Shown: positions 1 to 34,865 of the stretch, piece by piece | Layout of the letters: each line of letters starts with the position of its first letter | Position numbering within the stretch: the stretch's first letter is position 1 | Origin: a virus | Direction: 5' to 3' (one strand) | Virus record (IMG/VR): IMGVR_UViG_3300034375_011295 | DNA: 34,865 nt | The notes under the pieces: model-generated | What the model saw: only the letters and a program-made list of their open reading frames with translations | Databases searched by the model: none | Told to the model about the DNA's origin: nothing | Translations under genes and position numbers: made by a program

Positions 1-127
1 CAGATGAATTTATAAAAGAAAGTAAAAATACTCATAAAAACTTAAAAAATTATATTGCCAGATTGAAAATAGAAGAAGTTATTTAATTAAAAAAAATATT
101 GTAATCATTTTTAAAAAGAGAGGAAAA
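1..127. repeat. Terminal overlap identical to 34739-34865 (circular closure or terminal redundancy). Bases 1-86 duplicate the 3' end of CDS 34495-34824.
   Basis: Read directly: the first 127 nt (cagatgaattta...aaaaagagaggaaaa) recur base-for-base as the last 127 nt of the window. Confidence 0.95.
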
Positions 128-134
128 CAAAATG
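101..134 (+). promoter_or_regulatory. 34-nt translation-initiation leader gtaatcatttttaaaaagagaggaaaacaaaATG; second copy at 34464-34497
   Basis: The identical 34-mer ends in the ATG of both 132-731 and 34495-34824. A GAGAGG Shine-Dalgarno-like core (118-123) lies 8 nt upstream of the ATG. Confidence 0.7.
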
Positions 135-731
135 TACCAACAACCAATCACAAAAGATATATTAGTCTTTGATAAATATGAAATACATATAAAAGAACTA
201 ATAAACCACAAAAGATTTACTAATGCAGTTGAAGTCAGACAATTGACACCAAAAGCAAGATTTAGACCTTACAAGATATTGTATAATTATGGATTTAATA
301 ATTATGAGAAAGCTCTTGATTACGCAAAGAAAACAGAAAAAGAGATGAAAGATAGAATAAAAGACAGACAAGAGAGAAAACAAAGAATAGCTCTGGAAAA
401 CAAAAATGTAAATGCAAGTGATTTTTACGAAATTGGAGATATTATTGTCAATAGTTGGGGTTATGAGCAGACAAATGTAAGTTTTTATCAAGTCGTTGGA
501 ATAACAAAAAGAACAATTAAGACAAAACAAATCAGTCAAGAGATGGTGGAAGGCAGTGGAAATAGTAATGGAATGGCGTGTGAAGTTATGCCAAAAAAAG
601 ATGCTTTTATTGTGGATGGGAAAGAATATAAACACATTGTAAATAAAGATGGATATTTAAGTCAGCCAGAAAGTTATTATCACTTTCACAAATGGGAGGG
701 AAAACCTGAATATAAAAGTTGGTATTATTAA
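132..731 (+). CDS. Hypothetical protein (199 aa)
   Basis: Long ORF with a GAGAGG RBS, followed by a strong hairpin terminator. No motif recognised. Confidence 0.8.
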   Translation: MYQQPITKDILVFDKYEIHIKELINHKRFTNAVEVRQLTPKARFRPYKILYNYGFNNYEKALDYAKKTEKEMKDRIKDRQERKQRIALENKNVNASDFYEIGDIIVNSWGYEQTNVSFYQVVGITKRTIKTKQISQEMVEGSGNSNGMACEVMPKKDAFIVDGKEYKHIVNKDGYLSQPESYYHFHKWEGKPEYKSWYY

Positions 732-751
732 TTTTCCTTTCTCTTAAAAAG

Positions 752-780
752 AAAAGCCCTCAATCGAGGGCTTTATTTTA
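752..780. terminator. Bidirectional rho-independent terminator between convergent genes
   Basis: Stem agccctc (755-761), loop aatc, stem gagggct (766-772). A-run upstream and T-run downstream. Sits between the 132-731 (+) and 773-1291 (-) stops. Confidence 0.8.
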
Positions 781-1291
781 TATTTCCAATCAAATAACCT
801 AATCCAAAAGATCCAGTTCCAATTCCAATATCTACCCAAAATGAGTGATGATGTTTGTCGCAAGGAATATAAAGAATTTTTTGTTCAATTGGTATTTCAT
901 AAACAGATCTTCTCAAATAAATAGGGGAGAATACATCAGTAACTTTGTTAAATTCCAGATAAAGAGTGTCTTTTGACTTTGGAAAAATAGTGTCAAGAAT
1001 AGCAATTTGCTTGACTTTCAAGCTCTCTAATTTAGCATAAAGCCCTGAAATACTATCTACCAACAAATTTATTTTAGTACTATCCTCAAAATTTTCACTA
1101 ACAATTTTGGTAGTTGAGTGGTACTCGTGGATAGTGTCGTTTGGAACTATTATTGGCAATATTAAAGTGTCTATATCTTCAATATATTCCACACCAGTAG
1201 TCATTTTAGCATATTGATAGCCACCATAAGCAGACATCAAAAATACTATAATGATCAATGTTAAAAATCCTATGAGTGTGTTGAAGTTCAA
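773..1291 (-). CDS. Membrane protein, hypothetical (172 aa)
   Basis: N-terminal hydrophobic helix LIGFLTLIIIVFLMSAYGG and a hydrophobic Gly-rich C-terminus FWVDIGIGTGSFGLGYLIGNIK. Last gene of the minus-strand arm. Confidence 0.75.
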   Translation of the reverse strand: MNFNTLIGFLTLIIIVFLMSAYGGYQYAKMTTGVEYIEDIDTLILPIIVPNDTIHEYHSTTKIVSENFEDSTKINLLVDSISGLYAKLESLKVKQIAILDTIFPKSKDTLYLEFNKVTDVFSPIYLRRSVYEIPIEQKILYIPCDKHHHSFWVDIGIGTGSFGLGYLIGNIK

Positions 1292-1294
1292 TTT

Positions 1295-1876
1295 TTAACC
1301 TATAAATCTTCTACCAGTTGTCAAATCTTGCATATATTTTTTGCCCTTATTTTGTTCTCTTAATCTTTCCATTTTTTCTTTTTTACTTCCAAAAAGTATT
1401 TGATCTTTTTTCCACATAAAGTCATCAAATTTACCAAAATTTCGTCCTTTGCTATCGACTGCTTCTAAATAATAACCATTGCTATTTAACCAATTATAAA
1501 GTTTATCTTTACGATTAAGTCTTACAATAGTACTTCTTTCCTCTGGAGTTCTATCTGGAAGTTCATTTAATAATTTTTCAAAATTATTTTTATGCCAAAA
1601 TTGATTCACTATTTTTTGTAATGGATTTTTTACTCTTATGCTAACTTCTTCTTTTTCTAACTTTTTAATCCATTTTTTTGGTATTGGAGTAATATAATTT
1701 TCTTTAGCGTGTATTTTTAATTTTATCTTTCTTAACTTATCGCCATTTCCACGTACTCTTATTACTTTACTACTCAATCCAGTAGTTTTTTTCACTTTTG
1801 CTTGAGCTTTTTTACTTGTTGCCAGATAGACTGCTCCTCCAATTGCACCAAGTCCTAATAATGTTTTTGCATCCAT
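1295..1876 (-). CDS. Leader-bearing protein 1 (193 aa): shared N-terminal TM leader plus a basic domain of unknown function
   Basis: Residues 1-35 (MDAKTLLGLGAIGGAVYLATSKKAQAKVKKTTGLS) match the N-terminus of 11600-12124 in 32 of 35 positions and resemble that of 2478-3389. The remainder is unrelated to either. Confidence 0.8.
   Translation of the reverse strand: MDAKTLLGLGAIGGAVYLATSKKAQAKVKKTTGLSSKVIRVRGNGDKLRKIKLKIHAKENYITPIPKKWIKKLEKEEVSIRVKNPLQKIVNQFWHKNNFEKLLNELPDRTPEERSTIVRLNRKDKLYNWLNSNGYYLEAVDSKGRNFGKFDDFMWKKDQILFGSKKEKMERLREQNKGKKYMQDLTTGRRFIG
1772..1876 (-). repeat. Leader cassette copy 1 (codons 1-35)
   Basis: By my manual alignment, 92/105 nt match 12020-12124. Nine of the 13 differences are synonymous third-position changes. 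Confidence 0.85.
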
Positions 1877-1885
1877 AATTTTACC

Positions 1886-2476
1886 TTAAAATTTACCTTT
1901 TAAAAATTGATTCCAAACTAAATAACCACCAACCAAAGCAGTTGCAACCTTTACACCATTGCCAACACTTGCCAGATTGAAAGAGCCGATTGTTTTTTCT
2001 CCTCCCAGAGTTTCCACGTGGATAAAAGCATCAATTTGATCCAGACTTCTCCAGCCAAAATTTACAGAGTCGCCAAAATTTCCCTCAATCGTATTAATTT
2101 TACTGCCCTCGACGTAATTTGTAAAACCGACGTGTCCAGTGCCTTTTGTTCCACCTCTTTTTCCCCAATCAATAAAAAAAACTGCCCCTTGAGTAGCAAT
2201 TTTATTGACTGCAATATTAGATTTTTTTGCATTTGCTAAAAATAAGTGAGTTGATTTTGTTGCAGGTAAAGGATTTTGAACTGCGAAATCTTTACAAGTT
2301 TCATCAACAATCATTGACACAAATTCAGCACACCAAGGATCAGGAGTTGGCTCTCCACCAAAATATGACTTAATTTTATCAACACATTTGGATCTATTCG
2401 GAGTATTTTTATCCTCTTTACATCCATTCCATTGACTTGCATTATAAATTAATCTCTCTCCGAAAGTCGATGACAT
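1886..2476 (-). CDS. CHAP / NlpC-P60-like peptidoglycan hydrolase with a C-terminal membrane anchor (196 aa)
   Basis: Catalytic-type Cys in PWCAEFVS, His in GTGHVGF, then IEGNFGDSV, as in CHAP and TIGR02594-like cell-wall hydrolases. C-terminal helix VKVATALVGGYLVWNQFL is followed by KGKF. Confidence 0.65.
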   Translation of the reverse strand: MSSTFGERLIYNASQWNGCKEDKNTPNRSKCVDKIKSYFGGEPTPDPWCAEFVSMIVDETCKDFAVQNPLPATKSTHLFLANAKKSNIAVNKIATQGAVFFIDWGKRGGTKGTGHVGFTNYVEGSKINTIEGNFGDSVNFGWRSLDQIDAFIHVETLGGEKTIGSFNLASVGNGVKVATALVGGYLVWNQFLKGKF

Positions 2477-2477
2477 T

Positions 2478-3389
2478 TTAACCTCTTTTTTTCTTTTTCA
2501 ATTCGTTAGCAATCCATCTTTTTCCAATTGGATTTTGAACAGGTTTTTGGATAAACCTATCAATTGCTTTTTGTATTCTTGGATCAGCAGGACTATCAGA
2601 GCTACGATCCACAAGATAAAAATTAGCACCAAATAATTTTTTATATTTAGTAATATTTTTTTGTGCAGAATACCATTTTTCCTTAACTAATGAATCTGGC
2701 AAACTTCTGGATCTATTTCTATTCCTTTTTAAAGAAACTTCTAATGAAGTATTAACAAAAATCATTGCACAATCGTAACCTAATTTTTCAGCTAACATTT
2801 TTTTCTTTAACATTTTATCGTAATCATCTCCAGTACCATCCACAATCAGCCCTAATCTACCAGCTTCATAAGAACTTTGTTGCTTATTAGTTATCTTTTT
2901 AGCTCTACCACGTATTGAGTCCTCTCCAGCTCCAATTTTAGCCCACAAAATAGGATCTTCTTTTTCAATTTTTGCCAATTCTTTTGCATTGATATTGGCT
3001 TCAACTAATCCTCTTTCAAAAGCTAAATCAGAATTGACTATTTTCAATCCACTATGAACAAATGAATTTGATCTAACTCCTAATAATTCTTTTGCAGTAT
3101 AACTTTTTCCACTACCAGTTCCACCAGCCATAAAAACACATTTAAAAATACCTTTGTCATAAACTCCACTTAATCCATTACTCAAGCCACCAGTTTTGCA
3201 ATTATTTAATTTTTTTCCAGCACTCGAAGTCTGTTCAATCCTCAATTTTGATCCAGCAATACTGCATTGTTTTTTTCTTGAGATTTTTGTACTTTTTCTT
3301 GTTGTTTTTTTTGTTGTTGATTTTTTACTTGTAGCCAGATAGATTGCTCCACCGATAGCACCAATTCCTAATAATGTTTTTGCATCCAT
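2478..3389 (-). CDS. Leader-bearing protein 2 (303 aa): shared TM leader, basic linker and a P-loop kinase-like domain (zeta-toxin / polynucleotide-kinase-like)
   Basis: N-terminus MDAKTLLGIGAIGGAIYLATSKK. Walker A FMAGGTGSGKSY at aa 86-97. Walker B-like LIVDGTGDD. Arg-rich lid KRNRNRSRSLPD. Confidence 0.6.
   Translation of the reverse strand: MDAKTLLGIGAIGGAIYLATSKKSTTKKTTRKSTKISRKKQCSIAGSKLRIEQTSSAGKKLNNCKTGGLSNGLSGVYDKGIFKCVFMAGGTGSGKSYTAKELLGVRSNSFVHSGLKIVNSDLAFERGLVEANINAKELAKIEKEDPILWAKIGAGEDSIRGRAKKITNKQQSSYEAGRLGLIVDGTGDDYDKMLKKKMLAEKLGYDCAMIFVNTSLEVSLKRNRNRSRSLPDSLVKEKWYSAQKNITKYKKLFGANFYLVDRSSDSPADPRIQKAIDRFIQKPVQNPIGKRWIANELKKKKRG
3318..3389 (-). repeat. Leader cassette copy 2 (codons 1-24)
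   Basis: The nucleotide and peptide sequences match copies 1 and 3 through the TM helix and SKK, then diverge into a Lys/Thr-rich linker. Confidence 0.8.
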
Positions 3390-3393
3390 TTTC

Positions 3394-6036
3394 TTAATAC
3401 TCCAGTAATTTTCTTAATTTTTGAGAAAAAGTTAATTTCTTACTTGTCGCCACTTGTTTAGCACTTTTCAGATGATTAACAACTTTATTGCTCAATCCAC
3501 TTGTTTTTTTATAAGTTCTTTTTGGCTTATTTGCAAGTGTAAGTTGTACATTTTTGCTTTTATTTGAGAAGTAACCACTCATTTTCAGTAGTTCTCTCAT
3601 TTTTGCATTTGCTTTACTTTTATTTGTAAATTTATAGATTTTAGCTTGAGGATCAGAGTGTTTTCTGTTATAAGCCAACAATCTATTCATAGCAGTTTTT
3701 AAAAATGAAGTTGATCCATTGTTGAATTTTGATCCAGCTACATAATAATATTTACAATCTTTTCCAGTAAATCCGTGTATTTCATTCCCTTTCTTAATCA
3801 CATCACTATCAACAACACGAGTGCTTAATTTTATTCTATCAGATAAACCTCTATTTGCAACCAAAGTGCTTAAAATACTTTCTGGAGTAACTTCTTGATC
3901 ATAGCCAAACATCGAATCCCCTTGAGTGCTATTTCTGGCAGATACATAATAACTTTCTAAAATATCTCTAAATTTATTTACACCACTTTTTAATGACAAC
4001 CAAAGCATAGCCACCAAATTATCAGGCATTTCAGCATTTCCGAACATACTTTCTTGATTAAGGAACTCTTTAATTGATACCCCTTGCGTTCTTCTAATAT
4101 TTTCAAACTTGATAACATCTCTCAAATATGGTAACAAATCAAATTCTTTTGACAAAGTTTGGATTTTAGTCAGCACTGGAATAGCTTTTAAAATTCTATT
4201 TGTATAATCTTTAGCACCCTCGATCAATTCTTCGGATGGAAGAATTTTTGCAAGTAATAAATTTTCTAAATTATTTTTTCCAGCAGGAGTAAGATTTCCG
4301 TCATTTGTCAGCCAAATTGGACTATTTGAACTTGTAATAATTTCATTTTTTCGCAAGACATCAATCACAACTTTTTGATTTTTGTCTTTTGAAACAACTT
4401 GATTGAAAGTTTCATCATCCTCGCCCTCAAATATTTGAGCAATTTCCTCAAATCCTTTTTGGCTTAATGATTTTGCTAAACTTAAACTATTTGTATTTTG
4501 ATCTTTGGCTCTGGATAAAGTTTCATTTAAAATTCTGGAATACCAACTGCATCTATCCATTTCAGCATTAATCATTCTCACTAAAACTGGATATTTCATT
4601 TTTTTAAATTCGGTATTATCTGAAAATCCAAACATCTGGAGTCGTGGCTTTAAATAGTCAATATATTTGTCATAATTGTTCAAGAGCTTAACTCTTTTTA
4701 ACATCATTATACGACCATTACCACCTAAAACAACATTATCTTTTGAAACAACGGACGGACCAGTCATTGCTTCTGGACTATCATTTATAAAATGATATGG
4801 CTTGAAATTAGATGAATAACTTAATACCTTATCTTTTTCAGCCGATTTTTTGTAATCTCTTTCTTGACATTGTTTTGGATATTTAGGATTCCAGTCAAAA
4901 GTCCTTTCGTCGTGTGATTGGATCACATCATCAAGTTCCATAATTACATATTTACTTGGAATTTCTTGTGATGGAGTTTCCAGAATACCACTATTTCCAA
5001 CAATTACTTTCCCTTTCGGAGCAGATTTTTTTACTACTTTTTTTGGCTCTTGGTATTCAGCACTTTGCACCATTTCAATAAAATTATCAACTGGCAATCC
5101 ACCATCTTTGACAATATTTAATATTTTCAATGCACCAGATTTTAAAGTTTTAAATAAACTTAAATTTCTATTCTTTTTTGAATAGGCATAAGTAATTCCC
5201 TCTCTAAATGGTCCATTTGGATTATTCAAACCTCCAAATGCTAAATTACAAGACAGAACATTCTTATTATCTTGGCACAATCTATTTGCCATCGTCACAG
5301 AATATTCTAAAATTTTAAATTCTTTTGGTAGTTTGTCCGATCCATAACCTTTGGATGCTTTTTCATATTCAGAAAATGTAATTATCCCACTAACATCAAT
5401 TTTTCTTTCTTTTTCTTCACTTGCTTTTTTCTCCACTTTCTTTGGCTCTGGTGATGGCTTACGAATTTTAAGAATATATGTATTATAAAAATCTTCGTAA
5501 TTAAAATTTGAACGTACCCCAAAAGGATATTCATACTCCAATTCTTTAGCCACTTTAATAGCATCTTTCAAGTTTTTAAATTTAATGTTATGGCTTGGAA
5601 TAGTTTGATTATATTCTGTAATATTCAAAACATATTGACCATTCCCATAAGTGTCCTCATTCACTCTATATTTTTTACTTTCAAAATAAACATTACTCCC
5701 AGTGCCTAACTTTCTAATAGGTTTTATATTTGTAGATCTTTCTTTTCCCCCACTTGCTTTTTTTTCGACTTTTTTTGGCTCTGGAGCAGTCTTTTCTTTT
5801 TTTAGACTTGCAGGACGTTTTACCCTCGAAACTCTTTTTGTAGGACTTTTCTGTGCGTCGTTTTTTTGAGGAGTGGCAGATTTTTTGTCAAAATCAGCAA
5901 ATAAACGAGAAATATCCACTTCCAAGTCTTTGGCAATGGATAAAATCTCATTTTTTATTTCTTTAGCTTCATTTTCCGAAAGTTTATGAAGTTTTTTGTT
6001 GTAATCATTTACTAATTCTTCTAAAAAATCCACCAT
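3394..6036 (-). CDS. Large multidomain (polyvalent-type) protein with a ParB-superfamily (DdrB-ParB-like) core (880 aa)
   Basis: aa ~362-450 read VIMELDDVIQSHD..NPKYPKQCQERDYKKSAEKDKV...GPSVVSKDNVVLGGNGRIMML. This fits the xSHD / QxRD / GNGR pattern of ParB-fold domains in phage and plasmid polyvalent proteins. Lys-rich linkers PEPKKVEKKAS occur twice and QEPKKVVKKSAP once. The C-terminus carries KKTSGLS. Confidence 0.5.
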   Translation of the reverse strand: MVDFLEELVNDYNKKLHKLSENEAKEIKNEILSIAKDLEVDISRLFADFDKKSATPQKNDAQKSPTKRVSRVKRPASLKKEKTAPEPKKVEKKASGGKERSTNIKPIRKLGTGSNVYFESKKYRVNEDTYGNGQYVLNITEYNQTIPSHNIKFKNLKDAIKVAKELEYEYPFGVRSNFNYEDFYNTYILKIRKPSPEPKKVEKKASEEKERKIDVSGIITFSEYEKASKGYGSDKLPKEFKILEYSVTMANRLCQDNKNVLSCNLAFGGLNNPNGPFREGITYAYSKKNRNLSLFKTLKSGALKILNIVKDGGLPVDNFIEMVQSAEYQEPKKVVKKSAPKGKVIVGNSGILETPSQEIPSKYVIMELDDVIQSHDERTFDWNPKYPKQCQERDYKKSAEKDKVLSYSSNFKPYHFINDSPEAMTGPSVVSKDNVVLGGNGRIMMLKRVKLLNNYDKYIDYLKPRLQMFGFSDNTEFKKMKYPVLVRMINAEMDRCSWYSRILNETLSRAKDQNTNSLSLAKSLSQKGFEEIAQIFEGEDDETFNQVVSKDKNQKVVIDVLRKNEIITSSNSPIWLTNDGNLTPAGKNNLENLLLAKILPSEELIEGAKDYTNRILKAIPVLTKIQTLSKEFDLLPYLRDVIKFENIRRTQGVSIKEFLNQESMFGNAEMPDNLVAMLWLSLKSGVNKFRDILESYYVSARNSTQGDSMFGYDQEVTPESILSTLVANRGLSDRIKLSTRVVDSDVIKKGNEIHGFTGKDCKYYYVAGSKFNNGSTSFLKTAMNRLLAYNRKHSDPQAKIYKFTNKSKANAKMRELLKMSGYFSNKSKNVQLTLANKPKRTYKKTSGLSNKVVNHLKSAKQVATSKKLTFSQKLRKLLEY

Positions 6037-6039
6037 TTT

Positions 6040-6258
6040 TTATTTCCTTTTTAATCTTGCTTTTAATTTTCTTGCTCTCAATTTTGGAGAAGTGTTCCAC
6101 GCTTTTTTCATTGCAGAACTTCTTTGAGCTTTTGCACCTTTTTTTCTCCATCCACATTTTGAAAGTTGTTTGGCAGAATATGGATTACCAGTTTTAACTA
6201 AACTTCTACCAGCGACTTCGCAAACTGCCGACACTCTTTTTTTTCTTTTCTTTGGCAT
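6040..6258 (-). CDS. Highly basic small protein, putative DNA-binding/condensing (72 aa)
   Basis: About one third of residues are Lys/Arg (MPKKRKKR... KLRARKLKARLKRK) and Glu37 is the only acidic residue. AGGAGG RBS (ataggaggcaataATG). Confidence 0.55.
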   Translation of the reverse strand: MPKKRKKRVSAVCEVAGRSLVKTGNPYSAKQLSKCGWRKKGAKAQRSSAMKKAWNTSPKLRARKLKARLKRK

Positions 6259-6270
6259 TATTGCCTCCTA

Positions 6271-6528
6271 TTACTTTATAAACAAATTTGATTGCAATAT
6301 AATTTGTTCCTCTCCATTCAAAAATCTTTCTCCTAATTGTAGCCAAGAGCTTTTTGTGAGGATTGTTCCTAATCTTGTTCCTGACTGATCAATTATATCA
6401 TTAATTTGTGTCATTACTGACTGCAATTTTTCTTGTTTTTGCTTTTCAGCTTGTTCCAAGATTTCTTTTGCTCTTGCTTCATTCATTGTTGGATTTTCGA
6501 TTTTTGTTATTTTTTGTTTATTAGACAT
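6271..6528 (-). CDS. Hypothetical protein (85 aa)
   Basis: ORF preceded by the TTTAAAGAGAGGAA leader motif. No domain recognised. Confidence 0.7.
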   Translation of the reverse strand: MSNKQKITKIENPTMNEARAKEILEQAEKQKQEKLQSVMTQINDIIDQSGTRLGTILTKSSWLQLGERFLNGEEQIILQSNLFIK

Positions 6529-6558
6529 AAATTCCTCTCTTTAAAAAATTAAAAAAAA

Positions 6559-7065
6559 TTACTTTCTATAATACCACCAAGTTCCAATTGCACCACCAAC
6601 GAGTAAAATCGCCAGAAGTGGATTGAAACTTGCCACTTGTGGAGATCTTTGTCTGTATGCTTTCTGAAATTTTGCCCAGTAATCCAATCCATCAGCATTT
6701 GGATTGTAATGTCCTTGATTATATGCAATTACTGACTTTTTCAAATCAAAGTTATATCTTTTGTATTGATGCAAAAAATACATAGTACCCAATTTTAAGT
6801 TATAAACTGGATTGTACATTTCATTAGTCGAGGCAGTTGGAAGTCTGAGCCACCTTTCAGCATCTTTTTTAGCTGGATCAGTCATTTGCATAAGACCCTT
6901 TGCCGAACTACGAGTATTTTTTGCCTTTGGATTGTAAGTTGATTCCACAAAGCAAATAGCAGTAACAATATCAGCAATTTTATAAGGATCAACCCAATTA
7001 TATTTATTTTGCTTCATCCAATTTGCAGTTTGGAGGGCTAAACTATGTACTTGTTTCTCTGTCAT
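6559..7065 (-). CDS. Lytic transglycosylase (SLT domain) with a C-terminal membrane anchor (168 aa)
   Basis: SLT motifs: catalytic E-S in FVESTYNP, GLMQMT, and AYNQG. C-terminal helix FNPLLAILLVGGAIGTWWYYRK. Confidence 0.8.
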   Translation of the reverse strand: MTEKQVHSLALQTANWMKQNKYNWVDPYKIADIVTAICFVESTYNPKAKNTRSSAKGLMQMTDPAKKDAERWLRLPTASTNEMYNPVYNLKLGTMYFLHQYKRYNFDLKKSVIAYNQGHYNPNADGLDYWAKFQKAYRQRSPQVASFNPLLAILLVGGAIGTWWYYRK

Positions 7066-7331
7066 TCGTCGTTATTTACACCTAATTTCAATTGAATTTT
7101 AATTAATAATTGCTCTATTTTGTCAAGTTTATCATCTACTTTTTTTAACTCATCTTTTTTTGAGATTATATCTTGTTTTATAAGTGCAATATCAGTTTTC
7201 ATTGCATTTATATCTGTTTCGGCTTTTGTTTTTCCTTGAATTAACCAAGTTCCAATTCCAAGAATTATGACTTGTAATATTCCAATTGCCCAAAAAAAAG
7301 CATCTTTTAATAAACTTGTTTGATCAGCCAT
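7062..7331 (-). CDS. Single-pass membrane protein with a coiled-coil tail, holin-like candidate (89 aa from the ATG at 7331)
   Basis: The track ORF extends to 7364 and overlaps the upstream gene. The internal ATG at 7331 gives MADQTSLLKDAFFWAIGILQVIILGIGTWLIQ plus a heptad-rich tail. Its stop overlaps the SLT gene start (ATGA). Confidence 0.45.
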   Translation of the reverse strand: MADQTSLLKDAFFWAIGILQVIILGIGTWLIQGKTKAETDINAMKTDIALIKQDIISKKDELKKVDDKLDKIEQLLIKIQLKLGVNNDE

Positions 7332-7338
7332 ATAGTTA

Positions 7339-7914
7339 TCATTCCTCAACATTAAAATCAGCAATATTTATAGAATTTAGTTCTTCTATTGTTGTTGAAT
7401 TATTTATTGCATTTCTTTTGTTAGAAAAAGCACTTTTCAAAGTAGCATAAACAGTTCCAAAACCTACTCCAAACTCTGCAAATTGTTGAGCTGTAAATTG
7501 CCTTTGATTATTAGAACTATCTGTTATATAATAATCTGTTATTGCACCACCTGAAATAGTGTTTAAACTAATCCAATCGCCTATATTACCTTTTGTGTTT
7601 TCATCTAAATTAAAAGTAAATAAATTATAAGTATAGCCTTCATCTAATTTACTTTGATAATTAGCTTGTAACTCGGATAATTTAGAGTTTTTTGCCTCTT
7701 TTAATTGCTTTTCTGTTAATACAGAATTATAGTCTATGCCTTCACCTGTTAATATCCAATTATTAGGAACAGACCCACCGATATTAGAAACCCAATTATT
7801 ATACCTTTCAACTTGTTCAGCAGTCAATTCGATATACCTAACACCTCTTTCATTTTCTGGTATTTGATTTATTGGTGTTGTTGTGTAAATATTTAATATA
7901 TTATCAAAAATCAT
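7339..7914 (-). CDS. Hypothetical protein adjacent to the fibre genes, possible fibre-assembly or accessory protein (191 aa)
   Basis: Position immediately downstream of the fibre-like genes. The function is a guess from context only. Confidence 0.6.
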   Translation of the reverse strand: MIFDNILNIYTTTPINQIPENERGVRYIELTAEQVERYNNWVSNIGGSVPNNWILTGEGIDYNSVLTEKQLKEAKNSKLSELQANYQSKLDEGYTYNLFTFNLDENTKGNIGDWISLNTISGGAITDYYITDSSNNQRQFTAQQFAEFGVGFGTVYATLKSAFSNKRNAINNSTTIEELNSINIADFNVEE

Positions 7915-8132
7915 AATATTTCCTCTGTAATTATTTCAAATGTAATCGGCTCACCTAATACTACTTCTACACCCTCATCATAAATAATGTAATAGAAGTT
8001 ATCTATTTGACTAAAGCTATAATTAACCCAATAAATAGAAGTTCCATTCGGCACTGGCAAACCTTTATAATCGGCACATTGTTGCCTTGCATTAATTGCC
8101 TCTTGTTCAGTTTGATATGTATATCCCAACAT
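7911..8132 (-). CDS. Hypothetical protein (73 aa)
   Basis: ORF translationally coupled to both neighbours by overlapping start and stop codons. Confidence 0.65.
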   Translation of the reverse strand: MLGYTYQTEQEAINARQQCADYKGLPVPNGTSIYWVNYSFSQIDNFYYIIYDEGVEVVLGEPITFEIITEEIL

Positions 8133-9640
8133 TAATAAACTCCGTAATATGAATTTATATTAGTATTTATTCCGTTCACATTAGCACCCTCGTAAGAAGT
8201 ATAAATAATATGTTCTTGAATATTGCCATTAAAATACCCGCTGGTTAATTCTCCGATTAAACCTATGCTATATCCATACGTAGTCCCTGCAGAAGTCGTA
8301 GCTGAACCACCAACTAGATTAAGAGTTAATGAACTATTGTTTTTATAAATGTAAATATTTAACCCACTATCATATAAAATATTATATATATTTTGGTTAG
8401 TATCTTGCGAAGTCGAACTCGTTTCGTATATCCTATAAGAACTACCATCTCCCCAATATGTGCTGTTTTTATTAGATGTATTAAATCTAAAACCACCCCA
8501 CCCTGTTAAAGCCGCACCACTACTTGCTACAGAACCTGAAACATTATATGTAACTCCTGTAGCTGATGCTTTTAATGTTTGAAAAATAGAATATCTAGCT
8601 GGCTTTGTTATTGCAGTCCCTAACCCTAAACTATCATTAGAGCCGTCGAATTGTAAAGTCGGCTTTCCGTTTTCTAATAAAACACCTGTCGAACTATCAT
8701 AAATTTTAGGTTGATTTGCAGTAGTGGATTGAGTAGCATTTCTATTGTTTCCACTTTGGTCGTACCAAGTCGTTACAAAACCATTTGTTCCACTGCAAAA
8801 ACTTGCTAATGAAGTCGTATCTAATTCATTACTAACAAATCCAATATCTTGCTCTGCATTATCACTTGCACGTCTTACTCTTATTGTTGAACCTGAATAA
8901 TTATATCTTAACTTTCTTAATGAATAAGCAACTGCACTACCTGAATAATTATCTAATAATAGTTTTTTAGGTAAACCTATTCTTCCTTTTTCATTATTTA
9001 ATATTTTTAAAGCTCCCTTTGGAATTGCTATATCGTAAGCAATTATATTATCCATTAATCCTGAATAATAGTTTAAATACGTACTTGGTTGGTATCTTAA
9101 AACCCCAATACTTACATATTTATTACTATTTATATTTCTATGAGTTCCGCTTGCTGTTCCTATTGAAGAGCCGTTTACAAACGCTTCTATATTTGAGGTC
9201 GTTCCATTACCTGAACATATACCTCCGAACGAGTTCCAATTTGTATCAACTGTCCCACCAGTAATACCGATATTAAAATCATTAGAACCAATACCAAAAT
9301 AATATTGCGATGATGCTAAGGACGTTCGAAACCAAGGAGCCGTGTTTGATGCCCCTCCGCTGTCTGAATTAAATGGTCTGTAAAAAGTGGAAGACGATGT
9401 TGGTTTTATCCAATATATAAAAGAAAAGTTAGTTTTAAAAAAATCGTCGGTTGTGTTATTAAAATTAATTCTAGTCGAAGTGCCATTAAAAGAGCCTGCA
9501 CTGTTACTTTGATTAAATTCATTTACACCGTAAGTTAATGAATTGGCAGTAACCGCAATATTATTAATAGAACTATCTGACGAACTATTGTCTAATTTAA
9601 AATATATTTTTTTTCTTTTTATATAACTACGACCTATCAC
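8132..9640 (-). CDS. Receptor-binding / fibre-like protein with a LamG (concanavalin-like lectin) type domain (502 aa)
   Basis: FSFIYWIKPTSSS and YFNGNIQEHIIY resemble LamG-fold strands. The central stretch AVAYSLRKLRYNYSGSTIRVRRASDNAEQDIGF..TTWYDQSGNNRNATQ..ANQPKI is a block I recognise from phage fibre and sugar-binding proteins. Confidence 0.5.
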   Translation of the reverse strand: MIGRSYIKRKKIYFKLDNSSSDSSINNIAVTANSLTYGVNEFNQSNSAGSFNGTSTRINFNNTTDDFFKTNFSFIYWIKPTSSSTFYRPFNSDSGGASNTAPWFRTSLASSQYYFGIGSNDFNIGITGGTVDTNWNSFGGICSGNGTTSNIEAFVNGSSIGTASGTHRNINSNKYVSIGVLRYQPSTYLNYYSGLMDNIIAYDIAIPKGALKILNNEKGRIGLPKKLLLDNYSGSAVAYSLRKLRYNYSGSTIRVRRASDNAEQDIGFVSNELDTTSLASFCSGTNGFVTTWYDQSGNNRNATQSTTANQPKIYDSSTGVLLENGKPTLQFDGSNDSLGLGTAITKPARYSIFQTLKASATGVTYNVSGSVASSGAALTGWGGFRFNTSNKNSTYWGDGSSYRIYETSSTSQDTNQNIYNILYDSGLNIYIYKNNSSLTLNLVGGSATTSAGTTYGYSIGLIGELTSGYFNGNIQEHIIYTSYEGANVNGINTNINSYYGVY

Positions 9641-10698
9641 GACACTACACTTCCAGCTATATTAATATTACCTGTATCATCTTTAAATATTTCCAATACT
9701 AAACGTTCAGATGTAGTAACTGGAATTGCACCTCCAAAGTTATCCATTGAAGTTAATCCGTTTGTTACTGTTCTTGTTGCACCACTTGGAATAAATACTA
9801 ATAAATGTCTAATTCCTGTTTGTAAATCTGTTGGATCTACTGCTGTTAAATTAAAATCAGCATCGCCTGCAACTTCTACATAATAATTAACAGATAAATC
9901 AATACTATTAGCTAAAGAAGTTGAAGCTGTTGCAGTCGTCCACGTAGCACCACCACTGCTTTCATTTTGCCAACTAATTGTTGTTCCGTTGCTCTTTAAT
10001 ACTTGTCCATTTGTTCCAACTGCTAAACGTGTTGTACCACCTGCAGAACGATAAATAATATCTCCCTCCGTAGTCATTGGATCTGCAAACCCACTTGATG
10101 CATTTTCCCAATTAACTGTAGTTGCAGTTGCTGTTAAAACTTGTCCATCAGTTCCACGTGCTAATCTTACCCAATCAGTTCCATTAAAATATAATACATC
10201 ACCCTCTGAAACTCCAGCAATATTATTTAAAGCAGTTATTACATTTGCATTATCTGTTACATCAGCTCCATCTTCTACATTTAAAATAGTCCTTGCTTGA
10301 CTTGCTGAAACTTGTTGAACTGCACCAGACCCACCTGCGTGCCTTCCTAAAAAATGGTTTGTAGCAATATCTTCGATTTTACCAAGTGTTACATTACTAT
10401 TTAATATTTTAGCAGTTGTTACTGAAGTATCAGCTAATTTTCCAGTAGTTACATTCAAATCAACAAGTTTTGCAGTAGTTACAGAATTATCAGCCAAGCC
10501 CAAAGTAACGAAATTTCCACCATCAACATAGTCGAAAGTGGAATCTACTCTCAAAGCTCCAGTCGAGCCAGTTGCACCAAGATAATCAGCAGTTGCAAGG
10601 ACATCAACTTTAACTTTTCCATCTGAAACACCTCCACCACCACCTGAATTTGTCAATCCATTTTGGGTAAAGACATTAATTATACTACAACCATTCAT
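9637..10698 (-). CDS. Fibre / spike protein with 11-residue VTTxKLxD repeats (353 aa)
   Basis: Four tandem 11-aa repeats: NSVTTAKLVDL, NVTTGKLADTS, VTTAKILNSN, VTLGKIED (nt ~10369-10494). A duplicated block GT(D/N)GQVL..(T)T(V/I)(N/S)W(E/Q)N(A/E)SSG. Gly run GGGGGV near the N-terminus. Confidence 0.6.
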   Translation of the reverse strand: MNGCSIINVFTQNGLTNSGGGGGVSDGKVKVDVLATADYLGATGSTGALRVDSTFDYVDGGNFVTLGLADNSVTTAKLVDLNVTTGKLADTSVTTAKILNSNVTLGKIEDIATNHFLGRHAGGSGAVQQVSASQARTILNVEDGADVTDNANVITALNNIAGVSEGDVLYFNGTDWVRLARGTDGQVLTATATTVNWENASSGFADPMTTEGDIIYRSAGGTTRLAVGTNGQVLKSNGTTISWQNESSGGATWTTATASTSLANSIDLSVNYYVEVAGDADFNLTAVDPTDLQTGIRHLLVFIPSGATRTVTNGLTSMDNFGGAIPVTTSERLVLEIFKDDTGNINIAGSVVS

Positions 10699-11278
10699 AA
10701 CCGACTAAACCTCTTATTTTTAATATTCTTGAAAGTGGATGATTAATATTCCTCTTTCTTATAAAAATTCCATTGCCCTCTCTTTGCGATCCACTCAATC
10801 CATTGTTTGTGTTTCCAGCATAAGTCATCACATAACCACCACCTAAAACTTCTTTCACTCTTTCAATATGACCTGACCAGCTTTTTGCAGATTTCCAAAC
10901 AATTAAATCGTGTTTTTTAACTTCGTATGGAACTTTCTTATTCAATTTTTTAGCATAATTAAACATTGCTTGACTTGATCCAGACTTAACCATTGGATTT
11001 TTTACTTTTGTACAAGCAGTTTTATTGATTTCTTGAGTAGCCATCTCATAAGCCCAATATTGATAGTAATAACAATATGGATAGCCCTTTAAACCTCCTC
11101 CAGTTTTAATAATATTTTCGATAATGACACCATCGTTATTGCCAGTGGCTTCGATAGTGCCGATTACCGAAAGACAATAACGTTCAGAAGCAGAGAGGAG
11201 TTGCTCCGAACTTGTCATTACCATAAATTTCTCTTGAGAGAAAGAAAATAAAGTCAATATGTAAATAAGTAAAATCAT
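10685..11278 (-). CDS. Secreted NlpC/P60-CHAP-like peptidoglycan peptidase (197 aa)
   Basis: Signal-like N-terminus MILLIYILTLFSFS. Cys in GYPYCYYYQYW, His in SWSGHIERV, then TYAGNTNNG. Confidence 0.55.
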   Translation of the reverse strand: MILLIYILTLFSFSQEKFMVMTSSEQLLSASERYCLSVIGTIEATGNNDGVIIENIIKTGGGLKGYPYCYYYQYWAYEMATQEINKTACTKVKNPMVKSGSSQAMFNYAKKLNKKVPYEVKKHDLIVWKSAKSWSGHIERVKEVLGGGYVMTYAGNTNNGLSGSQREGNGIFIRKRNINHPLSRILKIRGLVGYEWL

Positions 11279-11598
11279 ACTAAAATTACATAAACTCCTA
11301 AAATAATTGCTCCAATGATCATTGCAATTGACTTCGCAATATCCCCTAAAAATTGAGTTTGTCCTAATCTTTCCATAACTGAAAATTCATCATCAGATCC
11401 AGCAAAAATTCTTCTTATTGCTTTATTTTCAGCAAAGAATTTTATTGATTCAATAGTCAATCTATACCATACAACAAATAAAAGTACAATCAAACTAATG
11501 ATTGTCAGTATTTTAGTGTCTGGTGCTAAAAATTGTATTGTTAGAGTTCCTAACAACAAAACAATCCATTGCCAATATTTTTTGATGTAGTTGATCAT
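11275..11598 (-). CDS. Three-TM small membrane protein, holin-like candidate (107 aa)
   Basis: Three hydrophobic helices (WQWIVLLLGTLTIQFLA, ILTIISLIVLLFVVWY, IAMIIGAIILGVYVILV). Lies directly upstream of, and overlaps, the peptidase gene. Confidence 0.5.
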   Translation of the reverse strand: MINYIKKYWQWIVLLLGTLTIQFLAPDTKILTIISLIVLLFVVWYRLTIESIKFFAENKAIRRIFAGSDDEFSVMERLGQTQFLGDIAKSIAMIIGAIILGVYVILV

Positions 11599-11599
11599 T

Positions 11600-12124
11600 T
11601 TATACCCCAGTATTCCACTTTTGTTTTTTTATTGTTACTTTGTCAATTTCAGATCGTGAGAGAAAGTCTTTTTTTATTTCCTCTGCATATTTTTTTGTTG
11701 GTGTTAAATGATAATACCATACTTTTCCTTTACTATATGCTTTGACTAAATATTCCCATTTGCCATCTCCATATTTTTTATATTCTCCACCACTCAATCC
11801 AGATTGAGATTTGCTTAAAATACTCCATCCAGTTCGTGCCATTTCTGGAATTGATTTTTTCGCATAGTCTTTCTTCTTATCAGCTGGAAGATTGTCATAA
11901 ACTTGTAAAATCATATTTGCAGTTTGCACATCTACGATTTTTCCACTTATTCTTTTATATTGATGCTCTTTTACAATTTCTCTTAATTTCTTTATTTTAG
12001 CTGGATCTTTAGTGCTATCACTCAATCCAGTAGTTTTTTTTACTTTTGATTGAGCTTTTTTGCTGGTGGCAAGATAAACTGCTCCACCGATAGCACCAAG
12101 TCCTAATAATGTTTTTGAGTTCAT
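11600..12124 (-). CDS. Leader-bearing protein 3 (174 aa): shared TM leader plus an unknown domain
   Basis: N-terminus MNSKTLLGLGAIGGAVYLATSKKAQSKVKKTTGLS. A second GLS lies at SQSGLSGG between two halves. Confidence 0.8.
   Translation of the reverse strand: MNSKTLLGLGAIGGAVYLATSKKAQSKVKKTTGLSDSTKDPAKIKKLREIVKEHQYKRISGKIVDVQTANMILQVYDNLPADKKKDYAKKSIPEMARTGWSILSKSQSGLSGGEYKKYGDGKWEYLVKAYSKGKVWYYHLTPTKKYAEEIKKDFLSRSEIDKVTIKKQKWNTGV
12020..12124 (-). repeat. Leader cassette copy 3 (codons 1-35)
   Basis: See 1772-1876. The peptide is conserved, mainly with synonymous substitutions. Confidence 0.85.
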
Positions 12125-12143
12125 TTTAAAAATCCATTCTTAT

Positions 12144-12410
12144 TTACAAACTATCAATGATTATTTTTGATTTAGAATACATATAATAACCATTATTTTC
12201 TTTGTATTCTTTTGCAGTTACCAACTTTTTGCTTTTTAAAAAATCATAAACTTCGGAATATTCCCCTTTACTCATACTAGTATTCCATTTTGTAGTGCCT
12301 AATCTTTTAATTTCCCCATTTCTTATGGCATAAACACTTGCAACAACGTTAAAACCACCGTATTTTCTTTTAGTTTTTTTATCTATTTTATAATAATATC
12401 TTTTTTTCAT
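12144..12410 (-). CDS. Hypothetical basic protein (88 aa)
   Basis: ORF in the operon. No motif recognised. Confidence 0.65.
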   Translation of the reverse strand: MKKRYYYKIDKKTKRKYGGFNVVASVYAIRNGEIKRLGTTKWNTSMSKGEYSEVYDFLKSKKLVTAKEYKENNGYYMYSKSKIIIDSL

Positions 12411-12718
12411 TTTAAAAATCCTTGTTTATTCAAATAATTTTCAATGTAAGTAAGTCCTATTGATCTTAAAGTTTTATTTACCTTGCTAAAGTCTAATTTT
12501 GAAATTAAATTAGCAAGTGGCTGGAACTTTGCATTAATATTAAAATCCATATATACTGGAGTCGTAGTCCTAATTGGAACATAATTAACTGCAATATTTT
12601 TTAAATCTTTCACTTTTGCCAGAACATCATCTTTTGTTCCTGCGAATTGTAATCTTTTTCCAAGATTAATCAATTCTTTCGGTGTGTCTTTTGCTATTTT
12701 AACCATTTGGAACTCCAT
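12407..12718 (-). CDS. Hypothetical protein (103 aa; may start at the internal Met5)
   Basis: ORF overlaps both neighbours by a few nt, consistent with translational coupling. Confidence 0.65.
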   Translation of the reverse strand: MEFQMVKIAKDTPKELINLGKRLQFAGTKDDVLAKVKDLKNIAVNYVPIRTTTPVYMDFNINAKFQPLANLISKLDFSKVNKTLRSIGLTYIENYLNKQGFLK

Positions 12719-13505
12719 CTAAATCTGAATCTGGAATTGTTTGATTTGGAGCTTGTTGTGCTTGCACCATTTGAGGAGCAGGGGATTGACCAGCATTTTT
12801 GAAACTCGCCCAAATTGACGGAAGTTGTGGCAGTACTTGAGCCACCAAACTAAACATTGCTTGTTGTTGTTGTGGAATTACCTCATCAGACAAGCCCTTA
12901 TTTTCTTTTTCAAGTTCTTTCACTCTTTGTGATAAAGAATTGATCTTTTCATTTAGATTTTCTTTTTCCCAATTCCATCTTTTTTCAGATTCTTCTCTGG
13001 AAACTCTATTTAAAATATTGTCTGAAAGTCCAGATTCACTTTCTTTTTTTAACCTTGCTATTTCATCATTAAGTCTTCTTATTTCATCATTTGCTGAATG
13101 TAATTGATTTTCTAATACTTCTATTACTTTATTATTTTGAGCTTCCATTTCTCTTTTCATTGCACGATCTGAATAAAAATTTTGTGCTGGATTTGGAGCA
13201 AAAAAATCATAATTTGGATTGTCTGCCAAACTATCAACACTATCTTCATTTCTTGCTGGTACAGTCATTTCAGTTACATAAACATCCACACCGTCTTCGA
13301 TTTTGCACAAATGAAGTAAAGTTCCTTGTTTAAAATTGTGATCTCCATTCATTACCCAATCTTCAAAAGTACCATCACATTGCGAAATTAATATTTCAGA
13401 TGGAAGTGAAGTTGGACGACCTTTCCAGACTATTGCATCATTCTGGCTTTCTTTTGGATCAACTTTTCCAATTTTGTAATTTTTATTTTTTTCAAATTTT
13501 GTCAT
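12699..13505 (-). CDS. Coiled-coil, scaffold-like protein (268 aa)
   Basis: Central heptad-rich region (EIRRLNDEIARLKKE ... INSLSQRVKELEKENK). Gln/Pro-rich tail. Two GLSD sites. Strong TTTAAAGAGAGGAA leader. Lies next to the capsid candidates. Confidence 0.45.
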   Translation of the reverse strand: MTKFEKNKNYKIGKVDPKESQNDAIVWKGRPTSLPSEILISQCDGTFEDWVMNGDHNFKQGTLLHLCKIEDGVDVYVTEMTVPARNEDSVDSLADNPNYDFFAPNPAQNFYSDRAMKREMEAQNNKVIEVLENQLHSANDEIRRLNDEIARLKKESESGLSDNILNRVSREESEKRWNWEKENLNEKINSLSQRVKELEKENKGLSDEVIPQQQQAMFSLVAQVLPQLPSIWASFKNAGQSPAPQMVQAQQAPNQTIPDSDLDGVPNG

Positions 13506-13529
13506 AATAATTTTTCCTCTCTTTAAATT

Positions 13530-14171
13530 TTAAACCCAAAATTCAACTATTGCTTGAACTGGATAATTTTGATATGTACTTTCTTCTGAAACGTATTGAG
13601 CAAATGCAGTTGAAATTTCAATATTGCTTACTCTTTCTACTTCTTTTCCTACATTTATGCAAGTATTCATTGGAATACCAAGTGATTTAAAACCTTTATT
13701 GCTTTCAGATCCAGCAGGACCATTGATAAACCCTTGATTGATTAATTCTCCATCAATTGTAATCGCAGGACGGAAAAAATTTGGCTGGAAAACCACTGGC
13801 ATAGCACCATTCAAGTAATTTGATTGTGGATATGACCTTGTTACAGTCGTTCCATCAATTAATTGAGATCCTATAATTACATCAGCAGTTGCAGATAAAC
13901 CAGCAATCGTTGGATCAAAAGCAAAAAAGCTAACTTGATGCACAAATAAGCAGTTTTTAGATTTCAATGGAGTTAGATCTGAAAAAGGAGTTAAACTTCT
14001 TACTTCTGGGCTTGTTGTGGCATCTGCCATAGCTTGTAAGTAAGCAATTAAGCCATTATCAGCATCTGTAATTGTTACTCCAGATTTTGATGTTAAATAA
14101 GTGGCATAAAAAGTATTTGGGTACTTTTCACGCATTCCACTTAAATAAATTGGCGTATTATTATCGAACAT
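13530..14171 (-). CDS. Beta-rich structural protein, capsid candidate (213 aa)
   Basis: Position in the structural core. No helices or TM evident, and the composition is typical of beta-sandwich proteins. The function is inferred from context. Confidence 0.4.
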   Translation of the reverse strand: MFDNNTPIYLSGMREKYPNTFYATYLTSKSGVTITDADNGLIAYLQAMADATTSPEVRSLTPFSDLTPLKSKNCLFVHQVSFFAFDPTIAGLSATADVIIGSQLIDGTTVTRSYPQSNYLNGAMPVVFQPNFFRPAITIDGELINQGFINGPAGSESNKGFKSLGIPMNTCINVGKEVERVSNIEISTAFAQYVSEESTYQNYPVQAIVEFWV

Positions 14172-15276
14172 TTGGAGCTACTCCCATTTGATAACCATCA
14201 AATTTGAAGTTAAATGTCAATGGATAAACATTCAAGGAAGTTGATAAAATACCATCAGCAGTTGCAGATCCTTGAATTGCTCCAGTAATTGTTTCATTGT
14301 CTTGAAAAGTTCCAGTTACTGACTTTAAAATAAAATATCCAGTTGCACCAGTACCTACTTTTTCAACTATTACACCAGTTGCCGATGAAGTTCCACCAGT
14401 AATTGTGTCGCCAACTACAAAATCGGCAGTCATAGCGTCAAAAGCTAATCTTTGAGCAGAATAATTTGTGTTTGAAGTTCCCAGTACATCAATTGTATAA
14501 TCAGTATTGGCATCTAAATAAAGTCTTCTAAATCTTTTGGATCTTGTAATTTTATTGAATACTCGCAAAGGCATATTATTAAACATAATTTGATTTTGAT
14601 TGTATTTAAAATTAATTACAAATTCATCTTGTATATCTTTTTCTGTGATTACTTTACCATTTGCATCAATAACATCAACTCTCATTGTGTCAATTATTTG
14701 ACCTTGCAAAGTAGTTCTAATTGTGTTTTGATCAGCAGTTGAATTGCCAGACTTTGCAGAAATAGAATATTGTCTTATTTGACCATATCTAAAATCTAAT
14801 TTTTGTCTTTGTGCGTTCCAACCTGCGTTTGCTGGAAATCCTAATTGATAGCCAACAAAGTTAAAAGAAACTGAATAAGGCATATCTACATTTGTTGAAG
14901 CTGGAATATTCAATCCAGTAAAGGTAATTTCATAAGTGGAATTTCCCTCAACTAAAAAGCCCTGAAATTGCTCTGACAAATACATTTCATTGAAACTTTC
15001 TAAAGTGAAATTATAATCTCCGAAAAGATTATTTCCATTTAATACTTTAATATTCATTTTGATTAAATTTCTATCAATTTCAGATTCGTCGATTGCTTGA
15101 CCATTTGCATTTGTTAGGGCAACATAAGGCATTATGCACCATAGGTCCATATTGTCTGTTTTGAAAGTTAAGGAAGTAGTAGTATTTCCAGATGAGATTG
15201 TACCAGTCTTATTGTAGTGGTACATTTGCATATTATTAAGGTTTTTAATAATATCATTTATATTTTCTAATTTCAT
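14161..15276 (-). CDS. Structural protein built from a tandem duplication of a ~150-aa beta domain (371 aa); capsid or vertex candidate
   Basis: The halves align by eye: TNANGQAIDESEIDRN with IDANGKVITEKDIQDE, FQGFLVEGNSTYEITFTGLN with FRRLYLDANTDYTIDVLGTS, and MPYSVSFNFVGYQLG with VYPLTFNFKFDGYQMG. The second half carries a ~60-aa insert, GDTITGGTSSATGVIVEKVGTGATGYFILKSVTGTF. Confidence 0.45.
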   Translation of the reverse strand: MKLENINDIIKNLNNMQMYHYNKTGTISSGNTTTSLTFKTDNMDLWCIMPYVALTNANGQAIDESEIDRNLIKMNIKVLNGNNLFGDYNFTLESFNEMYLSEQFQGFLVEGNSTYEITFTGLNIPASTNVDMPYSVSFNFVGYQLGFPANAGWNAQRQKLDFRYGQIRQYSISAKSGNSTADQNTIRTTLQGQIIDTMRVDVIDANGKVITEKDIQDEFVINFKYNQNQIMFNNMPLRVFNKITRSKRFRRLYLDANTDYTIDVLGTSNTNYSAQRLAFDAMTADFVVGDTITGGTSSATGVIVEKVGTGATGYFILKSVTGTFQDNETITGAIQGSATADGILSTSLNVYPLTFNFKFDGYQMGVAPNVR

Positions 15277-15315
15277 TTTAAATATCCTATTTCAGATTTT
15301 TTTACAATTTTTTAT

Positions 15316-15696
15316 TTATTTAATTTTTACAAAGCCCTTATGCCATCTTACCGATTTTTTACCAGACATTGTTTTTTGTCCTGCATCTAACTTTACATAG
15401 GGGATGCCATTTCTTTCTACAATTGTTCCAGTATATTGAGTAACATTAAAAAATGGGCTTACAAAGTCATACATTACCTTATCTGAAATTTTTAATTTTG
15501 CTTTTTTTAGTTCCGTCTTTGCTTTTTTTACAAAATTAGCTCGTTCAACTTCATACATTTTTCGAATTAATGGATATGCCGATTTGTATTCATCAGATGC
15601 ATAAAATTCATTTAAAGATTTAAAGTTTTTTGCTTTTAACTCAACCCAATCTAATGCTTCGGAATAATCTGCAAAATTTAATTTCAATTTGCTCAT
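15316..15696 (-). CDS. Hypothetical protein (126 aa)
   Basis: ORF downstream of the hairpin at 15759-15790. No motif recognised. Confidence 0.7.
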   Translation of the reverse strand: MSKLKLNFADYSEALDWVELKAKNFKSLNEFYASDEYKSAYPLIRKMYEVERANFVKKAKTELKKAKLKISDKVMYDFVSPFFNVTQYTGTIVERNGIPYVKLDAGQKTMSGKKSVRWHKGFVKIK

Positions 15697-15739
15697 AATA
15701 TTTTTTTAATATAATAGTGTTACTATTAGTTTGTTAGTT

Positions 15740-15790
15740 GCAAACAAAAGGGGTAGGAGAGAGGAATCAGAGTTGCAGTCTGACCCTCTC
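15740..15790 (-). terminator. Stem-loop / partial terminator after the 216-aa gene
   Basis: Plus-strand gagagg(aa)tcaga at 15759-15771, loop gttgcag, then tctga(c)cctctc at 15779-15790. On the minus strand it is followed by cttttgttt. One of the few GC-rich hairpins in the arm. Confidence 0.55.
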
Positions 15791-15804
15791 GAATACCCTA
15801 TTTT

Positions 15805-16455
15805 TTATCTTCTTTCTCTAATTTGAAGTGTTTTCAAATCAAAGATAACTCCATAACCTTTTGAAGACGATAGACCAGAATTTGGCCAAGTCATAAAGTT
15901 AGTAGTTCCAACTGCTTCTGTTGTAAATGTACCATTAACATTGAATTGGAATTGGAATGTAGTTCCAGCACCTAAAACAATTGGCTCTGGTAATTTATAA
16001 CCTTGATCAGCGTTTCTTCTTTCCACTTTAGTCCAAGCTGCTGCTTCGTCTGTTGCAGATGCTTCTACCACAGAATAAAAAGGTACTAAATTTGAAAGTG
16101 GCTCATTTAAGATTTCAGATCCTTCAACTTGTAATCTTACATAAGCATTTTCCAAGAAAGAAGCATAAGTTTGTCTTGCAGATGCTTCATCAGTTGAATC
16201 AGTAGTCGAGAATAACACATAAGGTTTAATGTTAATTCCTTGAATACTAAACGCTTGTGAGTTTGACGGAAATCCGGGTGTTTTATAAGCATCATTTTTA
16301 CTTGCAGAAGTAAATAATTGATTGCTTGGCTCAAAAGAAGCTCCACCATCCACAAAAATTGTATCTCTTACCGTCTTCGGTACTACGACATAGTTGTCGT
16401 CCATTTTTGGCGCTCCAACTGCTTGAAGTTGAAGTCTTTGTTGATCTATTGACAT
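15805..16455 (-). CDS. Major structural (capsid) protein candidate (216 aa)
   Basis: Beta-rich protein. The gene is followed by the strongest hairpin in the arm, a common signature of highly expressed capsid genes. Contains NSGLSSS. Function is inferred. Confidence 0.4.
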   Translation of the reverse strand: MSIDQQRLQLQAVGAPKMDDNYVVVPKTVRDTIFVDGGASFEPSNQLFTSASKNDAYKTPGFPSNSQAFSIQGINIKPYVLFSTTDSTDEASARQTYASFLENAYVRLQVEGSEILNEPLSNLVPFYSVVEASATDEAAAWTKVERRNADQGYKLPEPIVLGAGTTFQFQFNVNGTFTTEAVGTTNFMTWPNSGLSSSKGYGVIFDLKTLQIRERR

Positions 16456-16483
16456 CGCTATAAATCCTTAATATTGAAAAAAA

Positions 16484-17068
16484 TTAATTAAATCTTGAAT
16501 AAACATCTGTATCCATCCATTCCATTCCATCAGACATAGTTGGAGTTGTTTTAAATTGACTATTTTGTCTAAATTTTGAAAGATTACTTGCATAATCACT
16601 CATTCCAGCCGAATTATCACTTTGTACAGTTGTTGGGATCATAATACCTTGCTCGTTTGGAACTTGTACCACTTCTTGACCATCAGACATAGTCGGAGTA
16701 GCACTATAAATTCCATCTGCCAAAGAAGATGATCCAGCGATTGCAGGAAGAACTAATGGCTGATTCAATGAACTTGCCAAAGTTTTATTCCAGTAGTGTA
16801 AAATTTGCTCTCCACCAGCAAATGCTAATGTAGTTGTCCCAGCAGTTTTCCAACCTTTCCCATAGCAAACTGCCGAAACTAAAATTGCAGATGAAAGGGC
16901 AGGAATAGGACCAGATAAATCTACATTTTGACCAGCTTTGCTTAATCCATATTGAGTAATTCCAGCCAAGTTTTTACTTACCAGAACTGCCCCAATAGAT
17001 TGAGCAACTGTTTTTAATGTTGGACCTTTGAATATTTCAGATAGTCCGTTTGTCAATGCTTTTAACAT
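16484..17068 (-). CDS. Hydrophobic Gly/Ala/Ser-rich membrane protein with repeated TPTMSDG motifs (194 aa)
   Basis: Hydrophobic segments (SIGAVLVS, PALSSAILVSAVCYG, TTTLAFAGG). TPTMSDG occurs twice and GMSDY once. Two GLS sites. Confidence 0.7.
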   Translation of the reverse strand: MLKALTNGLSEIFKGPTLKTVAQSIGAVLVSKNLAGITQYGLSKAGQNVDLSGPIPALSSAILVSAVCYGKGWKTAGTTTLAFAGGEQILHYWNKTLASSLNQPLVLPAIAGSSSLADGIYSATPTMSDGQEVVQVPNEQGIMIPTTVQSDNSAGMSDYASNLSKFRQNSQFKTTPTMSDGMEWMDTDVYSRFN

Positions 17069-17085
17069 AAAAATCTCCTATTTCC

Positions 17086-17589
17086 TTATGAATATTGAGT
17101 ATAAACTGGAACTCCCATATTGTCATATCCAGTTATTGAGTAAAGTCTTCCGTTATTCTTGTTTTTATAAAGAACAGTTCCATTCGGTGTTCTCGAGTCT
17201 TGGATCATTTCACTTTGAGCAAATGAATCAGATAAACCACCAGATTTGTCTAATTGCATTTTCCCTAAATAACACAATCCACCTACAATTGCAGTTGTCA
17301 AAGGTCCAGTTTTGAAAATCATCCAAGAAGCTCCAGCACCAATTCCACCAATTAATAATGGATCAGCGTCATTGAATTTTCTCTTAACTTTCGTTACAAT
17401 TCCCTCTTTTTCCTTATCTACTTCTGGAACAACCTCTTTGATCTGTTCCTCTACTTTTTCAATTCCCTCGTCAATTTCTTTGTTTTTTTTGTTGATTAAA
17501 TCCCTGCCTTTGTCTAACCAGACATCAAGTATTCCACCATCAGAAAGCGAAATTGATTTTGGAATTGCACTTGTACCACTTACATACAT
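17086..17589 (-). CDS. Membrane protein, hypothetical (167 aa)
   Basis: Central helices LLIGGIGAGASWMIF and LTTAIVGGLCYLG, followed by SGGLSDS. Confidence 0.7.
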   Translation of the reverse strand: MYVSGTSAIPKSISLSDGGILDVWLDKGRDLINKKNKEIDEGIEKVEEQIKEVVPEVDKEKEGIVTKVKRKFNDADPLLIGGIGAGASWMIFKTGPLTTAIVGGLCYLGKMQLDKSGGLSDSFAQSEMIQDSRTPNGTVLYKNKNNGRLYSITGYDNMGVPVYTQYS

Positions 17590-17610
17590 AGCGTTTTCCT
17601 TTTAAATTTG

Positions 17611-19764
17611 TTAATACTCACAACAATTTCTTTCATACTCACATTCACAACAATAATTGCAATGATTTTCATAGCCCACATTATCATTGTTTTTTAAAAA
17701 ATTAATTTCCTCTCTTAATTCTTTTTCTCTTTGTTTTGCATCAGTCAAAGCCGATTTTAATTCATTTTCTCTTTCAGGACTAAAATTTTTAATCAGATCA
17801 TTTTCATATTTTAGATTTTCAGATCTTAATCTTTCAAGTTCCTCTGTCATAGATGAATTTTTATTATTTTGACTTCGCAAATCTTTAATTTCATTCTGCA
17901 AATTTTTATTTTTTTCTTGCAACTGACTTAATTCTCTAATAAAATTATCACAAGGTTCTGGCTCTTTTTGTGGCTCTACTGGAACACAATCAACAATAAA
18001 TCTCCAACCCTCGCCTAAATCAGCAATAAATTTATTTTCTGTTGTTTTTTTAGCTGGATAAGTTTTTCCTTTCCAGAAATAAACCAAGCCACCATTTTCA
18101 GATTTTTGAATACAACAAGGCAAATCATCAGTATTAACTTTCTCAATCGGTGGGGAAGTGTGAACACCCTCTGGACAAAGTATTGGTCTTGTTAGCCCAA
18201 CATTTTTAAAAATTTTACCATTTGCAAATTGGATATAATCTCCATCCACAATATAAGATCCACCAAAATCTTTTGCCATTGCGTTGTAATCAACATAATC
18301 TTCTGGTAAATAAATTGCTTGAGGGCAATTTTTATATTTTGCGTTGCAAAAAGCCAATTCGCCACAATCAAATTTTTTGCCAGTAACATCAATTTTATTT
18401 TTTGTCAAAGAACTTTTATTAACTTTTCTCAAATAATCAGTACCATTCAGCAATATAATTTCATAAACATTCCCATCTGGATCTGTGTAATAATCTTTAC
18501 CATCAACATAACTTTGCTTTAATTTTTGCCAAAGCCCAGACTTCATTGCATCAAATCTCCTTATCAAGTCATTTCCTTGAGAGCTACTGCTCCCAGAATT
18601 AGAAGACCCACCAGTACCAGAGGGATTTGAGGAGTTGCCTCCTGCACTACCTCCTTGAGTGCCACCACCAGTTGAGCTATTGCCACCAGTATTTGAATTG
18701 TTAGAACTTCCACCACCAGTATTTACATTATTTGTGATTTTTTCAATTTTGATTGGATAAATAACTATTTCAGTATTGATTTGGTCAATAGCATAAGTCT
18801 TATTATCCAGAGAATAATCAAACACTTGCATAATTGTAGCATTAGTACTGTTTTTTAACGGAGTAAAAAATCTGTCTTTTAACTCAATCCCATTTTCAGT
18901 TGTAATCTTATATTCTCCATCCCAAAGAGCATTTTTAAAAAAAAGAGTTTTTACATTTTTAATACCATTGTAAGATTGCATCTCTTTGATAAAATCTCCC
19001 AAGTTTGAAGTAGGAGTGCCTACTCGCATATAACTCATAACTTGTGGAGTAAATTTATAAATCAGTCCACCAAGTAAATTAGTCCATCTACCAGAATATG
19101 CCGATACATCATTGATATTTTTAACACCTGTTGGAATATTTAATCCTAATTTTGTACCGACACCAACACCGATTAAAGCAGTTGCAGGATCAACAATTAA
19201 TCCCATTTTCTTTGGCTCTAAAGTTGGAACTAAATTATAAATTGCATTATTTGAATAGCTTTTTATCCAATTTGAAATATTACCATTTGAAAAATCAACT
19301 GAATTTAATGTTGTTGATTTTGTTGTAAATCTTCCCCAAGTATCAAATATTTCAGCTCCATTACTTGCTTTTCTAAATCTAACATTAACATTTTTTAACT
19401 TGATTTTCCTTTCGGCAAAGAAAACACCACCAGTAAGAACATTTGAAAAGGCAAAATAAATTATGTCGTAAATAAAAGTATCTCTTGAACTGCCTTTTAC
19501 TACATTTATTGATGGAACTACTTTTATTGTCATAGTCCATTTGTCAAGAATTTTAGTTGTTTTGCTATCGTATTTATTTAAAAATTGAGTATTGATCCAT
19601 TTAGAGTTGTTTTTTCTGTCAAGAAAATAGCCACCAGTTGAAAATGGATAATTATTAGCATTATAGTAAGTGGATAAGCCCAAAGCATCCCACATACCAT
19701 TAATAAACTGATCAGATTGACCAGTAATTAATAAATTCCAATTTTCGTTTGGAGTGTTACCCAT
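17611..19764 (-). CDS. Large structural protein (717 aa): N-terminal globular half, G/S/N low-complexity linker, Cys-rich C-terminal half, coiled coil and a CC-rich tail
   Basis: Linker aa 345-398 (nt ~18571-18732). Coiled coil ~aa 608-693. The last 17 aa, HCNYCCECEYERNCCEY (nt 17614-17664), contain 6 Cys. Confidence 0.75.
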   Translation of the reverse strand: MGNTPNENWNLLITGQSDQFINGMWDALGLSTYYNANNYPFSTGGYFLDRKNNSKWINTQFLNKYDSKTTKILDKWTMTIKVVPSINVVKGSSRDTFIYDIIYFAFSNVLTGGVFFAERKIKLKNVNVRFRKASNGAEIFDTWGRFTTKSTTLNSVDFSNGNISNWIKSYSNNAIYNLVPTLEPKKMGLIVDPATALIGVGVGTKLGLNIPTGVKNINDVSAYSGRWTNLLGGLIYKFTPQVMSYMRVGTPTSNLGDFIKEMQSYNGIKNVKTLFFKNALWDGEYKITTENGIELKDRFFTPLKNSTNATIMQVFDYSLDNKTYAIDQINTEIVIYPIKIEKITNNVNTGGGSSNNSNTGGNSSTGGGTQGGSAGGNSSNPSGTGGSSNSGSSSSQGNDLIRRFDAMKSGLWQKLKQSYVDGKDYYTDPDGNVYEIILLNGTDYLRKVNKSSLTKNKIDVTGKKFDCGELAFCNAKYKNCPQAIYLPEDYVDYNAMAKDFGGSYIVDGDYIQFANGKIFKNVGLTRPILCPEGVHTSPPIEKVNTDDLPCCIQKSENGGLVYFWKGKTYPAKKTTENKFIADLGEGWRFIVDCVPVEPQKEPEPCDNFIRELSQLQEKNKNLQNEIKDLRSQNNKNSSMTEELERLRSENLKYENDLIKNFSPERENELKSALTDAKQREKELREEINFLKNNDNVGYENHCNYCCECEYERNCCEY

Positions 19765-20057
19765 TATTTATTCCATTCTTTTTGATAAGCAAAATATCCT
19801 AAAGTCGCTATGCCAAGCCCAATTAAATAAGGTGCATACTCTTTCAAATACGAACCTAATTCATATTTAGCTCCAGTTCCACAAACTCGAATAGTCGATT
19901 TTCCAACTGCCGAAAACATTGCATCTTCCAACGCATTAGTTTTACCCATTACCAGTTGAGAAGCCACTTTTTTTAAGTCAAGATTGCGTACTTCTTTGAA
20001 AACTTCCTCTTTTACAATTTGTTGAGTTAGTTTCGGCAAGTCTGAATATGATTCCAT
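19764..20057 (-). CDS. Tail-anchored small membrane protein (97 aa)
   Basis: C-terminal helix YAPYLIGLGIATLGYFAY followed by QKEWNK. Confidence 0.7.
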   Translation of the reverse strand: MESYSDLPKLTQQIVKEEVFKEVRNLDLKKVASQLVMGKTNALEDAMFSAVGKSTIRVCGTGAKYELGSYLKEYAPYLIGLGIATLGYFAYQKEWNK

Positions 20058-20060
20058 CTT

Positions 20061-20249
20061 TTACCCTAATTTAGCCAACTCTTTAGCTTGTAATCTACTC
20101 AAGATTGCTTCGCAAGTTTCTTTTGATCTCTTGCGAAATATTCTTTTCTTACCTTTAAAAATTGACCAGAACTCATTATAAGTTGGATCAGCTTTCAAAG
20201 TATAAACAGAATTTATTTCTGCTTTTTTTGTAGTTTTTGCTTTTGCCAT
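20061..20249 (-). CDS. Small basic protein, hypothetical (62 aa)
   Basis: Lys/Arg-rich ORF in the operon. Confidence 0.6.
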   Translation of the reverse strand: MAKAKTTKKAEINSVYTLKADPTYNEFWSIFKGKKRIFRKRSKETCEAILSRLQAKELAKLG

Positions 20250-20263
20250 TTTTCTACCTAATT

Positions 20264-21802
20264 TTAAAAAAGTTTATTTTTCTTTGCATACCATATACCT
20301 CCACCAACTGCTACTGCAATCCCCAGAGGCATCATTTTTCTTAAATTTGTGTCATAATCCCAATTATCTTGATAACCAATTACATCAGCACCAACTGACT
20401 TCTTAATTTCAATTGCAAATTTTTCTCTTTTGCCAATTGGAATTGTGTCTGGAAGAACAAAAGGAATTTTGTTACTGGCATATTTAGATGCTTGTTTTAT
20501 CAAAGCACTTAAAGTCATTTCATCAAAATTATCTTCTGGACCAACATAGCCAAATGATGAAGCTATTAATCCCACTAAATTATTTTGTGTCAATCTATTG
20601 TCAGATATTTCACGTTTTATTATTTCTGGAATTAGTTTATCTACTCCAATCACACCTTGCAAAATTGTTCCAGCACTTCCAGACTGAAATAAATTATTTA
20701 TTGCAGGAACTTGATAAACCGAAATGCTTTCTGAAAGTTCTGAAAGTAAATTTTCTCCTCCAGATCGCCCAGTCATTTTTCTTTTTAAGATTTCATTTGT
20801 ATAAGAACTAACCACACCAGAAAAAGTCTTATTTGCATTTGCTAAAGATCCATTGATTTTTCTTAAATCAACTACTTGATCAAATTTTCCAGAAGCAATA
20901 TTATTTAAGAACTTTATAGTTTCTGCTTTATCTACTCCAGTAATTGATGAAAATTGAGTTACTAAATTTCCAGCAAAATTTTGTTGGATCGACTCATAAC
21001 CAGTTTTTGCTTGATCAATATATTTTCCAAAAATCCAACCATCTTCCAACTTTCCAGTAATATCGTTTTTAATTTTACCCCACTTTGCAGTAGCTCCTTT
21101 CGTCCATTCAGGCAACAATATTTCAGAAGTCATTGCCAAAGATTTAAAAATATTATTGTTTTGAGCAGTTTTGTCGCCTTTTGACCAAATTTTTATTAAC
21201 GTTCCAGCTTGTTCGATAAACTTTGGATCAATATTCAAAGGTCCTGCAAAGGAACTCGCAATTGCTAAAGCATAGCCAAGCACATCTGTTAATGAATTTG
21301 CTTCCGAATAACTCCAATAAATAATTATTGGATTGTCGTGCTTTTCTCTATTATTTTCAATTTTTTCAAGAACTTCAAAGAAATTTTTATTATAATCTGG
21401 CTTTCTAAATTTCCAATTTCCAAAATATCCACCACTCACAACACCTTTATTAATCAATTTTGCCCTGTCTGTCCTTGTATTGTTGTTATTTCCCCAAATA
21501 TTTCTAATTGTTTGACCAACTTGAATAATAGGGCAGTTTGACCATAATTCTTTTGAGCTATTAAAACCTAACAATTCTCCTTTAAGCAAAGTTTTTGATT
21601 GTTTAGTATTTTCATCAGCAACTACAATTAAATTTCCAACTTTATCTTTAAACATTCCAAAACCAGTTGGGCTTTTTAAATTATCCGTTTTTTCATTATA
21701 AAAAAGAGCCGATCCATTTATCAAAGCCGAAGAATTTGCAGTCGTTATATCATAACAAACGTGCAATTCTTTTAAAGCCGACCAATGTTGAATGTTTTTC
21801 AT
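20264..21802 (-). CDS. Large tail-anchored protein, unknown function (512 aa)
   Basis: No P-loop or other recognisable motif. C-terminal helix MMPLGIAVAVGGGIWYA followed by KKNKLF. Confidence 0.75.
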   Translation of the reverse strand: MKNIQHWSALKELHVCYDITTANSSALINGSALFYNEKTDNLKSPTGFGMFKDKVGNLIVVADENTKQSKTLLKGELLGFNSSKELWSNCPIIQVGQTIRNIWGNNNNTRTDRAKLINKGVVSGGYFGNWKFRKPDYNKNFFEVLEKIENNREKHDNPIIIYWSYSEANSLTDVLGYALAIASSFAGPLNIDPKFIEQAGTLIKIWSKGDKTAQNNNIFKSLAMTSEILLPEWTKGATAKWGKIKNDITGKLEDGWIFGKYIDQAKTGYESIQQNFAGNLVTQFSSITGVDKAETIKFLNNIASGKFDQVVDLRKINGSLANANKTFSGVVSSYTNEILKRKMTGRSGGENLLSELSESISVYQVPAINNLFQSGSAGTILQGVIGVDKLIPEIIKREISDNRLTQNNLVGLIASSFGYVGPEDNFDEMTLSALIKQASKYASNKIPFVLPDTIPIGKREKFAIEIKKSVGADVIGYQDNWDYDTNLRKMMPLGIAVAVGGGIWYAKKNKLF

Positions 21803-21805
21803 TTT

Positions 21806-22639
21806 TTAATACCTTTCAGGGTACTTGTAAATTTTTTCTCCAGCAGTAATTGTTGAATATAATTGCTTATGACCTCGTCCATTTACTGCATCTGGCAAAG
21901 TGATTTTATCTTTTTCAAGAACTTCATCAACAACAACATTTTCATTTGGATTTTTTACACCTAATTGGTGCAATAATCTTTGAGTTACATCAATATTATT
22001 ACTTCCAGACTGACTATTTGAGTGTTGATTTCCAATATTTATATTAATTTCAGGCATACCTTTCCTTAATCCAGAGCATCTATTACAAGACCCTTTACAA
22101 GCACAAGGTTTATCTGACAAAGTTTTTAATTCTAATTCTGGCATTGGCGACCTATATAATTTTGTTCTATTTGCTTTTACTGTGTGATTAAAACCAGCAC
22201 TTTTCATTGTCGGATCTAAAACAATCCATCTACTTCCATCTTTTGCTTCCAAAACAATATGAGTAAATCTCAAATCTTTTGGATCTTTCCAAGAAATCAC
22301 TTTATATCTTGTCGTAATTCCATTAATTCTTAATAATGAAGAAATAAGTAAAACCATACTTTCACAATCTTCACAAGTTTTCTGCCCTGATATTAAGAGC
22401 CAAGGCGACGTAATATGCTCCATTCCTTTAGGATCATCACAAAAACTTACAGACTTCCAAACATAATCAAAGCACTTTTTAATTGTATCAGATCTTGAAC
22501 TGCCTCTCAACTCGTTAGCTTTTTTTTTTACTATTGGATTGTTTGTAGCCACTTGATCAATAGAATATATTTCTCTAATTATTTGATCAATCAATCCATC
22601 GTGATTTTTAGCAGTTATATTTCTTGATTTTGACTTCAT
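21806..22639 (-). CDS. Transglutaminase-like (papain-fold) cysteine protease superfamily protein (277 aa)
   Basis: Core KTCEDCESMVLLISSLLRINGITTRYKVISW ... FTHIVLEAKDGSRWIVLDPT matches the Cys / His / Asp order and spacing of transglutaminase-like domains. A Cys cluster (CACKGSCNRCSG) lies in the C-terminal third of the protein (aa ~179-190). Confidence 0.6.
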   Translation of the reverse strand: MKSKSRNITAKNHDGLIDQIIREIYSIDQVATNNPIVKKKANELRGSSRSDTIKKCFDYVWKSVSFCDDPKGMEHITSPWLLISGQKTCEDCESMVLLISSLLRINGITTRYKVISWKDPKDLRFTHIVLEAKDGSRWIVLDPTMKSAGFNHTVKANRTKLYRSPMPELELKTLSDKPCACKGSCNRCSGLRKGMPEININIGNQHSNSQSGSNNIDVTQRLLHQLGVKNPNENVVVDEVLEKDKITLPDAVNGRGHKQLYSTITAGEKIYKYPERY

Positions 22640-22845
22640 TATTTAGCAAGTTGATTATTCGGAGCAGTTACAGTCGTTGCAAATGTATAAAGCCCTCCAG
22701 TTGTTTGCATAATTCCTAAAACTGCCAACGTCTTCCACCAACCATTTTTTTTCCAATTCTTAATTCCATAATGAGAAGCAACACCACCAATTCCAGTAGC
22801 AACTGTTGAATAAGCAATTTTTTGATTTTTTGTTAATTCAGTCAT
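22639..22845 (-). CDS. Two-TM small membrane protein (68 aa)
   Basis: Helices AYSTVATGIGGVASHYGI and WWKTLAVLGIMQTTGGLYTFATTV. Confidence 0.65.
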   Translation of the reverse strand: MTELTKNQKIAYSTVATGIGGVASHYGIKNWKKNGWWKTLAVLGIMQTTGGLYTFATTVTAPNNQLAK

Positions 22846-22849
22846 TTTC

Positions 22850-23479
22850 TTAACCTTTTAAAATTTTCGCAGAAGTATTTATTTGAGTTAAGGCATAAAC
22901 TCCTAATCCTACAAATGCAGTAATTACTATTGCTTTTCCAGTCCAAGTTGGCAATCCAATTGCCGAAAATAAATTTGAATCTGGATCTTGACTTTTTGAA
23001 CTATTTTTGTATTCATCTGGAATAGAGTTGTTTTTTAAATACAATGAATTATTTGATGGTCTTAATATTCCGTCAAATTTTATAGTTCCATCTTTTGTAT
23101 AATAATACAATTGATCCAAAACTCTTTTTGTCAATTTTGGATTAAATCCACTTCCTTGACTTACTTTATCTACAACATTACTTTGTTGCTCTTTAGTCAA
23201 TTTGCTTAAATCATAAATAGGAATTTCTTTTTTTACTACTAAATTTCCATAAGTATTTACAATCGATGCTACTTCTCGCCAATCGATTGATCCAGATACC
23301 CAATTCCAGATCCCATCATTCCAATTTAAAGCAGTAACCAGATGAGCAATTGTTCTTTCGTAGTAAGAATTTGCAATTACTCCCCAAAAAAAAAGAGTTT
23401 GTTGCCAGAAATCTTGCTCCAAAGGAGGAACTACTTTGTCCGACAATCCCATTGAGATATTATTTGCATCTCTATACAT
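22850..23479 (-). CDS. Tail-anchored protein, unknown function (209 aa)
   Basis: SMGLSDK at aa 9-15. C-terminal helix AIVITAFVGLGVYALTQI. Confidence 0.7.
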   Translation of the reverse strand: MYRDANNISMGLSDKVVPPLEQDFWQQTLFFWGVIANSYYERTIAHLVTALNWNDGIWNWVSGSIDWREVASIVNTYGNLVVKKEIPIYDLSKLTKEQQSNVVDKVSQGSGFNPKLTKRVLDQLYYYTKDGTIKFDGILRPSNNSLYLKNNSIPDEYKNSSKSQDPDSNLFSAIGLPTWTGKAIVITAFVGLGVYALTQINTSAKILKG

Positions 23480-23670
23480 TATTTTCTTTTCTTTTTCATT
23501 TTCTTACCAGCTATAAAGCCACCAACACCAACACCAGCCAGTAATAACCAATTTTTCCAATCGCCACCAGCCATTGAATTTTGATTAAAAGTGCCTACAT
23601 TTGAGTTTGGAGTTGGACCTCCAGAAGTGCTACTTGCAGGAGCATCGGACATTCCACCACAACAAGACAT
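23479..23670 (-). CDS. Tail-anchored small protein (63 aa)
   Basis: N-terminus MSCCGGMSDAP. C-terminal helix WLLLAGVGVGGFIAG followed by KKMKKKRK. Confidence 0.65.
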   Translation of the reverse strand: MSCCGGMSDAPASSTSGGPTPNSNVGTFNQNSMAGGDWKNWLLLAGVGVGGFIAGKKMKKKRK

Positions 23671-23672
23671 AA

Positions 23673-23786
23673 CTATTTCCTTTTAAATTTTTTTAATATA
23701 TCTTTAGGTAATAATTTCCTTAATTGGTACTCCTCATTGCGTTTGCTTTTCAATAAAGGATCTTTGCCAATTTTTCTCATTGACAT
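23673..23786 (-). CDS. Small basic protein (37 aa), below the ORF-track cutoff; first gene of the minus-strand arm
   Basis: Hand translation gives MSMRKIGKDPLLKSKRNEEYQLRKLLPKDILKKFKRK. RBS AAGGA lies 5 nt upstream. Its stop is 2 nt before the next start. Confidence 0.45.
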   Translation of the reverse strand: MSMRKIGKDPLLKSKRNEEYQLRKLLPKDILKKFKRK

Positions 23787-23837
23787 AAATTCCTTATCTG
23801 AATAACTAACTACTTCATTAAGCATAACAATACCTAC

Positions 23838-23866
23838 TATATAAGACACTCATTTTTAATTGTCAT
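23838..23866 (-). promoter_or_regulatory. Possible sigma70-style promoter for the minus-strand arm (ATGACA-N17-TATATA)
   Basis: On the minus strand, ATGACA (23866-23861), a 17-nt spacer, then TATATA (23843-23838), about 50 nt upstream of the 23786 start. Weak, because AT-rich DNA gives many such matches. Confidence 0.25.
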
Positions 23867-24120
23867 ACTTCGGATTGCTCTAATTCGTTCAAAATATTGG
23901 GATTTATAAGAAGTGGACTAACTGAATTTTTTGAAAATTTTAAAACAGAGTCGTAAAAAGATTTGAAATTTTTGCAGGAGAATCCAAGTTTTATATTTTT
24001 AGATCTTGCAGTCGAATAGATTAATTTTGATATTTGATAAAGAGAAGAGTCTGGATTTCTTTCCCAGAGTAATTGAATTGCTTGAATTGTGATGATTTTT
24101 TTTTCGTGAAGTTTTTTCAT
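23863..24120 (-). CDS. Small protein in the control region, possible regulator (85 aa from the ATG at 24120)
   Basis: The track ORF starts at a TTG at 24159. The ATG at 24120 gives MKKLHEKKIITIQAIQLLWERNPDSSLYQISKLIY... The GGTGCA repeats abut this start. The function is a guess. Confidence 0.45.
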   Translation of the reverse strand: MKKLHEKKIITIQAIQLLWERNPDSSLYQISKLIYSTARSKNIKLGFSCKNFKSFYDSVLKFSKNSVSPLLINPNILNELEQSEV

Positions 24121-24139
24121 TGGTGCATTTTTGGTGCAT
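24121..24139. repeat. Operator-like direct repeat TGGTGCATTTTTGGTGCAT (GTGCA cores 11 nt apart)
   Basis: Read directly. A 17/19 match recurs at 24363-24381. Confidence 0.7.
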
Positions 24140-24320
24140 TGTAAAACAACAATGTACAAATATACTACATTTACAAAGAAAAATCCAACAACTACGGATC
24201 AGAAAGTTTGGTGTTCAAATCCTTTTGTGTGTACTAAAAATAACTTATTATTTTTCAGTTAGTTCATTGAAAATATTATGTTTGCAAACAATCGTGGGTA
24301 AATTGCTTCAATATAGTTAA

Positions 24321-24354
24321 AAGTATTATGAAGTGTTGTGAGGTGTAAGTGTTG
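24321..24354. repeat. Tandem imperfect G/T-rich repeats: AAGTATTATG AAGTGTTGTG AGGTGT AAGTGTTG
   Basis: AAGTGTTG occurs at 24331-24338 and 24347-24354 with related flanking units. This is an unusual G/T-rich patch in AT-rich intergenic DNA. Confidence 0.6.
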
Positions 24355-24362
24355 AAAAAAAG

Positions 24363-24381
24363 TGGTGCGTTTTTAGTGCAT
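24363..24381. repeat. Second copy of the operator-like repeat, TGGTGCGTTTTTAGTGCAT
   Basis: 17 of 19 nt identical to 24121-24139. Confidence 0.7.
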
Positions 24382-24507
24382 TTTTATTTAAAAATAAATT
24401 TTACTCCATTTTTATATGGAGCAACTCATCTAAATTATTTAAAAAATAAGAGTTTGCCTTTATGTAGTTTTTGTTTTTCATTTTAATCACTAAAAATTGT
24501 TGAAAAT

Positions 24508-24542
24508 TTATTTTGATATATTGAAACTTTTTCATAGTTTTG
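24508..24542 (+). promoter_or_regulatory. Early promoter candidate A: TTATTTTG-N19-TAGTTTTG (Bacteroidetes-type -33/-7 layout)
   Basis: TTTG at 24512-24515, a 19-nt spacer containing TGAAACTTTTT, then TAGTTTTG at 24535-24542. Upstream of the first plus-strand gene. Confidence 0.45.
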
Positions 24543-24637
24543 CAGTAAAATAATCTGAGTATTATAAAAAATATTAACACTTACTCTTTATAATACTAAA
24601 GAATTACATATTTATTTCACAAAAATAGTCAAATGTT

Positions 24638-24937
24638 ATGGAAAATCAAAACTTTGAGAAAGAAGCATTAAGATATTTAGCCAATCAGGATAGAAAATTT
24701 AAACTAAAAACAAGTGAAATAGTTACTATTGAGGAGGCAAGTCAAATATTAAGGATTGATAAACCTAAAATTATTGATTTGATTAAGTATGGAGTTTTAA
24801 AAGCAGTAAACTCTACCAAAGGAGTTAAAATCTCCAGAAAGTCAATATCCGAATTTGCAGATCAACTATTTCATATTGATTTTCCAAATAATTTTAATGA
24901 TTTAAGAATTACAAACATCTTCAAACCATTAAATTAA
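24638..24937 (+). CDS. Xis/MerR-like helix-turn-helix DNA-binding protein (99 aa)
   Basis: VTIEEASQILRIDKPKIIDLIKYGVLKAV...KISRKSISEF fits the excisionase-family HTH pattern. Confidence 0.55.
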   Translation: MENQNFEKEALRYLANQDRKFKLKTSEIVTIEEASQILRIDKPKIIDLIKYGVLKAVNSTKGVKISRKSISEFADQLFHIDFPNNFNDLRITNIFKPLN

Positions 24938-25071
24938 TGAAAATTAAATATAAAAATATTTTAACATCTGAAATCATTGCAGTTGCAGGACTGAAATTTT
25001 TAGAAAATTATACTAAAATTATAATTGAATTAGAAAAATTATTAATTAACCAACCAGAGAGGAAAAATTAA
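24937..25071 (+). CDS. Small hypothetical protein (44 aa), below the track cutoff
   Basis: Hand translation gives MKIKYKNILTSEIIAVAGLKFLENYTKIIIELEKLLINQPERKN. It is coupled to both neighbours by TAATG overlaps at each end. Confidence 0.5.
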   Translation: MKIKYKNILTSEIIAVAGLKFLENYTKIIIELEKLLINQPERKN

Positions 25072-25322
25072 TGGATAACAACCAAATTCTCCAAACACTT
25101 ATTAATCAAACGATTGGATCTTTTGAACTTTTGCTTTTAGATTACGATTTTAAAGATTACATAAGTCAATATAAAAATTTAATTGTAAAATTAAGACAAG
25201 ATCGACTTGCCAGACCTACCGATAAAAACATAGACTTACAAATAAACCGATTGACAAGATTAATTGACATTTTAGAATATGCTCAAAAATTAAATGTTAA
25301 ACCAAATATTAGCTTAAATTAA
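25071..25322 (+). CDS. Hypothetical protein (83 aa)
   Basis: ORF with a GAGAGG RBS. Confidence 0.7.
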   Translation: MDNNQILQTLINQTIGSFELLLLDYDFKDYISQYKNLIVKLRQDRLARPTDKNIDLQINRLTRLIDILEYAQKLNVKPNISLN

Positions 25323-25324
25323 AT

Positions 25325-25546
25325 ATGGATAAAATTAAAAGATTTAAGATAGGCACAATTGTATCAGTTACAATTGAATGTAGGGAAGTTGATAATAACA
25401 ATTTAGTAAAACCTTATAGATATATATTAAAGGGCTATAAAAAAGTTTATAATGACTTATGTGCTAAAATTACTATGCTTGACTTTAATGATGTTAAAAC
25501 TAAATTTAATTATTTAGTTCCTGCTGACAAAATATATAAAATTTAA
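25325..25546 (+). CDS. Hypothetical protein (73 aa)
   Basis: ORF in the early operon. Confidence 0.65.
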   Translation: MDKIKRFKIGTIVSVTIECREVDNNNLVKPYRYILKGYKKVYNDLCAKITMLDFNDVKTKFNYLVPADKIYKI

Positions 25547-25568
25547 TCAAAATATTCTGGGGGATCAC

Positions 25569-26465
25569 GTGGCTTATAATACTGCTGGACTTCTTTACTT
25601 TCCATTATCAATGAAATTTTGGAAAGACTCAAAAATAATTACTCTCCGAAAAGAAATTAATGAGATAGCTCCACAAAGATATTTACAGATTTTAACTGAA
25701 ATTTATGATAATGGATATTTTTTAGAATTTACTAAAGAAAATATTTATTCAATTTCTGACACTTACCATATTGAAGTGGATGAAATAAAAAAAATTGTTG
25801 AAAAATGTATTGAAGTTGGACTTTTTAATAAAGAGCTATTTGAAAAATATAATATTCTTACAAGCAAATCTATTCAGAAAATATTTCTTGATGCTGGGAA
25901 ATCCAGAATTAAAATTGAATTGATAAATGAATATTTATTAATAAACTTTGCTGAAATCTATGAGTTTATTACAAGAGATAGGTTAAAAGTATATATTTAT
26001 AGTTTTGATAAAACAAATTGCATTATTCTTTATAAGTCATTAGAAATTAACGTGGATAAGTTGGCAACTATGACTTTTAAAGATTTAATAAACTACACTT
26101 CGTCCGACAAATTTAACACTCTGCCCGACATAGATGGCGAAAAGTCGGGCATTTTTGATAAAGGAAAGGAAAGGAAAGGAAAGGAAAGTAAAGGAAAGGA
26201 GAGTGTGGCGAAAAATCTTTCGCCTGACACACTCACTCACAATTCTTTTTTTCAAAGATGGATCAAAGAAAAGTCAATTCATTTAAAAAAATTAACTCCA
26301 ATATCAGAAGAACAAGAAAATATACTTTTAAATAGAGTGGATAAATATACTTTAGTCCAGATTGCCTCTGAATTAGATGATAAAATGGAAACTGGATATA
26401 AAGTGGGTAAACTTTACACAGTCTTAAATAAATTTACAGATCAATATTTAAAGGGTAGAAAATGA
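25569..26465 (+). CDS. Replisome organiser / replication initiator-like protein (DUF4373, Lin1244-like N-terminal domain) (298 aa, GTG start)
   Basis: N-terminus LLYFPLSMKFWKDSKIITLRKEINEIAPQRYLQILTEIYDNGYFLEF matches the DUF4373 pattern. GGGGGA RBS. Lies directly upstream of, and overlaps, the DnaB gene. Confidence 0.6.
   Translation: MAYNTAGLLYFPLSMKFWKDSKIITLRKEINEIAPQRYLQILTEIYDNGYFLEFTKENIYSISDTYHIEVDEIKKIVEKCIEVGLFNKELFEKYNILTSKSIQKIFLDAGKSRIKIELINEYLLINFAEIYEFITRDRLKVYIYSFDKTNCIILYKSLEINVDKLATMTFKDLINYTSSDKFNTLPDIDGEKSGIFDKGKERKGKESKGKESVAKNLSPDTLTHNSFFQRWIKEKSIHLKKLTPISEEQENILLNRVDKYTLVQIASELDDKMETGYKVGKLYTVLNKFTDQYLKGRK
26160..26203 (+). repeat. (AAAGG)n pentanucleotide tract inside the organiser gene, encoding KGKERKGKESKGKES
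   Basis: aaagg x5, aaagt, aaagg x2, agag, read directly. Flanked by GC-rich inverted repeats at 26122-26151 and 26207-26224. Confidence 0.85.
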
Positions 26466-27874
26466 AATTAGGAAATAAACCTTTACCAAACGCACCTGAA
26501 TCAGAAAAGATAGTAATTGTAGCGATATTGTGGAAACAAGATACTTTTATGAAAATTACCGAATTAGGCATTACTTCAGATCATTTTTACAACTCTAAAC
26601 ATAAAATAATTTTTGAAATATTTACAAAAATGTTTTCATTGAATATTGATATTGATTTAGTTTCTGTTTATGAATATATAAAAAAAGATAAGTTGGAAAA
26701 TGAAGTACCATTGAAATATTTAGCTCAAATCAACAAAGAAATTCCAGCAACTGCTCATTTCCAAGTCCATTGCGTAATCTTAATTGAAAAATATATGCAA
26801 AGGCAAGGTATTTCAATTGCTTACAAACTATATAAAGACATTGAAAGCAACGAAGAAATCACATCAACAATTTATCAAACCATCCACGATCTTGAAAATT
26901 CAATTGAATTTAAAACATCAAAATCTTATTATGGTACTGAACTTGCTAAAATAATTTATGATGAAATTTTGAAAAGAATGGACAATAAAAACAATGATCG
27001 GTTATATACTGGCTGGGCTGAAACAGACAAAAGACTTGGTGGAATTGAAAGGGGAGATGTTGTTATTGTGGCAGGACGACCCTCGATGGGAAAATCTCAT
27101 TTGGCAAAAATATTAACTTACAAATGGAGTATAAAAGAATCACACGTTGGAGCATATTTTACTCTCGAAATGACACCTGAACAATCAATGTTTAGACATA
27201 TTCAAATCCATACTGGAATAAACACAAGGCAATTGAAAGAGGGTGAATTAACTTTAGACGAAGAAAAAAAAGTATTTGATTTTTTAGGAACAATTCACGA
27301 CTTGAAAAATACATATCACGTGGAAATGATACCATCACTTACTCCTGAAAAATTAAAATCTCGAATAAAAGAATTAATCAAGAAATTTAATTTAAGATAT
27401 ATAGTAATTGATCACGTGGGATTGATGAAAGTTGAAAGGTCAATGGAGAGTAAAACAATTGAAATGACTTTTATTTCAAATTTTACAAAGCAAATAGCCC
27501 TCGAATATAATATTTCAATTATTGAATTACTACAATTAAACAGAGAAACTACCAAACAAGCAGGTAAAAAACCAGATTTAAGTAATTTAAAGCAGTCAGG
27601 AGCATTTGAAGAAGATGCTGATTCGGTTATTTTTATACATAGACCAGAATATTATGGGGAAAAAGAAATTGAAATTAATAGGAACAGATTAAGTTCTCAC
27701 AATATTACTGAAATAATTTTAGCAAAAAACAGAAATGGAGATGGAACTGGATCAGAATTTTTATATTCAAATCCAAAAACTCATAATCTTACAAAATTAG
27801 ACACATTTAATCATTCGATCCAAGAAACAAACACAAGCCATTTTGAAGATGACAATGAAGAATCCGAATTTTAA
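26462..27874 (+). CDS. dnaB: Replicative DNA helicase, DnaB family (470 aa)
   Basis: N-terminal domain PESEKIVIVAILW. Walker A VAGRPSMGKSHLA. Walker B YIVIDHVGLM. LLQLNRE. Arg finger region ILAKNRNGDGTG. Confidence 0.9.
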   Translation: MKLGNKPLPNAPESEKIVIVAILWKQDTFMKITELGITSDHFYNSKHKIIFEIFTKMFSLNIDIDLVSVYEYIKKDKLENEVPLKYLAQINKEIPATAHFQVHCVILIEKYMQRQGISIAYKLYKDIESNEEITSTIYQTIHDLENSIEFKTSKSYYGTELAKIIYDEILKRMDNKNNDRLYTGWAETDKRLGGIERGDVVIVAGRPSMGKSHLAKILTYKWSIKESHVGAYFTLEMTPEQSMFRHIQIHTGINTRQLKEGELTLDEEKKVFDFLGTIHDLKNTYHVEMIPSLTPEKLKSRIKELIKKFNLRYIVIDHVGLMKVERSMESKTIEMTFISNFTKQIALEYNISIIELLQLNRETTKQAGKKPDLSNLKQSGAFEEDADSVIFIHRPEYYGEKEIEINRNRLSSHNITEIILAKNRNGDGTGSEFLYSNPKTHNLTKLDTFNHSIQETNTSHFEDDNEESEF

Positions 27875-27905
27875 TAAAAAAAATTCATAAAAACCATAAA
27901 AAAAA

Positions 27906-27937
27906 TTTGCTATAATGAAACTTTTTTAGTAAATTTG
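27906..27937 (+). promoter_or_regulatory. Promoter candidate B: TTTG-N20-TAAATTTG, also readable as an extended -10 TGCTATAAT
   Basis: TTTG at 27906-27909, TGAAACTTTTTT box at 27916-27927, TAAATTTG at 27930-27937, TGcTATAAT at 27908-27916. Lies in the 134-nt gap (27875-28008) before 28009. Confidence 0.45.
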
Positions 27938-28008
27938 CATATTAACAACTATCAAAATACTTTTAAAAACTTTCAATCAACTTTCATCAACTAACTTTTA
28001 ACTAAATA

Positions 28009-28482
28009 ATGACTGAAAAGAACAAAATAAACAAGTTTATTACCGAAAATCTGGACTACCACACCACTATACCAGAAATTATAAAGTCAATTGGATGGAA
28101 TTATAGACAATATTCTAAATTAATTGGTAGATCTGAAAGGTGGCTGGATAACAAATTGAATGGAGATACAACAAAAAAATTAAATAGAAATGATTTTAAA
28201 ACATTGGAATTAGCTTTTTATCAAAAATTTCCAAATACTAACTTTAATGATTATGTATATTCTGTTACTTACAACAATGCCATAACTCACAATAAAAAAA
28301 AATTACATCAGGATATTATAGCCAGAGATCAAAAGATTAAAGAGCTTGAAAATCAAATTGAAAAATTAAATATAAAAATATCTGAACTGGCTTCCCCCCA
28401 GAATCCAGATGAGGATAAAACAAGTCAAGGAGGGGATAATACTCCTCCAGATGACTTGGAAATCAAAGGAGATGAAGAATGA
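28009..28482 (+). CDS. Hypothetical protein with a possible HTH and a coiled coil (157 aa)
   Basis: IKSIGWNYRQYSKLIGRSERWLDNKLNG is HTH-like. The C-terminal part has a coiled coil, QKIKELENQIEKLNIKISEL. Confidence 0.65.
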   Translation: MTEKNKINKFITENLDYHTTIPEIIKSIGWNYRQYSKLIGRSERWLDNKLNGDTTKKLNRNDFKTLELAFYQKFPNTNFNDYVYSVTYNNAITHNKKKLHQDIIARDQKIKELENQIEKLNIKISELASPQNPDEDKTSQGGDNTPPDDLEIKGDEE

Positions 28483-28580
28483 AAAAGAAACTTGAAATTT
28501 TAGTTGGTGGAATTATATTTCTATTTGGAATTGGTGCAAGTATTTTTATTGTAGCTTGTGTTAAATCTATTGTTGGATAA
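28479..28580 (+). CDS. Small single-TM peptide (33 aa), below the track cutoff
   Basis: Hand translation gives MKKKLEILVGGIIFLFGIGASIFIVACVKSIVG. ATGA overlap with the upstream stop. Confidence 0.5.
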   Translation: MKKKLEILVGGIIFLFGIGASIFIVACVKSIVG

Positions 28581-28585
28581 ACTAA

Positions 28586-29107
28586 TTGCTTACTTACAAT
28601 CAAATATTAGCCAATAGGATCAAAGTTATTGATATTAATATTAATATGAATATTAAGAAATTAACTGAAATATTGATCCCAGATTACCGAAAAAAAGTCA
28701 AAGAAATAGAAAAAACAGATATAGAGGTACTGAAAAGATATAAAAGATTTCTTGAGTTAAGTGGGATTGATTATGACAAATTAAGATCTATCAGCAGAAA
28801 AGAGCTAATTATAAATTGTCGTAAAATTATCTATATGGATCTATTTTATAGAGGTTACACTAAAGTAGCAATTGCAAATATTTTTAAGAAAAATTGGAGT
28901 ACAATTGTCTATATGACTAAAAATTTTGATCTAAAATATAACTTAAATCTCAAAAAATCTCTTGAATTATTTATTAAATTATATCCAGATTCGGCTCTGG
29001 CAAATCTTTATCAAACCTATTTTACTGATAAACTCCAAAACAATCCAGAGCCGTATTTTACTCAAGAATTTAATATGAATCAAACAAAATTAGAGGAGCA
29101 AGAATGA
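28586..29107 (+). CDS. DnaA domain IV-like HTH protein (173 aa from TTG; 153 aa if the ATG at 28646 is used)
   Basis: SRKELIINCRKIIYMDLFYRGYTKVAIANIFKKNWSTIVYMTKNF parallels the DnaA C-terminal DNA-binding signature R..a..R(q)iAMyL...t..S...Ig..F.r.HsTV. Confidence 0.55.
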   Translation: MLTYNQILANRIKVIDININMNIKKLTEILIPDYRKKVKEIEKTDIEVLKRYKRFLELSGIDYDKLRSISRKELIINCRKIIYMDLFYRGYTKVAIANIFKKNWSTIVYMTKNFDLKYNLNLKKSLELFIKLYPDSALANLYQTYFTDKLQNNPEPYFTQEFNMNQTKLEEQE

Positions 29108-29241
29108 CAATATTATTATTAATTATAATTGCAATAATGATATTCCAAATTATCGTAAATTATAAAGCTCAAAAAAGAATGGAATTTTTAGAAAAAATGC
29201 TACATTTTTACAAAGGAAAATATGAAGAACAATCAAAATAG
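29104..29241 (+). CDS. Small single-TM peptide (45 aa), below the track cutoff
   Basis: Hand translation gives MTILLLIIIAIMIFQIIVNYKAQKRMEFLEKMLHFYKGKYEEQSK. ATGA overlap with the upstream stop. Overlaps the next ORF by 20 nt. Confidence 0.4.
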   Translation: MTILLLIIIAIMIFQIIVNYKAQKRMEFLEKMLHFYKGKYEEQSK

Positions 29242-29431
29242 CGATTTGCTTGGCGTAGAATCAATTTTTATTGTGCAACTTGGGGATTTTGTTCGAGTAG
29301 AGCAAGAAATCGAAGTGGAGGGCAAGAAACACACAGAATTAGGCAAACCTTACGAGATTAGATATTACAATATTCAAAATTTTATCAATGCAGTCCAGTC
29401 AGGACGAAAATTTGTAAAGGTGGAAAAATGA
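29222..29431 (+). CDS. Hypothetical protein (69 aa)
   Basis: ORF with an AAAGGAAAA RBS. Confidence 0.65.
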   Translation: MKNNQNSDLLGVESIFIVQLGDFVRVEQEIEVEGKKHTELGKPYEIRYYNIQNFINAVQSGRKFVKVEK

Positions 29432-29676
29432 TTAATTTCATACTAAAAAAAATATTAAAGCCGAAGCCACGAATCACAAAAGAAGATTTTTATGAGTGGT
29501 ATTCACAAGAAAAGGGTAAATACAAAGCTACTTCAACATTCTGGATAAAAATTTGTGATGAAAATACTCCAGTTGCCGAAGCATACAAACTTTACAAAAA
29601 AGACTATAAAGAATTTGACAAAAACTTTGAATATATCCATAGCTTGAGAACTTCGGATGATGGAGGTTGGAAGTGA
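29428..29676 (+). CDS. Hypothetical protein (82 aa)
   Basis: ORF with an ATGA overlap with the upstream gene. Confidence 0.65.
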   Translation: MINFILKKILKPKPRITKEDFYEWYSQEKGKYKATSTFWIKICDENTPVAEAYKLYKKDYKEFDKNFEYIHSLRTSDDGGWK

Positions 29677-29888
29677 TCAAATCCTTTTCCAAAGCTCTGG
29701 TAAAGCATATTGAAGCAGGAGCTAAACAAGTGGACGACGCTACTCGACAAAACAGACTAAAAATTTGTGAAAATTGCGAACACAATCAATTCCACTTGCT
29801 TTTCAGAAATAAGTGTCGATTGTGTGGCTGTAAAATATCTTTAAAAACTAAATGGGCAGAGCAGTCTTGCCCTATTCAAAGGTGGTAA
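29667..29888 (+). CDS. Cys-rich zinc-finger-like protein (73 aa; likely GTG start at 29673)
   Basis: CENCEH ... CRLCGCKISLKTKW..QSCP pattern (CxxC, CxxCxC, C). A GGAGG lies 5 nt upstream of the GTG at 29673, which overlaps the upstream stop (GTGA). Confidence 0.6.
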   Translation: MEVIKSFSKALVKHIEAGAKQVDDATRQNRLKICENCEHNQFHLLFRNKCRLCGCKISLKTKWAEQSCPIQRW

Positions 29889-29889
29889 A

Positions 29890-30246
29890 ATGGATAAAAG
29901 AGAATTAATCAATAAATTAAATGCAGACATCAAAACAATACTAAAAGATGGTACGAGTTTGGAAATTATGCCTCCAATCTTTTTGTTTTGCTTCTTTGAT
30001 AATATGTTTTATGAAACAAAAGATATAATCTATATTTATGCTCCAGAAGAAATTGAAAACTTTATTGTAATAGATTATTTCTTGGAAGAATTGCAAAAAG
30101 TAACAAAGCCCTTCGAAGAAGAATTTGAGATTTATTACTCAAACTTTGAAAGAATAATCCCAATGTTAGATGGATGGAGAGAAATATTTGAAGAATCAGA
30201 TGTTATTCCAATATCAAAAGAGTTAAAATTTTATGACTTTACATAA
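29890..30246 (+). CDS. Hypothetical acidic protein (118 aa)
   Basis: ORF in the operon. Confidence 0.7.
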   Translation: MDKRELINKLNADIKTILKDGTSLEIMPPIFLFCFFDNMFYETKDIIYIYAPEEIENFIVIDYFLEELQKVTKPFEEEFEIYYSNFERIIPMLDGWREIFEESDVIPISKELKFYDFT

Positions 30247-30457
30247 GAAATCAGATAAAACACCAGATCAGCTACAAAGAGAGCTGGACGAGTTAATTGT
30301 CGAAAGAGTGGCAATATTAAGTGATGACACTCAAGCCGATCAGCACCAACATAGTAAATATTGTCAAGTGCTAATTAATGAATTTGGCGAAATAAAGGGC
30401 TTAAACGCTATTCAATTGTATATGATCTATAATAATTTGAATAAGGTGGACATATAA
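30233..30457 (+). CDS. Hypothetical protein (74 aa)
   Basis: ORF overlapping the upstream gene by 14 nt. Confidence 0.6.
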   Translation: MTLHKKSDKTPDQLQRELDELIVERVAILSDDTQADQHQHSKYCQVLINEFGEIKGLNAIQLYMIYNNLNKVDI

Positions 30458-30485
30458 AAAATTTATAAATTTTTAGAGGGGAATT

Positions 30486-31241
30486 ATGAATATCATAAAA
30501 CACGAAATTCAATATACTAAAGACTACGATCAATTTAGTATTTTGAAAACAAATAGAGAAATTAACAACACTCATTTAAAAAAGTTAATTTCGTCAATGG
30601 AGAAACACTATATTCCAAATCCTGCATTTGTAGATAAAAAAATGAGGATAAGAGATGGACAACATAGATTTATGGCTTGTAAATTTTTAAATTTACCTTT
30701 TGCATATATTATTGTTGATATGGACGATAAAGATATGATCAACATAAATAAATATCAAAAATCTTGGACTGCTCCAGATTATATCAACCACTATGCAAAT
30801 AAGGGGATAAGAGATTATATTCTTTTATCAGATGCTATGCAAATGACTGGATTGCAACATCAGATATTAATATTATTTTCTAATCCAAAAATATCTCGAA
30901 GCTCCATTCCATCTATCGTCAGGACTGGAGATTTGGTATTTAATGAAGACACATTTTATCTAAACTACCACAAATATGAAGAAATTATAAAAAATTTAGG
31001 ACTTAAATCACTTACGACACGATCTGAAATATTGGCACTAATTAAAGGAATTTTTGTTCATCCAGACTACGACCATTCAAATATGCTCCACAAATGTAAA
31101 AATTACGGACGTGCAAATTATTATAAGTGTGCGACGTATGAGCAAGGTCTGGCTATGTTAGAGCATATTTATAATTATAAGACAAGAAAAGAGAACTGCA
31201 TCAATTTTGTAGATTTTTACAAACAAAAAATTAATGAATAA
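30486..31241 (+). CDS. ParB N-terminal-domain (DGQHR motif) protein, nuclease/DNA-binding-like (251 aa)
   Basis: KTNREINNTHLKKLISSM ... MRIRDGQHRFMACKFLNLPFAYIIVD fits the ParB/Srx fold motifs. GAGGGG RBS. Confidence 0.6.
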   Translation: MNIIKHEIQYTKDYDQFSILKTNREINNTHLKKLISSMEKHYIPNPAFVDKKMRIRDGQHRFMACKFLNLPFAYIIVDMDDKDMININKYQKSWTAPDYINHYANKGIRDYILLSDAMQMTGLQHQILILFSNPKISRSSIPSIVRTGDLVFNEDTFYLNYHKYEEIIKNLGLKSLTTRSEILALIKGIFVHPDYDHSNMLHKCKNYGRANYYKCATYEQGLAMLEHIYNYKTRKENCINFVDFYKQKINE

Positions 31242-31767
31242 ACAATGCGTAAGTATGAATATAATATTACACGAACTTATAAGCTCTGGATATTCTGAAC
31301 ACGAGATTAAATTGCAAGAAATAATCCCATTTTGGAAAAAAATACCAGAGCCACATCGGACAACAACTGCTTTATCAGTTATGTTGATTGAAATGAATAA
31401 AAAATTATATTATAAATTTATGATAATAAAAGTTTCTGAAATTAAAGATGAACATTATGATTTACATACAAGGGAAATCTTGAGAAGTAAATTACTAAAG
31501 AAAAAAAATAACAACTATTTATATGAATTTTATTATGATATATTTAAAGATTCAAAGATACAACCATTTAAAATAATTAGTGATCCAAAAGCATTATTCA
31601 AACCAGTCTATAAAAAAAGTCAAAGAATGATATTAATGTCATTAGGTATGCCACCGATAAATTATAATTTTTTAAGCGATGTTGCAGATGCAATCGAAAA
31701 TGGAAAAGATTTGAATGAATATATTATTAAATATTTTTTAAAACAAGGTTATATCACTAAAGAATAA
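31234..31767 (+). CDS. Hypothetical protein (177 aa)
   Basis: ORF overlapping the upstream gene by 8 nt. Confidence 0.7.
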   Translation: MNKQCVSMNIILHELISSGYSEHEIKLQEIIPFWKKIPEPHRTTTALSVMLIEMNKKLYYKFMIIKVSEIKDEHYDLHTREILRSKLLKKKNNNYLYEFYYDIFKDSKIQPFKIISDPKALFKPVYKKSQRMILMSLGMPPINYNFLSDVADAIENGKDLNEYIIKYFLKQGYITKE

Positions 31768-31795
31768 AAGCCCTCGAATGAGGCACAATTTTAAA
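31767..31795 (+). terminator. Weak, degenerate copy of the AAAGCCCTC..GAGGGC hairpin
   Basis: aaagccctcgaatgaggcacaatttt: only a 4-5 bp stem (cctc/gagg plus g-c with a bulge), followed by tttt. Confidence 0.3.
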
Positions 31796-31812
31796 CCAAA
31801 TCAGGATAAAAA

Positions 31813-32472
31813 ATGAGAGATATAAAAACACCAGACGAAATGGAAGCTCAAGCAATCGAACATAACATTTTGTTTTGGAATATAAGAGATTGCTCGATTT
31901 GTTCAGCACCAATTGGATATAATTTTAACCACACTACTAATAAAGTTTATTTTGATAGTAGTTGCGATTGTTCTCAATCCATTCCGAAAGAATCAGATTG
32001 GCAAGACGTTGCTAATCATTACAATAGCAAATCGCTTTCTCCAAATTTTAAAGAAGTGGAAAGATTTTGGAAATTTAATAATTTAGACAAAAAAGTTGAA
32101 TTATTTAATTTTGTGTTTAATGCAGGAATAGGAGAAGCAGATATAAAACATATTAAATCATTTTATTTAGATGAGATAAAACCATTTGTATTTAATTTAA
32201 TGCAAGAAAATCCTATGATAGCAGTAGCAATAAATGTTTATGCTTATAAAGGCGAGTTTGAATACTTTGTTAGAATCGTAGCCGAAGTAAGAGGAGGCAC
32301 AAAATATGACTATGTAACAATCCCAAGAACTTTTTTAAGAAAAGATTTACTAAACTCTAATGACAAGATGTTATTAAATAACTGGCTAAAAGAATTAACA
32401 AAGGAAAAGCCAGAACTTGACTTTTCAGGACGACCACCACAAGTAACCAAGGTGCAGGGAAATGGAGATTAA
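31813..32472 (+). CDS. Hypothetical protein with an N-terminal Cys cluster (219 aa)
   Basis: CSICSAP ... SSCDCS near the N-terminus. No family recognised. Confidence 0.7.
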   Translation: MRDIKTPDEMEAQAIEHNILFWNIRDCSICSAPIGYNFNHTTNKVYFDSSCDCSQSIPKESDWQDVANHYNSKSLSPNFKEVERFWKFNNLDKKVELFNFVFNAGIGEADIKHIKSFYLDEIKPFVFNLMQENPMIAVAINVYAYKGEFEYFVRIVAEVRGGTKYDYVTIPRTFLRKDLLNSNDKMLLNNWLKELTKEKPELDFSGRPPQVTKVQGNGD

Positions 32473-32782
32473 GTCAATAAATAATCGTGAATTTAGAGCA
32501 AAATTAAATTCACTAAAAAATGTCCCTTATGCTGTAACAAGCCATAGCAAAATATTAGGTTTTTATATTCCGATAGACTATTTAATAGAAGATTATCCAT
32601 CAATGCTTAAAACGATTGGGAACAATGCAATGTTATTTGAACTAAAAAAACATTTTCCACTTTTAAAAGTAAAATTTACAGATTGCTTTCAAAGATCAAT
32701 TGCTGAAAAAATATTAAAAGAATTAGAAGCTAAATATGGAAACACGCTACCAAAAGAAGAATTAATAAAAGCCCTCGAATGA
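32462..32782 (+). CDS. Hypothetical protein, N-terminus Phd/YefM-antitoxin-like (106 aa)
   Basis: IKSINNREFRAKLNSLKNVPYAVTSHSKILGFYIP resembles the Phd/YefM N-terminal strand-helix-strand pattern. Weak. Confidence 0.3.
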   Translation: MEIKSINNREFRAKLNSLKNVPYAVTSHSKILGFYIPIDYLIEDYPSMLKTIGNNAMLFELKKHFPLLKVKFTDCFQRSIAEKILKELEAKYGNTLPKEELIKALE

Positions 32783-32797
32783 GGGCTTTTATTTATA
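32767..32797. terminator. Bidirectional rho-independent terminator
   Basis: aaaagccctc (32767-32776), loop gaat, gagggctttt (32781-32790), T-rich tail. Overlaps the stops of the convergent genes 32462-32782 (+) and 32789-32956 (-). Confidence 0.85.
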
Positions 32798-32956
32798 ATC
32801 AGTTTTATAAAATCCAAATCCTTTGAAGACTGGATTGGAGCAAGAAACAATCGGTAACATTTTTCCACCACACTCACAATCAAAAATTTGCTTTTTCTTT
32901 TGCAAAATTTCCTCTTTTCTTGAGCATTTTTTACATTTATATTCAAATATTGGCAT
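32789..32956 (-). CDS. FmdB-family zinc-ribbon protein (55 aa), absent from the ORF track
   Basis: Hand translation gives MPIFEYKCKKCSRKEEILQKKKQIFDCECGGKMLPIVSCSNPVFKGFGFYKTDYK. This matches the FmdB/CxxC_CxxC_SSSS pattern: MPIYEY.C..C, a second CxC-GG pair, then FKGSGFY.TDY. It starts 3 nt after the upstream stop. Confidence 0.75.
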   Translation of the reverse strand: MPIFEYKCKKCSRKEEILQKKKQIFDCECGGKMLPIVSCSNPVFKGFGFYKTDYK

Positions 32957-32958
32957 AA

Positions 32959-33177
32959 TCAGTCCTCAACATTATCTTGAAAATATTTTCTGCGAATATT
33001 CCAAACTTCTTCATCAATACTATTTTCTGGATATGGTAGGACTGCATCAGCATCGCCACAATCAACATATCCATTAAAATACCCTAATTCAAAAAAAACT
33101 TTCTCTCGCCTCGTAATTGGCTCTAATTTTGAGTATTTTAAAAATTTATTATCTTCAAAGATATGATCTAAATTCAT
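32959..33177 (-). CDS. Hypothetical protein (72 aa from the ATG at 33177)
   Basis: The track ORF extends to 33222 and overlaps the J-domain gene. The ATG at 33177 lies 1 nt after that gene's stop (MNLDHIFEDNKF...). Confidence 0.6.
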   Translation of the reverse strand: MNLDHIFEDNKFLKYSKLEPITRREKVFFELGYFNGYVDCGDADAVLPYPENSIDEEVWNIRRKYFQDNVED

Positions 33178-33178
33178 T

Positions 33179-33520
33179 TCATTTCCAAATATTTTTATTA
33201 ATAATGTTAGATAAAATTCCACCAGCTAAATTTATTGTTTCTGTAACAATTTTTTTACCAGATTCTTTCATTTCAGGCGACATATTTTTTTTAATTTCAG
33301 TCCAATCAAGTGGCTTTTTTAGTGATTTTTCAAAAGATAACTTCTCTTTTTCGGCTAATTCTTTATATTTTTTATCTTTCTCAATTTCAATTTCTTTAAA
33401 AATTTCCTCTTGGATTTCTTTCTCAACTGGATCAGAAAATTTATCTGGATGATTAGCGACTTTTAATTCTTTTGCCAATTTTTCCACTTCTTCGGCAGTT
33501 TTGCAATTATCAAAATACAC
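33179..33520 (-). CDS. J-domain (DnaJ-like co-chaperone) protein (113 aa, GTG start)
   Basis: YFDNCKTAEEVEKLAKELKVANHPDKF fits J-domain helix II plus the invariant HPD tripeptide, followed by a helical charged region. AGGAGGAGG RBS lies 6 nt upstream of the GTG. Confidence 0.6.
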   Translation of the reverse strand: MYFDNCKTAEEVEKLAKELKVANHPDKFSDPVEKEIQEEIFKEIEIEKDKKYKELAEKEKLSFEKSLKKPLDWTEIKKNMSPEMKESGKKIVTETINLAGGILSNIINKNIWK

Positions 33521-34190
33521 TTACAACCTCCTCCTTATAAGTATCAAAAGCTAATCTGGGCTTATCTCCCAAATATCTATTTTTTTTGAATGAAGCTACC
33601 GATCGAGTACCATCATTTGCTAACCAAACAACAATATCTGGATTATGCTCCCACATTGTCGGACCTTGCATTTTCCCTTTTTTAGACTTGGTATAGTGTA
33701 AAACCACAATAAAGCTCTCTGGACGTGATTGAATGTAATCCCACATTTCTTTATGTTTATTTGTGGAAGCACCAGCTATCATTGAAACTGAATCAATTAC
33801 AACATATTTATAATTGCCTTGTTCCAAAATTTTAGTTAATTCAGAATAAAAATCAGCACCAACATCATCAATAATATCAATATACTGCAAACTAACTGGA
33901 GATAATCTCATTGTACGACATTTTTGTTGAATAGTCTTGCCACGTCGGAGTGGCTCTTCAATATTCAGATATAAACATCTATCTCCTTGCTTATTTCTGG
34001 AATTTTTGCCACAAAGTCTTGACATAAACCTCAATAAAAACGAGGATTTTCCAGCAAATGCTTCTCCAGAAACAGACATTACAAATGGATCATCATAAGG
34101 CAACATAAACAACCATTTCCTATACCTATGATCCATAGGCGTAGGAATTGATTTATCTTTTATAACTTTATTTAGTTGTTGTGTTTGCAT
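33510..34190 (-). CDS. RecA/KaiC/DnaB-C-terminal-like P-loop ATPase (Sak4/AAA_25-like) (226 aa)
   Basis: Walker A SGEAFAGKSSF. Walker B YKYVVIDSV. IVVLHYTK. A C-terminal KKNRYLG typical of RecA-superfamily members. Confidence 0.6.
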   Translation of the reverse strand: MQTQQLNKVIKDKSIPTPMDHRYRKWLFMLPYDDPFVMSVSGEAFAGKSSFLLRFMSRLCGKNSRNKQGDRCLYLNIEEPLRRGKTIQQKCRTMRLSPVSLQYIDIIDDVGADFYSELTKILEQGNYKYVVIDSVSMIAGASTNKHKEMWDYIQSRPESFIVVLHYTKSKKGKMQGPTMWEHNPDIVVWLANDGTRSVASFKKNRYLGDKPRLAFDTYKEEVVSVF

Positions 34191-34233
34191 AGTTAAGCCA
34201 AAAATACTAAAAAAATATCAGTAATACAAAATA

Positions 34234-34269
34234 TTATTTTGTTTTTATAAAAAAAATTTCATAGCTTTG
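34234..34269 (+). promoter_or_regulatory. Promoter candidate D: TTATTTTG-N20-TAGCTTTG, a paralogue of promoter A
   Basis: TTTG at 34238-34241 and TAGCTTTG at 34262-34269. TTCATAGCTTTGTAGTAA closely matches TTCATAGTTTTGCAGTAA of promoter A. Confidence 0.45.
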
Positions 34270-34274
34270 TAGTA

Positions 34275-34345
34275 ATAAATTTATATCCTCAAAAATTAAT
34301 TGAGATTAACCTTGTCAAGTCGTGAGATTTAGCAAGGTTTTTTTA
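34275..34345 (+). ncRNA. Candidate ~70-nt small RNA or attenuated leader, between promoter D and a hairpin with a T-run
   Basis: No ORF. Stem aaccttg (34308-34314) pairs with caaggtt (34333-34339), followed by ttttttt. The loop is long (18 nt), so the terminator is weak. Confidence 0.3.
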
Positions 34346-34416
34346 TTATATGTAAATACCCTCCAAATATGAACTTACTAAAAATCACTAAAAAAAATTA
34401 ATAAAATACTAAAATA

Positions 34417-34448
34417 TTTTTACTATTACTGAAACTTTTTTAGTTTAT
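34417..34448 (+). promoter_or_regulatory. Promoter candidate C (imperfect): TTTT-N20-TAGTTTAT with a TGAAACTTTTTT box
   Basis: The TGAAACTTTTTT box at 34430-34441 is identical to that in promoter B. GAAACTTTTTTAGT-N10-ATTAAC is shared with B at the same spacing. Confidence 0.4.
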
Positions 34449-34463
34449 AAGAGTATTAACTAT

Positions 34464-34497
34464 GTAATCATTTTTAAAAAGAGAGGAAAACAAAATG
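34464..34497 (+). promoter_or_regulatory. Second copy of the 34-nt leader (see 101-134)
   Basis: Identical 34-mer ending in the ATG of 34495-34824. Confidence 0.7.
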
Positions 34498-34824
34498 CAA
34501 AACACATATTATGTAATAATCAATCCCACCACACAAAAAAGATTAGCAAGTTATTATTTCGGTGCTTTTTGTGCTGGAGTTAAAGAAGTTTTTAGAATGA
34601 GAGATGATGAGTGGTTAGTGTTTAGGACTTATGAAGAAGCAATTTTGAAAATTGAAAGATTTAATAAAGATGTAGATAAGTGGCTAAATGAAAATATAAT
34701 GATAAGGCAATTACCAGACTGGGAAGCAGTTGGAAAAGCAGATGAATTTATAAAAGAAAGTAAAAATACTCATAAAAACTTAAAAAATTATATTGCCAGA
34801 TTGAAAATAGAAGAAGTTATTTAA
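34495..34824 (+). CDS. Hypothetical protein (109 aa)
   Basis: ORF with a GAGAGG RBS. Its last 86 nt fall in the terminal overlap. Confidence 0.8.
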   Translation: MQNTYYVIINPTTQKRLASYYFGAFCAGVKEVFRMRDDEWLVFRTYEEAILKIERFNKDVDKWLNENIMIRQLPDWEAVGKADEFIKESKNTHKNLKNYIARLKIEEVI

Positions 34825-34865
34825 TTAAAAAAAATATTGTAATCATTTTTAAAAAGAGAGGAAAA
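34739..34865. repeat. Terminal overlap identical to 1-127
   Basis: See feature 1-127. Confidence 0.95.

Follow-up and report, generated by a model that had tools for sequence, protein, structure and literature searches.

A complete circular phage genome, probably of a tailless icosahedral virus distantly related to Salisaeta phage SSIP-1

What kind of particle does a phage genome encode when the hallmark genes of tailed phages cannot be recognized in it? The window, meaning the whole stretch of 34,865 nucleotides analyzed here, had been described in the original prediction as a complete genome with a virion arm saturated with membrane anchors, belonging either to a large internal-membrane icosahedral virus or to a tailed phage too divergent to recognize. 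Our results favor the former. The window likely represents the entire genome of an icosahedral dsDNA phage without a tail, one that is distantly related to Salisaeta phage SSIP-1, has a low GC content, and would probably carry an internal lipid membrane in its particle. This reading is supported by two profile-level homologs of SSIP-1 virion proteins, by terminal anchors common to both viruses, and by the two-jelly-roll model of a 371-aa protein. In this reading, the shell protein fold, the ATPase role, and the membrane itself are inferred from sequence comparison and structure prediction.

Genome organization and hallmark genes

An exact 127-nt overlap between the ends of the window (Table 1) makes the genome a single circle of 34,738 bp with a GC content of 30%, bearing out its predicted completeness, and the open reading frames were confirmed where they had been placed. 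The claim of only three P-loop proteins also held, as exactly three Walker A motifs were found in all six frames, in DnaB, the kinase-like protein (2478-3389), and the ATPase (33510-34190). In agreement with the original prediction, none of the large ORFs matched TerL, portal, HK97 capsid, tail tube, or DNA polymerase when searched against PHROGs, Pfam, NCBIfam, and PDB sequences, and profile search of the window found no tail sheath or tape-measure protein, while three fibre-like proteins of the receptor module do match in such searches. The 512-aa protein, once suggested as a portal, had no match anywhere; in distant relatives, it is fused with the 717-aa protein, which is possibly a vertex or spike. 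The lack of tailed-phage hallmarks and the presence of only three P-loop proteins argue that this is not a tailed phage.

The virus is real and recurrent, as its exact proteins were found again on 17-23 metagenomic contigs and IMG/VR contains a fragment of the same virus, and its family is very rare. Gene order is kept in every relative found, and the virion would be encoded by one long late transcription unit running from 24159 to 773 and then over the circle junction from 34190 to 32789.

Table 1. Features of the window, in order of position
Feature	Coordinates	Strand	Remarks
Terminal direct repeat	1..127	.	100% identical to 34739-34865; signals circular closure
172-aa protein	773..1291	-	strong N-terminal transmembrane helix; final gene ahead of ATPase in relatives
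Leader-cargo paralog 2	1295..1876	-	same leader as paralog 1, other cargo
Second CHAP peptidoglycan hydrolase	1886..2476	-	
Leader-cargo paralog 1	2478..3389	-	leader MDAKTLLGIGAIGGAIYLATSKK, GLS motifs, then Zeta-toxin/AAA_33 kinase-like cargo
880-aa polyvalent-type protein	3394..6036	-	ddrB-ParB domain; GLS motifs at residues 730 and 847
72-aa extremely basic protein	6040..6258	-	candidate DNA-condensing core protein, from its sequence
SLT lytic transglycosylase	6559..7065	-	C-terminal anchor, near clade only
Variable receptor-binding module	7339..10698	-	353-aa (tail-fibre-type repeats), 502-aa "virion structural protein", 73-aa, and 191-aa DUF4376 proteins
Lysis cassette	10685..11598	-	107-aa holin-like protein, 2-3 transmembrane helices, then CHAP endolysin with signal-like N-terminus
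Leader-cargo paralog 3	11600..12124	-	same leader as paralog 1, other cargo
268-aa coiled-coil protein	12699..13505	-	two GLSD motifs; candidate scaffold/assembly factor
213-aa beta-rich protein	13530..14171	-	always directly downstream of tandem jelly-roll gene; candidate second capsid/penton
371-aa tandem jelly-roll (DJR-like) protein	14161..15276	-	candidate capsomer protein
216-aa beta-rich protein	15805..16455	-	always directly upstream of tandem jelly-roll gene; candidate single-jelly-roll capsid/penton
Two conserved small Gly/Ala-rich proteins, 167 and 194 aa	16484..17589	-	moderately hydrophobic; G[LM]SD motifs
717-aa conserved protein	17611..19764	-	Gly/Ser-rich linker, coiled coil, Cys-rich C-terminus
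97-aa protein	19764..20057	-	conserved C-terminal anchor, end YFAYQKEW
512-aa conserved virion-arm protein	20264..21802	-	C-terminal Gly-rich anchor
Transglutaminase-like (papain-fold) protein	21806..22639	-	SSIP-1 virion protein gp34 homolog; candidate maturation protease/cross-linker
209-aa protein	22850..23479	-	C-terminal hydrophobic anchor, conserved in relatives; GLSD at residue 11
63-aa protein	23479..23670	-	C-terminal Gly-rich anchor, then KKMKKKRK; GMSD at residue 6
Small unannotated module beside ATPase			113 aa with HPD motif, 87 aa, 55-aa Cys-pair protein
226-aa RecA/RadA-type (AAA_25) ATPase	33510..34190	-	SSIP-1 gp40 homolog

SSIP-1 homologs and candidate shell proteins

SSIP-1 is a tailless phage shown experimentally to contain a membrane, with T=49 and a 44-kb circular genome (PMC6356626; PMC6260650), so a bacterial example well above the 10-20 kb first taken as typical of most such phages already exists. 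The top PHROG of the window ATPase is phrog_6891 (E 8.7e-9), which is also the top PHROG of SSIP-1 gp40, whose full length falls within that family (E 2.6e-79). The two proteins align with each other (hhalign, 96.7%, E 4e-10, 185 columns) and both match Pfam AAA_25; gp40 carries a structural-protein annotation and is cited as the predicted packaging ATPase of SSIP-1 (PMC4124505). Colinearity of the gene with the virion arm is seen in all relatives covering the region, and in L007 and L013-L015 the gene directly continues the arm. Known before as a RecA/KaiC-like ATPase, the enzyme is thus likely a packaging enzyme rather than a bystander, judging from sequence homology, and would pump DNA into the particle. 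It is RecA/RadA-like and not of the FtsK-HerA type, and it could be a recombination protein; to our knowledge, all characterized jelly-roll viruses use an ATPase of the FtsK-HerA type. A recombination or replication accessory (RadA/Sak4-like or helicase-loader type), with packaging carried out by an unrecognized factor or without a virus-encoded motor, would agree with best matches to RadA/Sms, KaiC, and AAA_25, with weak PHROG matches to UvsX-like and Sak4-like families, and with the position of the gene in a small module of unannotated proteins adjoining the replication arm. Some jelly-roll viruses, such as FLiP and the Odin group, do lack a packaging ATPase (PMC5894146), but the genomes of ATPase-less viruses are far below 35 kb. 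Given also the standing of gp40, the colinearity described above, and the fact that this is the sole P-loop protein conserved alongside the structural module, we find the accessory role unlikely, if worth keeping in mind.

The second homolog, of SSIP-1 gp34, matches Transglut_core, with conserved Cys and Asp motifs and a His that is only approximately aligned in gp34.

The shell would be made of jelly-roll proteins from three always-adjacent genes, encoding 216, 371, and 213 aa. In the 371-aa protein, a jelly-roll-like domain has been duplicated in tandem, residues 1-150 being homologous to residues 151-371 (hhalign, 99.4%, E 7e-22), and in the predicted fold of this protein (AF2, pLDDT 84.5, pTM 0.85) the fifth strand of either half is followed by a helix. 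A promiscuous beta-barrel of ~68 aa is inserted at approximately residues 283-345, and it would stand out as a tower if the protein is a capsomer. Foldseek matched the model to the STIV coat protein (E 5e-5, prob 0.99) and to the 256-aa protein I1ZBI0 (E 2e-6), which is probably SSIP-1 gp47, judging only by length and accession arithmetic. Further neighbors were PM2 P2, FLiP, PR772, PBCV-1, D13, and PHM, the best ones overall being DJR capsid proteins; PHM and PNGase F have DJR folds (PMC8812541). Since the TM-scores are just ~0.2-0.35 and no PDB match reaches E 1e-3, a canonical DJR geometry stays a prediction. The model also matches tail-fibre and baseplate proteins via the inserted domain, and the similarity of capsid proteins to those of SSIP-1 is undetectable by sequence.

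A shell of the SSIP-1/sphaerolipovirus type, in which the 216-aa protein, perhaps together with the 213-aa one, forms single vertical jelly-roll MCPs and the 371-aa protein serves as vertex, turret, or decoration, is possible but rather doubtful. SSIP-1 has been reported with two MCP types (PMC6356626; PMC4958249), and its paralogs gp45 and gp46, ~210 aa each, lie just upstream of gp47; the 216-aa family aligns colinearly with them over 136 columns, but with an hhalign probability of only 4%. For the 216-aa model, Foldseek ranked the SH1 capsid entry 6qt9 (chain a) first, with P23-77 VP16/17 also among the matches, but a pLDDT of 54 makes these fold matches unreliable. Also in favor of this arrangement, the insert of the 371-aa protein is promiscuous and occurs in fibre-like proteins; its insert-less tandem versions of 286 aa, however, match the minimal DJR capsid size (PM2 P2), and the STIV coat is a significant neighbor.

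Anchors, lysis proteins, and cargo

Hydrophobic anchors were scored with purpose-written hydropathy scripts, the strict test being a 19-residue Hessa sum of ≤0. Only 11275-11598, 7062-7364, and 773-1291 passed, 22850-23479 and 6559-7065 being borderline (~3.7), and the remaining claimed anchors consist of terminal Gly-rich stretches, 13-17 residues long and uncharged. In a lenient test, a hydrophobic 15-mer was found in 16 of 35 arm proteins versus 3 of 22 others, and terminal Gly-rich runs in 10 of 35 versus 1 of 22, an excess beyond chance. Anchors are enriched in the arm, with terminal Gly-rich ones in 10 proteins, but "saturated" was an overstatement, as true transmembrane anchors are fewer than claimed (three to five strict-positive segments). 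Three proteins described as polytopic (22639-22845, 16484-17068, and 17086-17589) are not clearly so and a fourth, 7062-7364, has one helix only; the N-terminal anchor assigned to 10685-11278 is a signal-peptide-like N-terminus in all relatives, and the C-terminal run of 1886-2476 is merely ~12 residues long. Although most anchors fail strict transmembrane criteria and some are missing from distant relatives L007 and L008, SSIP-1 has the same signature, with Gly-rich, aromatic-ended terminal anchors in 8 of 25 late versus 0 of 32 early proteins, from which we infer that ~10 small or enzymatic proteins would enter the virion membrane via short Gly-rich terminal anchors.

Entry would use the virion-borne SLT and CHAP hydrolases plus the variable fibre/spike module, and exit the holin-like protein and CHAP endolysin of the lysis cassette, which is kept in all lineages. 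Two new observations concern the virion proteins: a common N-terminal leader is joined to variable cargo domains in three paralogs of the window, and a G-L/M-S-D/N motif is ~13-fold enriched among virion-arm proteins. Tentatively, effector-type cargo (the ddrB-ParB polyvalent protein, the Zeta-like kinase, and the other leader-borne domains) might be loaded into the particle and possibly freed by cleavage at these motifs, perhaps by the transglutaminase-like cysteine enzyme.

Two broader alternatives fare much worse. A tailed phage of the Caudoviricetes with terminase, portal, capsid, and tail genes that have diverged beyond the reach of profile methods is very improbable. The fibre-type repeats and DUF4376 domain of the 7339-10698 module would suit it, tailed phages commonly carry polyvalent proteins, CHAP, and SLT, and fibre-like proteins of tailed phages widely share the insert domain of the 371-aa protein; however, no Walker A ORF is eligible as TerL, portal, HK97, and tail tube went unmatched in four libraries, positive homology ties the genome to a tailless phage, and the core structural protein with a confident model has an all-beta jelly-roll fold, not that of HK97. 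Least credible is a non-viral mobile element, either a satellite borrowing a helper capsid or a conjugative-type element that encodes membrane proteins along with cell-wall hydrolases, which would account for the many small membrane proteins, the SLT, the ParB-type polyvalent protein, the Zeta-like kinase, and the integrase present in relatives, but which is opposed by three P-loops that leave no candidate for VirB4, VirD4, or relaxase, by the holin-endolysin cassette and fibre module, by the homology to SSIP-1 virion proteins, by the same-virus fragment in IMG/VR, and by a conserved 20-kb structural-type arm that is too much for a satellite.

Comparison with known viruses

The double-jelly-roll membrane viruses PRD1, PM2, and STIV (kingdom Bamfordvirae) resemble the proposed tailless phage in their tailless design, their small membrane proteins, and a two-jelly-roll protein, predicted in the window, in which each half has a helix following strand F. 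The capsid proteins of STIV, PM2, FLiP, and PR772 are among the nearest structural neighbors of the 371-aa protein, and the anchored lytic transglycosylase is analogous to PRD1 P7. In contrast, these viruses have an FtsK-HerA/A32 ATPase where the window has a RecA/RadA-type one, the 371-aa protein gives low TM-scores against true DJR capsid proteins, and the window genome exceeds those of PM2 and PRD1 two- to threefold. Sequence similarity between the halves of viral DJR capsid proteins is described as lost (PMC8812541), whereas the halves of the 371-aa protein are still clearly similar.

The vertical single-jelly-roll viruses P23-77, SH1, and HHIV-2 (Sphaerolipoviridae and allies) share small capsid-type genes for beta-rich proteins, several of them side by side, genome sizes reaching ~30 kb, and an internal membrane, which the window phage would have, and an SH1 virion structure (6qt9, chain a) is the weak best structural match of the 216-aa model. 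Unlike them, the window has no FtsK-HerA ATPase adjoining the capsid genes and has a fused tandem jelly-roll protein, and its proteins have no sequence or confident structural match to theirs.

In adenovirus-type maturation, several core and cement proteins are cut by a protease at a short consensus that contains Gly. The window is analogous in that many virion proteins carry a short consensus motif, frequently close to a terminus or a domain border, that the structural module encodes a papain-like cysteine enzyme, and that a very basic small core-like protein is present, but the G-L/M-S-D/N motif and the transglutaminase-like enzyme family differ, cleavage in the window is only proposed, and SSIP-1 has the enzyme without the motif.

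SSIP-1 differs in GC content (57% versus 30%) and genome size (44 kb versus 35 kb), has the gp45/gp46 pair where the window has a single 216-aa gene, has neither the motif nor an N-terminal leader-cargo system, and tail-anchors gp34, whose window homolog is not anchored; just two proteins are related at the profile level, and the capsid proteins are unrelated by sequence. Both viruses nonetheless have circular genomes of tens of kb, an AAA_25/phrog_6891 ATPase (gp40), a transglutaminase-like virion protein (gp34), many late proteins with Gly-rich, aromatic-ended terminal anchors, a giant polyvalent virion protein with a ParB domain (gp43, by analogy only), and a beta-rich structural cluster of ~200-260 aa proteins, including the probable tandem jelly-roll gp47, which is probably what the best full-length-type match of the 371-aa protein in BFVD represents. 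The window phage would provide a distant relative for SSIP-1, which is a rare icosahedral phage with lipid in its particle and has been without known relatives since 2012.

Hallmark proteins and the ATPase

The open reading frames (ORFs) of the genome are those listed in the original prediction, which had also seen no terminase, portal, HK97 capsid, tail tube or polymerase. Profile searches against PHROGs, Pfam, NCBIfam and PDB sequences agree on this point, returning no match to any of these or to a tape measure, and the ORFs of the virion arm, including the 512-aa protein (20264-21802), gave no portal or HK97 capsid match. Its count of three P-loop proteins also stands, as a six-frame scan found exactly three Walker A motifs, in DnaB, a kinase-like protein (2478-3389) and a 226-aa ATPase (33510-34190). 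For a large terminase, with its P-loop ATPase and nuclease, there was no match in PHROGs or Pfam and no Walker A ORF of fitting size or architecture. The VirB4/VirD4 ATPases and relaxase of conjugative or T4SS elements had no candidate P-loop ORF in the six frames and no Pfam match, and no FtsK-HerA (A32-like) packaging ATPase was found, the sole candidate being of the RecA/RadA/AAA_25 type, with no other P-loop ORF present. Profile searches of the 216-, 371-, 213-, 512- and 717-aa families against PDB sequences gave nothing meaningful.

A tailed phage is unlikely: searches for tail tube, sheath and tape-measure proteins gave only fibre-type repeats and weak coiled-coil noise, and the one core protein with a confident model, the 371-aa protein, is an all-beta jelly roll. 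The reading that we prefer, a large tailless virus with a probable internal membrane, is supported by homology to Salisaeta phage SSIP-1 and by the jelly-roll prediction.

The ATPase is RecA/RadA/KaiC-like, with RadA as its best PDB match (E 0.012), a match to the NCBIfam RadA/Sms ATPase domain (E 2.8e-7) and the motifs LYLNIEE and VVIDSVS. Because it is not of the FtsK-HerA or A32 type, the genome lacks a feature that defines Bamfordvirae and Helvetiavirae. It has its top PHROG (phrog_6891) and Pfam family (AAA_25) in common with SSIP-1 gp40, with which its family aligns over 185 columns (hhalign 96.7%, E 4e-10). Gp40 is annotated as a structural protein and has been cited as the predicted packaging ATPase of SSIP-1 (PMC4124505). 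The gene is also colinear with the structural genes: wherever a relative covers the region, it closes the virion arm. Homology to gp40 and this position suggest a role in packaging, and if the ATPase is indeed the motor, FtsK-HerA enzymes are not needed by all jelly-roll membrane viruses.

The predicted tandem jelly-roll protein and its neighbours

The two halves of the 371-aa protein (14161-15276) are homologous to each other, as detected by BLAST (E 5e-5) and by hhalign (97.6%, rising to 99.4% and E 7e-22 over 138 columns with a deeper alignment). The second half carries a beta-barrel insert of ~68 aa (VGDTITGGTSSATG...) at residues about 283-345. More than 1,600 unrelated proteins, most of them fibre-like, contain this inserted domain, often in 2-13 copies in the large ones, and a search of representatives with the full 371-aa alignment was swamped by its more than 1,600 matches. 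In one lineage the insert is absent, and the tandem protein is 286 aa long.

An AlphaFold2 model built from 11 sequences (pLDDT 84.5, pTM 0.85) gives each half about eight strands and places a helix behind the fifth. By our own reading of the DSSP string, these would be the helices after strands F and F', which are typical of double jelly-roll (DJR) capsid proteins (PMC8812541). Foldseek found no match to the model in the PDB at E <=1e-3; the top 30 entries were dominated by DJR proteins, including PHM, a chain of the Sulfolobus turreted icosahedral virus (STIV) virion entry 3j31, PBCV-1, PM2 P2, FLiP, PR772, vaccinia D13, the orf virus scaffold protein and phiCjT23. Against BFVD, the model matched the STIV coat protein (E 5e-5, probability 0.99) and the 256-aa entry I1ZBI0 (E 2e-6, probability 1.0). 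As TM-scores were low throughout (0.2-0.35), we call the protein DJR-like and not a proven DJR capsid protein.

The 371-aa protein is flanked by the beta-rich 216-aa (15805-16455) and 213-aa (13530-14171) proteins, which have no detectable relatives, and by hhalign neither family showed a relation to the halves of the 371-aa protein. The AlphaFold2 model of the 216-aa protein is poor (pLDDT 54); its best match, chain a of the SH1 virion entry 6qt9, is weak (E 8e-3), as are further matches to PNGase F and P23-77 VP16/17.

The origin of DJR capsids is debated (PMC8812541), the two views being a fusion of viral single jelly rolls and a descent from cellular DJR proteins. A capsomer role of the 371-aa protein would bear directly on that debate, as the protein would then be a DJR whose duplication can still be detected in sequence.

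Layout and contents of the virion arm

An exact 127-nt direct repeat at the two ends of the window (1-127 and 34739-34865) shows it to be a single unit of 34,738 bp, circular or terminally redundant. Its GC content is ~30%, no tRNA genes were found in it, and Shine-Dalgarno sequences precede about half of the genes, a proportion that is indecisive as to the host. A scan of the window for promoters and terminators gave a result no better than the shuffle level. A 72-nt AT-rich intergenic sequence occurs twice, at 27875-27946 and 34389-34460 (71% identity), each copy lying ahead of a plus-strand transcription unit; the two units may have a promoter or regulatory region in common.

Coordinates of genome arms, leader sequences and examples of motif sites
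Feature	Coordinates	Strand	Remarks
Long arm	24159 to 773	minus	
Replication and regulation arm	24638 to about 32782	plus	HTH protein, Lin1244_N-type initiator, DnaB
Short block	34190 to 32789	minus	Includes the ATPase gene
Leader N-terminus	1772-1876	minus	MDAKTLLGLGAIGGAVYLATSKK
Leader N-terminus	3285-3389	minus	MDAKTLLGLGAIGGAVYLATSKK
Leader N-terminus	12020-12124	minus	MDAKTLLGLGAIGGAVYLATSKK
G-[LM]-S-[DEGN] site	23479-23670		Residue 6
G-[LM]-S-[DEGN] site	22850-23479		Residue 11
G-[LM]-S-[DEGN] site	17086-17589		Residue 118
G-[LM]-S-[DEGN] sites	12699-13505		Residues 159 and 204
G-[LM]-S-[DEGN] sites	3394-6036		Residues 730 and 847

An exactly repeated 35-nt sequence (100-134 and 34463-34497) precedes each of two plus-strand ORFs (34495-34824 and 132-731). 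In three close relatives (L013-L015), both ORFs are absent and the 172-aa gene (773-1291) is followed, after ~240 nt, by the ATPase gene on the same strand, which identifies the short block as the last part of an interrupted virion arm. The interruption, 34191-34738 plus 1-751, looks like an insertion of ~1.06 kb between the 172-aa and ATPase genes, holding two moron-like genes.

The original prediction described a virion arm saturated with membrane anchors. By our own hydropathy scripts, this is an overstatement: a hydrophobic 15-mer, the lenient measure, occurs in 16 of 35 arm proteins versus 3 of 22 others, and by a strict 19-residue measure only three proteins score cleanly, with two borderline. 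The distinctive feature is an uncharged, Gly-rich terminal run of 13-21 residues, usually with an aromatic end followed by basic or polar residues, found in 10 of the 35 arm proteins versus 1 of the 22 others in the window. Near relatives keep these runs, and the run of the SLT protein (6559-7065) is missing in distant ones. In SSIP-1, Gly-rich anchors occur in 8 of 25 late versus 0 of 32 early proteins, with GGGIYAWNEMNK and GGGYLIAQSSK as examples. In all lineages the N-terminus of the CHAP protein (10685-11278) resembles a signal peptide, and this protein and the 107-aa multi-helix protein before it make up an ordinary holin-endolysin cassette.

Three paralogous N-termini, each consisting of MDAKTLLGLGAIGGAVYLATSKK, a basic linker and TTGLS, are fused to different, unrelated cargo domains. 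The relatives carry the same leader on other cargos, among them DUF7222, Phage_TreK and unknown ones, which suggests that the leader directs exchangeable effectors to the virion or the membrane. Arm proteins contain 14 copies of the motif G-[LM]-S-[DEGN] versus 1.1 +/- 1.0 in shuffles, and the other 3,311 residues contain none. Its sites follow directly on the leaders, lie close to N- or C-termini or fall between domains in the 880-aa ddrB-ParB polyvalent protein (3394-6036), positions that suggest, as a hypothesis only, cleavage during maturation. Enrichment is equal, and position conserved, in two relatives (L001 and L005), weaker in L007 and absent in L008 and SSIP-1; as SSIP-1 lacks the enrichment, a link of the motif to the transglutaminase-like enzyme that both viruses share becomes less likely. 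The leader-cargo proteins and the enriched motif offer testable predictions for how virion contents are loaded and matured in internal-membrane phages.

Two further observations concern the basic and repetitive proteins of the arm. Repeated coding segments (D4 and D8, 5026-5806) give the N-terminal part of the polyvalent protein PEPKKVEKKAS-type repeats, and its counterpart in L013 has a replaced middle, the first 345 and last 50 residues being kept. A 72-aa protein on the minus strand (6040-6258) consists mostly of Lys, Arg, Ala and Ser and may be a core protein that condenses DNA.

Relatives and comparison with SSIP-1

The family of the window is very rare, with 7 clusters of the 216-aa protein among 5.8 billion proteins and about five 50%-identity clusters of the full-length 371-aa family among 1.84 billion. 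Neither megablast with 25 kb nor tblastn with the 216-aa protein found a match in GenBank phages. In IMG/VR, a scan with the 216-aa protein found nothing, and the sole find of scans with the ATPase was a fragment of this virus, 5.6 kb long. Among 185,579 species genomes, a scan with the 216-aa family found nothing and a second scan a single contig (L008), which comes from a Chlorobiota MAG. Exact proteins of the window virus are present on 17-23 metagenomic contigs. Two further loci (L016 and L017) considered as distant ATPase loci were rejected, as they hold 450-aa RadA/DnaB-type genes in unrelated contexts.

All relatives have a gene order in common: transglutaminase-like, 512-aa, 717-aa, two small Gly/Ala-rich proteins and 216-like, and then tandem jelly roll, 213-like, SLT and/or coiled-coil, ~100-aa, holin-like and CHAP. 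In L008 (3211-7014) and L012 (2513-6271), a single protein of 1,252-1,267 aa takes the place of the 512-aa gene and is apparently a fusion with the 717-aa gene. The Cys-rich C-terminus of the L008 protein is similar (CNQCNNECSDCDCGECY versus CNYCCECEYERNCCEY). An integrase and an HTH protein are present in L001 and L002, and some members are therefore temperate. Small genes at 23673-24159, 22639-22845 and 15316-15696 have 95-98% identity to L001 and/or L002 where their neighbours have 60-80%, a contrast that indicates recent mosaic exchange inside the lineage.

Read jointly, the window genome, its metagenomic relatives and SSIP-1 could represent a deep lineage of their own, made up of icosahedral phages with a membrane and placed outside both Bamfordvirae and Helvetiavirae. 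Their capsomer would be a tandem jelly roll with halves that are still homologous, a RecA/RadA-type ATPase instead of an FtsK-HerA motor would package about 35-44 kb, and leader-tagged effector cargo would be matured at G-L/M-S-D/N sites. We regard this reading as a whole as doubtful; if it is true, the jelly-roll fusion was independent of, or much younger than, that in classical DJR viruses.

To our knowledge, SSIP-1 has been an orphan since 2012. It is a tailless phage, shown experimentally to contain a membrane, with a T=49 capsid and a 44-kb circular genome (PMC6356626; PMC6260650), for which a 2019 review noted hardly any similarity in GenBank (PMC6356626). The window genome ties it to a second, low-GC lineage, which has temperate members and recurs in environmental metagenomes; the contig of one distant relative was binned in a Chlorobiota MAG.

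When the window families were compared with the 57 SSIP-1 proteins by hmmsearch and hhalign, the ATPase family being compared separately, only the transglutaminase-like pair was found. The window protein (21806-22639) is similar to gp34, a virion protein of SSIP-1 (phmmer E 3e-7, hhalign 93.9%), both have Pfam Transglut_core, and the catalytic Cys and Asp motifs align, with the His doing so approximately. Capsid homologs of gp45, gp46 and gp47 had no sequence-level match in the window. The BFVD entry I1ZBI0 is probably gp47, as we infer from its length, which fits only this SSIP-1 CDS, and from its fit to the accession series of that genome. Within SSIP-1 itself, gp45 and gp46 are clear paralogs, and gp47 (L009 36043-36813) has a weak internal repeat (residues 64-113 versus 194-234, 32% identity, pairwise E 0.002) and may itself be a tandem jelly-roll protein.

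The comparison shows which features of SSIP-1 are conserved, namely a RecA-type virion ATPase, a transglutaminase-like virion protein, Gly-rich anchors and a putative jelly-roll gene cluster. The giant SSIP-1 virion protein gp43, with ParB_N and methyltransferase domains, parallels the ddrB-ParB polyvalent protein of the window. As the ATPase (gp40-type), the transglutaminase-like protein (gp34-type) and the Gly-rich anchors all recur here, these shared features are the main basis for our conclusion that the window virus, made more interesting by a jelly-roll duplication still visible in sequence and by an ATPase outside the FtsK type, would be a variant of a known but almost uncharacterised kind, that of SSIP-1.

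Follow-up and report, generated by a model that had tools for sequence, protein, structure and literature searches.

Three genes in the window (the whole 34,865-nucleotide stretch of viral DNA that was analysed) begin with the same N-terminal leader, and it is somewhat better than an even chance (about 0.55) that this leader is a modular tag for targeting and release by cleavage, built on a weak membrane anchor and loading variable cargo into the virion in the manner of the capsid-targeting sequence (CTS) of phage T4.

A leader shared by three unalignable proteins

The consensus M[DN][AS]KTLLG[LI]GAIGGA[VI]YLATSKK forms the N-terminus of three minus-strand ORFs: 1295-1876 (193 aa), 2478-3389 (303 aa) and 11600-12124 (174 aa). 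In ORFs 1295-1876 and 11600-12124 it runs on into AQ[AS]KVKKTTGLS, and in the kinase ORF 2478-3389 it is followed by a different, basic Ser/Thr-rich linker:

1772..1876, minus strand: leader copy 1, of ORF 1295-1876; 35 codons, MDAKTLLGLGAIGGAVYLATSKKAQAKVKKTTGLS
3321..3389, minus strand: leader copy 2, of the kinase ORF 2478-3389; first 23 codons, MDAKTLLGIGAIGGAIYLATSKK
12020..12124, minus strand: leader copy 3, of ORF 11600-12124; 35 codons, MNSKTLLGLGAIGGAVYLATSKKAQSKVKKTTGLS

Past the leader the three ORFs are mutually unalignable, continuing as a K/R-rich protein, a P-loop kinase and a protein without known identity. The original prediction had described both the shared leader and this divergence, an observation that was correct in every detail. 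An independent repeat search recovered 105-nt copies at 1772-1876, 3285-3389 and 12020-12124 with identities of 100%, 74% and 88%, respectively; the similarity is a real, recurrent element, far above chance. Between copies 1772-1876 and 12020-12124 there are 13 differences in 105 nucleotides, and nine of the 13 are third-position changes that keep the amino acid, exactly as had been counted by hand (dN 0.039, dS 0.55; NG86). The likeness in DNA begins at the ATG, upstream of which the regions differ, and ends directly after the GLS[DN] codons.

Architecture and conservation of the leader

The leader comprises a short N-terminus, a Gly-rich segment of 17 uncharged residues in which a conserved G10xxxG14 is followed by Y-L-A, a lysine-rich juxtamembrane stretch of constant length and, at positions 33-35, G-L-S. 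This position of GLS is kept throughout, except in the kinase and in a variant with a 2-residue deletion. Diverged variants (46-66% amino acid identity; L019, L023, P0081-84 and type 3) all run to exactly 35 residues at GLS and retain GxxxG and the basic spacing, with M1, G10, A24, K27 and G33-L34-S35 invariant. Among 15 distinct leader copies, the variable sites at codon positions 1, 2 and 3 number 7, 2 and 19 (third positions, 19 of 28), and the mean dN/dS is ~0.10. The leader peptide is under purifying selection. This had been foreseen, together with the claim that recent duplication or gene conversion played no part; that second half needs one qualification: in each of the relatives L019 and L023, two leaders within one genome differ by 1 nt in 108. 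Because these paired leaders are nearly identical in DNA, duplication or gene conversion is also at work, and recombination or duplication accounts for some of the conservation. In ORF 20069 of L023, the likeness is limited to the first 18 nt.

The hydrophobic segment is marginal (four Gly, mean Kyte-Doolittle 1.4, crude Hessa sum +2.7 kcal/mol) and may be a peripheral or protein-binding helix instead of a true transmembrane helix. The basic stretch and the terminal GLS of the predicted layout are upheld, and its transmembrane helix is only marginally hydrophobic. Relatives carry a second leader type, MPTKKNIGKIIKRSATGLSD, without a hydrophobic segment; therefore, a membrane anchor is not obligatory for the role of the GLS system.

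Exchange of cargo modules at the junction

Searching 1.84 billion protein representatives gave 15 matches to the leader, all 15 of them N-terminal, identical in architecture and different in cargo. The same N-terminal-only pattern was seen in 18 metagenomic contigs or loci, and in the two collections together the leader heads some 27 unrelated clusters of cargo modules. Leader ORFs occupy three fixed, hypervariable places, while the surrounding genes are 90-100% identical across contigs. The original prediction had likened the leader to the T4 CTS and proposed looking for it on other cargo in relatives; one leader on ~27 unrelated cargos at fixed places in near-identical genomes supports that analogy. 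The places concerned in the window are as follows:

1295..1771, minus strand: cargo of ORF 1295-1876, a K/R-rich 158-aa module at hot-spot A
1886..2476, minus strand: CHAP peptidase, hydrophobic anchor at its C-terminus; conserved left-hand neighbour of hot-spot A
2478..3167, minus strand: P-loop kinase cargo (Zeta_toxin/AAA_33; phrog_12810/2071)
3168..3188, minus strand: double junction GLS-N-GLS of the kinase ORF (codons 68-74), abutting the conserved kinase domain
11600..12019, minus strand: hot-spot B cargo of ORF 11600-12124, made up of the modules m1 (codons 36-111) and m12 (codons 112-174)

Hot-spot A is bounded by the CHAP gene and gene 773-1291, and its cargo 1295..1771 had no match in the family search. 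The kinase gene 2478-3389 is present in some relatives and absent in others. Kinase homologues in unrelated myoviruses begin at query residue 74-75, directly past GLSNGLS, and module m2 corresponds to the entire phrog_9437, the match to which starts 4-5 residues past the junction. Cargo modules are autonomous, two of them matching independent protein families that start just past the junction. They are combined combinatorially, the junction always being GLS[D/N/S/G]; module m1 of ORF 11600-12124, for instance, ends in SGLS, and a 398-aa four-module "polyprotein" holds a fossil of the leader's basic half inside. Cargo is exchanged as cassettes at the leader/GLS junction. The range extends over the kinase, a TreK-like module, DUF7222 and many modules without known identity. 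The expectation of enzymatic cargo fits the Zeta_toxin/AAA_33 kinase, the one recognisable enzyme among the window's three cargos, and not the other two.

GLS[DN] in structural proteins

GLS occurs 17 times against 3.6 expected, and GLS[DN] 8 times against 0.46; neither count was reached in any of 2000 shuffles. GLS[DN] is confined to structural proteins, and no GLS was found in the 3187 aa of the non-structural ORFs. In orthologues at 29-67% identity GLS[DN] is kept despite diverged flanks. The motif acts at the peptide level, because its codons vary from site to site. In distant relatives LSD is the most enriched tripeptide (10 against 1.6 expected in L019; 10 against 1.3 in L022). The observation that the leader ends in GLS has therefore proved meaningful, the motif standing at every module junction and also in these proteins:

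3394..6036, minus strand: 880-aa polyvalent-type protein with a DdrB-like ParB domain; GLSD at residue 730, GLSN at 847
12699..13505, minus strand: coiled-coil, scaffold-like protein; GLSD conserved at two places, residues 159 and 204
17086..17589, minus strand: structural protein; two hydrophobic segments, then a conserved SGGLSD
22850..23479, minus strand: structural protein with a C-terminal hydrophobic anchor; short variable N-terminal peptide ending in GLS before D, residues 11-14

In the 880-aa protein the C-terminal 31-aa tail past GLS is conserved and the middle is swapped among relatives.

Genome and virion type

Positions 1..127 are identical to 34739-34865, closing a 34.7-kb circle; the window holds a single genome of 34,738 bp, either circular or circularly permuted.

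1..127, no strand: terminal overlap, identical to 34739-34865
6559..7065, minus strand: SLT lytic transglycosylase; C-terminal Gly-rich hydrophobic anchor in a PRD1 P7-like arrangement
14161..15276, minus strand: candidate double-jelly-roll-like capsid protein, from a structure model
33510..34190, minus strand: 226-aa P-loop ATPase (AAA_25-like), candidate packaging ATPase, at the end of the structural block

The capsid-protein model, whose pLDDT is only 65, matches the capsid proteins of PRD1 (P3), STIV, PR772, Wip1 and GC1 in Foldseek with TM-scores of ~0.2. Family searches of the genome gave no match to a portal, a terminase or an HK97 capsid. Hydrophobic anchors, in ~14 proteins, are confined to the structural block. 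The virus is probably a tailless, membrane-containing phage, which accords with the virion or viral membrane that had been proposed as the leader's destination. As far as computation can check it, the original interpretation holds throughout.

A candidate protease and a proposed mechanism

21806..22639, minus strand: transglutaminase-fold protein, candidate maturation protease; invariant Cys92-His127-Asp142

The Cys-His-Asp triad of this protein and a TLS[DN] at residues 173-176, which opens its disordered tail, are invariant in 9 homologues. In the structure model the core is folded confidently and the tail is disordered from TLSD onward; the closest solved folds to the core are putative or known cysteine proteases, LapG among them. 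It is our best candidate for the GLS protease. A role as a cell-wall peptidase, as with PeiP/PeiW, is just as possible for it, and the cutting could alternatively be done by the two CHAP proteins or a host enzyme.

For membrane insertion, topology, virion incorporation, cleavage, the identity of the protease and the function of the cargo, we infer the following course. As the protein is made, the hydrophobic segment would anchor it in the cytoplasmic membrane of the host or on its surface, with the basic flank and the cargo kept cytoplasmic in line with the positive-inside rule. Like the phage's other anchored structural proteins, the tagged protein would be swept into a phage-specific membrane, which would end up as the membrane inside a double-jelly-roll virion without a tail. 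The maturation protease, for which 21806-22639 is the best candidate, would cut between G-L-S and the following [D/N], so that every cargo module comes free of the anchor and of its neighbours; it would also trim the scaffold-like protein, two membrane proteins at their short N-terminal peptides, and the ParB-type polyvalent protein at its tail. Being conserved both as peptide and as DNA, leader and junction would double as recombination handles, which would explain why modules are exchanged and concatenated precisely at GLS. The topology does not fit easily: from the basic flank, the cargo is expected on the cytoplasmic side, and the "pinched-off vesicle" model of PRD1 puts that side toward the capsid, not the DNA-filled lumen, so that delivery into the next host is left unexplained. 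A PM2-like model, with the membrane wrapping the DNA, would be a better fit.

Alternative explanations

The leader might instead anchor non-virion accessory proteins, uncleaved, to the membrane of the infected cell, and GLS would then just be a hinge that gives the modules flexibility; such proteins might act, for example, in host takeover, superinfection exclusion or the organisation of assembly sites. A hydrophobic segment followed by a basic flank would suit this role, as would the accessory nature of the cargo genes, whose presence varies among relatives, and the virion location of the leader proteins is itself only inferred. We nevertheless consider it unlikely, since conserved GLS[DN] is also found in core structural proteins (the scaffold-like protein and the N-terminal peptides of two membrane proteins) and in none of the non-structural ORFs, the GLS-joined modules are autonomous protein families, and the leader genes lie within the structural operon. 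Less probable again is that the 105 nt serve mainly at the DNA level, as a recombination handle or cassette boundary comparable to moron boundaries, with no targeting role for the peptide. The extent of the likeness from the ATG to exactly past GLS[DN], the swapping of cargo precisely at that boundary, the 1-nt distance between leaders inside L019 and L023, and the 18-nt likeness in ORF 20069 would all be expected of such a handle; a dN/dS of ~0.1, the 19 third positions among 28 variable sites, the retention of length, GxxxG, basic spacing and GLS at 46-66% amino acid identity, and the many different codons for GLS at other sites would not. A recombination handle could coexist with the targeting-and-release tag, adding a second role without displacing the first.

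The leader also has the N-terminal Gly/Ala-rich, weakly hydrophobic segment of a Sec-type secretion signal or SAR-type signal anchor, such as the SAR domains of some endolysins, which would take the cargo to the periplasm and be removed by host signal peptidase or released from the membrane. This is very improbable: the N-terminal region (MDAK) is not basic, the five lysines after the hydrophobic segment reverse the charge order expected of signals and SAR anchors, no small-x-small site follows the hydrophobic core (-3 is Tyr), an ATP-dependent P-loop kinase is among the cargos, and the second leader type entirely lacks a hydrophobic part.

Comparison with known systems

The T4 internal proteins are diverse, and the conserved CTS is their only common part (PMC3012670). 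Like our leader, the CTS of IPI-IPIII, Alt and related proteins, which is removed by the gp21 prohead protease, is a short conserved N-terminal sequence on unrelated proteins. It ends at a maturation-protease consensus that recurs in scaffold and other structural proteins, as GLS, the putative cleavage site, does here; in both systems the cargo genes are hypervariable among close relatives and the leader alone is conserved (PMC3012670). The second, short basic leader of the relatives, MPTKKNIGKIIKRSATGLS with the predicted cut before D, is closer still in form. The CTS and our leader share no sequence similarity. The CTS has ~10 aa, whereas the leader has 35, with a Gly-rich hydrophobic anchor and a fixed-length lysine-rich spacer; the T4 site is L/I-x-E, as against G-L-S before [DN]; an HK97-type capsid, portal, terminase and S77/U9-type prohead protease were not detected in this genome; and cargo modules here also occur end to end, in strings resembling polyproteins.

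Processing of DdrB-ParB proteins and their packaging into phage heads have been described (PMC5512222). A DdrB-like ParB domain marks many phage polyvalent proteins (Iyer et al. 2017, PMC5512222; P1 DdrB), and the neighbouring 880-aa protein, which carries one, sits among virion genes and has modules swapped among relatives. The PHROGs matched by the kinase cargo consist of very long multi-domain proteins, and processing to separate units is predicted there as here. In contrast to polyvalent proteins, neither a zincin-like MPTase nor any other embedded peptidase was found here, many effectors have a small ORF to themselves that starts with the common leader, and a defined tripeptide motif marks the junctions.

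PRD1 membrane proteins are recruited via the host cytoplasmic membrane, and a route via a phage-specific membrane patch would be a natural sorting mechanism (PMC6356626). As with PRD1-type anchored virion enzymes (e.g. the P7 transglycosylase), the structural module here is rich in small anchored proteins, and its SLT and CHAP enzymes have terminal hydrophobic anchors of leader-like composition; the genome differs in being circular, ~35 kb long and equipped with DnaB-type replication genes in place of a protein-primed polymerase. To our knowledge, no shared exchangeable anchor cassette and no maturation cleavage motif has been described for tectiviruses or corticoviruses. Adenain-type proteases of eukaryotic double-jelly-roll viruses, polintons and virophages offer a parallel, in that a cysteine protease would likewise cleave numerous virion precursors at a short consensus containing Gly while a double-jelly-roll capsid matures. 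Their fold is Ulp1/adenain (clan CE), whereas our candidate is transglutaminase/papain-like (clan CA-like), and the cleavage motifs differ. Within the double-jelly-roll lineage, maturation proteases are mentioned in the literature consulted solely for the eukaryotic members (PMC6260650). The cargos themselves are most likely accessory effectors of the kind represented by the T4 internal proteins and the polyvalent proteins.

A leader shared by unrelated proteins

Three ORFs on the minus strand begin with the common sequence M[DN][AS]KTLLG[LI]GAIGGA[VI]YLATSKK and continue into different protein parts, here called cargo:

1295-1876, minus strand: leader copy at 1772-1876; K/R-rich cargo with no family match
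2478-3389, minus strand: leader copy at 3285-3389; cargo a Zeta_toxin/AAA_33 P-loop kinase
11600-12124, minus strand: leader copy at 12020-12124; cargo with a function not recognised by family searches

In ORFs 1295-1876 and 11600-12124 the common start is prolonged by AQ[AS]KVKKTTGLS, and the same three 105-nt leader copies were recovered independently by a repeat finder. The original prediction, which described three ORFs with a common leader followed by unrelated sequence, was correct in every detail. Its hand alignment was also reproduced exactly: copies 1772-1876 and 12020-12124 differ at 13 of 105 nucleotides, nine of these differences being silent third-position changes (dN 0.039, dS 0.55). 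The DNA upstream of the copies is not common to them, and across all leader copies the DNA similarity ends directly after the GLS[DN] codons.

The leader carries exchangeable cargo in related genomes

Relatives were collected by scanning JGI metagenome contigs with leader-derived patterns, which recovered 18 syntenic contigs (related contigs are designated by L numbers below). When 1.84 billion protein representatives were searched exhaustively with HMMER, only 15 proteins matched the 36-residue leader, all at residues 1-35 and each with a different continuation; the zero candidates returned by a word-indexed protein search with the 41-aa leader were an index artefact, since the exhaustive search later gave 15. 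The leader was absent from the representative bacterial and archaeal genomes searched, and these searches gave no prophage or host assignment. Leader ORFs lie at three fixed places, where the bordering genes are 90-100% identical across contigs and the cargo is different:

Place 1: interval between the CHAP gene (1886-2476) and gene 773-1291
Place 2: interval between gene 12407-12718 and gene 11275-11598
Place 3: interval between the gene for an 880-aa protein (3394-6036) and the CHAP gene; occupied by the kinase, which is missing in some contigs

The original prediction had proposed a search of relatives for the leader on other cargo. When 26 leader proteins were cut at GLS|[DNSG] and the pieces clustered, about 27 unrelated cargo modules were found behind one leader, and their use is combinatorial: five different modules occur after module m1, three different modules occur before module m2, and modules m5 and m6 are found behind different leaders. 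The 398-aa product of L003 4201-5397 is a string of the leader and four modules, and between two of these modules lies a relic of the basic half of the leader (KKAQAKVKKTTGLSS). The relatives also carry, each on several cargos, a second hydrophobic leader variant, MKTSEMIWGGLIATAIFIELNPKARKKVRQFTGLS[DN], and a 19-aa purely basic leader without a hydrophobic part, MPTKK[TN][MI]GKIIKRSATGLSD (MPTKKNIGKIIKRSATGLSD), both of which are absent from the window. These two extra leader types, both ending in GLS[DN], are found in the following ORFs:

L002 748-1311, L006 7402-7698 and L005 44-574: one extra type
L009 912-1301 and L012 728-1150: the other extra type

Swapping may affect other genes as well. 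The 502-aa protein encoded by 8132-9640 (minus strand), with a weak ArabFuran-catal-like match, is 42% identical to L001 3584-5062, where the neighbours are 93-97% identical, and looks from these figures like a swapped receptor-binding or host-range cassette. In L022, the CHAP protein and the 20264-like and 17611-like proteins are fused as one 1252-aa protein.

Selection and recombination both act on the leader

Among 15 distinct leader copies, variable sites fall on the three codon positions as 7/2/19, and the mean pairwise dN/dS is about 0.10. The claim that the peptide is maintained by selection is borne out by these values. The accompanying view that recent duplication or gene conversion is not responsible needs a qualification: the two leaders of L019 differ from each other by a single nucleotide, as do those of L023, so duplication or gene conversion also occurs. 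The leader is shaped both by selection on the peptide and by recombinational homogenisation, and the conserved leader DNA is probably the homology that permits cassette exchange exactly at the junction. Between two leader ORFs of L023 lies an ORF (20069-20290) in which only the first 18 nt (MNVKTI) are leader-like before the sequence diverges; this ORF resembles a scar left by recombination at the cassette's 5' end.

Diverged variants from more distant genomes (L019, L023 and the variants P0081-P0084) are 46-66% identical, and in all of them the leader spans exactly 35 residues through GLS. In the six variants compared, M1, G10, A24, K27 and G33-L34-S35 are invariant, G14 is retained except in the type 3 variant, positions 17-18 are an aromatic-aliphatic pair, and the lysine pattern is conserved. 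The hydrophobic segment and GLS are always equally far apart, which suggests that geometry constrains the leader; one example would be a protease that works at a defined distance from a membrane surface. We put at about 0.9 the probability that the leader is a modular N-terminal tag, maintained by selection and attached to exchangeable cargo.

The genome points to a tailless phage with an internal membrane

The first 127 nt of the window (1-127) recur with 100% identity as its last 127 (34739-34865), which is the overlap left by assembling a circular genome. In metagenomic contigs gene 773-1291 is joined to the ATPase gene 33510-34190, with L007, L010, L014 and L015 bridging the ends. Hence the window represents a single complete genome, circular or circularly permuted, of 34,738 bp, with a G+C content of about 30% and no tRNAs. 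Megablast with 12.5 kb gave no match among GenBank phages, and scans of IMG/VR with the capsid candidate and the leader alignment gave no relative. An identical 35-nt sequence (TGTAATCATTTTTAAAAAGAGAGGAAAACAAAATG), containing a ribosome-binding site and ATG, is present at 100-134 and 34463-34497, preceding two different back-to-back plus-strand ORFs (132-731 and 34495-34824). AT-rich 72-nt repeats lie at 27875-27946 and 34389-34460, and all these elements may be promoter or leader regions that were duplicated.

The structural genes form one block:

23479 to 773, then 34190 to 32959, minus strand: structural block

No Pfam or PHROG match to a portal, terminase, HK97 capsid or prohead protease was found in this block. 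Hydrophobic, mostly Gly-rich segments are present in about 14 of its proteins and in none of the replication-side ORFs. The SLT transglycosylase (6559-7065) and the CHAP peptidase each have such a segment at the C-terminus, an arrangement as in the PRD1 membrane enzyme P7. The 226-aa P-loop ATPase (33510-34190) has only a generic family match, AAA_25, and a PDB sequence search with it gave nothing useful. The AlphaFold model of the 14161-15276 product (six-sequence alignment, pLDDT 65) is an all-beta, two-barrel structure that is matched best by double-jelly-roll capsid proteins from viruses with membranes: in the PDB those of PRD1 (P3), STIV, PR772, vaccinia (D13), PBCV-1 and FLiP, and in BFVD those of Bacillus phage Wip1 (E = 5e-7), STIV and Gluconobacter phage GC1. 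[quoted passage not shown] Taken together, the missing portal and terminase matches, the anchored proteins, the anchored SLT and CHAP enzymes and the double-jelly-roll-like capsid model point to a tailless phage with a predicted internal membrane, of a lineage as yet unrecorded in the collections searched. The anchored structural proteins and enzymes and the small P-loop ATPase are features shared with the PRD1- and PM2-like phages of the Varidnaviria.

Two side observations concern these proteins. C-terminal hydrophobic segments of a leader-like flavour, with about 10 aliphatic residues, GG or GxG, an aromatic residue and then basic residues (e.g. LLVGGAIGTWWYYRK, AVAVGGGIWYAKKNKLF), occur in 6559-7065, 1886-2476, 20264-21802, 19764-20057, 22850-23479 and 773-1291, and judging by sequence such segments may be a common signature for entry to the viral membrane. 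The capsid candidate holds an inserted domain of about 85 aa at residues ~264-352 (..GDTITGGTSSATGVIV..). Tailed phages of Rhizobium, Brucella and Pelagibacter have a domain 40-57% identical to it in proteins labelled "neck" or "structural", and so do many 600-aa metagenomic proteins; in representative bacterial and archaeal genomes, the capsid protein matched through this domain only. It looks like a decoration domain exchanged across virus realms.

The GLS motif is enriched and conserved in structural proteins

GLS occurs 17 times in the window against 3.6 expected from within-protein shuffles, and GLS[DN] eight times against 0.46, neither count being reached in any of 2000 shuffles. All GLS occurrences lie inside the structural block, with none in the 3187 residues of ORFs outside it. 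A DNA-level signal is ruled out by the varied codons over the 17 sites (GGA/GGT/GGC, TTG/TTA/CTT/CTA and AGT/TCT/TCA/AGC/TCG/TCC), so the signal resides in the peptide. Both GLS[DN] sites of the coiled-coil, scaffold-like protein 12699-13505 are kept in orthologues despite diverged flanks, as is SGGLSD after a hydrophobic hairpin in 17086-17589. In 22850-23479 a short, variable N-terminal peptide ends at the conserved site (MGLS|DK, IGLS|DK, FGLS|DK), and GLS[DN] sites near the C-terminus of the ParB-type 880-aa protein persist in orthologues. Not every GLS qualifies as a site: where GLS lies in a folded domain with A, S, T, K, E or G next, orthologues show GLT, GKT or GFS. The motif is, on the sequences compared, better written as G-L-S-[DN], or as x-L-[SA]-D in distant relatives.

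Among the more distant relatives, LSD is the single most enriched tripeptide in L019 (10 against 1.6 expected), L022 (10 against 1.3) and L021 (6 against 1.4), and G-L-[SA]-D is recurrent in L023 and L025. The leader is not a trait of the entire virus group, as L021, L022 and L025, the relatives furthest removed from the window, are without leader ORFs at the hot-spots yet still enriched in LSD or GL[SA]D; the putative cleavage motif therefore appears to predate the leader-cassette system. That an autonomous protein begins at the GLS junction is shown by two independent observations: in Pelagibacter, Methylophilales, Agrobacterium and Ralstonia myoviruses the kinase homologues start at query residue 74-75, directly after GLSNGLS, and module m2 matches the entire 98 positions of phrog_9437 from four to five residues after GLS. 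The GLS[DN] pattern is the signature that would be expected of a maturation-protease site, and we know of no alternative that would explain both the conservation of the motif in core structural proteins and its role as a universal module joint. We consider it likely that GLS[DN] is a proteolytic site.

A transglutaminase-like protein is a candidate protease

The protease-type folds detected were two CHAP domains and the transglutaminase-like protein 21806-22639 only. The latter matches PF01841 and is kept in all relatives, the most distant included. In nine homologues its Cys92, His127 and Asp142 are invariant, and so is T-L-S-[DN] at positions 173-176. The AlphaFold model has a confident core at residues 10-166 (pLDDT 75-96), followed by a disordered Cys-rich tail beginning at TLSD, which is the picture expected of a self-trimming protease; from this model, TLS[DN] is a possible self-cleavage site. 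A PDB sequence search gave nothing useful. The nearest solved structures are 3isr and 3kd4 (putative Bacteroidota cysteine proteases), transglutaminases, the site-specific protease LapG and CPR-C4, and matches also include the cell-wall endoisopeptidases PeiP and PeiW. The core fold and the conserved Cys-His-Asp are shared with LapG/BTLCP-type cysteine proteases. The maturation proteases of eukaryotic double-jelly-roll viruses and polintons are of the adenain type, with a fold different from that of this candidate. The support for 21806-22639 as the protease cutting at GLS is circumstantial, and we regard this role as tentative, with the odds somewhat against it.

A possible route for cargo into the virion

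The functionally closest system is the capsid targeting sequence (CTS) of T4: a conserved CTS is all that the varied internal proteins have in common, and it guides them to the scaffolding core before the head protease takes it off (PMC3012670). The original prediction had drawn this parallel, and three of the defining features of the T4 system are present: a leader common to otherwise unrelated proteins, an end motif (here with putative cleavage at GLS[DN]) that recurs conserved in the scaffold and other structural proteins, and hypervariable cargo, here at three hot-spots between conserved genes. By contrast with T4, there is no Pfam or PHROG match here to the CTS, the gp21 protease, an HK97-fold head, a portal or a terminase; given this and the double-jelly-roll-like capsid model, the element is an analogue and not a member of the T4 system.

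The neighbouring 880-aa protein, rather than the three leader ORFs, fits the pattern of the polyvalent proteins of Iyer et al. 2017 (PMC5512222): it matches PF18763 (DdrB-like ParB, E = 1.6e-17), lies among virion genes and has modules that are swapped in relatives. Unlike polyvalent proteins, neither it nor the leader ORFs have a zincin-like MPTase or other peptidase domain. This protein (3394-6036, minus strand) is itself a cassette carrier. In its relatives L007 1-1563, L014 376-2727, L018 47-2182 and L013 3-1682, the first 100 or so residues and the C-terminal tail ..GLANKPKRTYKKASGLS|NKVVNHLKGAKQVATSKKLTFSQKLRKLLEY are kept while the entire middle is replaced, sometimes with loss of the ParB domain, and its modules are separated by repeated PEPKKVEKK linkers (DNA repeats 5026-5050, 5404-5473 and 5737-5806). 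The part of the tail that follows GLS is conserved and may act as a targeting peptide at the C-terminus.

In PRD1, membrane proteins enter the host cytoplasmic membrane first and reach the virion membrane through a phage-specific patch (PMC6356626); with capture of this type, a weak anchor would suffice as an address tag. The leader would thus anchor its cargo and sort it to the virion or the virion membrane, and a cut at GLS would free the cargo and separate concatenated modules. The charge distribution of the leader, with a neutral MDAK before the hydrophobic segment and five lysines after it, and the presence of an ATP-dependent kinase as cargo suggest that the cargo faces the cytoplasm. 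A Sec signal peptide or SAR anchor was rejected on inspection of the sequence, given the n-region MDAK, Tyr at -3 and five Lys behind the core. The marginal hydrophobicity of the leader is a problem for the anchor reading: of the 17 uncharged residues in the segment 4 are Gly, the mean Kyte-Doolittle value is 1.4, and a crude estimate of the Hessa sum is +2.7 kcal/mol. The SLT and CHAP enzymes have C-terminal anchors of similar hydrophobicity. A pinched-off vesicle would have its cytoplasmic face toward the capsid and not the DNA, so that co-delivery with the genome would need PM2-like DNA wrapping or another route. The existence of a non-hydrophobic leader means that an anchor is not the sole way into the GLS system. 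Weighing these points, we slightly favour a tag that directs proteins into the virion or virion membrane, and the original interpretation is supported as far as computation reaches.

To our knowledge, no leader-plus-cleavage cargo-loading system has been described for this virus lineage. The element would be one, with three unusual traits: its leader combines a membrane anchor with a spacer of fixed length, its modules are delimited by GLS like beads on a string, and its candidate protease has a transglutaminase fold. [quoted passage not shown] It is tempting to speculate, with somewhat less than even confidence, that the element is the first example, in a prokaryotic virus with a double-jelly-roll capsid and an internal membrane, of a maturation protease combined with cargo loading. 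In such a system a transglutaminase-fold cysteine protease would cut G-L-S|[D/N], and exchangeable leaders, including a weak anchor with a fixed "ruler" to the site, would load combinatorial, rapidly evolving effector modules that are released separately like beads from a string.

Implications

How proteins are selected for the internal membrane and interior of tailless membrane-containing phages is largely obscure, and the element bears on this question. It provides a portable 35-residue tag with a defined junction, which can be fused to reporters for tests of sorting and processing. In aquatic viruses of a class that is abundant yet little studied, it also brings to light a rapidly evolving group of effectors that are probably aimed at the host; among them are the kinase, ParB-type polyvalent proteins, and TreK-like and DUF7222 proteins. 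The system would have arisen independently of the internal proteins of T4 and converged on the same solution and, if it works as proposed, would be a ready-made handle to load foreign proteins into such particles.

Follow-up and report, generated by a model that had tools for sequence, protein, structure and literature searches.

A short GLS-type motif enriched in the virion module of a probable tailless phage and its possible role in maturation processing

The window analysed here is a stretch of 34,865 nucleotides of viral DNA (IMG/VR record IMGVR_UViG_3300034375_011295). Its virus is an uncultivated phage, probably tailless and with an internal membrane, and appears to represent a novel temperate lineage, at the level of a family, with a double-jelly-roll capsid. 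The gene at 14161-15276, located on the minus strand like all features described below, probably encodes the double-jelly-roll major capsid protein; the best fold matches of its AF2 model (pLDDT 65) are PRD1 P3, STIV, and PR772 in the PDB, and the Wip1 capsid protein (E 5e-7) and STIV coat in BFVD. Since this probable capsid protein is encoded there, the minus-strand arm is regarded as the virion module. The tripeptide GLS is found 17 times in the 7615 residues of this arm, the capsid protein having none. A preliminary description had listed 16 copies, all present in the genes and contexts given, and had missed DALGLSTYY in 17611-19764. The (G/T)MSD sites that it reported (TPTMSDG twice, GMSDY, and GGMSDA) are likewise present, together with TLSD in 21806-22639 and SLSD in 17086-17589.

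Three of the proteins begin with related leaders. Paralogous 35-residue leaders in 1295-1876 (leader at 1772-1876, MDAKTLLGLGAIGGAVYLATSKKAQAKVKKTTGLS) and 11600-12124 (leader at 12020-12124) carry GLS as residues 33-35, in the contexts TTGLSSK (1772-1780) and TTGLSDS (12020-12028). Orthologues of the latter in the close relatives L001, L005, L009, and L072 retain GLS at the same residues. The P-loop kinase protein 2478-3389 has an extended leader (3168-3389) terminated by a tandem GLSNGLS at residues 68-74 (copies at 3180-3188 and 3168-3176), after which a Pfam AAA_33/Zeta_toxin domain begins at residue 84-85. In the leader alignment, G33-L34-S35 never varies, and no conservation extends beyond S35. 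The hydrophobic, basic leader thus ends exactly with GLS and is followed by unrelated cargo domains, including the P-loop kinase, DUF7222, a TreK-like domain, and small unknown proteins.

Further sites are scattered over the arm. The 880-residue ddrB-ParB protein 3394-6036 contains ANRGLSDRI (3841-3849, residue 730) and, 31 residues from its C-terminus, KKTSGLSNKV (3490-3498, residue 847). The latter has a counterpart, KKASGLSNKV, at residue 750 of 783 in L010/L011, and the C-terminal tail of the L003 homologue holds both KKTKGLSDK and KKENGLSDK. A second site of 11600-12124 is SQSGLSGGE (11792-11800, residue 109). The coiled-coil, scaffold-like protein 12699-13505 has sites on both sides of its coil. 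ESGLSDNI (13023-13031, residue 159) is conserved in the window, L001, L005, and L009 despite codon changes, and NKGLSDEV (12888-12896, residue 204) is kept in L005, L009, and the distant L004 (PPGLSDRI), with ALAD in L001 and SLGD in L003. IAGLSATA of 13530-14171 (13893-13901, residue 91) is retained in four genomes while its flanks differ (TIA to TRD), its serine codon being TCT in the window and AGT in L001. This site sits in the middle of its protein, possibly a folded component associated with the capsid, which counts against its being a processing site. NSGLSSSK (15868-15876, residue 194 of 216 in 15805-16455) is GLS in the window and L009 and GLT in L001, L005, and L004.

In 16484-17068, TNGLSEIF (17039-17047, residue 8) is replaced by GFSE or GFKE in relatives, and QYGLSKAG (16940-16948, residue 41) is kept in L005 and L072 and lost in L001 and L009. 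The C-terminal region of the same protein (16529-16693) carries TMSD (126), GMSD (155), and TMSD (177), in whose columns relatives have GLSN, ALSE, TLSE, TLSN, GLSD, or ALSD. DKSGGLSDSF of 17086-17589 (17230-17238) has GLSD invariant in 6 of 6 homologues with varying codons (GGT/GGA/GGC, TTA/CTT/TTG). The AF2 model of this protein is of pLDDT <50 over residues 1-120, and a confident beta domain starts at 121, directly after the GLS at 118-120. Its SLSD (17539-17550, residues 14-17) is ISN or LSD in homologues and was matched by eye to TPTLEDG/SPTLEDG, which the L004/L003 counterparts carry close to their N-termini. DALGLSTYY (19672-19680, residue 29 of 17611-19764) is GAK in L001 and kept in L072, while ISMGLSDKV (23441-23449, residue 11 of 22850-23479) is IGLSDKI in L001 with the serine codon changed from TCG to AGT. 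By eye, the first protein of L004 (start MYTT vs MYRD in the window) corresponds, with YLSD at residues 15-18. The 63-residue protein 23479-23670 has GMSD at residues 6-9 (23644-23655), with GMSN at the equivalent place in L072. The CHAP protein 10685-11278 contains NNGLSGSQ (10793-10801), at whose column relatives show GKSG or GKTG. About 3-4 sites are probably accidental, since relatives do not retain them; they include this GLSG, the residue-8 GLSE of 16484-17068, and the GLST of 17611-19764. Overall, the motif is positioned at leader ends, 8-12 residues from N-termini, in C-terminal tails, beside the coiled coil, and in one case where a domain is predicted to begin. This is what would be expected of maturation-cleavage sites.

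The number of copies is far above expectation. Per-protein composition predicts 3.62 GLS in the arm, in line with the earlier estimate of only a few by chance, and a first-order dipeptide model predicts 4.85. The excess has a Poisson p of 3e-7 (0.0024 after Bonferroni correction over 8000 tripeptides), and none of 20000 residue shuffles attained 17. Of all 8000 tripeptides, GLS shows the strongest enrichment, the runner-up having p = 2.6e-4. Longer patterns are enriched still more sharply (GLS[DNSG], 13 observed vs 1.09 expected; [GT][LM]SD, 11 vs 0.41), whereas near-variants occur at chance levels (GIS 0/3.4, GVS 3/2.7, GLT 4/3.2, and ALS 1/2.8, observed vs expected). In 168,463 residues from 55 unrelated loci, the observed-to-expected ratio of GLS is 0.94. 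Within the arm, 16 of the 17 copies fall in 4312 residues made up of the cargo proteins together with small membrane proteins, scaffold-like proteins, and minor proteins (expected 1.95). The fibre/lysis block, taken with the capsid protein and the two large proteins, has only the chance level (1 vs 1.68). The reported restriction to the virion arm holds in that the remaining 3341 residues contain no GLS, but this is uninformative because, with G and S scarce there, only 0.53 would be expected (P(0) about 0.59). Asp follows GLS directly at 6 of 17 sites (background 5%), the residue at +3 is hydrophobic at 11 of 17 (background 31%), and the flanking sequence has above-average hydrophilicity (p = 0.03). 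GLS captures a genuine peptide-level signal, but the full motif extends beyond it, roughly to (G/T)-(L/M)-S-(D/N/S/G)-x-hydrophobic, often with K-K-x-x in front.

Not all copies are independent. Dependence affects the three copies in leaders, one tandem copy, and the tail site KKTSGLS, and 4 of the 17 are paralogous or tandem. As the preliminary description noted, the three copies of KKT(T/S)GLS are encoded by almost the same DNA (AAAAAAACTACTGGATTGAGT twice, AAAAAAACAAGTGGATTGAGC once). The 9-mer GGATTGAGT has six occurrences in the window, of which one is out of frame and another on the opposite strand, and an identical three-codon spelling of GLS is used at 4 of 17 sites (expected 0.48). 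At the other 13 sites the codons combine differently, and Leu as well as Ser is drawn from both of its codon families. When dependent copies are collapsed, the resulting 13 sites give p = 1.1e-4, or 0.84 after multiplication by 8000 tests, so that the window without its relatives is not decisive.

The relatives settle the reality of the motif, because the enrichment replicates in them. In the close relatives, GLS is observed vs expected at 12/2.5 (L001), 9/1.2 (L005), 8/1.2 (L009), and 12/1.85 (L072). In the distant relatives (capsid identity 32-33%), the pattern [GT][LM]SD, fixed beforehand from the window, occurs 6 times vs 0.20 in L004 and 4 times vs 0.22 in L003 (p = 8e-8 and 9e-5), mostly at non-orthologous positions. 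The top tripeptide of L004 is LSD (10 vs 1.2 expected), and the conserved core in distant relatives is L-S-D. Furthermore, three still more distant contigs, found via the enzyme described below, contain 6 GLS vs 1.05 expected, including KKTSGLSDKK and the N-terminal sites YGLSDEI and LGLSNAP. Leu is written as TTR and CTN and Ser as TCN and AGY, both within the window and between orthologous sites. Selection therefore acts at the peptide level, because GLS stays through synonymous and TCN/AGY changes while codons vary. About 5 of 11 alignable orthologous sites are fully conserved (a count from alignments), only moderately above expectation for 60-75% identical proteins, and the number of sites newly gained in close relatives is near what chance would give. 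On this sequence evidence, the motif is a selected short linear motif, evolutionarily maintained in virion-module proteins.

Among the three candidate enzymes proposed earlier, 21806-22639 is present wherever the region is covered (the window, L001, L004, L071-L073, and L076-L079). It is a Transglut_core (papain-fold) protein (Pfam, 27.7 bits, cut-off 23), a candidate processing protease with the triad C92, H127, and D142 and a TLSD at residues 173-176 (22112-22123). The triad as well as L174 and D176 are invariant in 23 homologues of 29-63% identity, and besides the triad, T-L-x-D just past the core comprises the sole invariant residues nearby. In distant relatives, TLSD alternates with TLED, and many homologues bear additional LSDCGC/LNDCGG copies; homologues consisting of the core alone stop about 10 residues short of the motif. 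Instead of resembling a substrate, the invariant L-x-D could play a structural role. Among proteins of the transglutaminase-like fold are genuine proteases, for example vasohibins and LapG (PMC4866520). Cross-linking enzymes and cell-wall hydrolases also occur among Transglut_core proteins. The two CHAP proteins, also papain-fold, could be alternative cutters, and a host protease is another possibility; KVKKTTGLSDSTKD is an example of a candidate substrate peptide for 21806-22639 and the CHAP proteins.

The favoured reading, with a probability of about 0.5, is that the motif marks internal virion proteins for processing by the Transglut_core cysteine protease 21806-22639. We infer cleavage after the motif Ser; the invariant Leu/Met would then occupy P2, where papain-fold enzymes usually have their main specificity. 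The shared 35-residue leader would bring unrelated cargoes into the assembling particle and then be removed. Similarly, N-terminal peptides of 8-12 residues and C-terminal tails of about 20-35 residues would be clipped from small membrane and minor proteins, the scaffold-like protein 12699-13505 would be cut on both sides of its coil, and the protease may separate its own catalytic domain from its Cys-rich C-terminal part.

Alternatively, the motif may be a non-cleaved docking signal, comparable to encapsulin cargo-loading peptides, that binds the capsid shell, scaffold, or a membrane-assembly factor and recruits proteins into the particle. This is a possible but doubtful explanation. It fits the restriction to internal virion proteins, the several copies per protein, the hydrophilic-linker and near-terminus positions, and the conservation across clades, and the hydrophobic +3 residue could be a binding epitope. 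However, it leaves unexplained why leader conservation stops exactly at Ser, why sites surround the scaffold-like coiled coil, and why an invariant copy follows the catalytic domain of the module's only universally conserved enzyme; moreover, the leader's hydrophobic helix could already do the targeting.

Covalent modification of the motif Ser (phosphorylation, glycosylation, or similar) by a virion or host enzyme is quite unlikely. The central Ser is nearly invariant in the window clade, its alternation with Glu at two sites in distant relatives (TLSD/TLED in the enzyme tail and, by eye, SLSD near the N-terminus of 17086-17589 vs TLED in its L004/L003 counterparts) is phosphosite-like, and a P-loop kinase is encoded in the arm. 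But this kinase is one of the variable cargoes, missing at the corresponding position in L010/L011, it belongs to Pfam families other than protein kinases (Zeta_toxin, AAA_33), and no other candidate writer is conserved. Additionally, Thr is no general substitute, GLT being at chance, and the Bacteroidota O-glycosylation motif, D-(S/T)-(A/I/L/V/M/T), does not match. Helices commonly start with Ser or Asp preceded by Gly and a hydrophobic residue, and the x-V/I/F following many sites would suit an N-cap with a hydrophobic staple, reused without a common reader. Such a generic preference is very unlikely, as the equivalent caps GIS, GVS, GLT, and ALS are not enriched, GLS is at expectation in unrelated proteins, and several sites lie in regions without confident structure. 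Chance combined with paralogy, in which duplicated leaders inflate the extreme of 8000 tripeptides, possibly aided by the 9-mer repeat, draws on the dependent copies, the corrected 0.84, and the recurrent codon spelling, but is largely refuted by the replication of the prespecified motif in distant relatives and three further contigs and by the 13 sites with other codons, and is hardly credible.

The proposed maturation processing has a precedent in phage SPN3US, whose prohead protease cuts at A-X-E and autocleaves its own C-terminus at motif copies, and whose paralogues have identical N-terminal propeptides in common with the motif inside (PMC5694885). The capsid-targeting sequences of T4 are likewise propeptides of 10-20 residues (PMC5694885). 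The window virus is not a tailed phage with an HK97-type prohead. The likeness to T4 gp21 and adenovirus protease drawn in the preliminary description is an analogy only, as no homologues of these proteases are present in the window virus. If the processing reading is true, this would be maturation trimming by a phage-encoded cysteine protease, so far unknown for bacterial viruses of this capsid type.

Gly-Leu-Ser (GLS) tripeptides are strongly over-represented in the minus-strand, or virion, arm of the window. All of the 16 GLS sites listed in the preliminary description are real, and a 17th has been added in 17611-19764. These 17 sites compare with 3.62 expected from the composition of each protein and 4.85 expected under a dipeptide model (Poisson p = 3e-7), and the count was reached in 0 of 20000 shuffles, so that the suspected enrichment is significant against shuffled proteins. 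GLS tops all tripeptides for enrichment by three orders of magnitude, and GIS, GVS, GLT, ALS, and SLS are at chance in the same arm. Generic over-representation of GLS is ruled out by a control of 168,463 aa from 55 unrelated loci, in which the O/E ratio is 0.94. Three leader copies, a tandem GLSNGLS, and a KKTSGLS tail are non-independent; the 13 independent sites give p = 1.1e-4, which alone fails correction for 8000 tripeptides. Extended forms of the motif are likewise in excess, with GLS(D/N/S/G) found 13 times against 1.09 expected and (G/T)(L/M)SD 11 times against 0.41. Around GLS, small or polar residues are over-represented at -1, as proposed; Asp occupies +1 in 6/17 sites against a background of 5%, and the position +3 is hydrophobic in 11/17 sites against 31%. 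The flanks are hydrophilic beyond average. The excess is limited to the cargo, scaffold-like, minor, and small membrane proteins, which together make up 4312 aa (16 observed, 1.95 expected); no excess over chance is seen in the fibre/lysis block, the capsid protein, or two large proteins. The confinement of GLS to the virion arm holds literally, with zero sites in the other 3341 aa, but is uninformative because only 0.53 would be expected there, and this absence was dropped as evidence, likewise in the relatives.

The signal appears to be selected at the level of the peptide, because the 17 sites use three Gly codons (GGA, GGT, and GGC), four Leu codons of both families (TTG, TTA, CTT, and CTA), and six Ser codons of both families (AGT, AGC, TCT, TCA, TCG, and TCC). 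A DNA-level motif as the main cause is ruled out by this diversity and by codon changes at orthologous sites. For instance, DKSGGLSD in 17086-17589 is invariant in 6/6 homologues with varying Gly and Leu codons, the Ser codon of the GLS kept in 13530-14171 switches from TCT to AGT while the surrounding residues differ (TIA to TRD, A to D), and that of the N-terminal GLSD in 22850-23479 changes from TCG to AGT between orthologues. As a separate observation, the 9-mer GGATTGAGT has six copies in the window against ~0.2 estimated from base composition by our own arithmetic, five on the minus strand (1772-1780, 10793-10801, 11792-11800, 12020-12028, and 18882-18890) and one on the plus strand (8726-8734). 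GLS is encoded in frame by four of the copies; a fifth lies out of frame, and the sixth is the plus-strand copy. The codons GGA-TTG-AGT serve 4/17 GLS sites against 0.48 expected, exceeding the codon-usage expectation (p = 0.001). This recurrence is a minor excess that may stem from short-patch recombination at cargo junctions.

Related contigs were reached via the capsid protein, the leader, a 167-aa protein, and the candidate enzyme. GLS is abundant in the four close relatives (61–74% capsid identity), with 12 sites against 2.5 expected in L001, 9 against 1.2 in L005, 8 against 1.2 in L009, and 12 against 1.85 in L072. More weight is carried by the comparison of orthologous sites, because these counts are largely inherited. 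In the C-terminal part of 16484-17068, one column amid indels reads GMSD, GLSN, ALSE, and TLSE, and another reads TMSD, TLSN, GLSD, and ALSD. The GLSG of a CHAP protein, the GLSE at residue 8 of 16484-17068, and the GLST of 17611-19764 are not kept, and the number of these three agrees with the ~3.6 expected by chance. Conservation in homologous genomes, named at the outset as a check on the motif, fails for about three to four sites, which by sequence comparison look accidental. The strongest independent evidence is the enrichment in the distant relatives L003 and L004 (32–33% capsid identity), whose motif sites are mostly non-orthologous to those of the window. (G/T)(L/M)SD, a pattern set beforehand on the window, occurs 4 times against 0.22 in L003 (p = 9e-5) and 6 times against 0.20 in L004 (p = 8e-8), and in L004 no tripeptide ranks above LSD (10 against 1.2). 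Moreover, three yet more distant contigs, found only via the enzyme (35–39% identity), have a pooled GLS count of 6 against 1.05 (p = 7.5e-4). Of three contig look-ups for distant enzyme homologues, two gave contigs of just 1.7–3.2 kb, and the third reached no further than the start of the virion arm. Small proteins beside the enzyme in the three more distant contigs bear KKTSGLSDKK and N-terminal YGLSDEI, QLSD, and LGLSNAP. The motif is very probably a real, selected recognition signal.

One N-terminal module is common to three window proteins (1295-1876, 11600-12124, and 2478-3389). This 35-residue leader opens with a short N-terminal stretch, which is followed by a hydrophobic helix rich in Gly (TLLGLGAIGGAVYLA) and by a Lys-rich linker leading to KK(T/A)(T/V)-G-L-S with GLS at residues 33-35; in the kinase protein 2478-3389, a longer linker ends in GLSNGLS directly before the P-loop domain. 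The leaders of L001 and L009 have a diverged helix (HIVLGGLLAGATYLA) and retain the length, the basic linker, and GLS at 33-35. Across six aligned leaders, G33-L34-S35 is invariant and there is no conservation past S35. The leader is followed by a P-loop kinase, DUF7222, a Staphylococcus phage TreK-family domain (from residue 49), unknown domains, or the remainder of 74-76-aa proteins that came to light through a leader profile search. That search added only three further proteins, each with leader, GLSD, and a new cargo. A second GLS frequently lies 10-15 residues past the first (KRSSGLSSRK, KSSRGLSSRT). The leader has no Cys, and Lys-Lys directly follows the helix; a Sec or lipoprotein signal is ruled out by the lack of a lipobox and by a non-conserved A-x-A, AQA being present in some leaders only (others have KKALNK or PKARKK).

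Elsewhere, motif sites lie 6-17 residues from the N-terminus (22850-23479, 23479-23670, and 17086-17589), ~20-35 residues from the C-terminus (15805-16455, and 3394-6036 with its homologues), or, in the scaffold-like protein 12699-13505, one on each side of the coiled coil. The AlphaFold model of 17086-17589 stays below pLDDT 50 over residues 1-120 and passes into a confident beta domain at 121, directly past GLS (residues 118-120). Sites at putative propeptide ends or at the edges of domains, kept while their flanks vary, are what a cleavage code would be expected to show. Two of these proteins have further features. The 880-aa protein 3394-6036 combines a ddrB-ParB domain with two PEPKKVEKKAS segments that are nearly identical, and the basic tail at its C-terminus, past GLSN, is similar to the leaders' basic linker. 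The 63-aa protein 23479-23670 starts with MSCCGGMSD (MACCNGMSN in L072), with a conserved Cys-Cys pair immediately before the motif, and continues to a C-terminal hydrophobic segment and a basic tail.

The window (34.9 kb, ~30% G+C) has two divergent arms. The plus arm codes for a Lin1244-type initiator and a DnaB helicase, and the minus arm (773-24159) for two CHAP peptidases, an SLT transglycosylase, a transglutaminase-core protein, a Zeta/AAA_33 P-loop kinase, a ddrB-ParB protein, fibre-like proteins, and numerous small proteins bearing hydrophobic segments; "virion arm" is a reasonable label for the latter. Among the minus-arm proteins scanned, there is no Pfam or PHROG match to terminase, portal, HK97-type capsid, or tail proteins, and eight of ten proteins scanned against PHROGs have no family, the other two giving coiled-coil or kinase-type matches only. 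Similarity to GenBank phages (50,697 records) is limited to a small decoration-type module, and blastn of 17611-21802 against them gave nothing useful. The 371-aa protein 14161-15276 is all-beta and internally duplicated, and the best Foldseek matches of its AlphaFold2 model (pLDDT 65) are double-jelly-roll capsid proteins, namely PRD1 P3, STIV, PR772, vaccinia D13, PBCV-1, and FLiP in the PDB, and the tectivirus Wip1 capsid protein (E 5e-7), STIV coat, and GC1 in BFVD. It is a probable double-jelly-roll capsid protein, with good support that is short of conclusive given TM-scores of only ~0.2. Its full-length relatives form only six clusters among 5.8 billion proteins, and none was found by scans of IMG/VR. 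When IMG/VR was scanned with the capsid alignment, and likewise in the scan of GTDB genomes, the matches were confined to the decoration-domain module of tailed phages and prophages; a scan of metagenomes yielded one longer L005-type contig and known relatives, the remaining matches being that module. A single-protein pattern scan of IMG/VR gave nothing useful, and the virus is known from metagenomes alone. The module itself is an insert of ~80 residues (residues ~264-346), with 40–57% identity to "neck/structural" proteins of tailed Rhizobium/Brucella phages and to hundreds of 600-aa metagenomic proteins, and looks like a decoration-type domain swapped between tailed and tailless viruses.

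The family is considered temperate because relatives carry a tyrosine integrase (L071 2364-3458, L072 2144-3238, and L076 6852-7958) and CI/HTH regulators between the two arms. At the equivalent place in the window (23670-24638) there is no integrase ORF, and a gene-poor, very AT-rich gap of ~1 kb is seen. The virus is concluded to represent an undescribed temperate lineage, one that is probably tailless and membrane-containing. Some other proteins deserve mention. Outside the virion arm, 33510-34190 on the minus strand codes for a P-loop ATPase of 226 aa that is also present in L010. Considered as a possible genome-packaging ATPase of the FtsK/HerA type, it matches AAA_25/KaiC-like P-loop models only and has no PDB sequence match. 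The 72-aa protein 6040-6258 (~40% Lys + Arg) adjoins the ddrB-ParB protein and could be a DNA-condensing core protein, reminiscent of those of adenovirus. The 717-aa protein 17611-19764 has no database matches; it includes a low-complexity stretch rich in G, S, and N as well as a C-terminal coiled coil, and it ends in a Cys-rich segment (HCNYCCECEYERNCCEY).

Among the candidate proteases named in the preliminary description, the product of 21806-22639 on the minus strand is favoured, and the CHAP proteins stand as alternatives. It scores 27.7 bits against Pfam Transglut_core (cut-off 23) and was found wherever the region is covered (the window, L001, L004, L071-L073, and L076-L079). A HMMER scan of 1.84 billion representatives gave 571 relatives, of which ~25 are full-length with 29–63% identity, whereas an IMG/VR scan with the enzyme alignment gave only two weak partial matches. 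Invariant positions among 23 aligned homologues include D91-C92, H127, and D142, forming a papain-like triad, as well as L174 and D176. The above-gathering score and the Cys-His-Asp triad are those of the transglutaminase-like cysteine peptidases, a fold that includes genuine site-specific proteases (PMC4866520). Within it, the Pfam families of proven proteolysis, BTLCP (LapG) and vasohibin, do not match, the generic Transglut_core model alone being hit, and sequence comparison with the PDB was uninformative. L174 and D176 belong to a T-L-x-D element (TLSD, TLED, TLND, SLED, etc.) directly past the catalytic domain, and many homologues have extra LSDCGC/LNDCGG copies in the subsequent Cys-rich insert. 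Core-only homologues (157-173 aa) stop ~10 residues before T-L-x-D, and the element is therefore at a domain boundary. Other features common to the family (window and P0078-P0101) are the Cys-rich insert, whose length varies, a conserved N-x-N-I-I-N-I-G-N, and an aromatic C-terminus, Y-x-x-(F/Y)-Y. Papain-fold enzymes usually select mainly at P2. This preference, together with the invariant Leu/Met of the motif, suggests cleavage after the motif Ser, a putative position that agrees with leader conservation ending at S35 and with the domain start at residue 121 of 17086-17589. Putative substrates include the motif-bearing peptides KVKKTTGLSDSTKD, QLDKSGGLSDSFAQ, and ELKTLSDKPCA.

The conserved motif, the shared leader with swappable cargo, and a papain-fold enzyme with its own motif copy make for a directly testable model of particle maturation by proteolysis in temperate bacterial viruses with a probable double-jelly-roll capsid and internal membrane. 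A packaged transglutaminase-fold cysteine protease would read the (G/T)-L-S-D code, strip the universal hydrophobic leader off diverse cargo effectors loaded in the particle, and dismantle the scaffold. Judging from the sequences, the chances are about even that the motif is a proteolytic processing site, and somewhat poorer that the transglutaminase-core protein 21806-22639 would be the processing enzyme. For the whole reading in this uncultivated family, comprising protease, code, leader stripping, and scaffold dismantling, a probability of roughly 0.35 is estimated. A docking motif that is never cleaved explains most of the distribution, but leaves the sharp leader boundary and the enzyme's own motif copy unexplained. 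At two positions S alternates with E, which hints at a site of Ser modification, but this reading has no conserved writer; the kinase 2478-3389 was rejected for this role as variable cargo missing at the equivalent place in L010/L011, and the Bacteroidota O-glycosylation motif is not matched. A helix-cap preference is contradicted by the motif specificity, the control, and the replication data, and is insufficient since related caps show no enrichment. Chance plus paralogy is contradicted by the same three lines of data.

Short cleavage codes switch tailed phages, adenoviruses, poxviruses, and ASFV from assembly to infectivity. If proteolytic maturation by a transglutaminase-fold enzyme were true here, it would provide the first maturation protease, cleavage code, and leader-directed cargo loading in a prokaryotic member of the capsid lineage, and proteolytic maturation in that lineage would not be limited to the eukaryotic polinton/adenovirus/giant-virus branch. 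Furthermore, the model forecasts where about a dozen mature proteins begin or end, the motif and leader would define a portable virion-loading tag, and the enzyme with motif enrichment would offer a sequence signature for finding an overlooked virus family, of which GenBank phage searches yielded no relative.

Encapsulin cargo-loading peptides are a known case in which a short conserved terminal peptide sends unrelated cargo enzymes into a protein shell. They differ from the window motif and its proposed role in being C-terminal and uncleaved and in binding an HK97-fold shell, with no homology. [quoted passage not shown] However, the window genome (35 kb) is about twice as large and relies for replication on a Lin1244-type initiator and a DnaB helicase, a protein-primed polymerase being undetected; its relatives are temperate with an integrase, and there is no sequence similarity to GenBank phages or PHROGs. 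No report of maturation proteolysis in bacterial double-jelly-roll or membrane-containing phages was found in the literature, and a 2019 review of membrane-containing phages does not mention proteolysis, cleavage, or protease (PMC6356626). A 2018 review recounts a model that derives the maturation protease of the lineage from a eukaryotic transposable element and lists the PRD1-like bacterial ancestor without one (PMC6260650).

On the side of the enzyme, LapG cleaves at a di-alanine motif. LapG/BTLCP and vasohibins resemble the candidate in having a Cys-His-Asp papain-like core classed with transglutaminases, and they are site-specific proteases for a short motif (PMC4866520), as is proposed for the candidate. 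The candidate differs in its viral setting and its C-terminal Cys-rich and NIINIGN extension.

The comparison with T4 gp21 and adenovirus in the preliminary description stands as a functional likeness and not as membership, neither protease being detected. Among tailed phages, the codes compared were those of T4 gp21 (L/I-x-E) and of phiKZ gp175 and SPN3US gp245 (S/A/G-x-E), along with the T4 CTS. These prohead systems resemble the window in a three-residue consensus repeated across internal head proteins, in short N-terminal propeptides (putative in the window) that finish at the motif and recur on cargo and ejection proteins, whether paralogous or unrelated, and in a protease (a candidate one in the window) bearing motif copies C-terminal to its catalytic domain; they also have extra motif copies within propeptides and a scaffold that is cut up, as proposed for the window (PMC5694885). 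SPN3US gp245 cuts at A-X-E, removes its own C-terminus at motif copies, and has among its substrates paralogues with identical N-terminal propeptides (PMC5694885). By analogy, the invariant motif core in the module's one conserved enzyme is what one sees in autoprocessing prohead proteases. In contrast, the window uses G-L-S instead of x-x-E and has a papain-fold candidate enzyme, and neither an assemblin/HK97-type serine protease nor a portal, a terminase, or an HK97-fold capsid protein was detected, with no Pfam or PHROG match to a T4/phiKZ-type prohead protease system in the virion-arm proteins scanned. Its leader, a hydrophobic Gly-rich helix with a basic linker and putatively cleaved, also differs from the soluble 10-residue CTS of T4.

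Adenovirus combines a double-jelly-roll capsid with a packaged cysteine protease, adenain. The short consensus at which adenain trims the L1 52/55k scaffold and numerous internal proteins is (M/I/L)-x-G-G|x and (M/I/L)-x-G-x|G. The window shares the capsid type (probable), a short consensus, and a candidate cysteine protease, but adenovirus has a eukaryotic host, a protease of clan CE (Ulp1-like) rather than transglutaminase-core, and another motif; no Peptidase_C5 match was found, and the motif is G-L-S, not G-G/G-x-G. Processing of L1 52/55k is documented for adenovirus (PMC13552765). The system belongs to neither the tailed-phage nor the adenovirus class, the proteases and the capsid and packaging hallmarks of both being undetected. 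It looks like a new mechanism variant in a new virus lineage, functionally akin to T4, phiKZ, and SPN3US in its consensus, propeptide, and cargo targeting, and to adenovirus maturation.

Follow-up and report, generated by a model that had tools for sequence, protein, structure and literature searches.

The window analysed here is the whole 34,865-nt stretch of a viral genome (IMGVR_UViG_3300034375_011295). As a preliminary description made from the sequence alone had proposed, its minus strand carries a trio of open reading frames which, in the direction of reading, encode proteins of 216, 371 (14161-15276) and 213 amino acids (Table 1). None of the three proteins has a signal peptide or a transmembrane segment, and no relative of any of them was found in Pfam, PHROG, PDB sequences or GenBank phages, or in IMG/VR together with 50,697 phage records. 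The two small hydrophobic proteins encoded just upstream (194 and 167 aa) have orthologues in all relatives of the window; the 194-aa and 216-aa families are not paralogous. Downstream lies the gene that had been likened to a coiled-coil scaffold gene: the reading frame is there and its coiled-coil-type matches fall at aa ~110-215, but these matches are weak; its orthologues in relatives are 249-279 aa long. The 126-aa ORF is missing in the syntenic relatives (L001, L003-L008, L011-L017) and therefore lies outside the conserved module. The hairpin behind the 216-aa gene, formerly taken as the strongest of its arm, is present and is the most stable intergenic window, but it ranks third among all 60-nt windows of the minus-strand arm. 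One relative (L001, 9890-9945) has a hairpin of another sequence with a T-run at the equivalent position.

Table 1. Features of the window (positions counted from its first nucleotide)
Feature	Position	Strand	Basis
Terminal 127-nt repeat	1..127		Direct repeat D2, 100% identical to 34739-34865
268-aa protein with central coiled-coil-like segment, conserved neighbour	12699..13505	-	Weak coiled-coil-type Pfam matches, aa ~110-215
213-aa protein	13530..14171	-	ORF; start overlaps end of tandem gene by 11 nt
Last strand of predicted C-terminal jelly roll, aa 346-371, and stop codon	14161..14241	-	FNFKFDGYQMG aligns with N-half end SFNFVGYQLG
Inserted five-strand beta domain, aa 281-345	14242..14436	-	Predicted strands 291-348 (AF2 model)
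C-terminal jelly-roll-like domain, first part, aa 151-280, to penultimate strand	14437..14826	-	Helix, B-F, helix, G-H predicted; hhalign to N half
N-terminal jelly-roll-like domain, aa 1-150	14827..15276	-	Predicted DSSP pattern; homologous to C half
126-aa accessory ORF between terminator and tandem gene	15316..15696	-	ORF; no family matches
Intrinsic-terminator-like hairpin with U-rich tail	15745..15804	-	dG -23.6 kcal/mol, z -3.4; directly 3' of 216-aa gene
216-aa beta-rich protein, candidate vertical single jelly-roll capsid protein (small-MCP-like)	15805..16455	-	ORF; AF2 model
Pair of small conserved proteins (194 aa, 167 aa) containing hydrophobic Gly/Ala-rich stretches, candidate virion-membrane proteins	16484..17589	-	Immediately upstream of trio
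277-aa transglutaminase-like protein	21806..22639	-	Pfam Transglut_core 3.4e-6; SSIP-1 gp34 homologue
226-aa P-loop ATPase, AAA_25 type, candidate packaging ATPase	33510..34190	-	Walker A GEAFAGKS; Pfam AAA_25 4.9e-8

The 371-aa protein is an internal tandem duplication, as had been suspected. Its halves align with a Smith-Waterman score of 77 as compared with 34 ± 5.5 for shuffled sequences (z ~7.5), a score equalled by 0-1 of 500 shuffles, and the motifs pointed out earlier (ANGQ/K, F(Q/R)... and GYQ(L/M)G) are all in register. At the family level, with the insert removed, hhalign matched the N half to the C half over 109 columns at 28% identity (probability 97.6%, E 4.7e-12), and the duplication recurs in other tandem proteins with z values of 5 to 27. 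Profiles included, there is no detectable similarity between the 213- and 216-aa proteins or between either of them and either half of the 371-aa protein. The second domain is interrupted between its penultimate and last strands by the predicted insert, which is real and comprises ~65 residues (aa ~281-345, GDTITGGTSSATGVIVEK...); in the AF2 model, strand 354-366 forms the last strand of that domain. Neither the N half nor the single-domain homologues nor the tandems of 283-298 aa have the insert, which is probably surface-exposed. As the sole query it matches ~60 other proteins, including SU10-adaptor-like, tail-tube and tail-L proteins, as well as structural proteins of Rhizobium and Brucella phages.

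The relatives of the window place this duplication in a series. An exhaustive HMMER search with aa 1-280 returned 42 clusters, ~33 of which are single-domain proteins of 102-158 aa that match the N half end to end. The gene slot of the 371-aa protein, flanked in all forms by 216- and 213-family genes, is filled by a single-domain protein of 138-158 aa in L008, L012, L013 and L016, by an insert-less tandem of 283-298 aa in L011 and L017, and by a tandem with insert of 365-376 aa in the window, L001-L007 and L014. Because a single-domain version stands in the same place in related viruses, the proposed step from single to double jelly roll can probably be traced in sequence, and the duplication is even more informative about evolution than the preliminary description had expected. 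Bootstraps in the domain phylogeny are below 50%, so that the tree does not give the direction or the number of duplication events; the change likely ran from single to tandem, although a tandem ancestor may instead have lost one domain to give the single-domain forms. The 216-aa family comprises 7 clusters plus syntenic orthologues. The 213-aa protein is the best conserved of the trio, with 44 clusters that are every one named 'hypothetical', and its gene is the next one downstream of the single or tandem gene in all relatives examined. Relatives are found in Kapaibacterium, Ignavibacteria and Chlorobiota assemblies.

Structure prediction points to jelly-roll folds, with the qualification that the AF2 models, built from alignments of 6-7 sequences each, carry moderate to low confidence (pLDDT 65 for the 371-aa and 53 for the 216-aa protein, the latter with pTM 0.49) and that their Foldseek matches have TM-scores of 0.18-0.44 at E-values of 1e-3 to 5e-7. 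In the 371-aa model, the DSSP pattern in both halves (in the N domain a helix and strands B-F, then a short helix and strands G-I) would give two eight-stranded barrels in one polypeptide. Viral jelly-roll capsid proteins or the cellular GH172/DUF2961 double jelly roll make up 17 of its top 22 PDB matches, which include PRD1 P3 (1.5e-4), STIV, PR772, D13, PBCV-1, FLiP, SGIV and Faustovirus; in BFVD it matches the Wip1 MCP (5.3e-7, prob 1.0), the STIV coat protein (prob 0.99) and the GC1 MCP. Its matches also include the STIV turret protein A223, tail-fibre proteins and a baseplate-wedge protein. The inter-domain geometry of the model is not superposable on known MCPs (TM 0.18-0.26); the arrangement of barrel to barrel is therefore not established, and we do not claim side-by-side packing. 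For the 216-aa model the best PDB match is SH1 (6qt9 chains a/g/h, E 1.5e-3, prob 1.0), together with P23-77 VP16, HCIV-1, VP17 and SPV1, suggesting, at a pLDDT of 53, a likeness to single jelly-roll capsid proteins of the major and not the penton type. The earlier suggestion of jelly rolls is thus supported by the models for two of the three proteins, both of which match jelly-roll capsid proteins. Jelly-roll and beta-sandwich domains occur in fibres, lectins and enzymes as well.

The 127-nt identity of its ends indicates that the genome is complete, at ~34.7 kb, and circular or terminally redundant; its GC content is ~30%. In this complete genome no ORF has a Pfam or PHROG match to TerL, portal or HK97 capsid, and the 512-aa ORF has no match in phages by tblastn. 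A Walker A motif occurs in two ORFs only, of 226 aa (AAA_25/KaiC/AAA_24-like) and 303 aa (AAA_33/zeta-toxin-like), and in none longer than 303 aa; neither of the two proteins matches FtsK/HerA families of packaging ATPases. A highly divergent tailed phage, whose terminase, portal and HK97 capsid escape the profiles and whose trio encodes tail, baseplate or decoration beta-sandwich proteins, could account for the PHROG matches of three ORFs (9637-10698, 8132-9640 and 7339-7914) to tail-fibre or 'virion structural' families, for the occurrence of the insert domain in tail-tube, tail-L and adaptor proteins, and for the baseplate-wedge protein among the BFVD matches. We nevertheless consider it very improbable: the genome is complete and has neither profile matches to the hallmark genes nor a large Walker A protein, the sole MCP-sized ORF is almost all-beta in its model, the phage collections searched hold no relative of the trio, and a tailless phage has virion proteins to which two proteins of the window are homologous. 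Still harder to credit is a mobile element of non-viral kind (a plasmid or an integrative element, for example) whose beta-rich proteins are secreted or displayed on the cell surface and have nothing to do with capsids. Some relatives are integrated in chromosomes as proviruses or carry an integrase, the window encodes a ParB-like polyvalent protein and replication genes, and all of the trio lack annotation. Yet the genome also encodes a lysis set (CHAP endolysins, SLT, and holin- and spanin-like ORFs), its long co-oriented structural arm is kept across very divergent relatives, the fold matches concentrate on viral capsid proteins, and to the same virion-protein homologies is added the lack of export signals or membrane segments in the trio. 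Several conserved module proteins have a hydrophobic helix at their C-terminus; such helices in the 209-, 512- and 97-aa proteins, with the hydrophobic segments of the 167- and 194-aa proteins, are indirect indications of an internal membrane.

[quoted passage not shown] The 226-aa ATPase is homologous to its virion protein gp40 (BLASTP 2e-7 over ~200 aa) and the 277-aa transglutaminase-like protein to its structural/virion protein gp34 (BLASTP 2e-8); these pairs are the only significant phmmer matches between both proteomes, and their presence makes SSIP-1 the closest characterised virus. The transglutaminase-like gene heads the module in relatives too, and the ATPase gene is distant from the capsid genes in the window as in L003, where its homologue lies at the arm's far end. 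Further likenesses are a circular dsDNA genome of tens of kb and a module order of giant protein, small hydrophobic protein, ~210-aa beta proteins and 256-aa protein. By hhalign the 216-aa family pairs best with gp45/gp46 (P 1.2e-3, 141 columns) and the jelly-roll family with gp47 (P 8.4e-3); both matches are collinear, but weak and below significance. The second-best structural match of the 371-aa model is BFVD entry I1ZBI0, whose 256 aa equal the length of gp47, to which it is likened by length alone. SSIP-1 differs in that its capsid proteins have no significant sequence similarity to those of the window, in having two paralogous ~210-aa proteins (gp45/gp46) where the lineage of the window has one, in GC content as compared with the ~30% given above, and in otherwise unrelated gene content. 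It has been placed among the two-MCP viruses whose beta-barrels are single and vertical (PMC4958249, PMC5332951, PMC6356626).

Taken together, we favour, with a probability of roughly 0.65, the reading that the window is the genome of an uncultivated tailless icosahedral dsDNA phage, a distant relative of SSIP-1, in which 16455-13530 is the capsid module and the 371-aa protein is a shell protein of two homologous jelly rolls. The capsid proteins most likely belong to an undescribed tailless phage, whose virion probably has an internal membrane. On a related account, the virus is equally a tailless jelly-roll virus in which the shell is made of the 216-aa protein, possibly joined by the 213-aa one, and the 140/286/371-aa family supplies a vertex, turret, spike or decoration protein of one or two lectin-like jelly rolls. 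Variation in domain number (1, 2, 2 with insert) among otherwise syntenic viruses would be more easily tolerated in such a peripheral protein, the insert is common to neck and tail proteins of tailed phages, the terminator follows the 216-aa and not the 371-aa gene, and the turret protein A223 and a tail fibre appear among the fold matches. Moreover, gp45/gp46 of SSIP-1 look like a two-MCP pair, with gp47 as a separate structural protein. We regard this account as unlikely, if clearly worth weighing, because it is major capsid proteins and not spikes that give the best fold matches over the whole length, and because switching between one and two domains fits even barrel numbers (dimers, hexamers) and not five-fold vertices. 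In addition, fibre-like genes are encoded separately from the trio (9637-10698, 8132-9640). The 371-aa protein is also better conserved than most of its neighbours (61% identity to L001, compared with 47% for the 216-aa and 31% for the 268-aa protein), and its place among the better conserved structural proteins speaks against a receptor-binding role.

For a shell built of these proteins, the vertical single jelly-roll viruses P23-77 (VP16/VP17), SH1 and HCIV-1 (VP7/VP4) offer a model, their capsid chains being the best, though weak, matches of the 216-aa model (SH1, P23-77 VP16, HCIV-1; pLDDT 53; E 1.5e-3). As in these viruses, the candidate capsid genes are adjacent, and in L008, L012, L013 and L016 the neighbour of the 216-aa gene is of single-jelly-roll size. 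Their pseudo-hexameric capsomers are assembled from single barrels pairing as homo- or heterodimers (PMC8812541, PMC4958249), and the same capsomer logic is presumed by analogy for the lineage of the window. There is no sequence relationship, however, and the window lacks their conserved block in which the packaging ATPase gene is collinear with those of the small and the large MCP, since its ATPase is encoded elsewhere; upstream of the 216-aa gene are instead the 194- and 167-aa hydrophobic proteins. In the large MCP of these viruses a second barrel is stacked atop the first (PMC4958249), whereas in the 371-aa protein the second predicted barrel copies the first at the level of sequence, and the block in the window includes a third conserved protein of 213 aa.

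The 371-aa protein also resembles MCPs of the double jelly-roll (DJR) type, in the two consecutive eight-strand barrels with a helix between F and G in each (as modelled), in its best whole-length Foldseek matches (Wip1, PRD1 P3, STIV, D13), in a comparable size class (345-395 aa) and in a surface insertion in an outward-facing loop. Classical DJR MCPs have a proposed origin from cellular DUF2961-like proteins. Known DJR MCPs show no detectable sequence similarity even within the family and are related by structure comparison alone (PMC8812541), whereas in the 371-aa protein one half finds the other at E 4.7e-12, and the protein has single-domain orthologues. Other differences are the low TM-scores, with side-by-side barrels not established, and the lack of a recognised FtsK/HerA-type ATPase in the window, an enzyme that is missing in some DJR and single jelly-roll viruses as well (PMC8812541). 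The genome, at ~34.7 kb, is also larger than those of prokaryotic DJR viruses, which are typically <20 kbp (PMC8812541).

On the favoured reading, the 216-aa protein would act as a vertical single jelly-roll shell protein and the 371-aa protein as a second shell protein, derived from a ~145-aa single jelly-roll capsid gene that was duplicated in tandem and fused. In a later step, a promiscuous ~65-aa beta domain would have been inserted in the second barrel's final outward-facing loop, where it would give a tower or an adhesion knob on the surface. The 213-aa gene would be translationally coupled to the 371-aa gene and its product a further conserved capsid component, possibly a vertex protein; a penton or a third shell protein would be our guesses. 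Since the slot is filled in relatives by a protein of one domain, the tandem protein is expected at lattice positions of two single-domain subunits. One possibility is a covalent dimer within pseudo-hexameric capsomers to which the 216-aa protein also contributes; another is that six monomers give way to three tandems, in the manner of classical DJR trimers. Whether this lineage preserves in sequence the transition from single to fused double jelly roll, by a duplication-fusion route independent of that of classical DJR MCPs and within a new high-rank group of tailless phages, is to our minds evenly balanced. If so, double-barrel capsid proteins could indeed arise when a viral single jelly-roll capsid gene is duplicated and fused, perhaps on more than one occasion, and the window would represent a new high-rank group of ~35 kb tailless phages, allied to SSIP-1, that infect Ignavibacteria, Kapabacteria, Chlorobiota and related bacteria. 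A conceptual analogue is the T5 tail-tube protein pb6, in which a ring-forming domain has been duplicated in tandem and fused, so that three fused subunits take the place of six single ones, and a decoration domain has been added; its fold (tail tube) and the structure it builds are unrelated to those of the 371-aa protein.

[quoted passage not shown] The preliminary description had placed a candidate capsid cluster here, with a middle protein made of two homologous beta domains, and all three of its ORFs are present on the minus strand. The internal duplication of the 371-aa protein is confirmed by local alignment of its halves, which recovers the motifs reported earlier and scores 77 against 34 ± 5.5 for shuffles (z ~7.5; 0–1 of 500 shuffles equal), and by hhalign, in which a profile alignment of the window protein and five homologues (33–74% identity) pairs the N half with the C half at 97.6% probability (E = 4.7e-12, 109 columns, 28% identity) once aa 281–345 are removed. 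Since the halves align without these 65 residues, which correspond to the ~60-aa insert described in the second half, the insert lies inside the second copy, after the penultimate strand and before the last. No similarity was detected among the 213-aa protein, the 216-aa protein and the repeat unit, even profile to profile with enlarged family profiles. The idea that the two flanking proteins are divergent versions of one another or of the jelly-roll unit was abandoned on these tests, as was, after a negative test of its own, that of the 194-aa upstream gene as a paralogue of the 216-aa gene in the manner of SSIP-1 gp45 and gp46. A hairpin does lie 3′ of the 216-aa gene, and its description as the strongest on the arm holds in the sense that it is the most stable 60-nt window among intergenic ones; a relative 47–68% identical has a hairpin of other sequence with a T-run at the same position. 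Between this terminator and the tandem gene lies a 126-aa ORF that none of the examined syntenic relatives has, probably an accessory gene gained recently.

Positions of features in the window
Feature	Position	Strand	Details
Identical ends	1-127, 34739-34865		127 nt each
Long arm	23479-773	minus	
GC-rich clean hairpin	750-809	minus	AAAGCCCUCGAUUGAGGGCUUUUCU; 3′ of ORF 773-1291, end of the arm
Shared-leader DNA	1772-1876, 3285-3389, 12020-12124	minus	N termini of ORFs 1295-1876, 2478-3389, 11600-12124
880-aa ddrB-ParB protein	3394-6036		
Two CHAP-domain proteins and SLT transglycosylase	10685-11278, 1886-2476, 6559-7065		
213-aa protein	13530-14171	minus	ORF
~65-aa insert domain	14242-14436		aa 281-345 of 371-aa protein; internal G(D/E)TITG...SAT pseudo-repeat, no Pfam family
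371-aa tandem protein	14161-15276	minus	ORF
126-aa ORF	15316-15696		
Hairpin, U-rich tail	15745-15804		3′ of 216-aa gene; dG -23.6 kcal/mol, z -3.4
216-aa protein	15805-16455	minus	ORF
512-, 97- and 717-aa ORFs	17611-21802		

The jelly-roll capsid folds proposed for the cluster were pursued by Foldseek searches with AlphaFold2 models of the 371- and 216-aa proteins, and jelly-roll capsid proteins were the top matches of both. The 371-aa model, built on a six-sequence alignment, is moderate (pLDDT 65, pTM 0.55); each half runs through an N-terminal helix, five strands, a short helix and three strands, and residues 291–348 form a separate five-strand unit. Each barrel of a double jelly-roll (DJR) capsid protein typically has a helix between its strands F and G. 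The best PDB matches are PRD1 P3 (1.5e-4), the STIV major capsid protein (MCP), PR772 P3, vaccinia D13, the GH172/DUF2961 arabinofuranosidase, PBCV-1, FLiP, SGIV, phiCjT23 and Faustovirus. In BFVD the Wip1 tectivirus MCP comes first (5.3e-7, probability 1.0), and an unnamed 256-aa entry, I1ZBI0 (5e-6, probability 1.0), and the STIV coat protein (probability 0.99) are also found. TM-scores are low (~0.2), the similarity being local and running along both domains, and the way in which the modelled barrels are oriented to each other is not to be trusted. PHM is also among the matches; DUF2961, PHM and PNGase F are cellular DJR families (PMC8812541). The 216-aa model is poor (pLDDT 53, pTM 0.49); as modelled, its best matches nevertheless form a coherent set, all of them vertical single jelly-roll (SJR) capsid proteins: SH1 capsid chains (1.5e-3, probability 1.0), P23-77 VP16, HCIV-1 chains, VP17 and SPV1.

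The number of domains in the middle protein differs between relatives. Word-indexed searches with the 371-aa protein returned only six full-length clusters and ~60 proteins that share the insert only. An exhaustive search by HMMER, whose profile covered aa 1–280 and left out the insert, found 42 clusters, 33 of them proteins of 102–158 aa that match the N-half profile end to end; the others comprise four tandem-plus-insert representatives, three insert-less tandems and two large unrelated repeat proteins. Internal similarity is very clear (z 20–27) in the insert-less tandems (P0080, 286 aa; P0106, 283 aa; and P0087, represented at full length by its cluster member P0126 of 298 aa). Among the compared loci, numbered L001–L017 with SSIP-1 as L015, the slot of the 371-aa gene holds a single-domain gene in L008, L012, L013 and L016, an insert-less tandem in L011 and L017, and a tandem with insert in L001–L007 and L014, flanked in every case by members of the 216- and 213-aa families. 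The order of genes in L008 (162, 204, 217, slot gene of 140, 208, 269, 103 and 88 aa, then CHAP) mirrors that of the window (167, 194, 216, slot gene of 371, 213, 268, 103 and 88 aa, with a CHAP gene later). Each genome has only one gene of the jelly-roll family, and because the gene after the slot begins within a few bases no second domain could hide there. By position, the single and tandem forms are orthologues. The N and C halves share ~21% identity, and the halves ~20% with the single-domain proteins; in a domain tree meant to count the duplications, all relevant bootstraps fell below 50%.

The main rival to a shell role holds that this variable jelly-roll protein is peripheral, a turret, spike or decoration on a shell made by the 216-aa protein. 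The variation in domain number would suit such a part, as would the position of the terminator; however, the 371-aa protein has whole-length structure matches to major capsid proteins, its conservation is good (61% identity to L001, against 31–47% for several neighbours), and even-number logic also speaks against a peripheral place. In the capsid module that we favour, the 216-aa protein would be an SJR shell protein and the second shell protein would consist of one barrel or a fused pair, depending on the virus, with the window version bearing an extra surface domain. Since the tandem gene is the positional orthologue of the single-domain one, its product should stand where two single subunits would. 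Pseudo-hexamers of P23-77 are built of small-MCP homodimers and large-MCP monomers (PMC4958249), which makes it plausible by analogy that the tandem acts as a covalent dimer; in a second mode, a trimer of tandems would take the place of a hexamer.

The ends of the window are exact copies of each other, which makes it a complete genome of ~34.7 kb, circular or terminally redundant, with a G+C content of ~30%. None of its ORFs matched terminase, portal or HK97-fold capsid families, which in a complete genome argues strongly against a tailed phage. An early idea, a duplicated tail-tube protein like T5 pb6, was dropped after the fold search and after no tail-module genes were found. The plus-strand arm encodes a replication initiator, a DnaB helicase and a ParB-like protein, and the long minus-strand arm encodes the capsid cluster, CHAP endolysins, an SLT transglycosylase, fibre-like proteins and a ddrB-ParB polyvalent protein; Walker A motifs occur only in the 226- and 303-aa ORFs of the window, and no tRNA genes were found. 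Conserved arm proteins of 209, 512 and 97 aa end in hydrophobic helices and those of 167 and 194 aa contain hydrophobic segments, a pattern predicted from sequence that would be expected of, and is not proof of, a virion with an internal membrane.

Comparison of the window and SSIP-1 proteomes by phmmer gave two significant matches, the 226-aa ATPase with gp40 (BLASTP 2e-7 over ~200 aa; both AAA_25-type) and the 277-aa transglutaminase-like protein with gp34 (2e-8), and in SSIP-1 the annotation of gp40 and of gp34 is virion structural protein. The structural module of SSIP-1 has a similar layout, with a giant gp43, gp44, the paralogous ~210-aa gp45 and gp46, the 256-aa gp47 and gp48, and the best SSIP-1 matches of the family HMMs, at scores below significance, are gp45/gp46 for the 216-aa family and gp47 for the jelly-roll family. 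Reviews place SSIP-1 among the two-MCP viruses with vertical single beta-barrels (PMC4958249, PMC5332951, PMC6356626). The capsid of the present lineage would be a variant of the vertical jelly-roll capsids of membrane-containing tailless phages, and the lineage supplies genomic relatives to SSIP-1, hitherto an orphan within the phage collection. Within SSIP-1, gp45 and gp46 (L015 34635-36813) are clear paralogues (z ~19), and gp47 has a weak internal repeat (z ~3.8), a hint that this protein, too, might consist of two barrels in tandem. The 512-, 97- and 717-aa ORFs of the window correspond to one giant protein of 1210–1476 aa in the distant relatives L004, L012, L013, L014 and L016 and recall the 2319-aa gp43; a long tract rich in Gly, Ser and Asn, a coiled coil and a C terminus rich in Cys (CNYCCECEYERNCCEY) are found in the 717-aa ORF.

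Whether DJR proteins arose by duplication and fusion of viral SJR capsid genes or were captured ready-made from cells is open and has recently been contested (PMC8812541). Sequence similarity among DJR MCPs is undetectable (PMC8812541), and because the known families keep no sequence signal the debate rests on structure comparison alone. Here the halves can be aligned and single-domain orthologues occupy the same slot, so that the question becomes testable by phylogeny, by structures and by swaps of single and tandem forms. For Bamfordvirae, the view that DJR proteins began as fused viral SJR genes is not supported (PMC8812541); a lineage with a visible fusion would not overturn that conclusion, and would show such a route to be real and accessible to study. 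In the literature searched, we found no account of the lineage, and none of tandem jelly rolls recognisable by sequence in a capsid protein.

The lineage recurs in metagenomes: 23 contigs, from several sources, carry the exact 371-aa protein, and the flanking 213-aa family has 44 clusters. No meaningful match came from Pfam and PHROG scans of the trio, its neighbours and 31 single-domain homologues, and a PDB sequence search with profiles of all four families gave no match. By tblastn against 50,697 GenBank phage records, the 213-, 216- and 512-aa proteins had no match and the 371-aa protein matched only via its insert; a search of IMG/VR for related loci with the 216-aa family found none. Absent from those searches and invisible to Pfam and PHROGs, the lineage is missed by current virus-detection pipelines. 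A scan of genome contigs found one related locus, in a Chlorobiota MAG, and the names of 213-aa family members come from MAGs of Candidatus Kapaibacterium and Ignavibacteria. One relative with a single-domain capsid gene, L012 (GCA_942492935.1, OW818654.1 1558086-1578547), is integrated in a 4.49-Mb chromosome near dnaA, and another, L016, has a gene for a tyrosine integrase, so that the lineage must be temperate at least in part.

The inserted domain is shared with SU10-adaptor-like, tail-tube and tail-L proteins and with structural proteins of Rhizobium and Brucella phages (the "neck protein" of RHph_I3_18; ORF16 of Tb and F1), and is thus a promiscuous, mobile module of virion proteins; it also recurs in ~600-aa tailed-phage proteins (phrog_5107, labelled "amidase"). 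The SLT transglycosylase has a C-terminal hydrophobic helix, and since its gene lies directly 3′ of the 213-family gene in distant relatives, it may be a virion-associated wall-degrading enzyme. The 880-aa protein, with a ddrB-like ParB domain of the polyvalent-protein type and internal direct repeats 333–399 nt apart, is kept in L003, L013 and L014. The GC-rich hairpin at the end of the minus-strand arm is likely the terminator of the structural operon. A leader of ~35 aa, M(D/N)(A/S)KTLLG(L/I)GAIGGA(V/I)YLATSKK, opens three otherwise different proteins (193 aa; a 303-aa AAA_33/zeta-like ATPase; 174 aa), is 74–88% identical in DNA and looks like a membrane anchor, or a signal for virion targeting, that the three share; the same leader is found on a DUF7222 protein in L001.

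Follow-up and report, generated by a model that had tools for sequence, protein, structure and literature searches.

The question raised by this locus is why a virus should keep the gene of a RecA-like ATPase in one compact unit with that of a J-domain protein, and whether the pair serves DNA packaging, replication and recombination, or the takeover of host DnaK. The window, that is the whole stretch of 34,865 nucleotides that was analysed, is circular and complete as a genome, bases 1-127 being identical to 34739-34865, and belongs to a tailless SSIP-1-like phage that probably contains a membrane. Four minus-strand ORFs at 32789-34190 encode, in transcription order, an ATPase, a J-like protein, a protein here called ORF3 and a zinc ribbon. 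The best reading that we can offer, and only tentatively, is that of a virion or packaging ATPase with a dedicated J protein that would recruit DnaK.

The ATPase and J ORFs overlap by 11 nt and are followed by gaps of 1 nt (J/ORF3) and 2 nt (ORF3/zinc ribbon), which reproduces all positions and spacings of the compact four-gene cluster described in the initial annotation; the motifs quoted there (GEAFAGKSS, VVIDSV, KNRYLG and NHPDKF) are likewise all present in the ORFs. Comparison with a 71%-identical relative (L005) gave dN/dS values of 0.18 for the ATPase, 0.47 for the J protein, 0.24 for ORF3 and 0.15 for the zinc ribbon. Since all of them are below 1 the four ORFs are genuine coding genes, and judging by these substitutions they are under purifying selection. 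The order of the four genes is kept in L001-L006, within a narrow clade only. No outcome that the initial annotation named as refuting its proposal, such as a lack of J-domain matches or of a conserved gene order, was obtained.

A pattern scan located a promoter-like element with the Bacteroidota layout, TTTG-N20-TATTTTTG (TTTG-N20-TAnnTTTG), on the minus strand at 34199..34230. Read in the direction of transcription (34230-34199) it ends 8 nt short of the ATG of the ATPase gene, and it is conserved in L005, where it precedes the ATPase gene (1971-2002). The window gave six matches where 1.9 would be expected, and the element of the operon is closer to the plus-strand ones of the replication arm (24512, 27906) than to the one facing the virion arm. 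It would presumably act as the promoter. At the other end a bidirectional intrinsic terminator, AAAAGCCCTC-ATTC-GAGGGCTTTT (32764..32793, a 13-bp stem with a T-run), lies, in the 32793-32764 direction, immediately past the last stop codon and is common to the operon and to the convergent plus-strand gene ending at 32782. The four genes are best explained as an independent transcription unit that closes the virion arm distally. In L005 the operon comes immediately behind the final gene of the virion arm and is read in the same direction; the window departs from this only in two inserted genes that are read in the opposite direction. The operon also runs, in convergent orientation, towards the end of the replication arm.

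The first gene (33510..34190, minus strand, ATG start) encodes a RecA-fold ATPase of 226 aa, as identified by Pfam AAA_25, family profiles and structure comparison. Walker A is G42-x4-G47-K48-S49 and Walker B D133-S134, and the further catalytic residues are E78-E79, H165/K168 and K203-N204-R205, the last being the KNR of RadA's KNRFG, in place of which this protein carries K203-N204-R205-Y-L-G. It matched AAA_25 with an E-value of 4.9e-8 and TIGR00416 (sms) with 2.8e-7, the second match being confined to the central domain (99-260 of the 454 model positions), with 29.6 bits where the equivalog cut-off is 403 bits. In PDB the family profile found RadA (5lkm, E 1e-6), and the AF2 model (pLDDT 83) aligned structurally with RadA 8rxc at Z 20.7 and an rmsd of 2.6 Å over 202 residues (VIA-align). 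RadA, KaiC and DnaB structures form a block at Z 15-21, whereas Sak4 (8rc5) reached 12.2, STIV2 B204 11.2 (rank 45) and HerA 10.5. FtsK, HerA and A32 families are absent from the Pfam and PHROG output for this protein, and no significant match to Sak4 was obtained (AAA_24 E 0.0037 and 17.6 bits, where the cut-off is 27; phrog_124 E 0.032). Weak matches to the Sak4 and UvsX PHROGs and to AAA_24 were observed. The earlier placement in the RecA/KaiC superfamily is thus right, and the protein can be described more narrowly as a RadA/Sms-like AAA_25 core. As the Z scores of RadA and B204 indicate, its fold family appears to be that of RadA and DnaB rather than the FtsK-HerA type of PRD1 P9, with which a comparison had been proposed.

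Nevertheless the ATPase is a RadA/DnaB-clade RecA-fold domain and not a RadA orthologue. Bacterial RadA/Sms is its best match in both sequence and structure and has in common with it the H-x-T-K...G-P...E-H...D box and the KNR, but the N-terminal C4 zinc finger and the C-terminal Lon-like domain are missing. No Cys motif precedes Walker A, the N-terminus lying about 40 residues ahead of the P-loop, and the C-terminus comes 21 residues past the KNR motif, where the Lon-protease-like domain is absent; a true RadA encoded in L008 was used for comparison. Two ATPases (P0010 and P0011), both encoded on 33-kb contigs, are 53-58% identical, and the family alignment, SSIP-1 gp40 included, has 18 invariant columns, among them Walker A and B, EE, H, K and KxR. 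Since the protein keeps all catalytic residues, including the trans-acting K-N-R finger, an oligomeric DNA-dependent translocase would be expected, and the oligomer is probably ring-shaped.

The known packaging ATPases of the PRD1 lineage are of the FtsK-HerA type. PRD1 P9, STIV2 B204 and A32 resemble the window ATPase in being single-domain P-loop ATPases of about 200-230 aa from tailless membrane-containing viruses, and P9 is associated with the virion, as SSIP-1 gp40 is annotated to be. They are however of the FtsK-HerA type, apparently a different ASCE clade from that of the window ATPase, and seem to have only the generic ASCE fold in common with it, and the window gene, unlike those of the P9 type, does not adjoin capsid genes.

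When the ATPase family profile (A2) was run against the SSIP-1 proteome, gp40 was the sole match (71 bits). Profile positions 7-206 align to gp40 residues 6-197, the family-specific N-terminus included, and the two proteins are 24% identical over 202 aa. The gp40 protein matches AAA_25 (E 5.3e-11) and is a 'structural protein' in its GenBank annotation (JN880423, 24775-25737), and a review names it as the predicted packaging ATPase (PMC4124505). On this alignment the window ATPase is homologous to gp40, a relationship that is new here. Besides the AAA_25 match, the N-terminus and all catalytic residues, the two phages share a genome of the tailless membrane-phage type and a transglutaminase-like virion protein. 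On the other hand, gp40 is longer (320 aa) and bears some 115 acidic-type residues as an extension at its C-terminus, has K-S-R where the window ATPase has K-N-R, and is encoded within the structural module of a phage that has neither a J protein nor an FmdB ribbon. Presence in the virion is known by annotation for gp40 only, the window virus being uncultured.

The ATPase also occurs in a third lineage (L025), where its gene is preceded by small membrane genes of holin-like type on the strand of the fibre genes and its product bears a Gly-rich hydrophobic N-terminal extension; the same contig encodes an SSIP-1 gp34-like transglutaminase. In all three lineages the neighbourhood is made up of virion and lysis genes, not of SSB, nuclease or replication genes. 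The complete genome encodes three Walker-A proteins, namely DnaB, a Zeta/AAA_33 kinase and the present ATPase, and no match to terminase, portal or FtsK/HerA was found anywhere in it. The earlier remark that this was the only P-loop protein left for packaging therefore gains support from its homology to gp40, itself a packaging ATPase according to the review's prediction. The 512-aa ORF at 20264-21802 was considered as a cryptic terminase and rejected: it has no Pfam, PHROG, PDB or Atlas match, no Walker A, and a membrane helix at its C-terminus.

We are thus inclined to suggest that the first gene encodes the conserved virion-type ATPase of this group, most likely a motor for genome packaging or genome delivery, in line with the role predicted for gp40. 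This is supported by the homology to gp40 and the annotation and predicted role of the latter, by the gene context in L025, the placement of the operon in L005 and the lack of terminase, FtsK and HerA matches in the genome, and by the J-domain evidence given below, the overlap of the ATPase and J genes and the invariant catalytic residues. Against it stand the fold family, with B204 so far down the structural ranking, the fact that the role of gp40 is itself a prediction, the replication-arm-like promoter element, and several features of the J protein: it is a clade-specific partner, its conserved Tyr positions are replaced, its helix I is truncated and a helix IV is lacking. Moreover ORF38 of SSIP-1, directly upstream of gp40, has weak Toprim matches (E 0.004), which are a hint of replication.

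RadA, DnaB, KaiC, Twinkle and RAD51 paralogues normally serve recombination or replication. In phage lambda, host DnaJ and DnaK remodel the lambda P-DnaB complex. A second explanation, which we consider possible but somewhat unlikely, would accordingly make the ATPase a core-only RadA- or Sak4-like helicase or annealing protein that acts on phage DNA intermediates, with the J protein bringing DnaK to the replisome or recombination complex, by analogy with lambda P-DnaB, and the ribbon binding DNA. Its nearest characterised relatives are indeed the RadA/Sms helicases, and the weak Sak4, UvsX and AAA_24 matches, the convergence of the operon on the replication arm, the resemblance of its promoter-like element to those of that arm and the Toprim-like neighbour of gp40 are all in line with such a role. 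The phage also encodes DnaB and an initiator, and no recognised helicase loader or recombinase is found among its genes. However, the SSIP-1 homologue is annotated as a virion structural protein, the neighbours in the three lineages are those of a virion and lysis gene, Sak4 is structurally far more distant than RadA, and the RadA zinc finger and Lon-like domain are both gone.

The second gene (33179..33520, minus strand, GTG start) encodes a type III J-domain protein of 113 aa, recognised by family profiles, AF2 and Foldseek. Its GTG lies 6 nt after an AGGAGG inside the ATPase gene, and the overlap with that gene amounts to 4 nt in L005, so the J gene appears to be translationally coupled to the ATPase gene in both sampled lineages. 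The J domain covers approximately residues 1-60, with the HPD at 24-26; behind it comes a helical tail, modelled with low confidence, whose last residues are a conserved I-W-K. This tail was also considered as a membrane anchor, but its highest 19-residue Kyte-Doolittle mean is 0.8, which is not transmembrane. Taken alone, the window protein has no PF00226 match at E<=1 and its best PDB J-domain match has an E-value of 0.18. Within the family alignment, whose 12 members have diverged to 29% identity, eight match PF00226 (best 9e-6), and the family profiles reach PDB J domains at E 8.7e-8 (A3) and 3.5e-6 (the strict eight-member A4), matching more than 30 of these and essentially nothing else. 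The only residues invariant in both J-family alignments are F3, L19, H24-P25-D26 and I44.

The AlphaFold model consists of a helix at 9-22, the HPD loop and a helix at 31-68, with a pLDDT of 84-89 in the hairpin, and it superposes on J domains with an rmsd of 1.0-2.6 Å over 40-54 columns. About 35 of the 40 top Foldseek matches are J domains, at E-values that are all above 0.6. Residues 1-8 are non-helical, leaving helix I truncated, and helix III runs to 68 with no distinct helix IV. The helix II/III core keeps K17, L19, I40/F41 and I44; its conserved residues are reportedly, after Genevaux and colleagues in 2002, the equivalents of DnaJ Y25, K26 and F47. In the window clade Ala16 and Lys48 take the places of the two Tyr, where more distant members of the family have Tyr or Phe. 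On these profiles and this predicted model, the 113-aa protein very probably has a genuine, if divergent, J domain. The initial annotation had called it so from the HPD, and the call stands: the HPD is invariant in the family, the J-domain matches were found in PDB and no others, and helices II and III are predicted.

The pairing of the two genes is seen only in a narrow clade, the gene order having been read in L001-L006. Neither the region nor the ATPase had a match by blastn and tblastn among 50,697 GenBank phages, and a provirus scan of genome contigs found nothing with the ATPase alignment and, with the J alignment, only an unrelated J-domain match in an Eggerthellaceae MAG. In L007, which has a distant ATPase homologue, a methyltransferase gene comes next, and the J protein is absent from SSIP-1 and L025. 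The J partner is for these reasons regarded as a clade-specific addition. The J proteins P0018-P0022 are 35-45% identical, and the gene is mosaic, its C-terminal half being swapped between relatives.

Phage J proteins as such are common. Those of 157-181 aa and the J-LPD29 fusions (L009-L023) begin, like the window protein, with M-x-[YW]-F-x-x-C-K-T-x-E-E ... HPD; the strict J-family profile matches proteins of this type at 25-34 bits, and two of them pass the Pfam DnaJ cut-off. They differ in having a C-terminal domain of the W-x-W...K-K-x-W-Y type or LPD29, and no A2-type ATPase within about 5 kb. The only characterised phage J-domain protein is Rki (gene 057w of the T4-like phage RB43; PMC3486835). 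Rki is also a type III protein with an N-terminal J domain, an HPD, a poorly conserved helix IV and a unique C-terminal part, but it is a 237-aa protein of early expression that acts through DnaK to stabilise sigma-32 (PMC3486835), has no sequence relation to the window protein beyond the J domain, and its gene is not linked to an ATPase gene.

Rki brings in a third explanation, that the J protein hijacks DnaK for ends of its own, which might by analogy be to stabilise sigma-32, to act in counter-defence or to help phage proteins in general to fold, and that its position beside the ATPase gene is incidental packing. The action of Rki on DnaK and sigma-32 (PMC3486835), the many unrelated contexts in which phage J proteins of the same signature occur without such an ATPase, the fusion of some of them to the polyvalent-protein domain LPD29 and the mosaic nature of the gene would all fit. 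We find it decidedly unlikely nonetheless, as the coupling to the ATPase gene is maintained in both sampled lineages, the 113-116-aa architecture with its C-terminal I-W-K is peculiar to this family, and one promoter-like site and one terminator serve all four genes. That the tripeptide HPD is there by chance, in a protein that is charged and helical but has no J-domain function, as the poor scores of the single protein and of its Foldseek matches and the replacement of both conserved Tyr might suggest, is very improbable and already largely refuted at the family level by the few invariant residues, the profile and PF00226 matches and the related phage proteins above the Pfam cut-off.

On the virion or packaging reading, the HPD loop of the J protein would engage host DnaK and set off ATP hydrolysis, while its short C-terminal tail would select the client, which we infer to be the ATPase itself or a vertex complex joined by it. 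A Lon-like domain holds RadA hexamers together. Since this domain has been lost from the window ATPase, DnaK may serve in its assembly, loading or recycling, an action that can be compared with the remodelling of lambda P-DnaB. ORF3 and the FmdB ribbon may be co-expressed accessory subunits.

The PRD1-adenovirus lineage is grouped partly by a common packaging ATPase of the FtsK-HerA type, and SSIP-1 has been an orphan in it since 2012. In SSIP-1 and in two relatives that are uncultured, the sole candidate packaging ATPase is a member of the RadA/DnaB clade, which raises the question of whether a different packaging motor was recruited in this branch. That SSIP-1-like phages package with a ring translocase of this clade in place of an FtsK-HerA ATPase, and that in the aquatic clade of the window its assembly or loading depends on DnaK through the coupled J protein, is an unlikely and speculative extension. 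If it were true, a phage would build or run a DNA translocase with the help of host Hsp70, which would carry the paradigms of lambda P/DnaB and polyomavirus T antigen over to a new type of virus, and, to our knowledge, this would be the first chaperone-assisted DNA-packaging motor. If the ATPase is instead a recombination helper, the module extends the list of phage J proteins only modestly.

The third gene, ORF3 (32959..33177, minus strand), encodes an acidic protein of 72 aa (pI 4.5) when read from its ATG, or of 87 aa from an alternative GTG. It has no Pfam, NCBIfam or PHROG match and gave no lead in the ESM Atlas (scores below 0.8). Among 5.8 billion proteins there are only two clusters, of at least 81% identity, and none more distant; it is thus, by sequence, found only in close relatives.

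The last gene (32789..32956, minus strand) encodes an FmdB-family zinc ribbon of 55 aa. The idea of a split RadA, with this ribbon replacing the RadA zinc finger, was rejected as unsupported: no RadA zinc-finger family appeared in its Pfam and NCBIfam output, and the ribbon is a canonical FmdB protein over its full length. The FmdB call made at the outset passes the NCBIfam cut-off for TIGR02605 (34.5 bits against 31.3; residues 1-46 align to 1-50 of the 52 model positions), and PF09723 (Zn_ribbon_8) is matched at E 2.7e-7 with 30.9 bits, under its gathering score of 34.4. The ribbon has the pattern C8-x2-C11 ... C28-x-C30, the second knuckle being C-x-C and not C-x-x-C, and ends in the G-F-Y-x-T-D-Y tail of the FmdB family.

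Four minus-strand genes at 32789-34190, at exactly the positions given in the initial annotation, make up the operon. The gene encoding the ATPase (33510-34190, 226 aa) is overlapped by 11 nt by that of a J-like protein (33179-33520, 113 aa), which has a GTG start 6 nt past AGGAGG; ORF3 (32959-33177, 72 aa) follows after 1 nt and a zinc ribbon gene (32789-32956, 55 aa) after a further 2 nt. Directly past the last stop codon there is a strong hairpin with a T-run (32793-32764), common to the operon and to the convergent plus-strand gene ending at 32782. A promoter-like TTTG-N20-TAnnTTTG element ends 8 nt 5' of the ATPase ATG; by pattern scan the window has six such sites against 1.9 expected, and in the relative L005 the ATPase gene has a near-identical element upstream. 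Both of the lineages sampled (L001-L003 and L004-L006) retain this gene order, and between the window and L005, whose ATPases are 71% identical, dN/dS is 0.15-0.47 across all four genes.

The first gene product had been described as a RecA/KaiC-like ATPase, and this was borne out, with RadA as the closest match. In Pfam it matches AAA_25 (4.9e-8), with KaiC and AAA_24 weaker, and in NCBIfam RadA/Sms (2.8e-7), over the central domain only. The only significant PDB matches of the family profile are to S. pneumoniae RadA (1e-6). When the AlphaFold model (pLDDT 83, pTM 0.84) was used in an all-against-representatives structural search, RadA (8rxc) gave Z 20.7 (rmsd 2.6 Å over 202 residues), followed by KaiC (19.0), Twinkle (18.2), RAD51 paralogues (about 17), DnaB (16), RepA (15) and Sak4 (12.2); the FtsK-HerA-type packaging NTPase STIV2 B204 came at rank 45 (Z 11.2) and HerA at Z 10.5. 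Foldseek was consistent with this ranking. The ATPase shares with the true RadA encoded at locus L008 the H-x-T-K...G-P...E-H...D box and the KNR of KNRFG, but has neither the zinc finger nor the Lon-like domain of RadA and is therefore not a RadA orthologue. The Lon-like domain drives RadA hexamer formation.

The window represents a complete circular genome, 34,738 bp long, since its first 127 bases recur at its end, and no close relative was found among GenBank phages. Only three Walker-A proteins are encoded in it, namely DnaB, a Zeta/AAA_33 kinase and the operon ATPase, and no terminase, portal or FtsK/HerA family member was detected in the complete genome. A 512-aa virion-arm protein (20264-21802) was considered as a terminase and rejected, as it could be assigned to no family, lacks a P-loop and carries a hydrophobic helix at its C-terminus.

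[quoted passage not shown] Three further matches are short and weak (E 0.007-0.04). In the SSIP-1 proteome the ATPase family profile finds gp40 only, covering nearly the whole domain with 71 bits, against 53 bits on bona fide RadA. Moreover gp40 matches AAA_25 (5.3e-11), and the catalytic residues are all invariant across the family, gp40 included. This protein is annotated in JN880423 as structural and listed in a review as the predicted packaging ATPase of SSIP-1 (PMC4124505). The initial annotation had proposed the operon ATPase as the only P-loop candidate for packaging, which agrees with the gp40 homology and with no terminase, portal or FtsK/HerA protein having been detected; its fold, however, matches the RadA/DnaB clade much better than FtsK-HerA.

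A third SSIP-1-like lineage (L025, IMGVR_UViG_3300004829_000009) encodes a 356-aa homologue (4478-5548) whose N-terminus is extended by a glycine-rich hydrophobic stretch, possibly a membrane anchor. The gene comes after small holin-like membrane genes and shares the strand of fibre-like genes; a gp34-like transglutaminase (12710-13201) is encoded on the same contig. Candidate small beta-rich capsid proteins are present as well. At locus L007 a distant homologue (886-1407, 34% identity) comes after a small, tail-anchored membrane protein, and the next gene is DNA methyltransferase-like. No J partner of the ATPase was found in SSIP-1, L025 or L007.

The 113-aa protein by itself falls below Pfam DnaJ detection, and its best PDB J-domain match is weak (E 0.18). 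Exhaustive profile searching nevertheless gathered a small family of 106-146 aa proteins, eight of whose 12 aligned members individually match PF00226. The sole invariant residues of this alignment, which reaches down to 29% identity, are F3, L19, H24-P25-D26 and I44, apparently the J-domain core pattern. An HPD arising by chance is essentially excluded. In the PDB the 12-member profile finds over 50 J domains and next to nothing besides (best E 8.7e-8); a strict profile of the eight closest members matches about 30 (best E 3.5e-6) and also picks up, at 30-34 bits, phage J proteins that pass Pfam. The AlphaFold model has a helix at 9-22, the HPD loop and a helix at 31-68 (pLDDT 84-89), and its top Foldseek matches are almost all J domains (rmsd 1-2.6 Å, 40-54 columns), none individually significant. 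Helix I is truncated, a separate helix IV is not predicted, and the two conserved aromatic residues of relatives are replaced by Ala16 and Lys48 in the window's clade. With these caveats we conclude that the J-domain call was correct and that the J domain, of type III, is genuine though divergent. The C-terminal half, modelled with low confidence, has a conserved I-W-K at its end; a membrane segment was rejected there.

Most economically, the operon ATPase would be the conserved ATPase of virion type, putatively for packaging, of SSIP-1-like phages, to which a translationally coupled J protein, added in the window's clade, would recruit host DnaK. We put this forward tentatively, at somewhat less than even chances. 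DnaK could perhaps help with the assembly or loading of a RadA-like core without a Lon-like domain. Real evidence stands against this reading: this fold family normally serves recombination and replication, the packaging role of gp40 is itself predicted, SSIP-1, L025 and L007 do without the J partner, the operon's promoter-like site seems to resemble the replication-arm sites more than the virion-arm-facing one, and ORF38 of SSIP-1 (23783-24520), which lies two genes upstream of gp40, gives weak Toprim matches (E 0.004 and 0.019). Should that Toprim be real, ORF38 together with gp40 would look like a split primase-helicase, a point that matters for the choice between a packaging and a replication enzyme. 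The main rival, a helper of recombination or replication linked to DnaK as in lambda, is a less probable but serious alternative. We consider it rather improbable that the J protein is an independent host-takeover factor like Rki, the one characterised case among the phage J-domain proteins already known (PMC3486835); this rival draws on that case and on how widespread related J proteins are in phages without such an ATPase, some of them fused to LPD29.

The ATPase is, by sequence, a new member of the gp40 family. Both the placement of this family in the RadA/DnaB clade rather than FtsK-HerA and its operon-level coupling to a J protein appear undescribed in the literature searched; the pairing is documented in two close lineages only. 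Large phage contigs (L016 4995-7364, L019 4995-7181, L022 7681-8535) encode fusions of J domains sharing this N-terminal signature to DUF5710 and to LPD29, which is a domain found in 'large polyvalent proteins'; these would be J domains delivered within polyvalent proteins.

The 55-aa product is, as first described, a canonical FmdB-family zinc ribbon over its full length (TIGR02605, 34.5 bits against a cut-off of 31.3). ORF3 encodes an acidic orphan under purifying selection, with only two clusters of at least 81% identity among 5.8 billion proteins and no lead in the Atlas.

Divergence across the operon is mosaic (window 32789-34190, L005 2038-3446), with synonymous values of 1.18 for the ATPase, 0.75 for the J gene and 0.17-0.20 for ORF3 and the zinc ribbon. 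Relatives of the L006 type and of the L004/L005 type have identical N-terminal halves of the J protein but a swapped C-terminal half, which indicates a recombination breakpoint near codon 68.

At 34199-34269 two promoter-like elements of the TTTG-N20-TAnnTTTG type diverge back to back (minus 34230-34199, plus 34238-34269), a pair also present in L005. The minus element has the extended box TGA(A/T)A(C/T)TTTTTTAGTA, as do plus-strand elements at 24512 and 27906. In L005 the operon comes straight after the final gene of the virion arm, on the same strand, whereas the window has an insertion between them of two opposite-strand genes whose 36-nt leader is duplicated. These plus-strand genes (34495-34824 and 132-731) are each preceded by an identical leader copy, at 34463-34497 and at 34838-34865 running on into 128-134; it consists of 28 nt preceding the assembly junction, followed by CAAAATG, and includes the ribosome-binding stretch GAGAGGAAAA.
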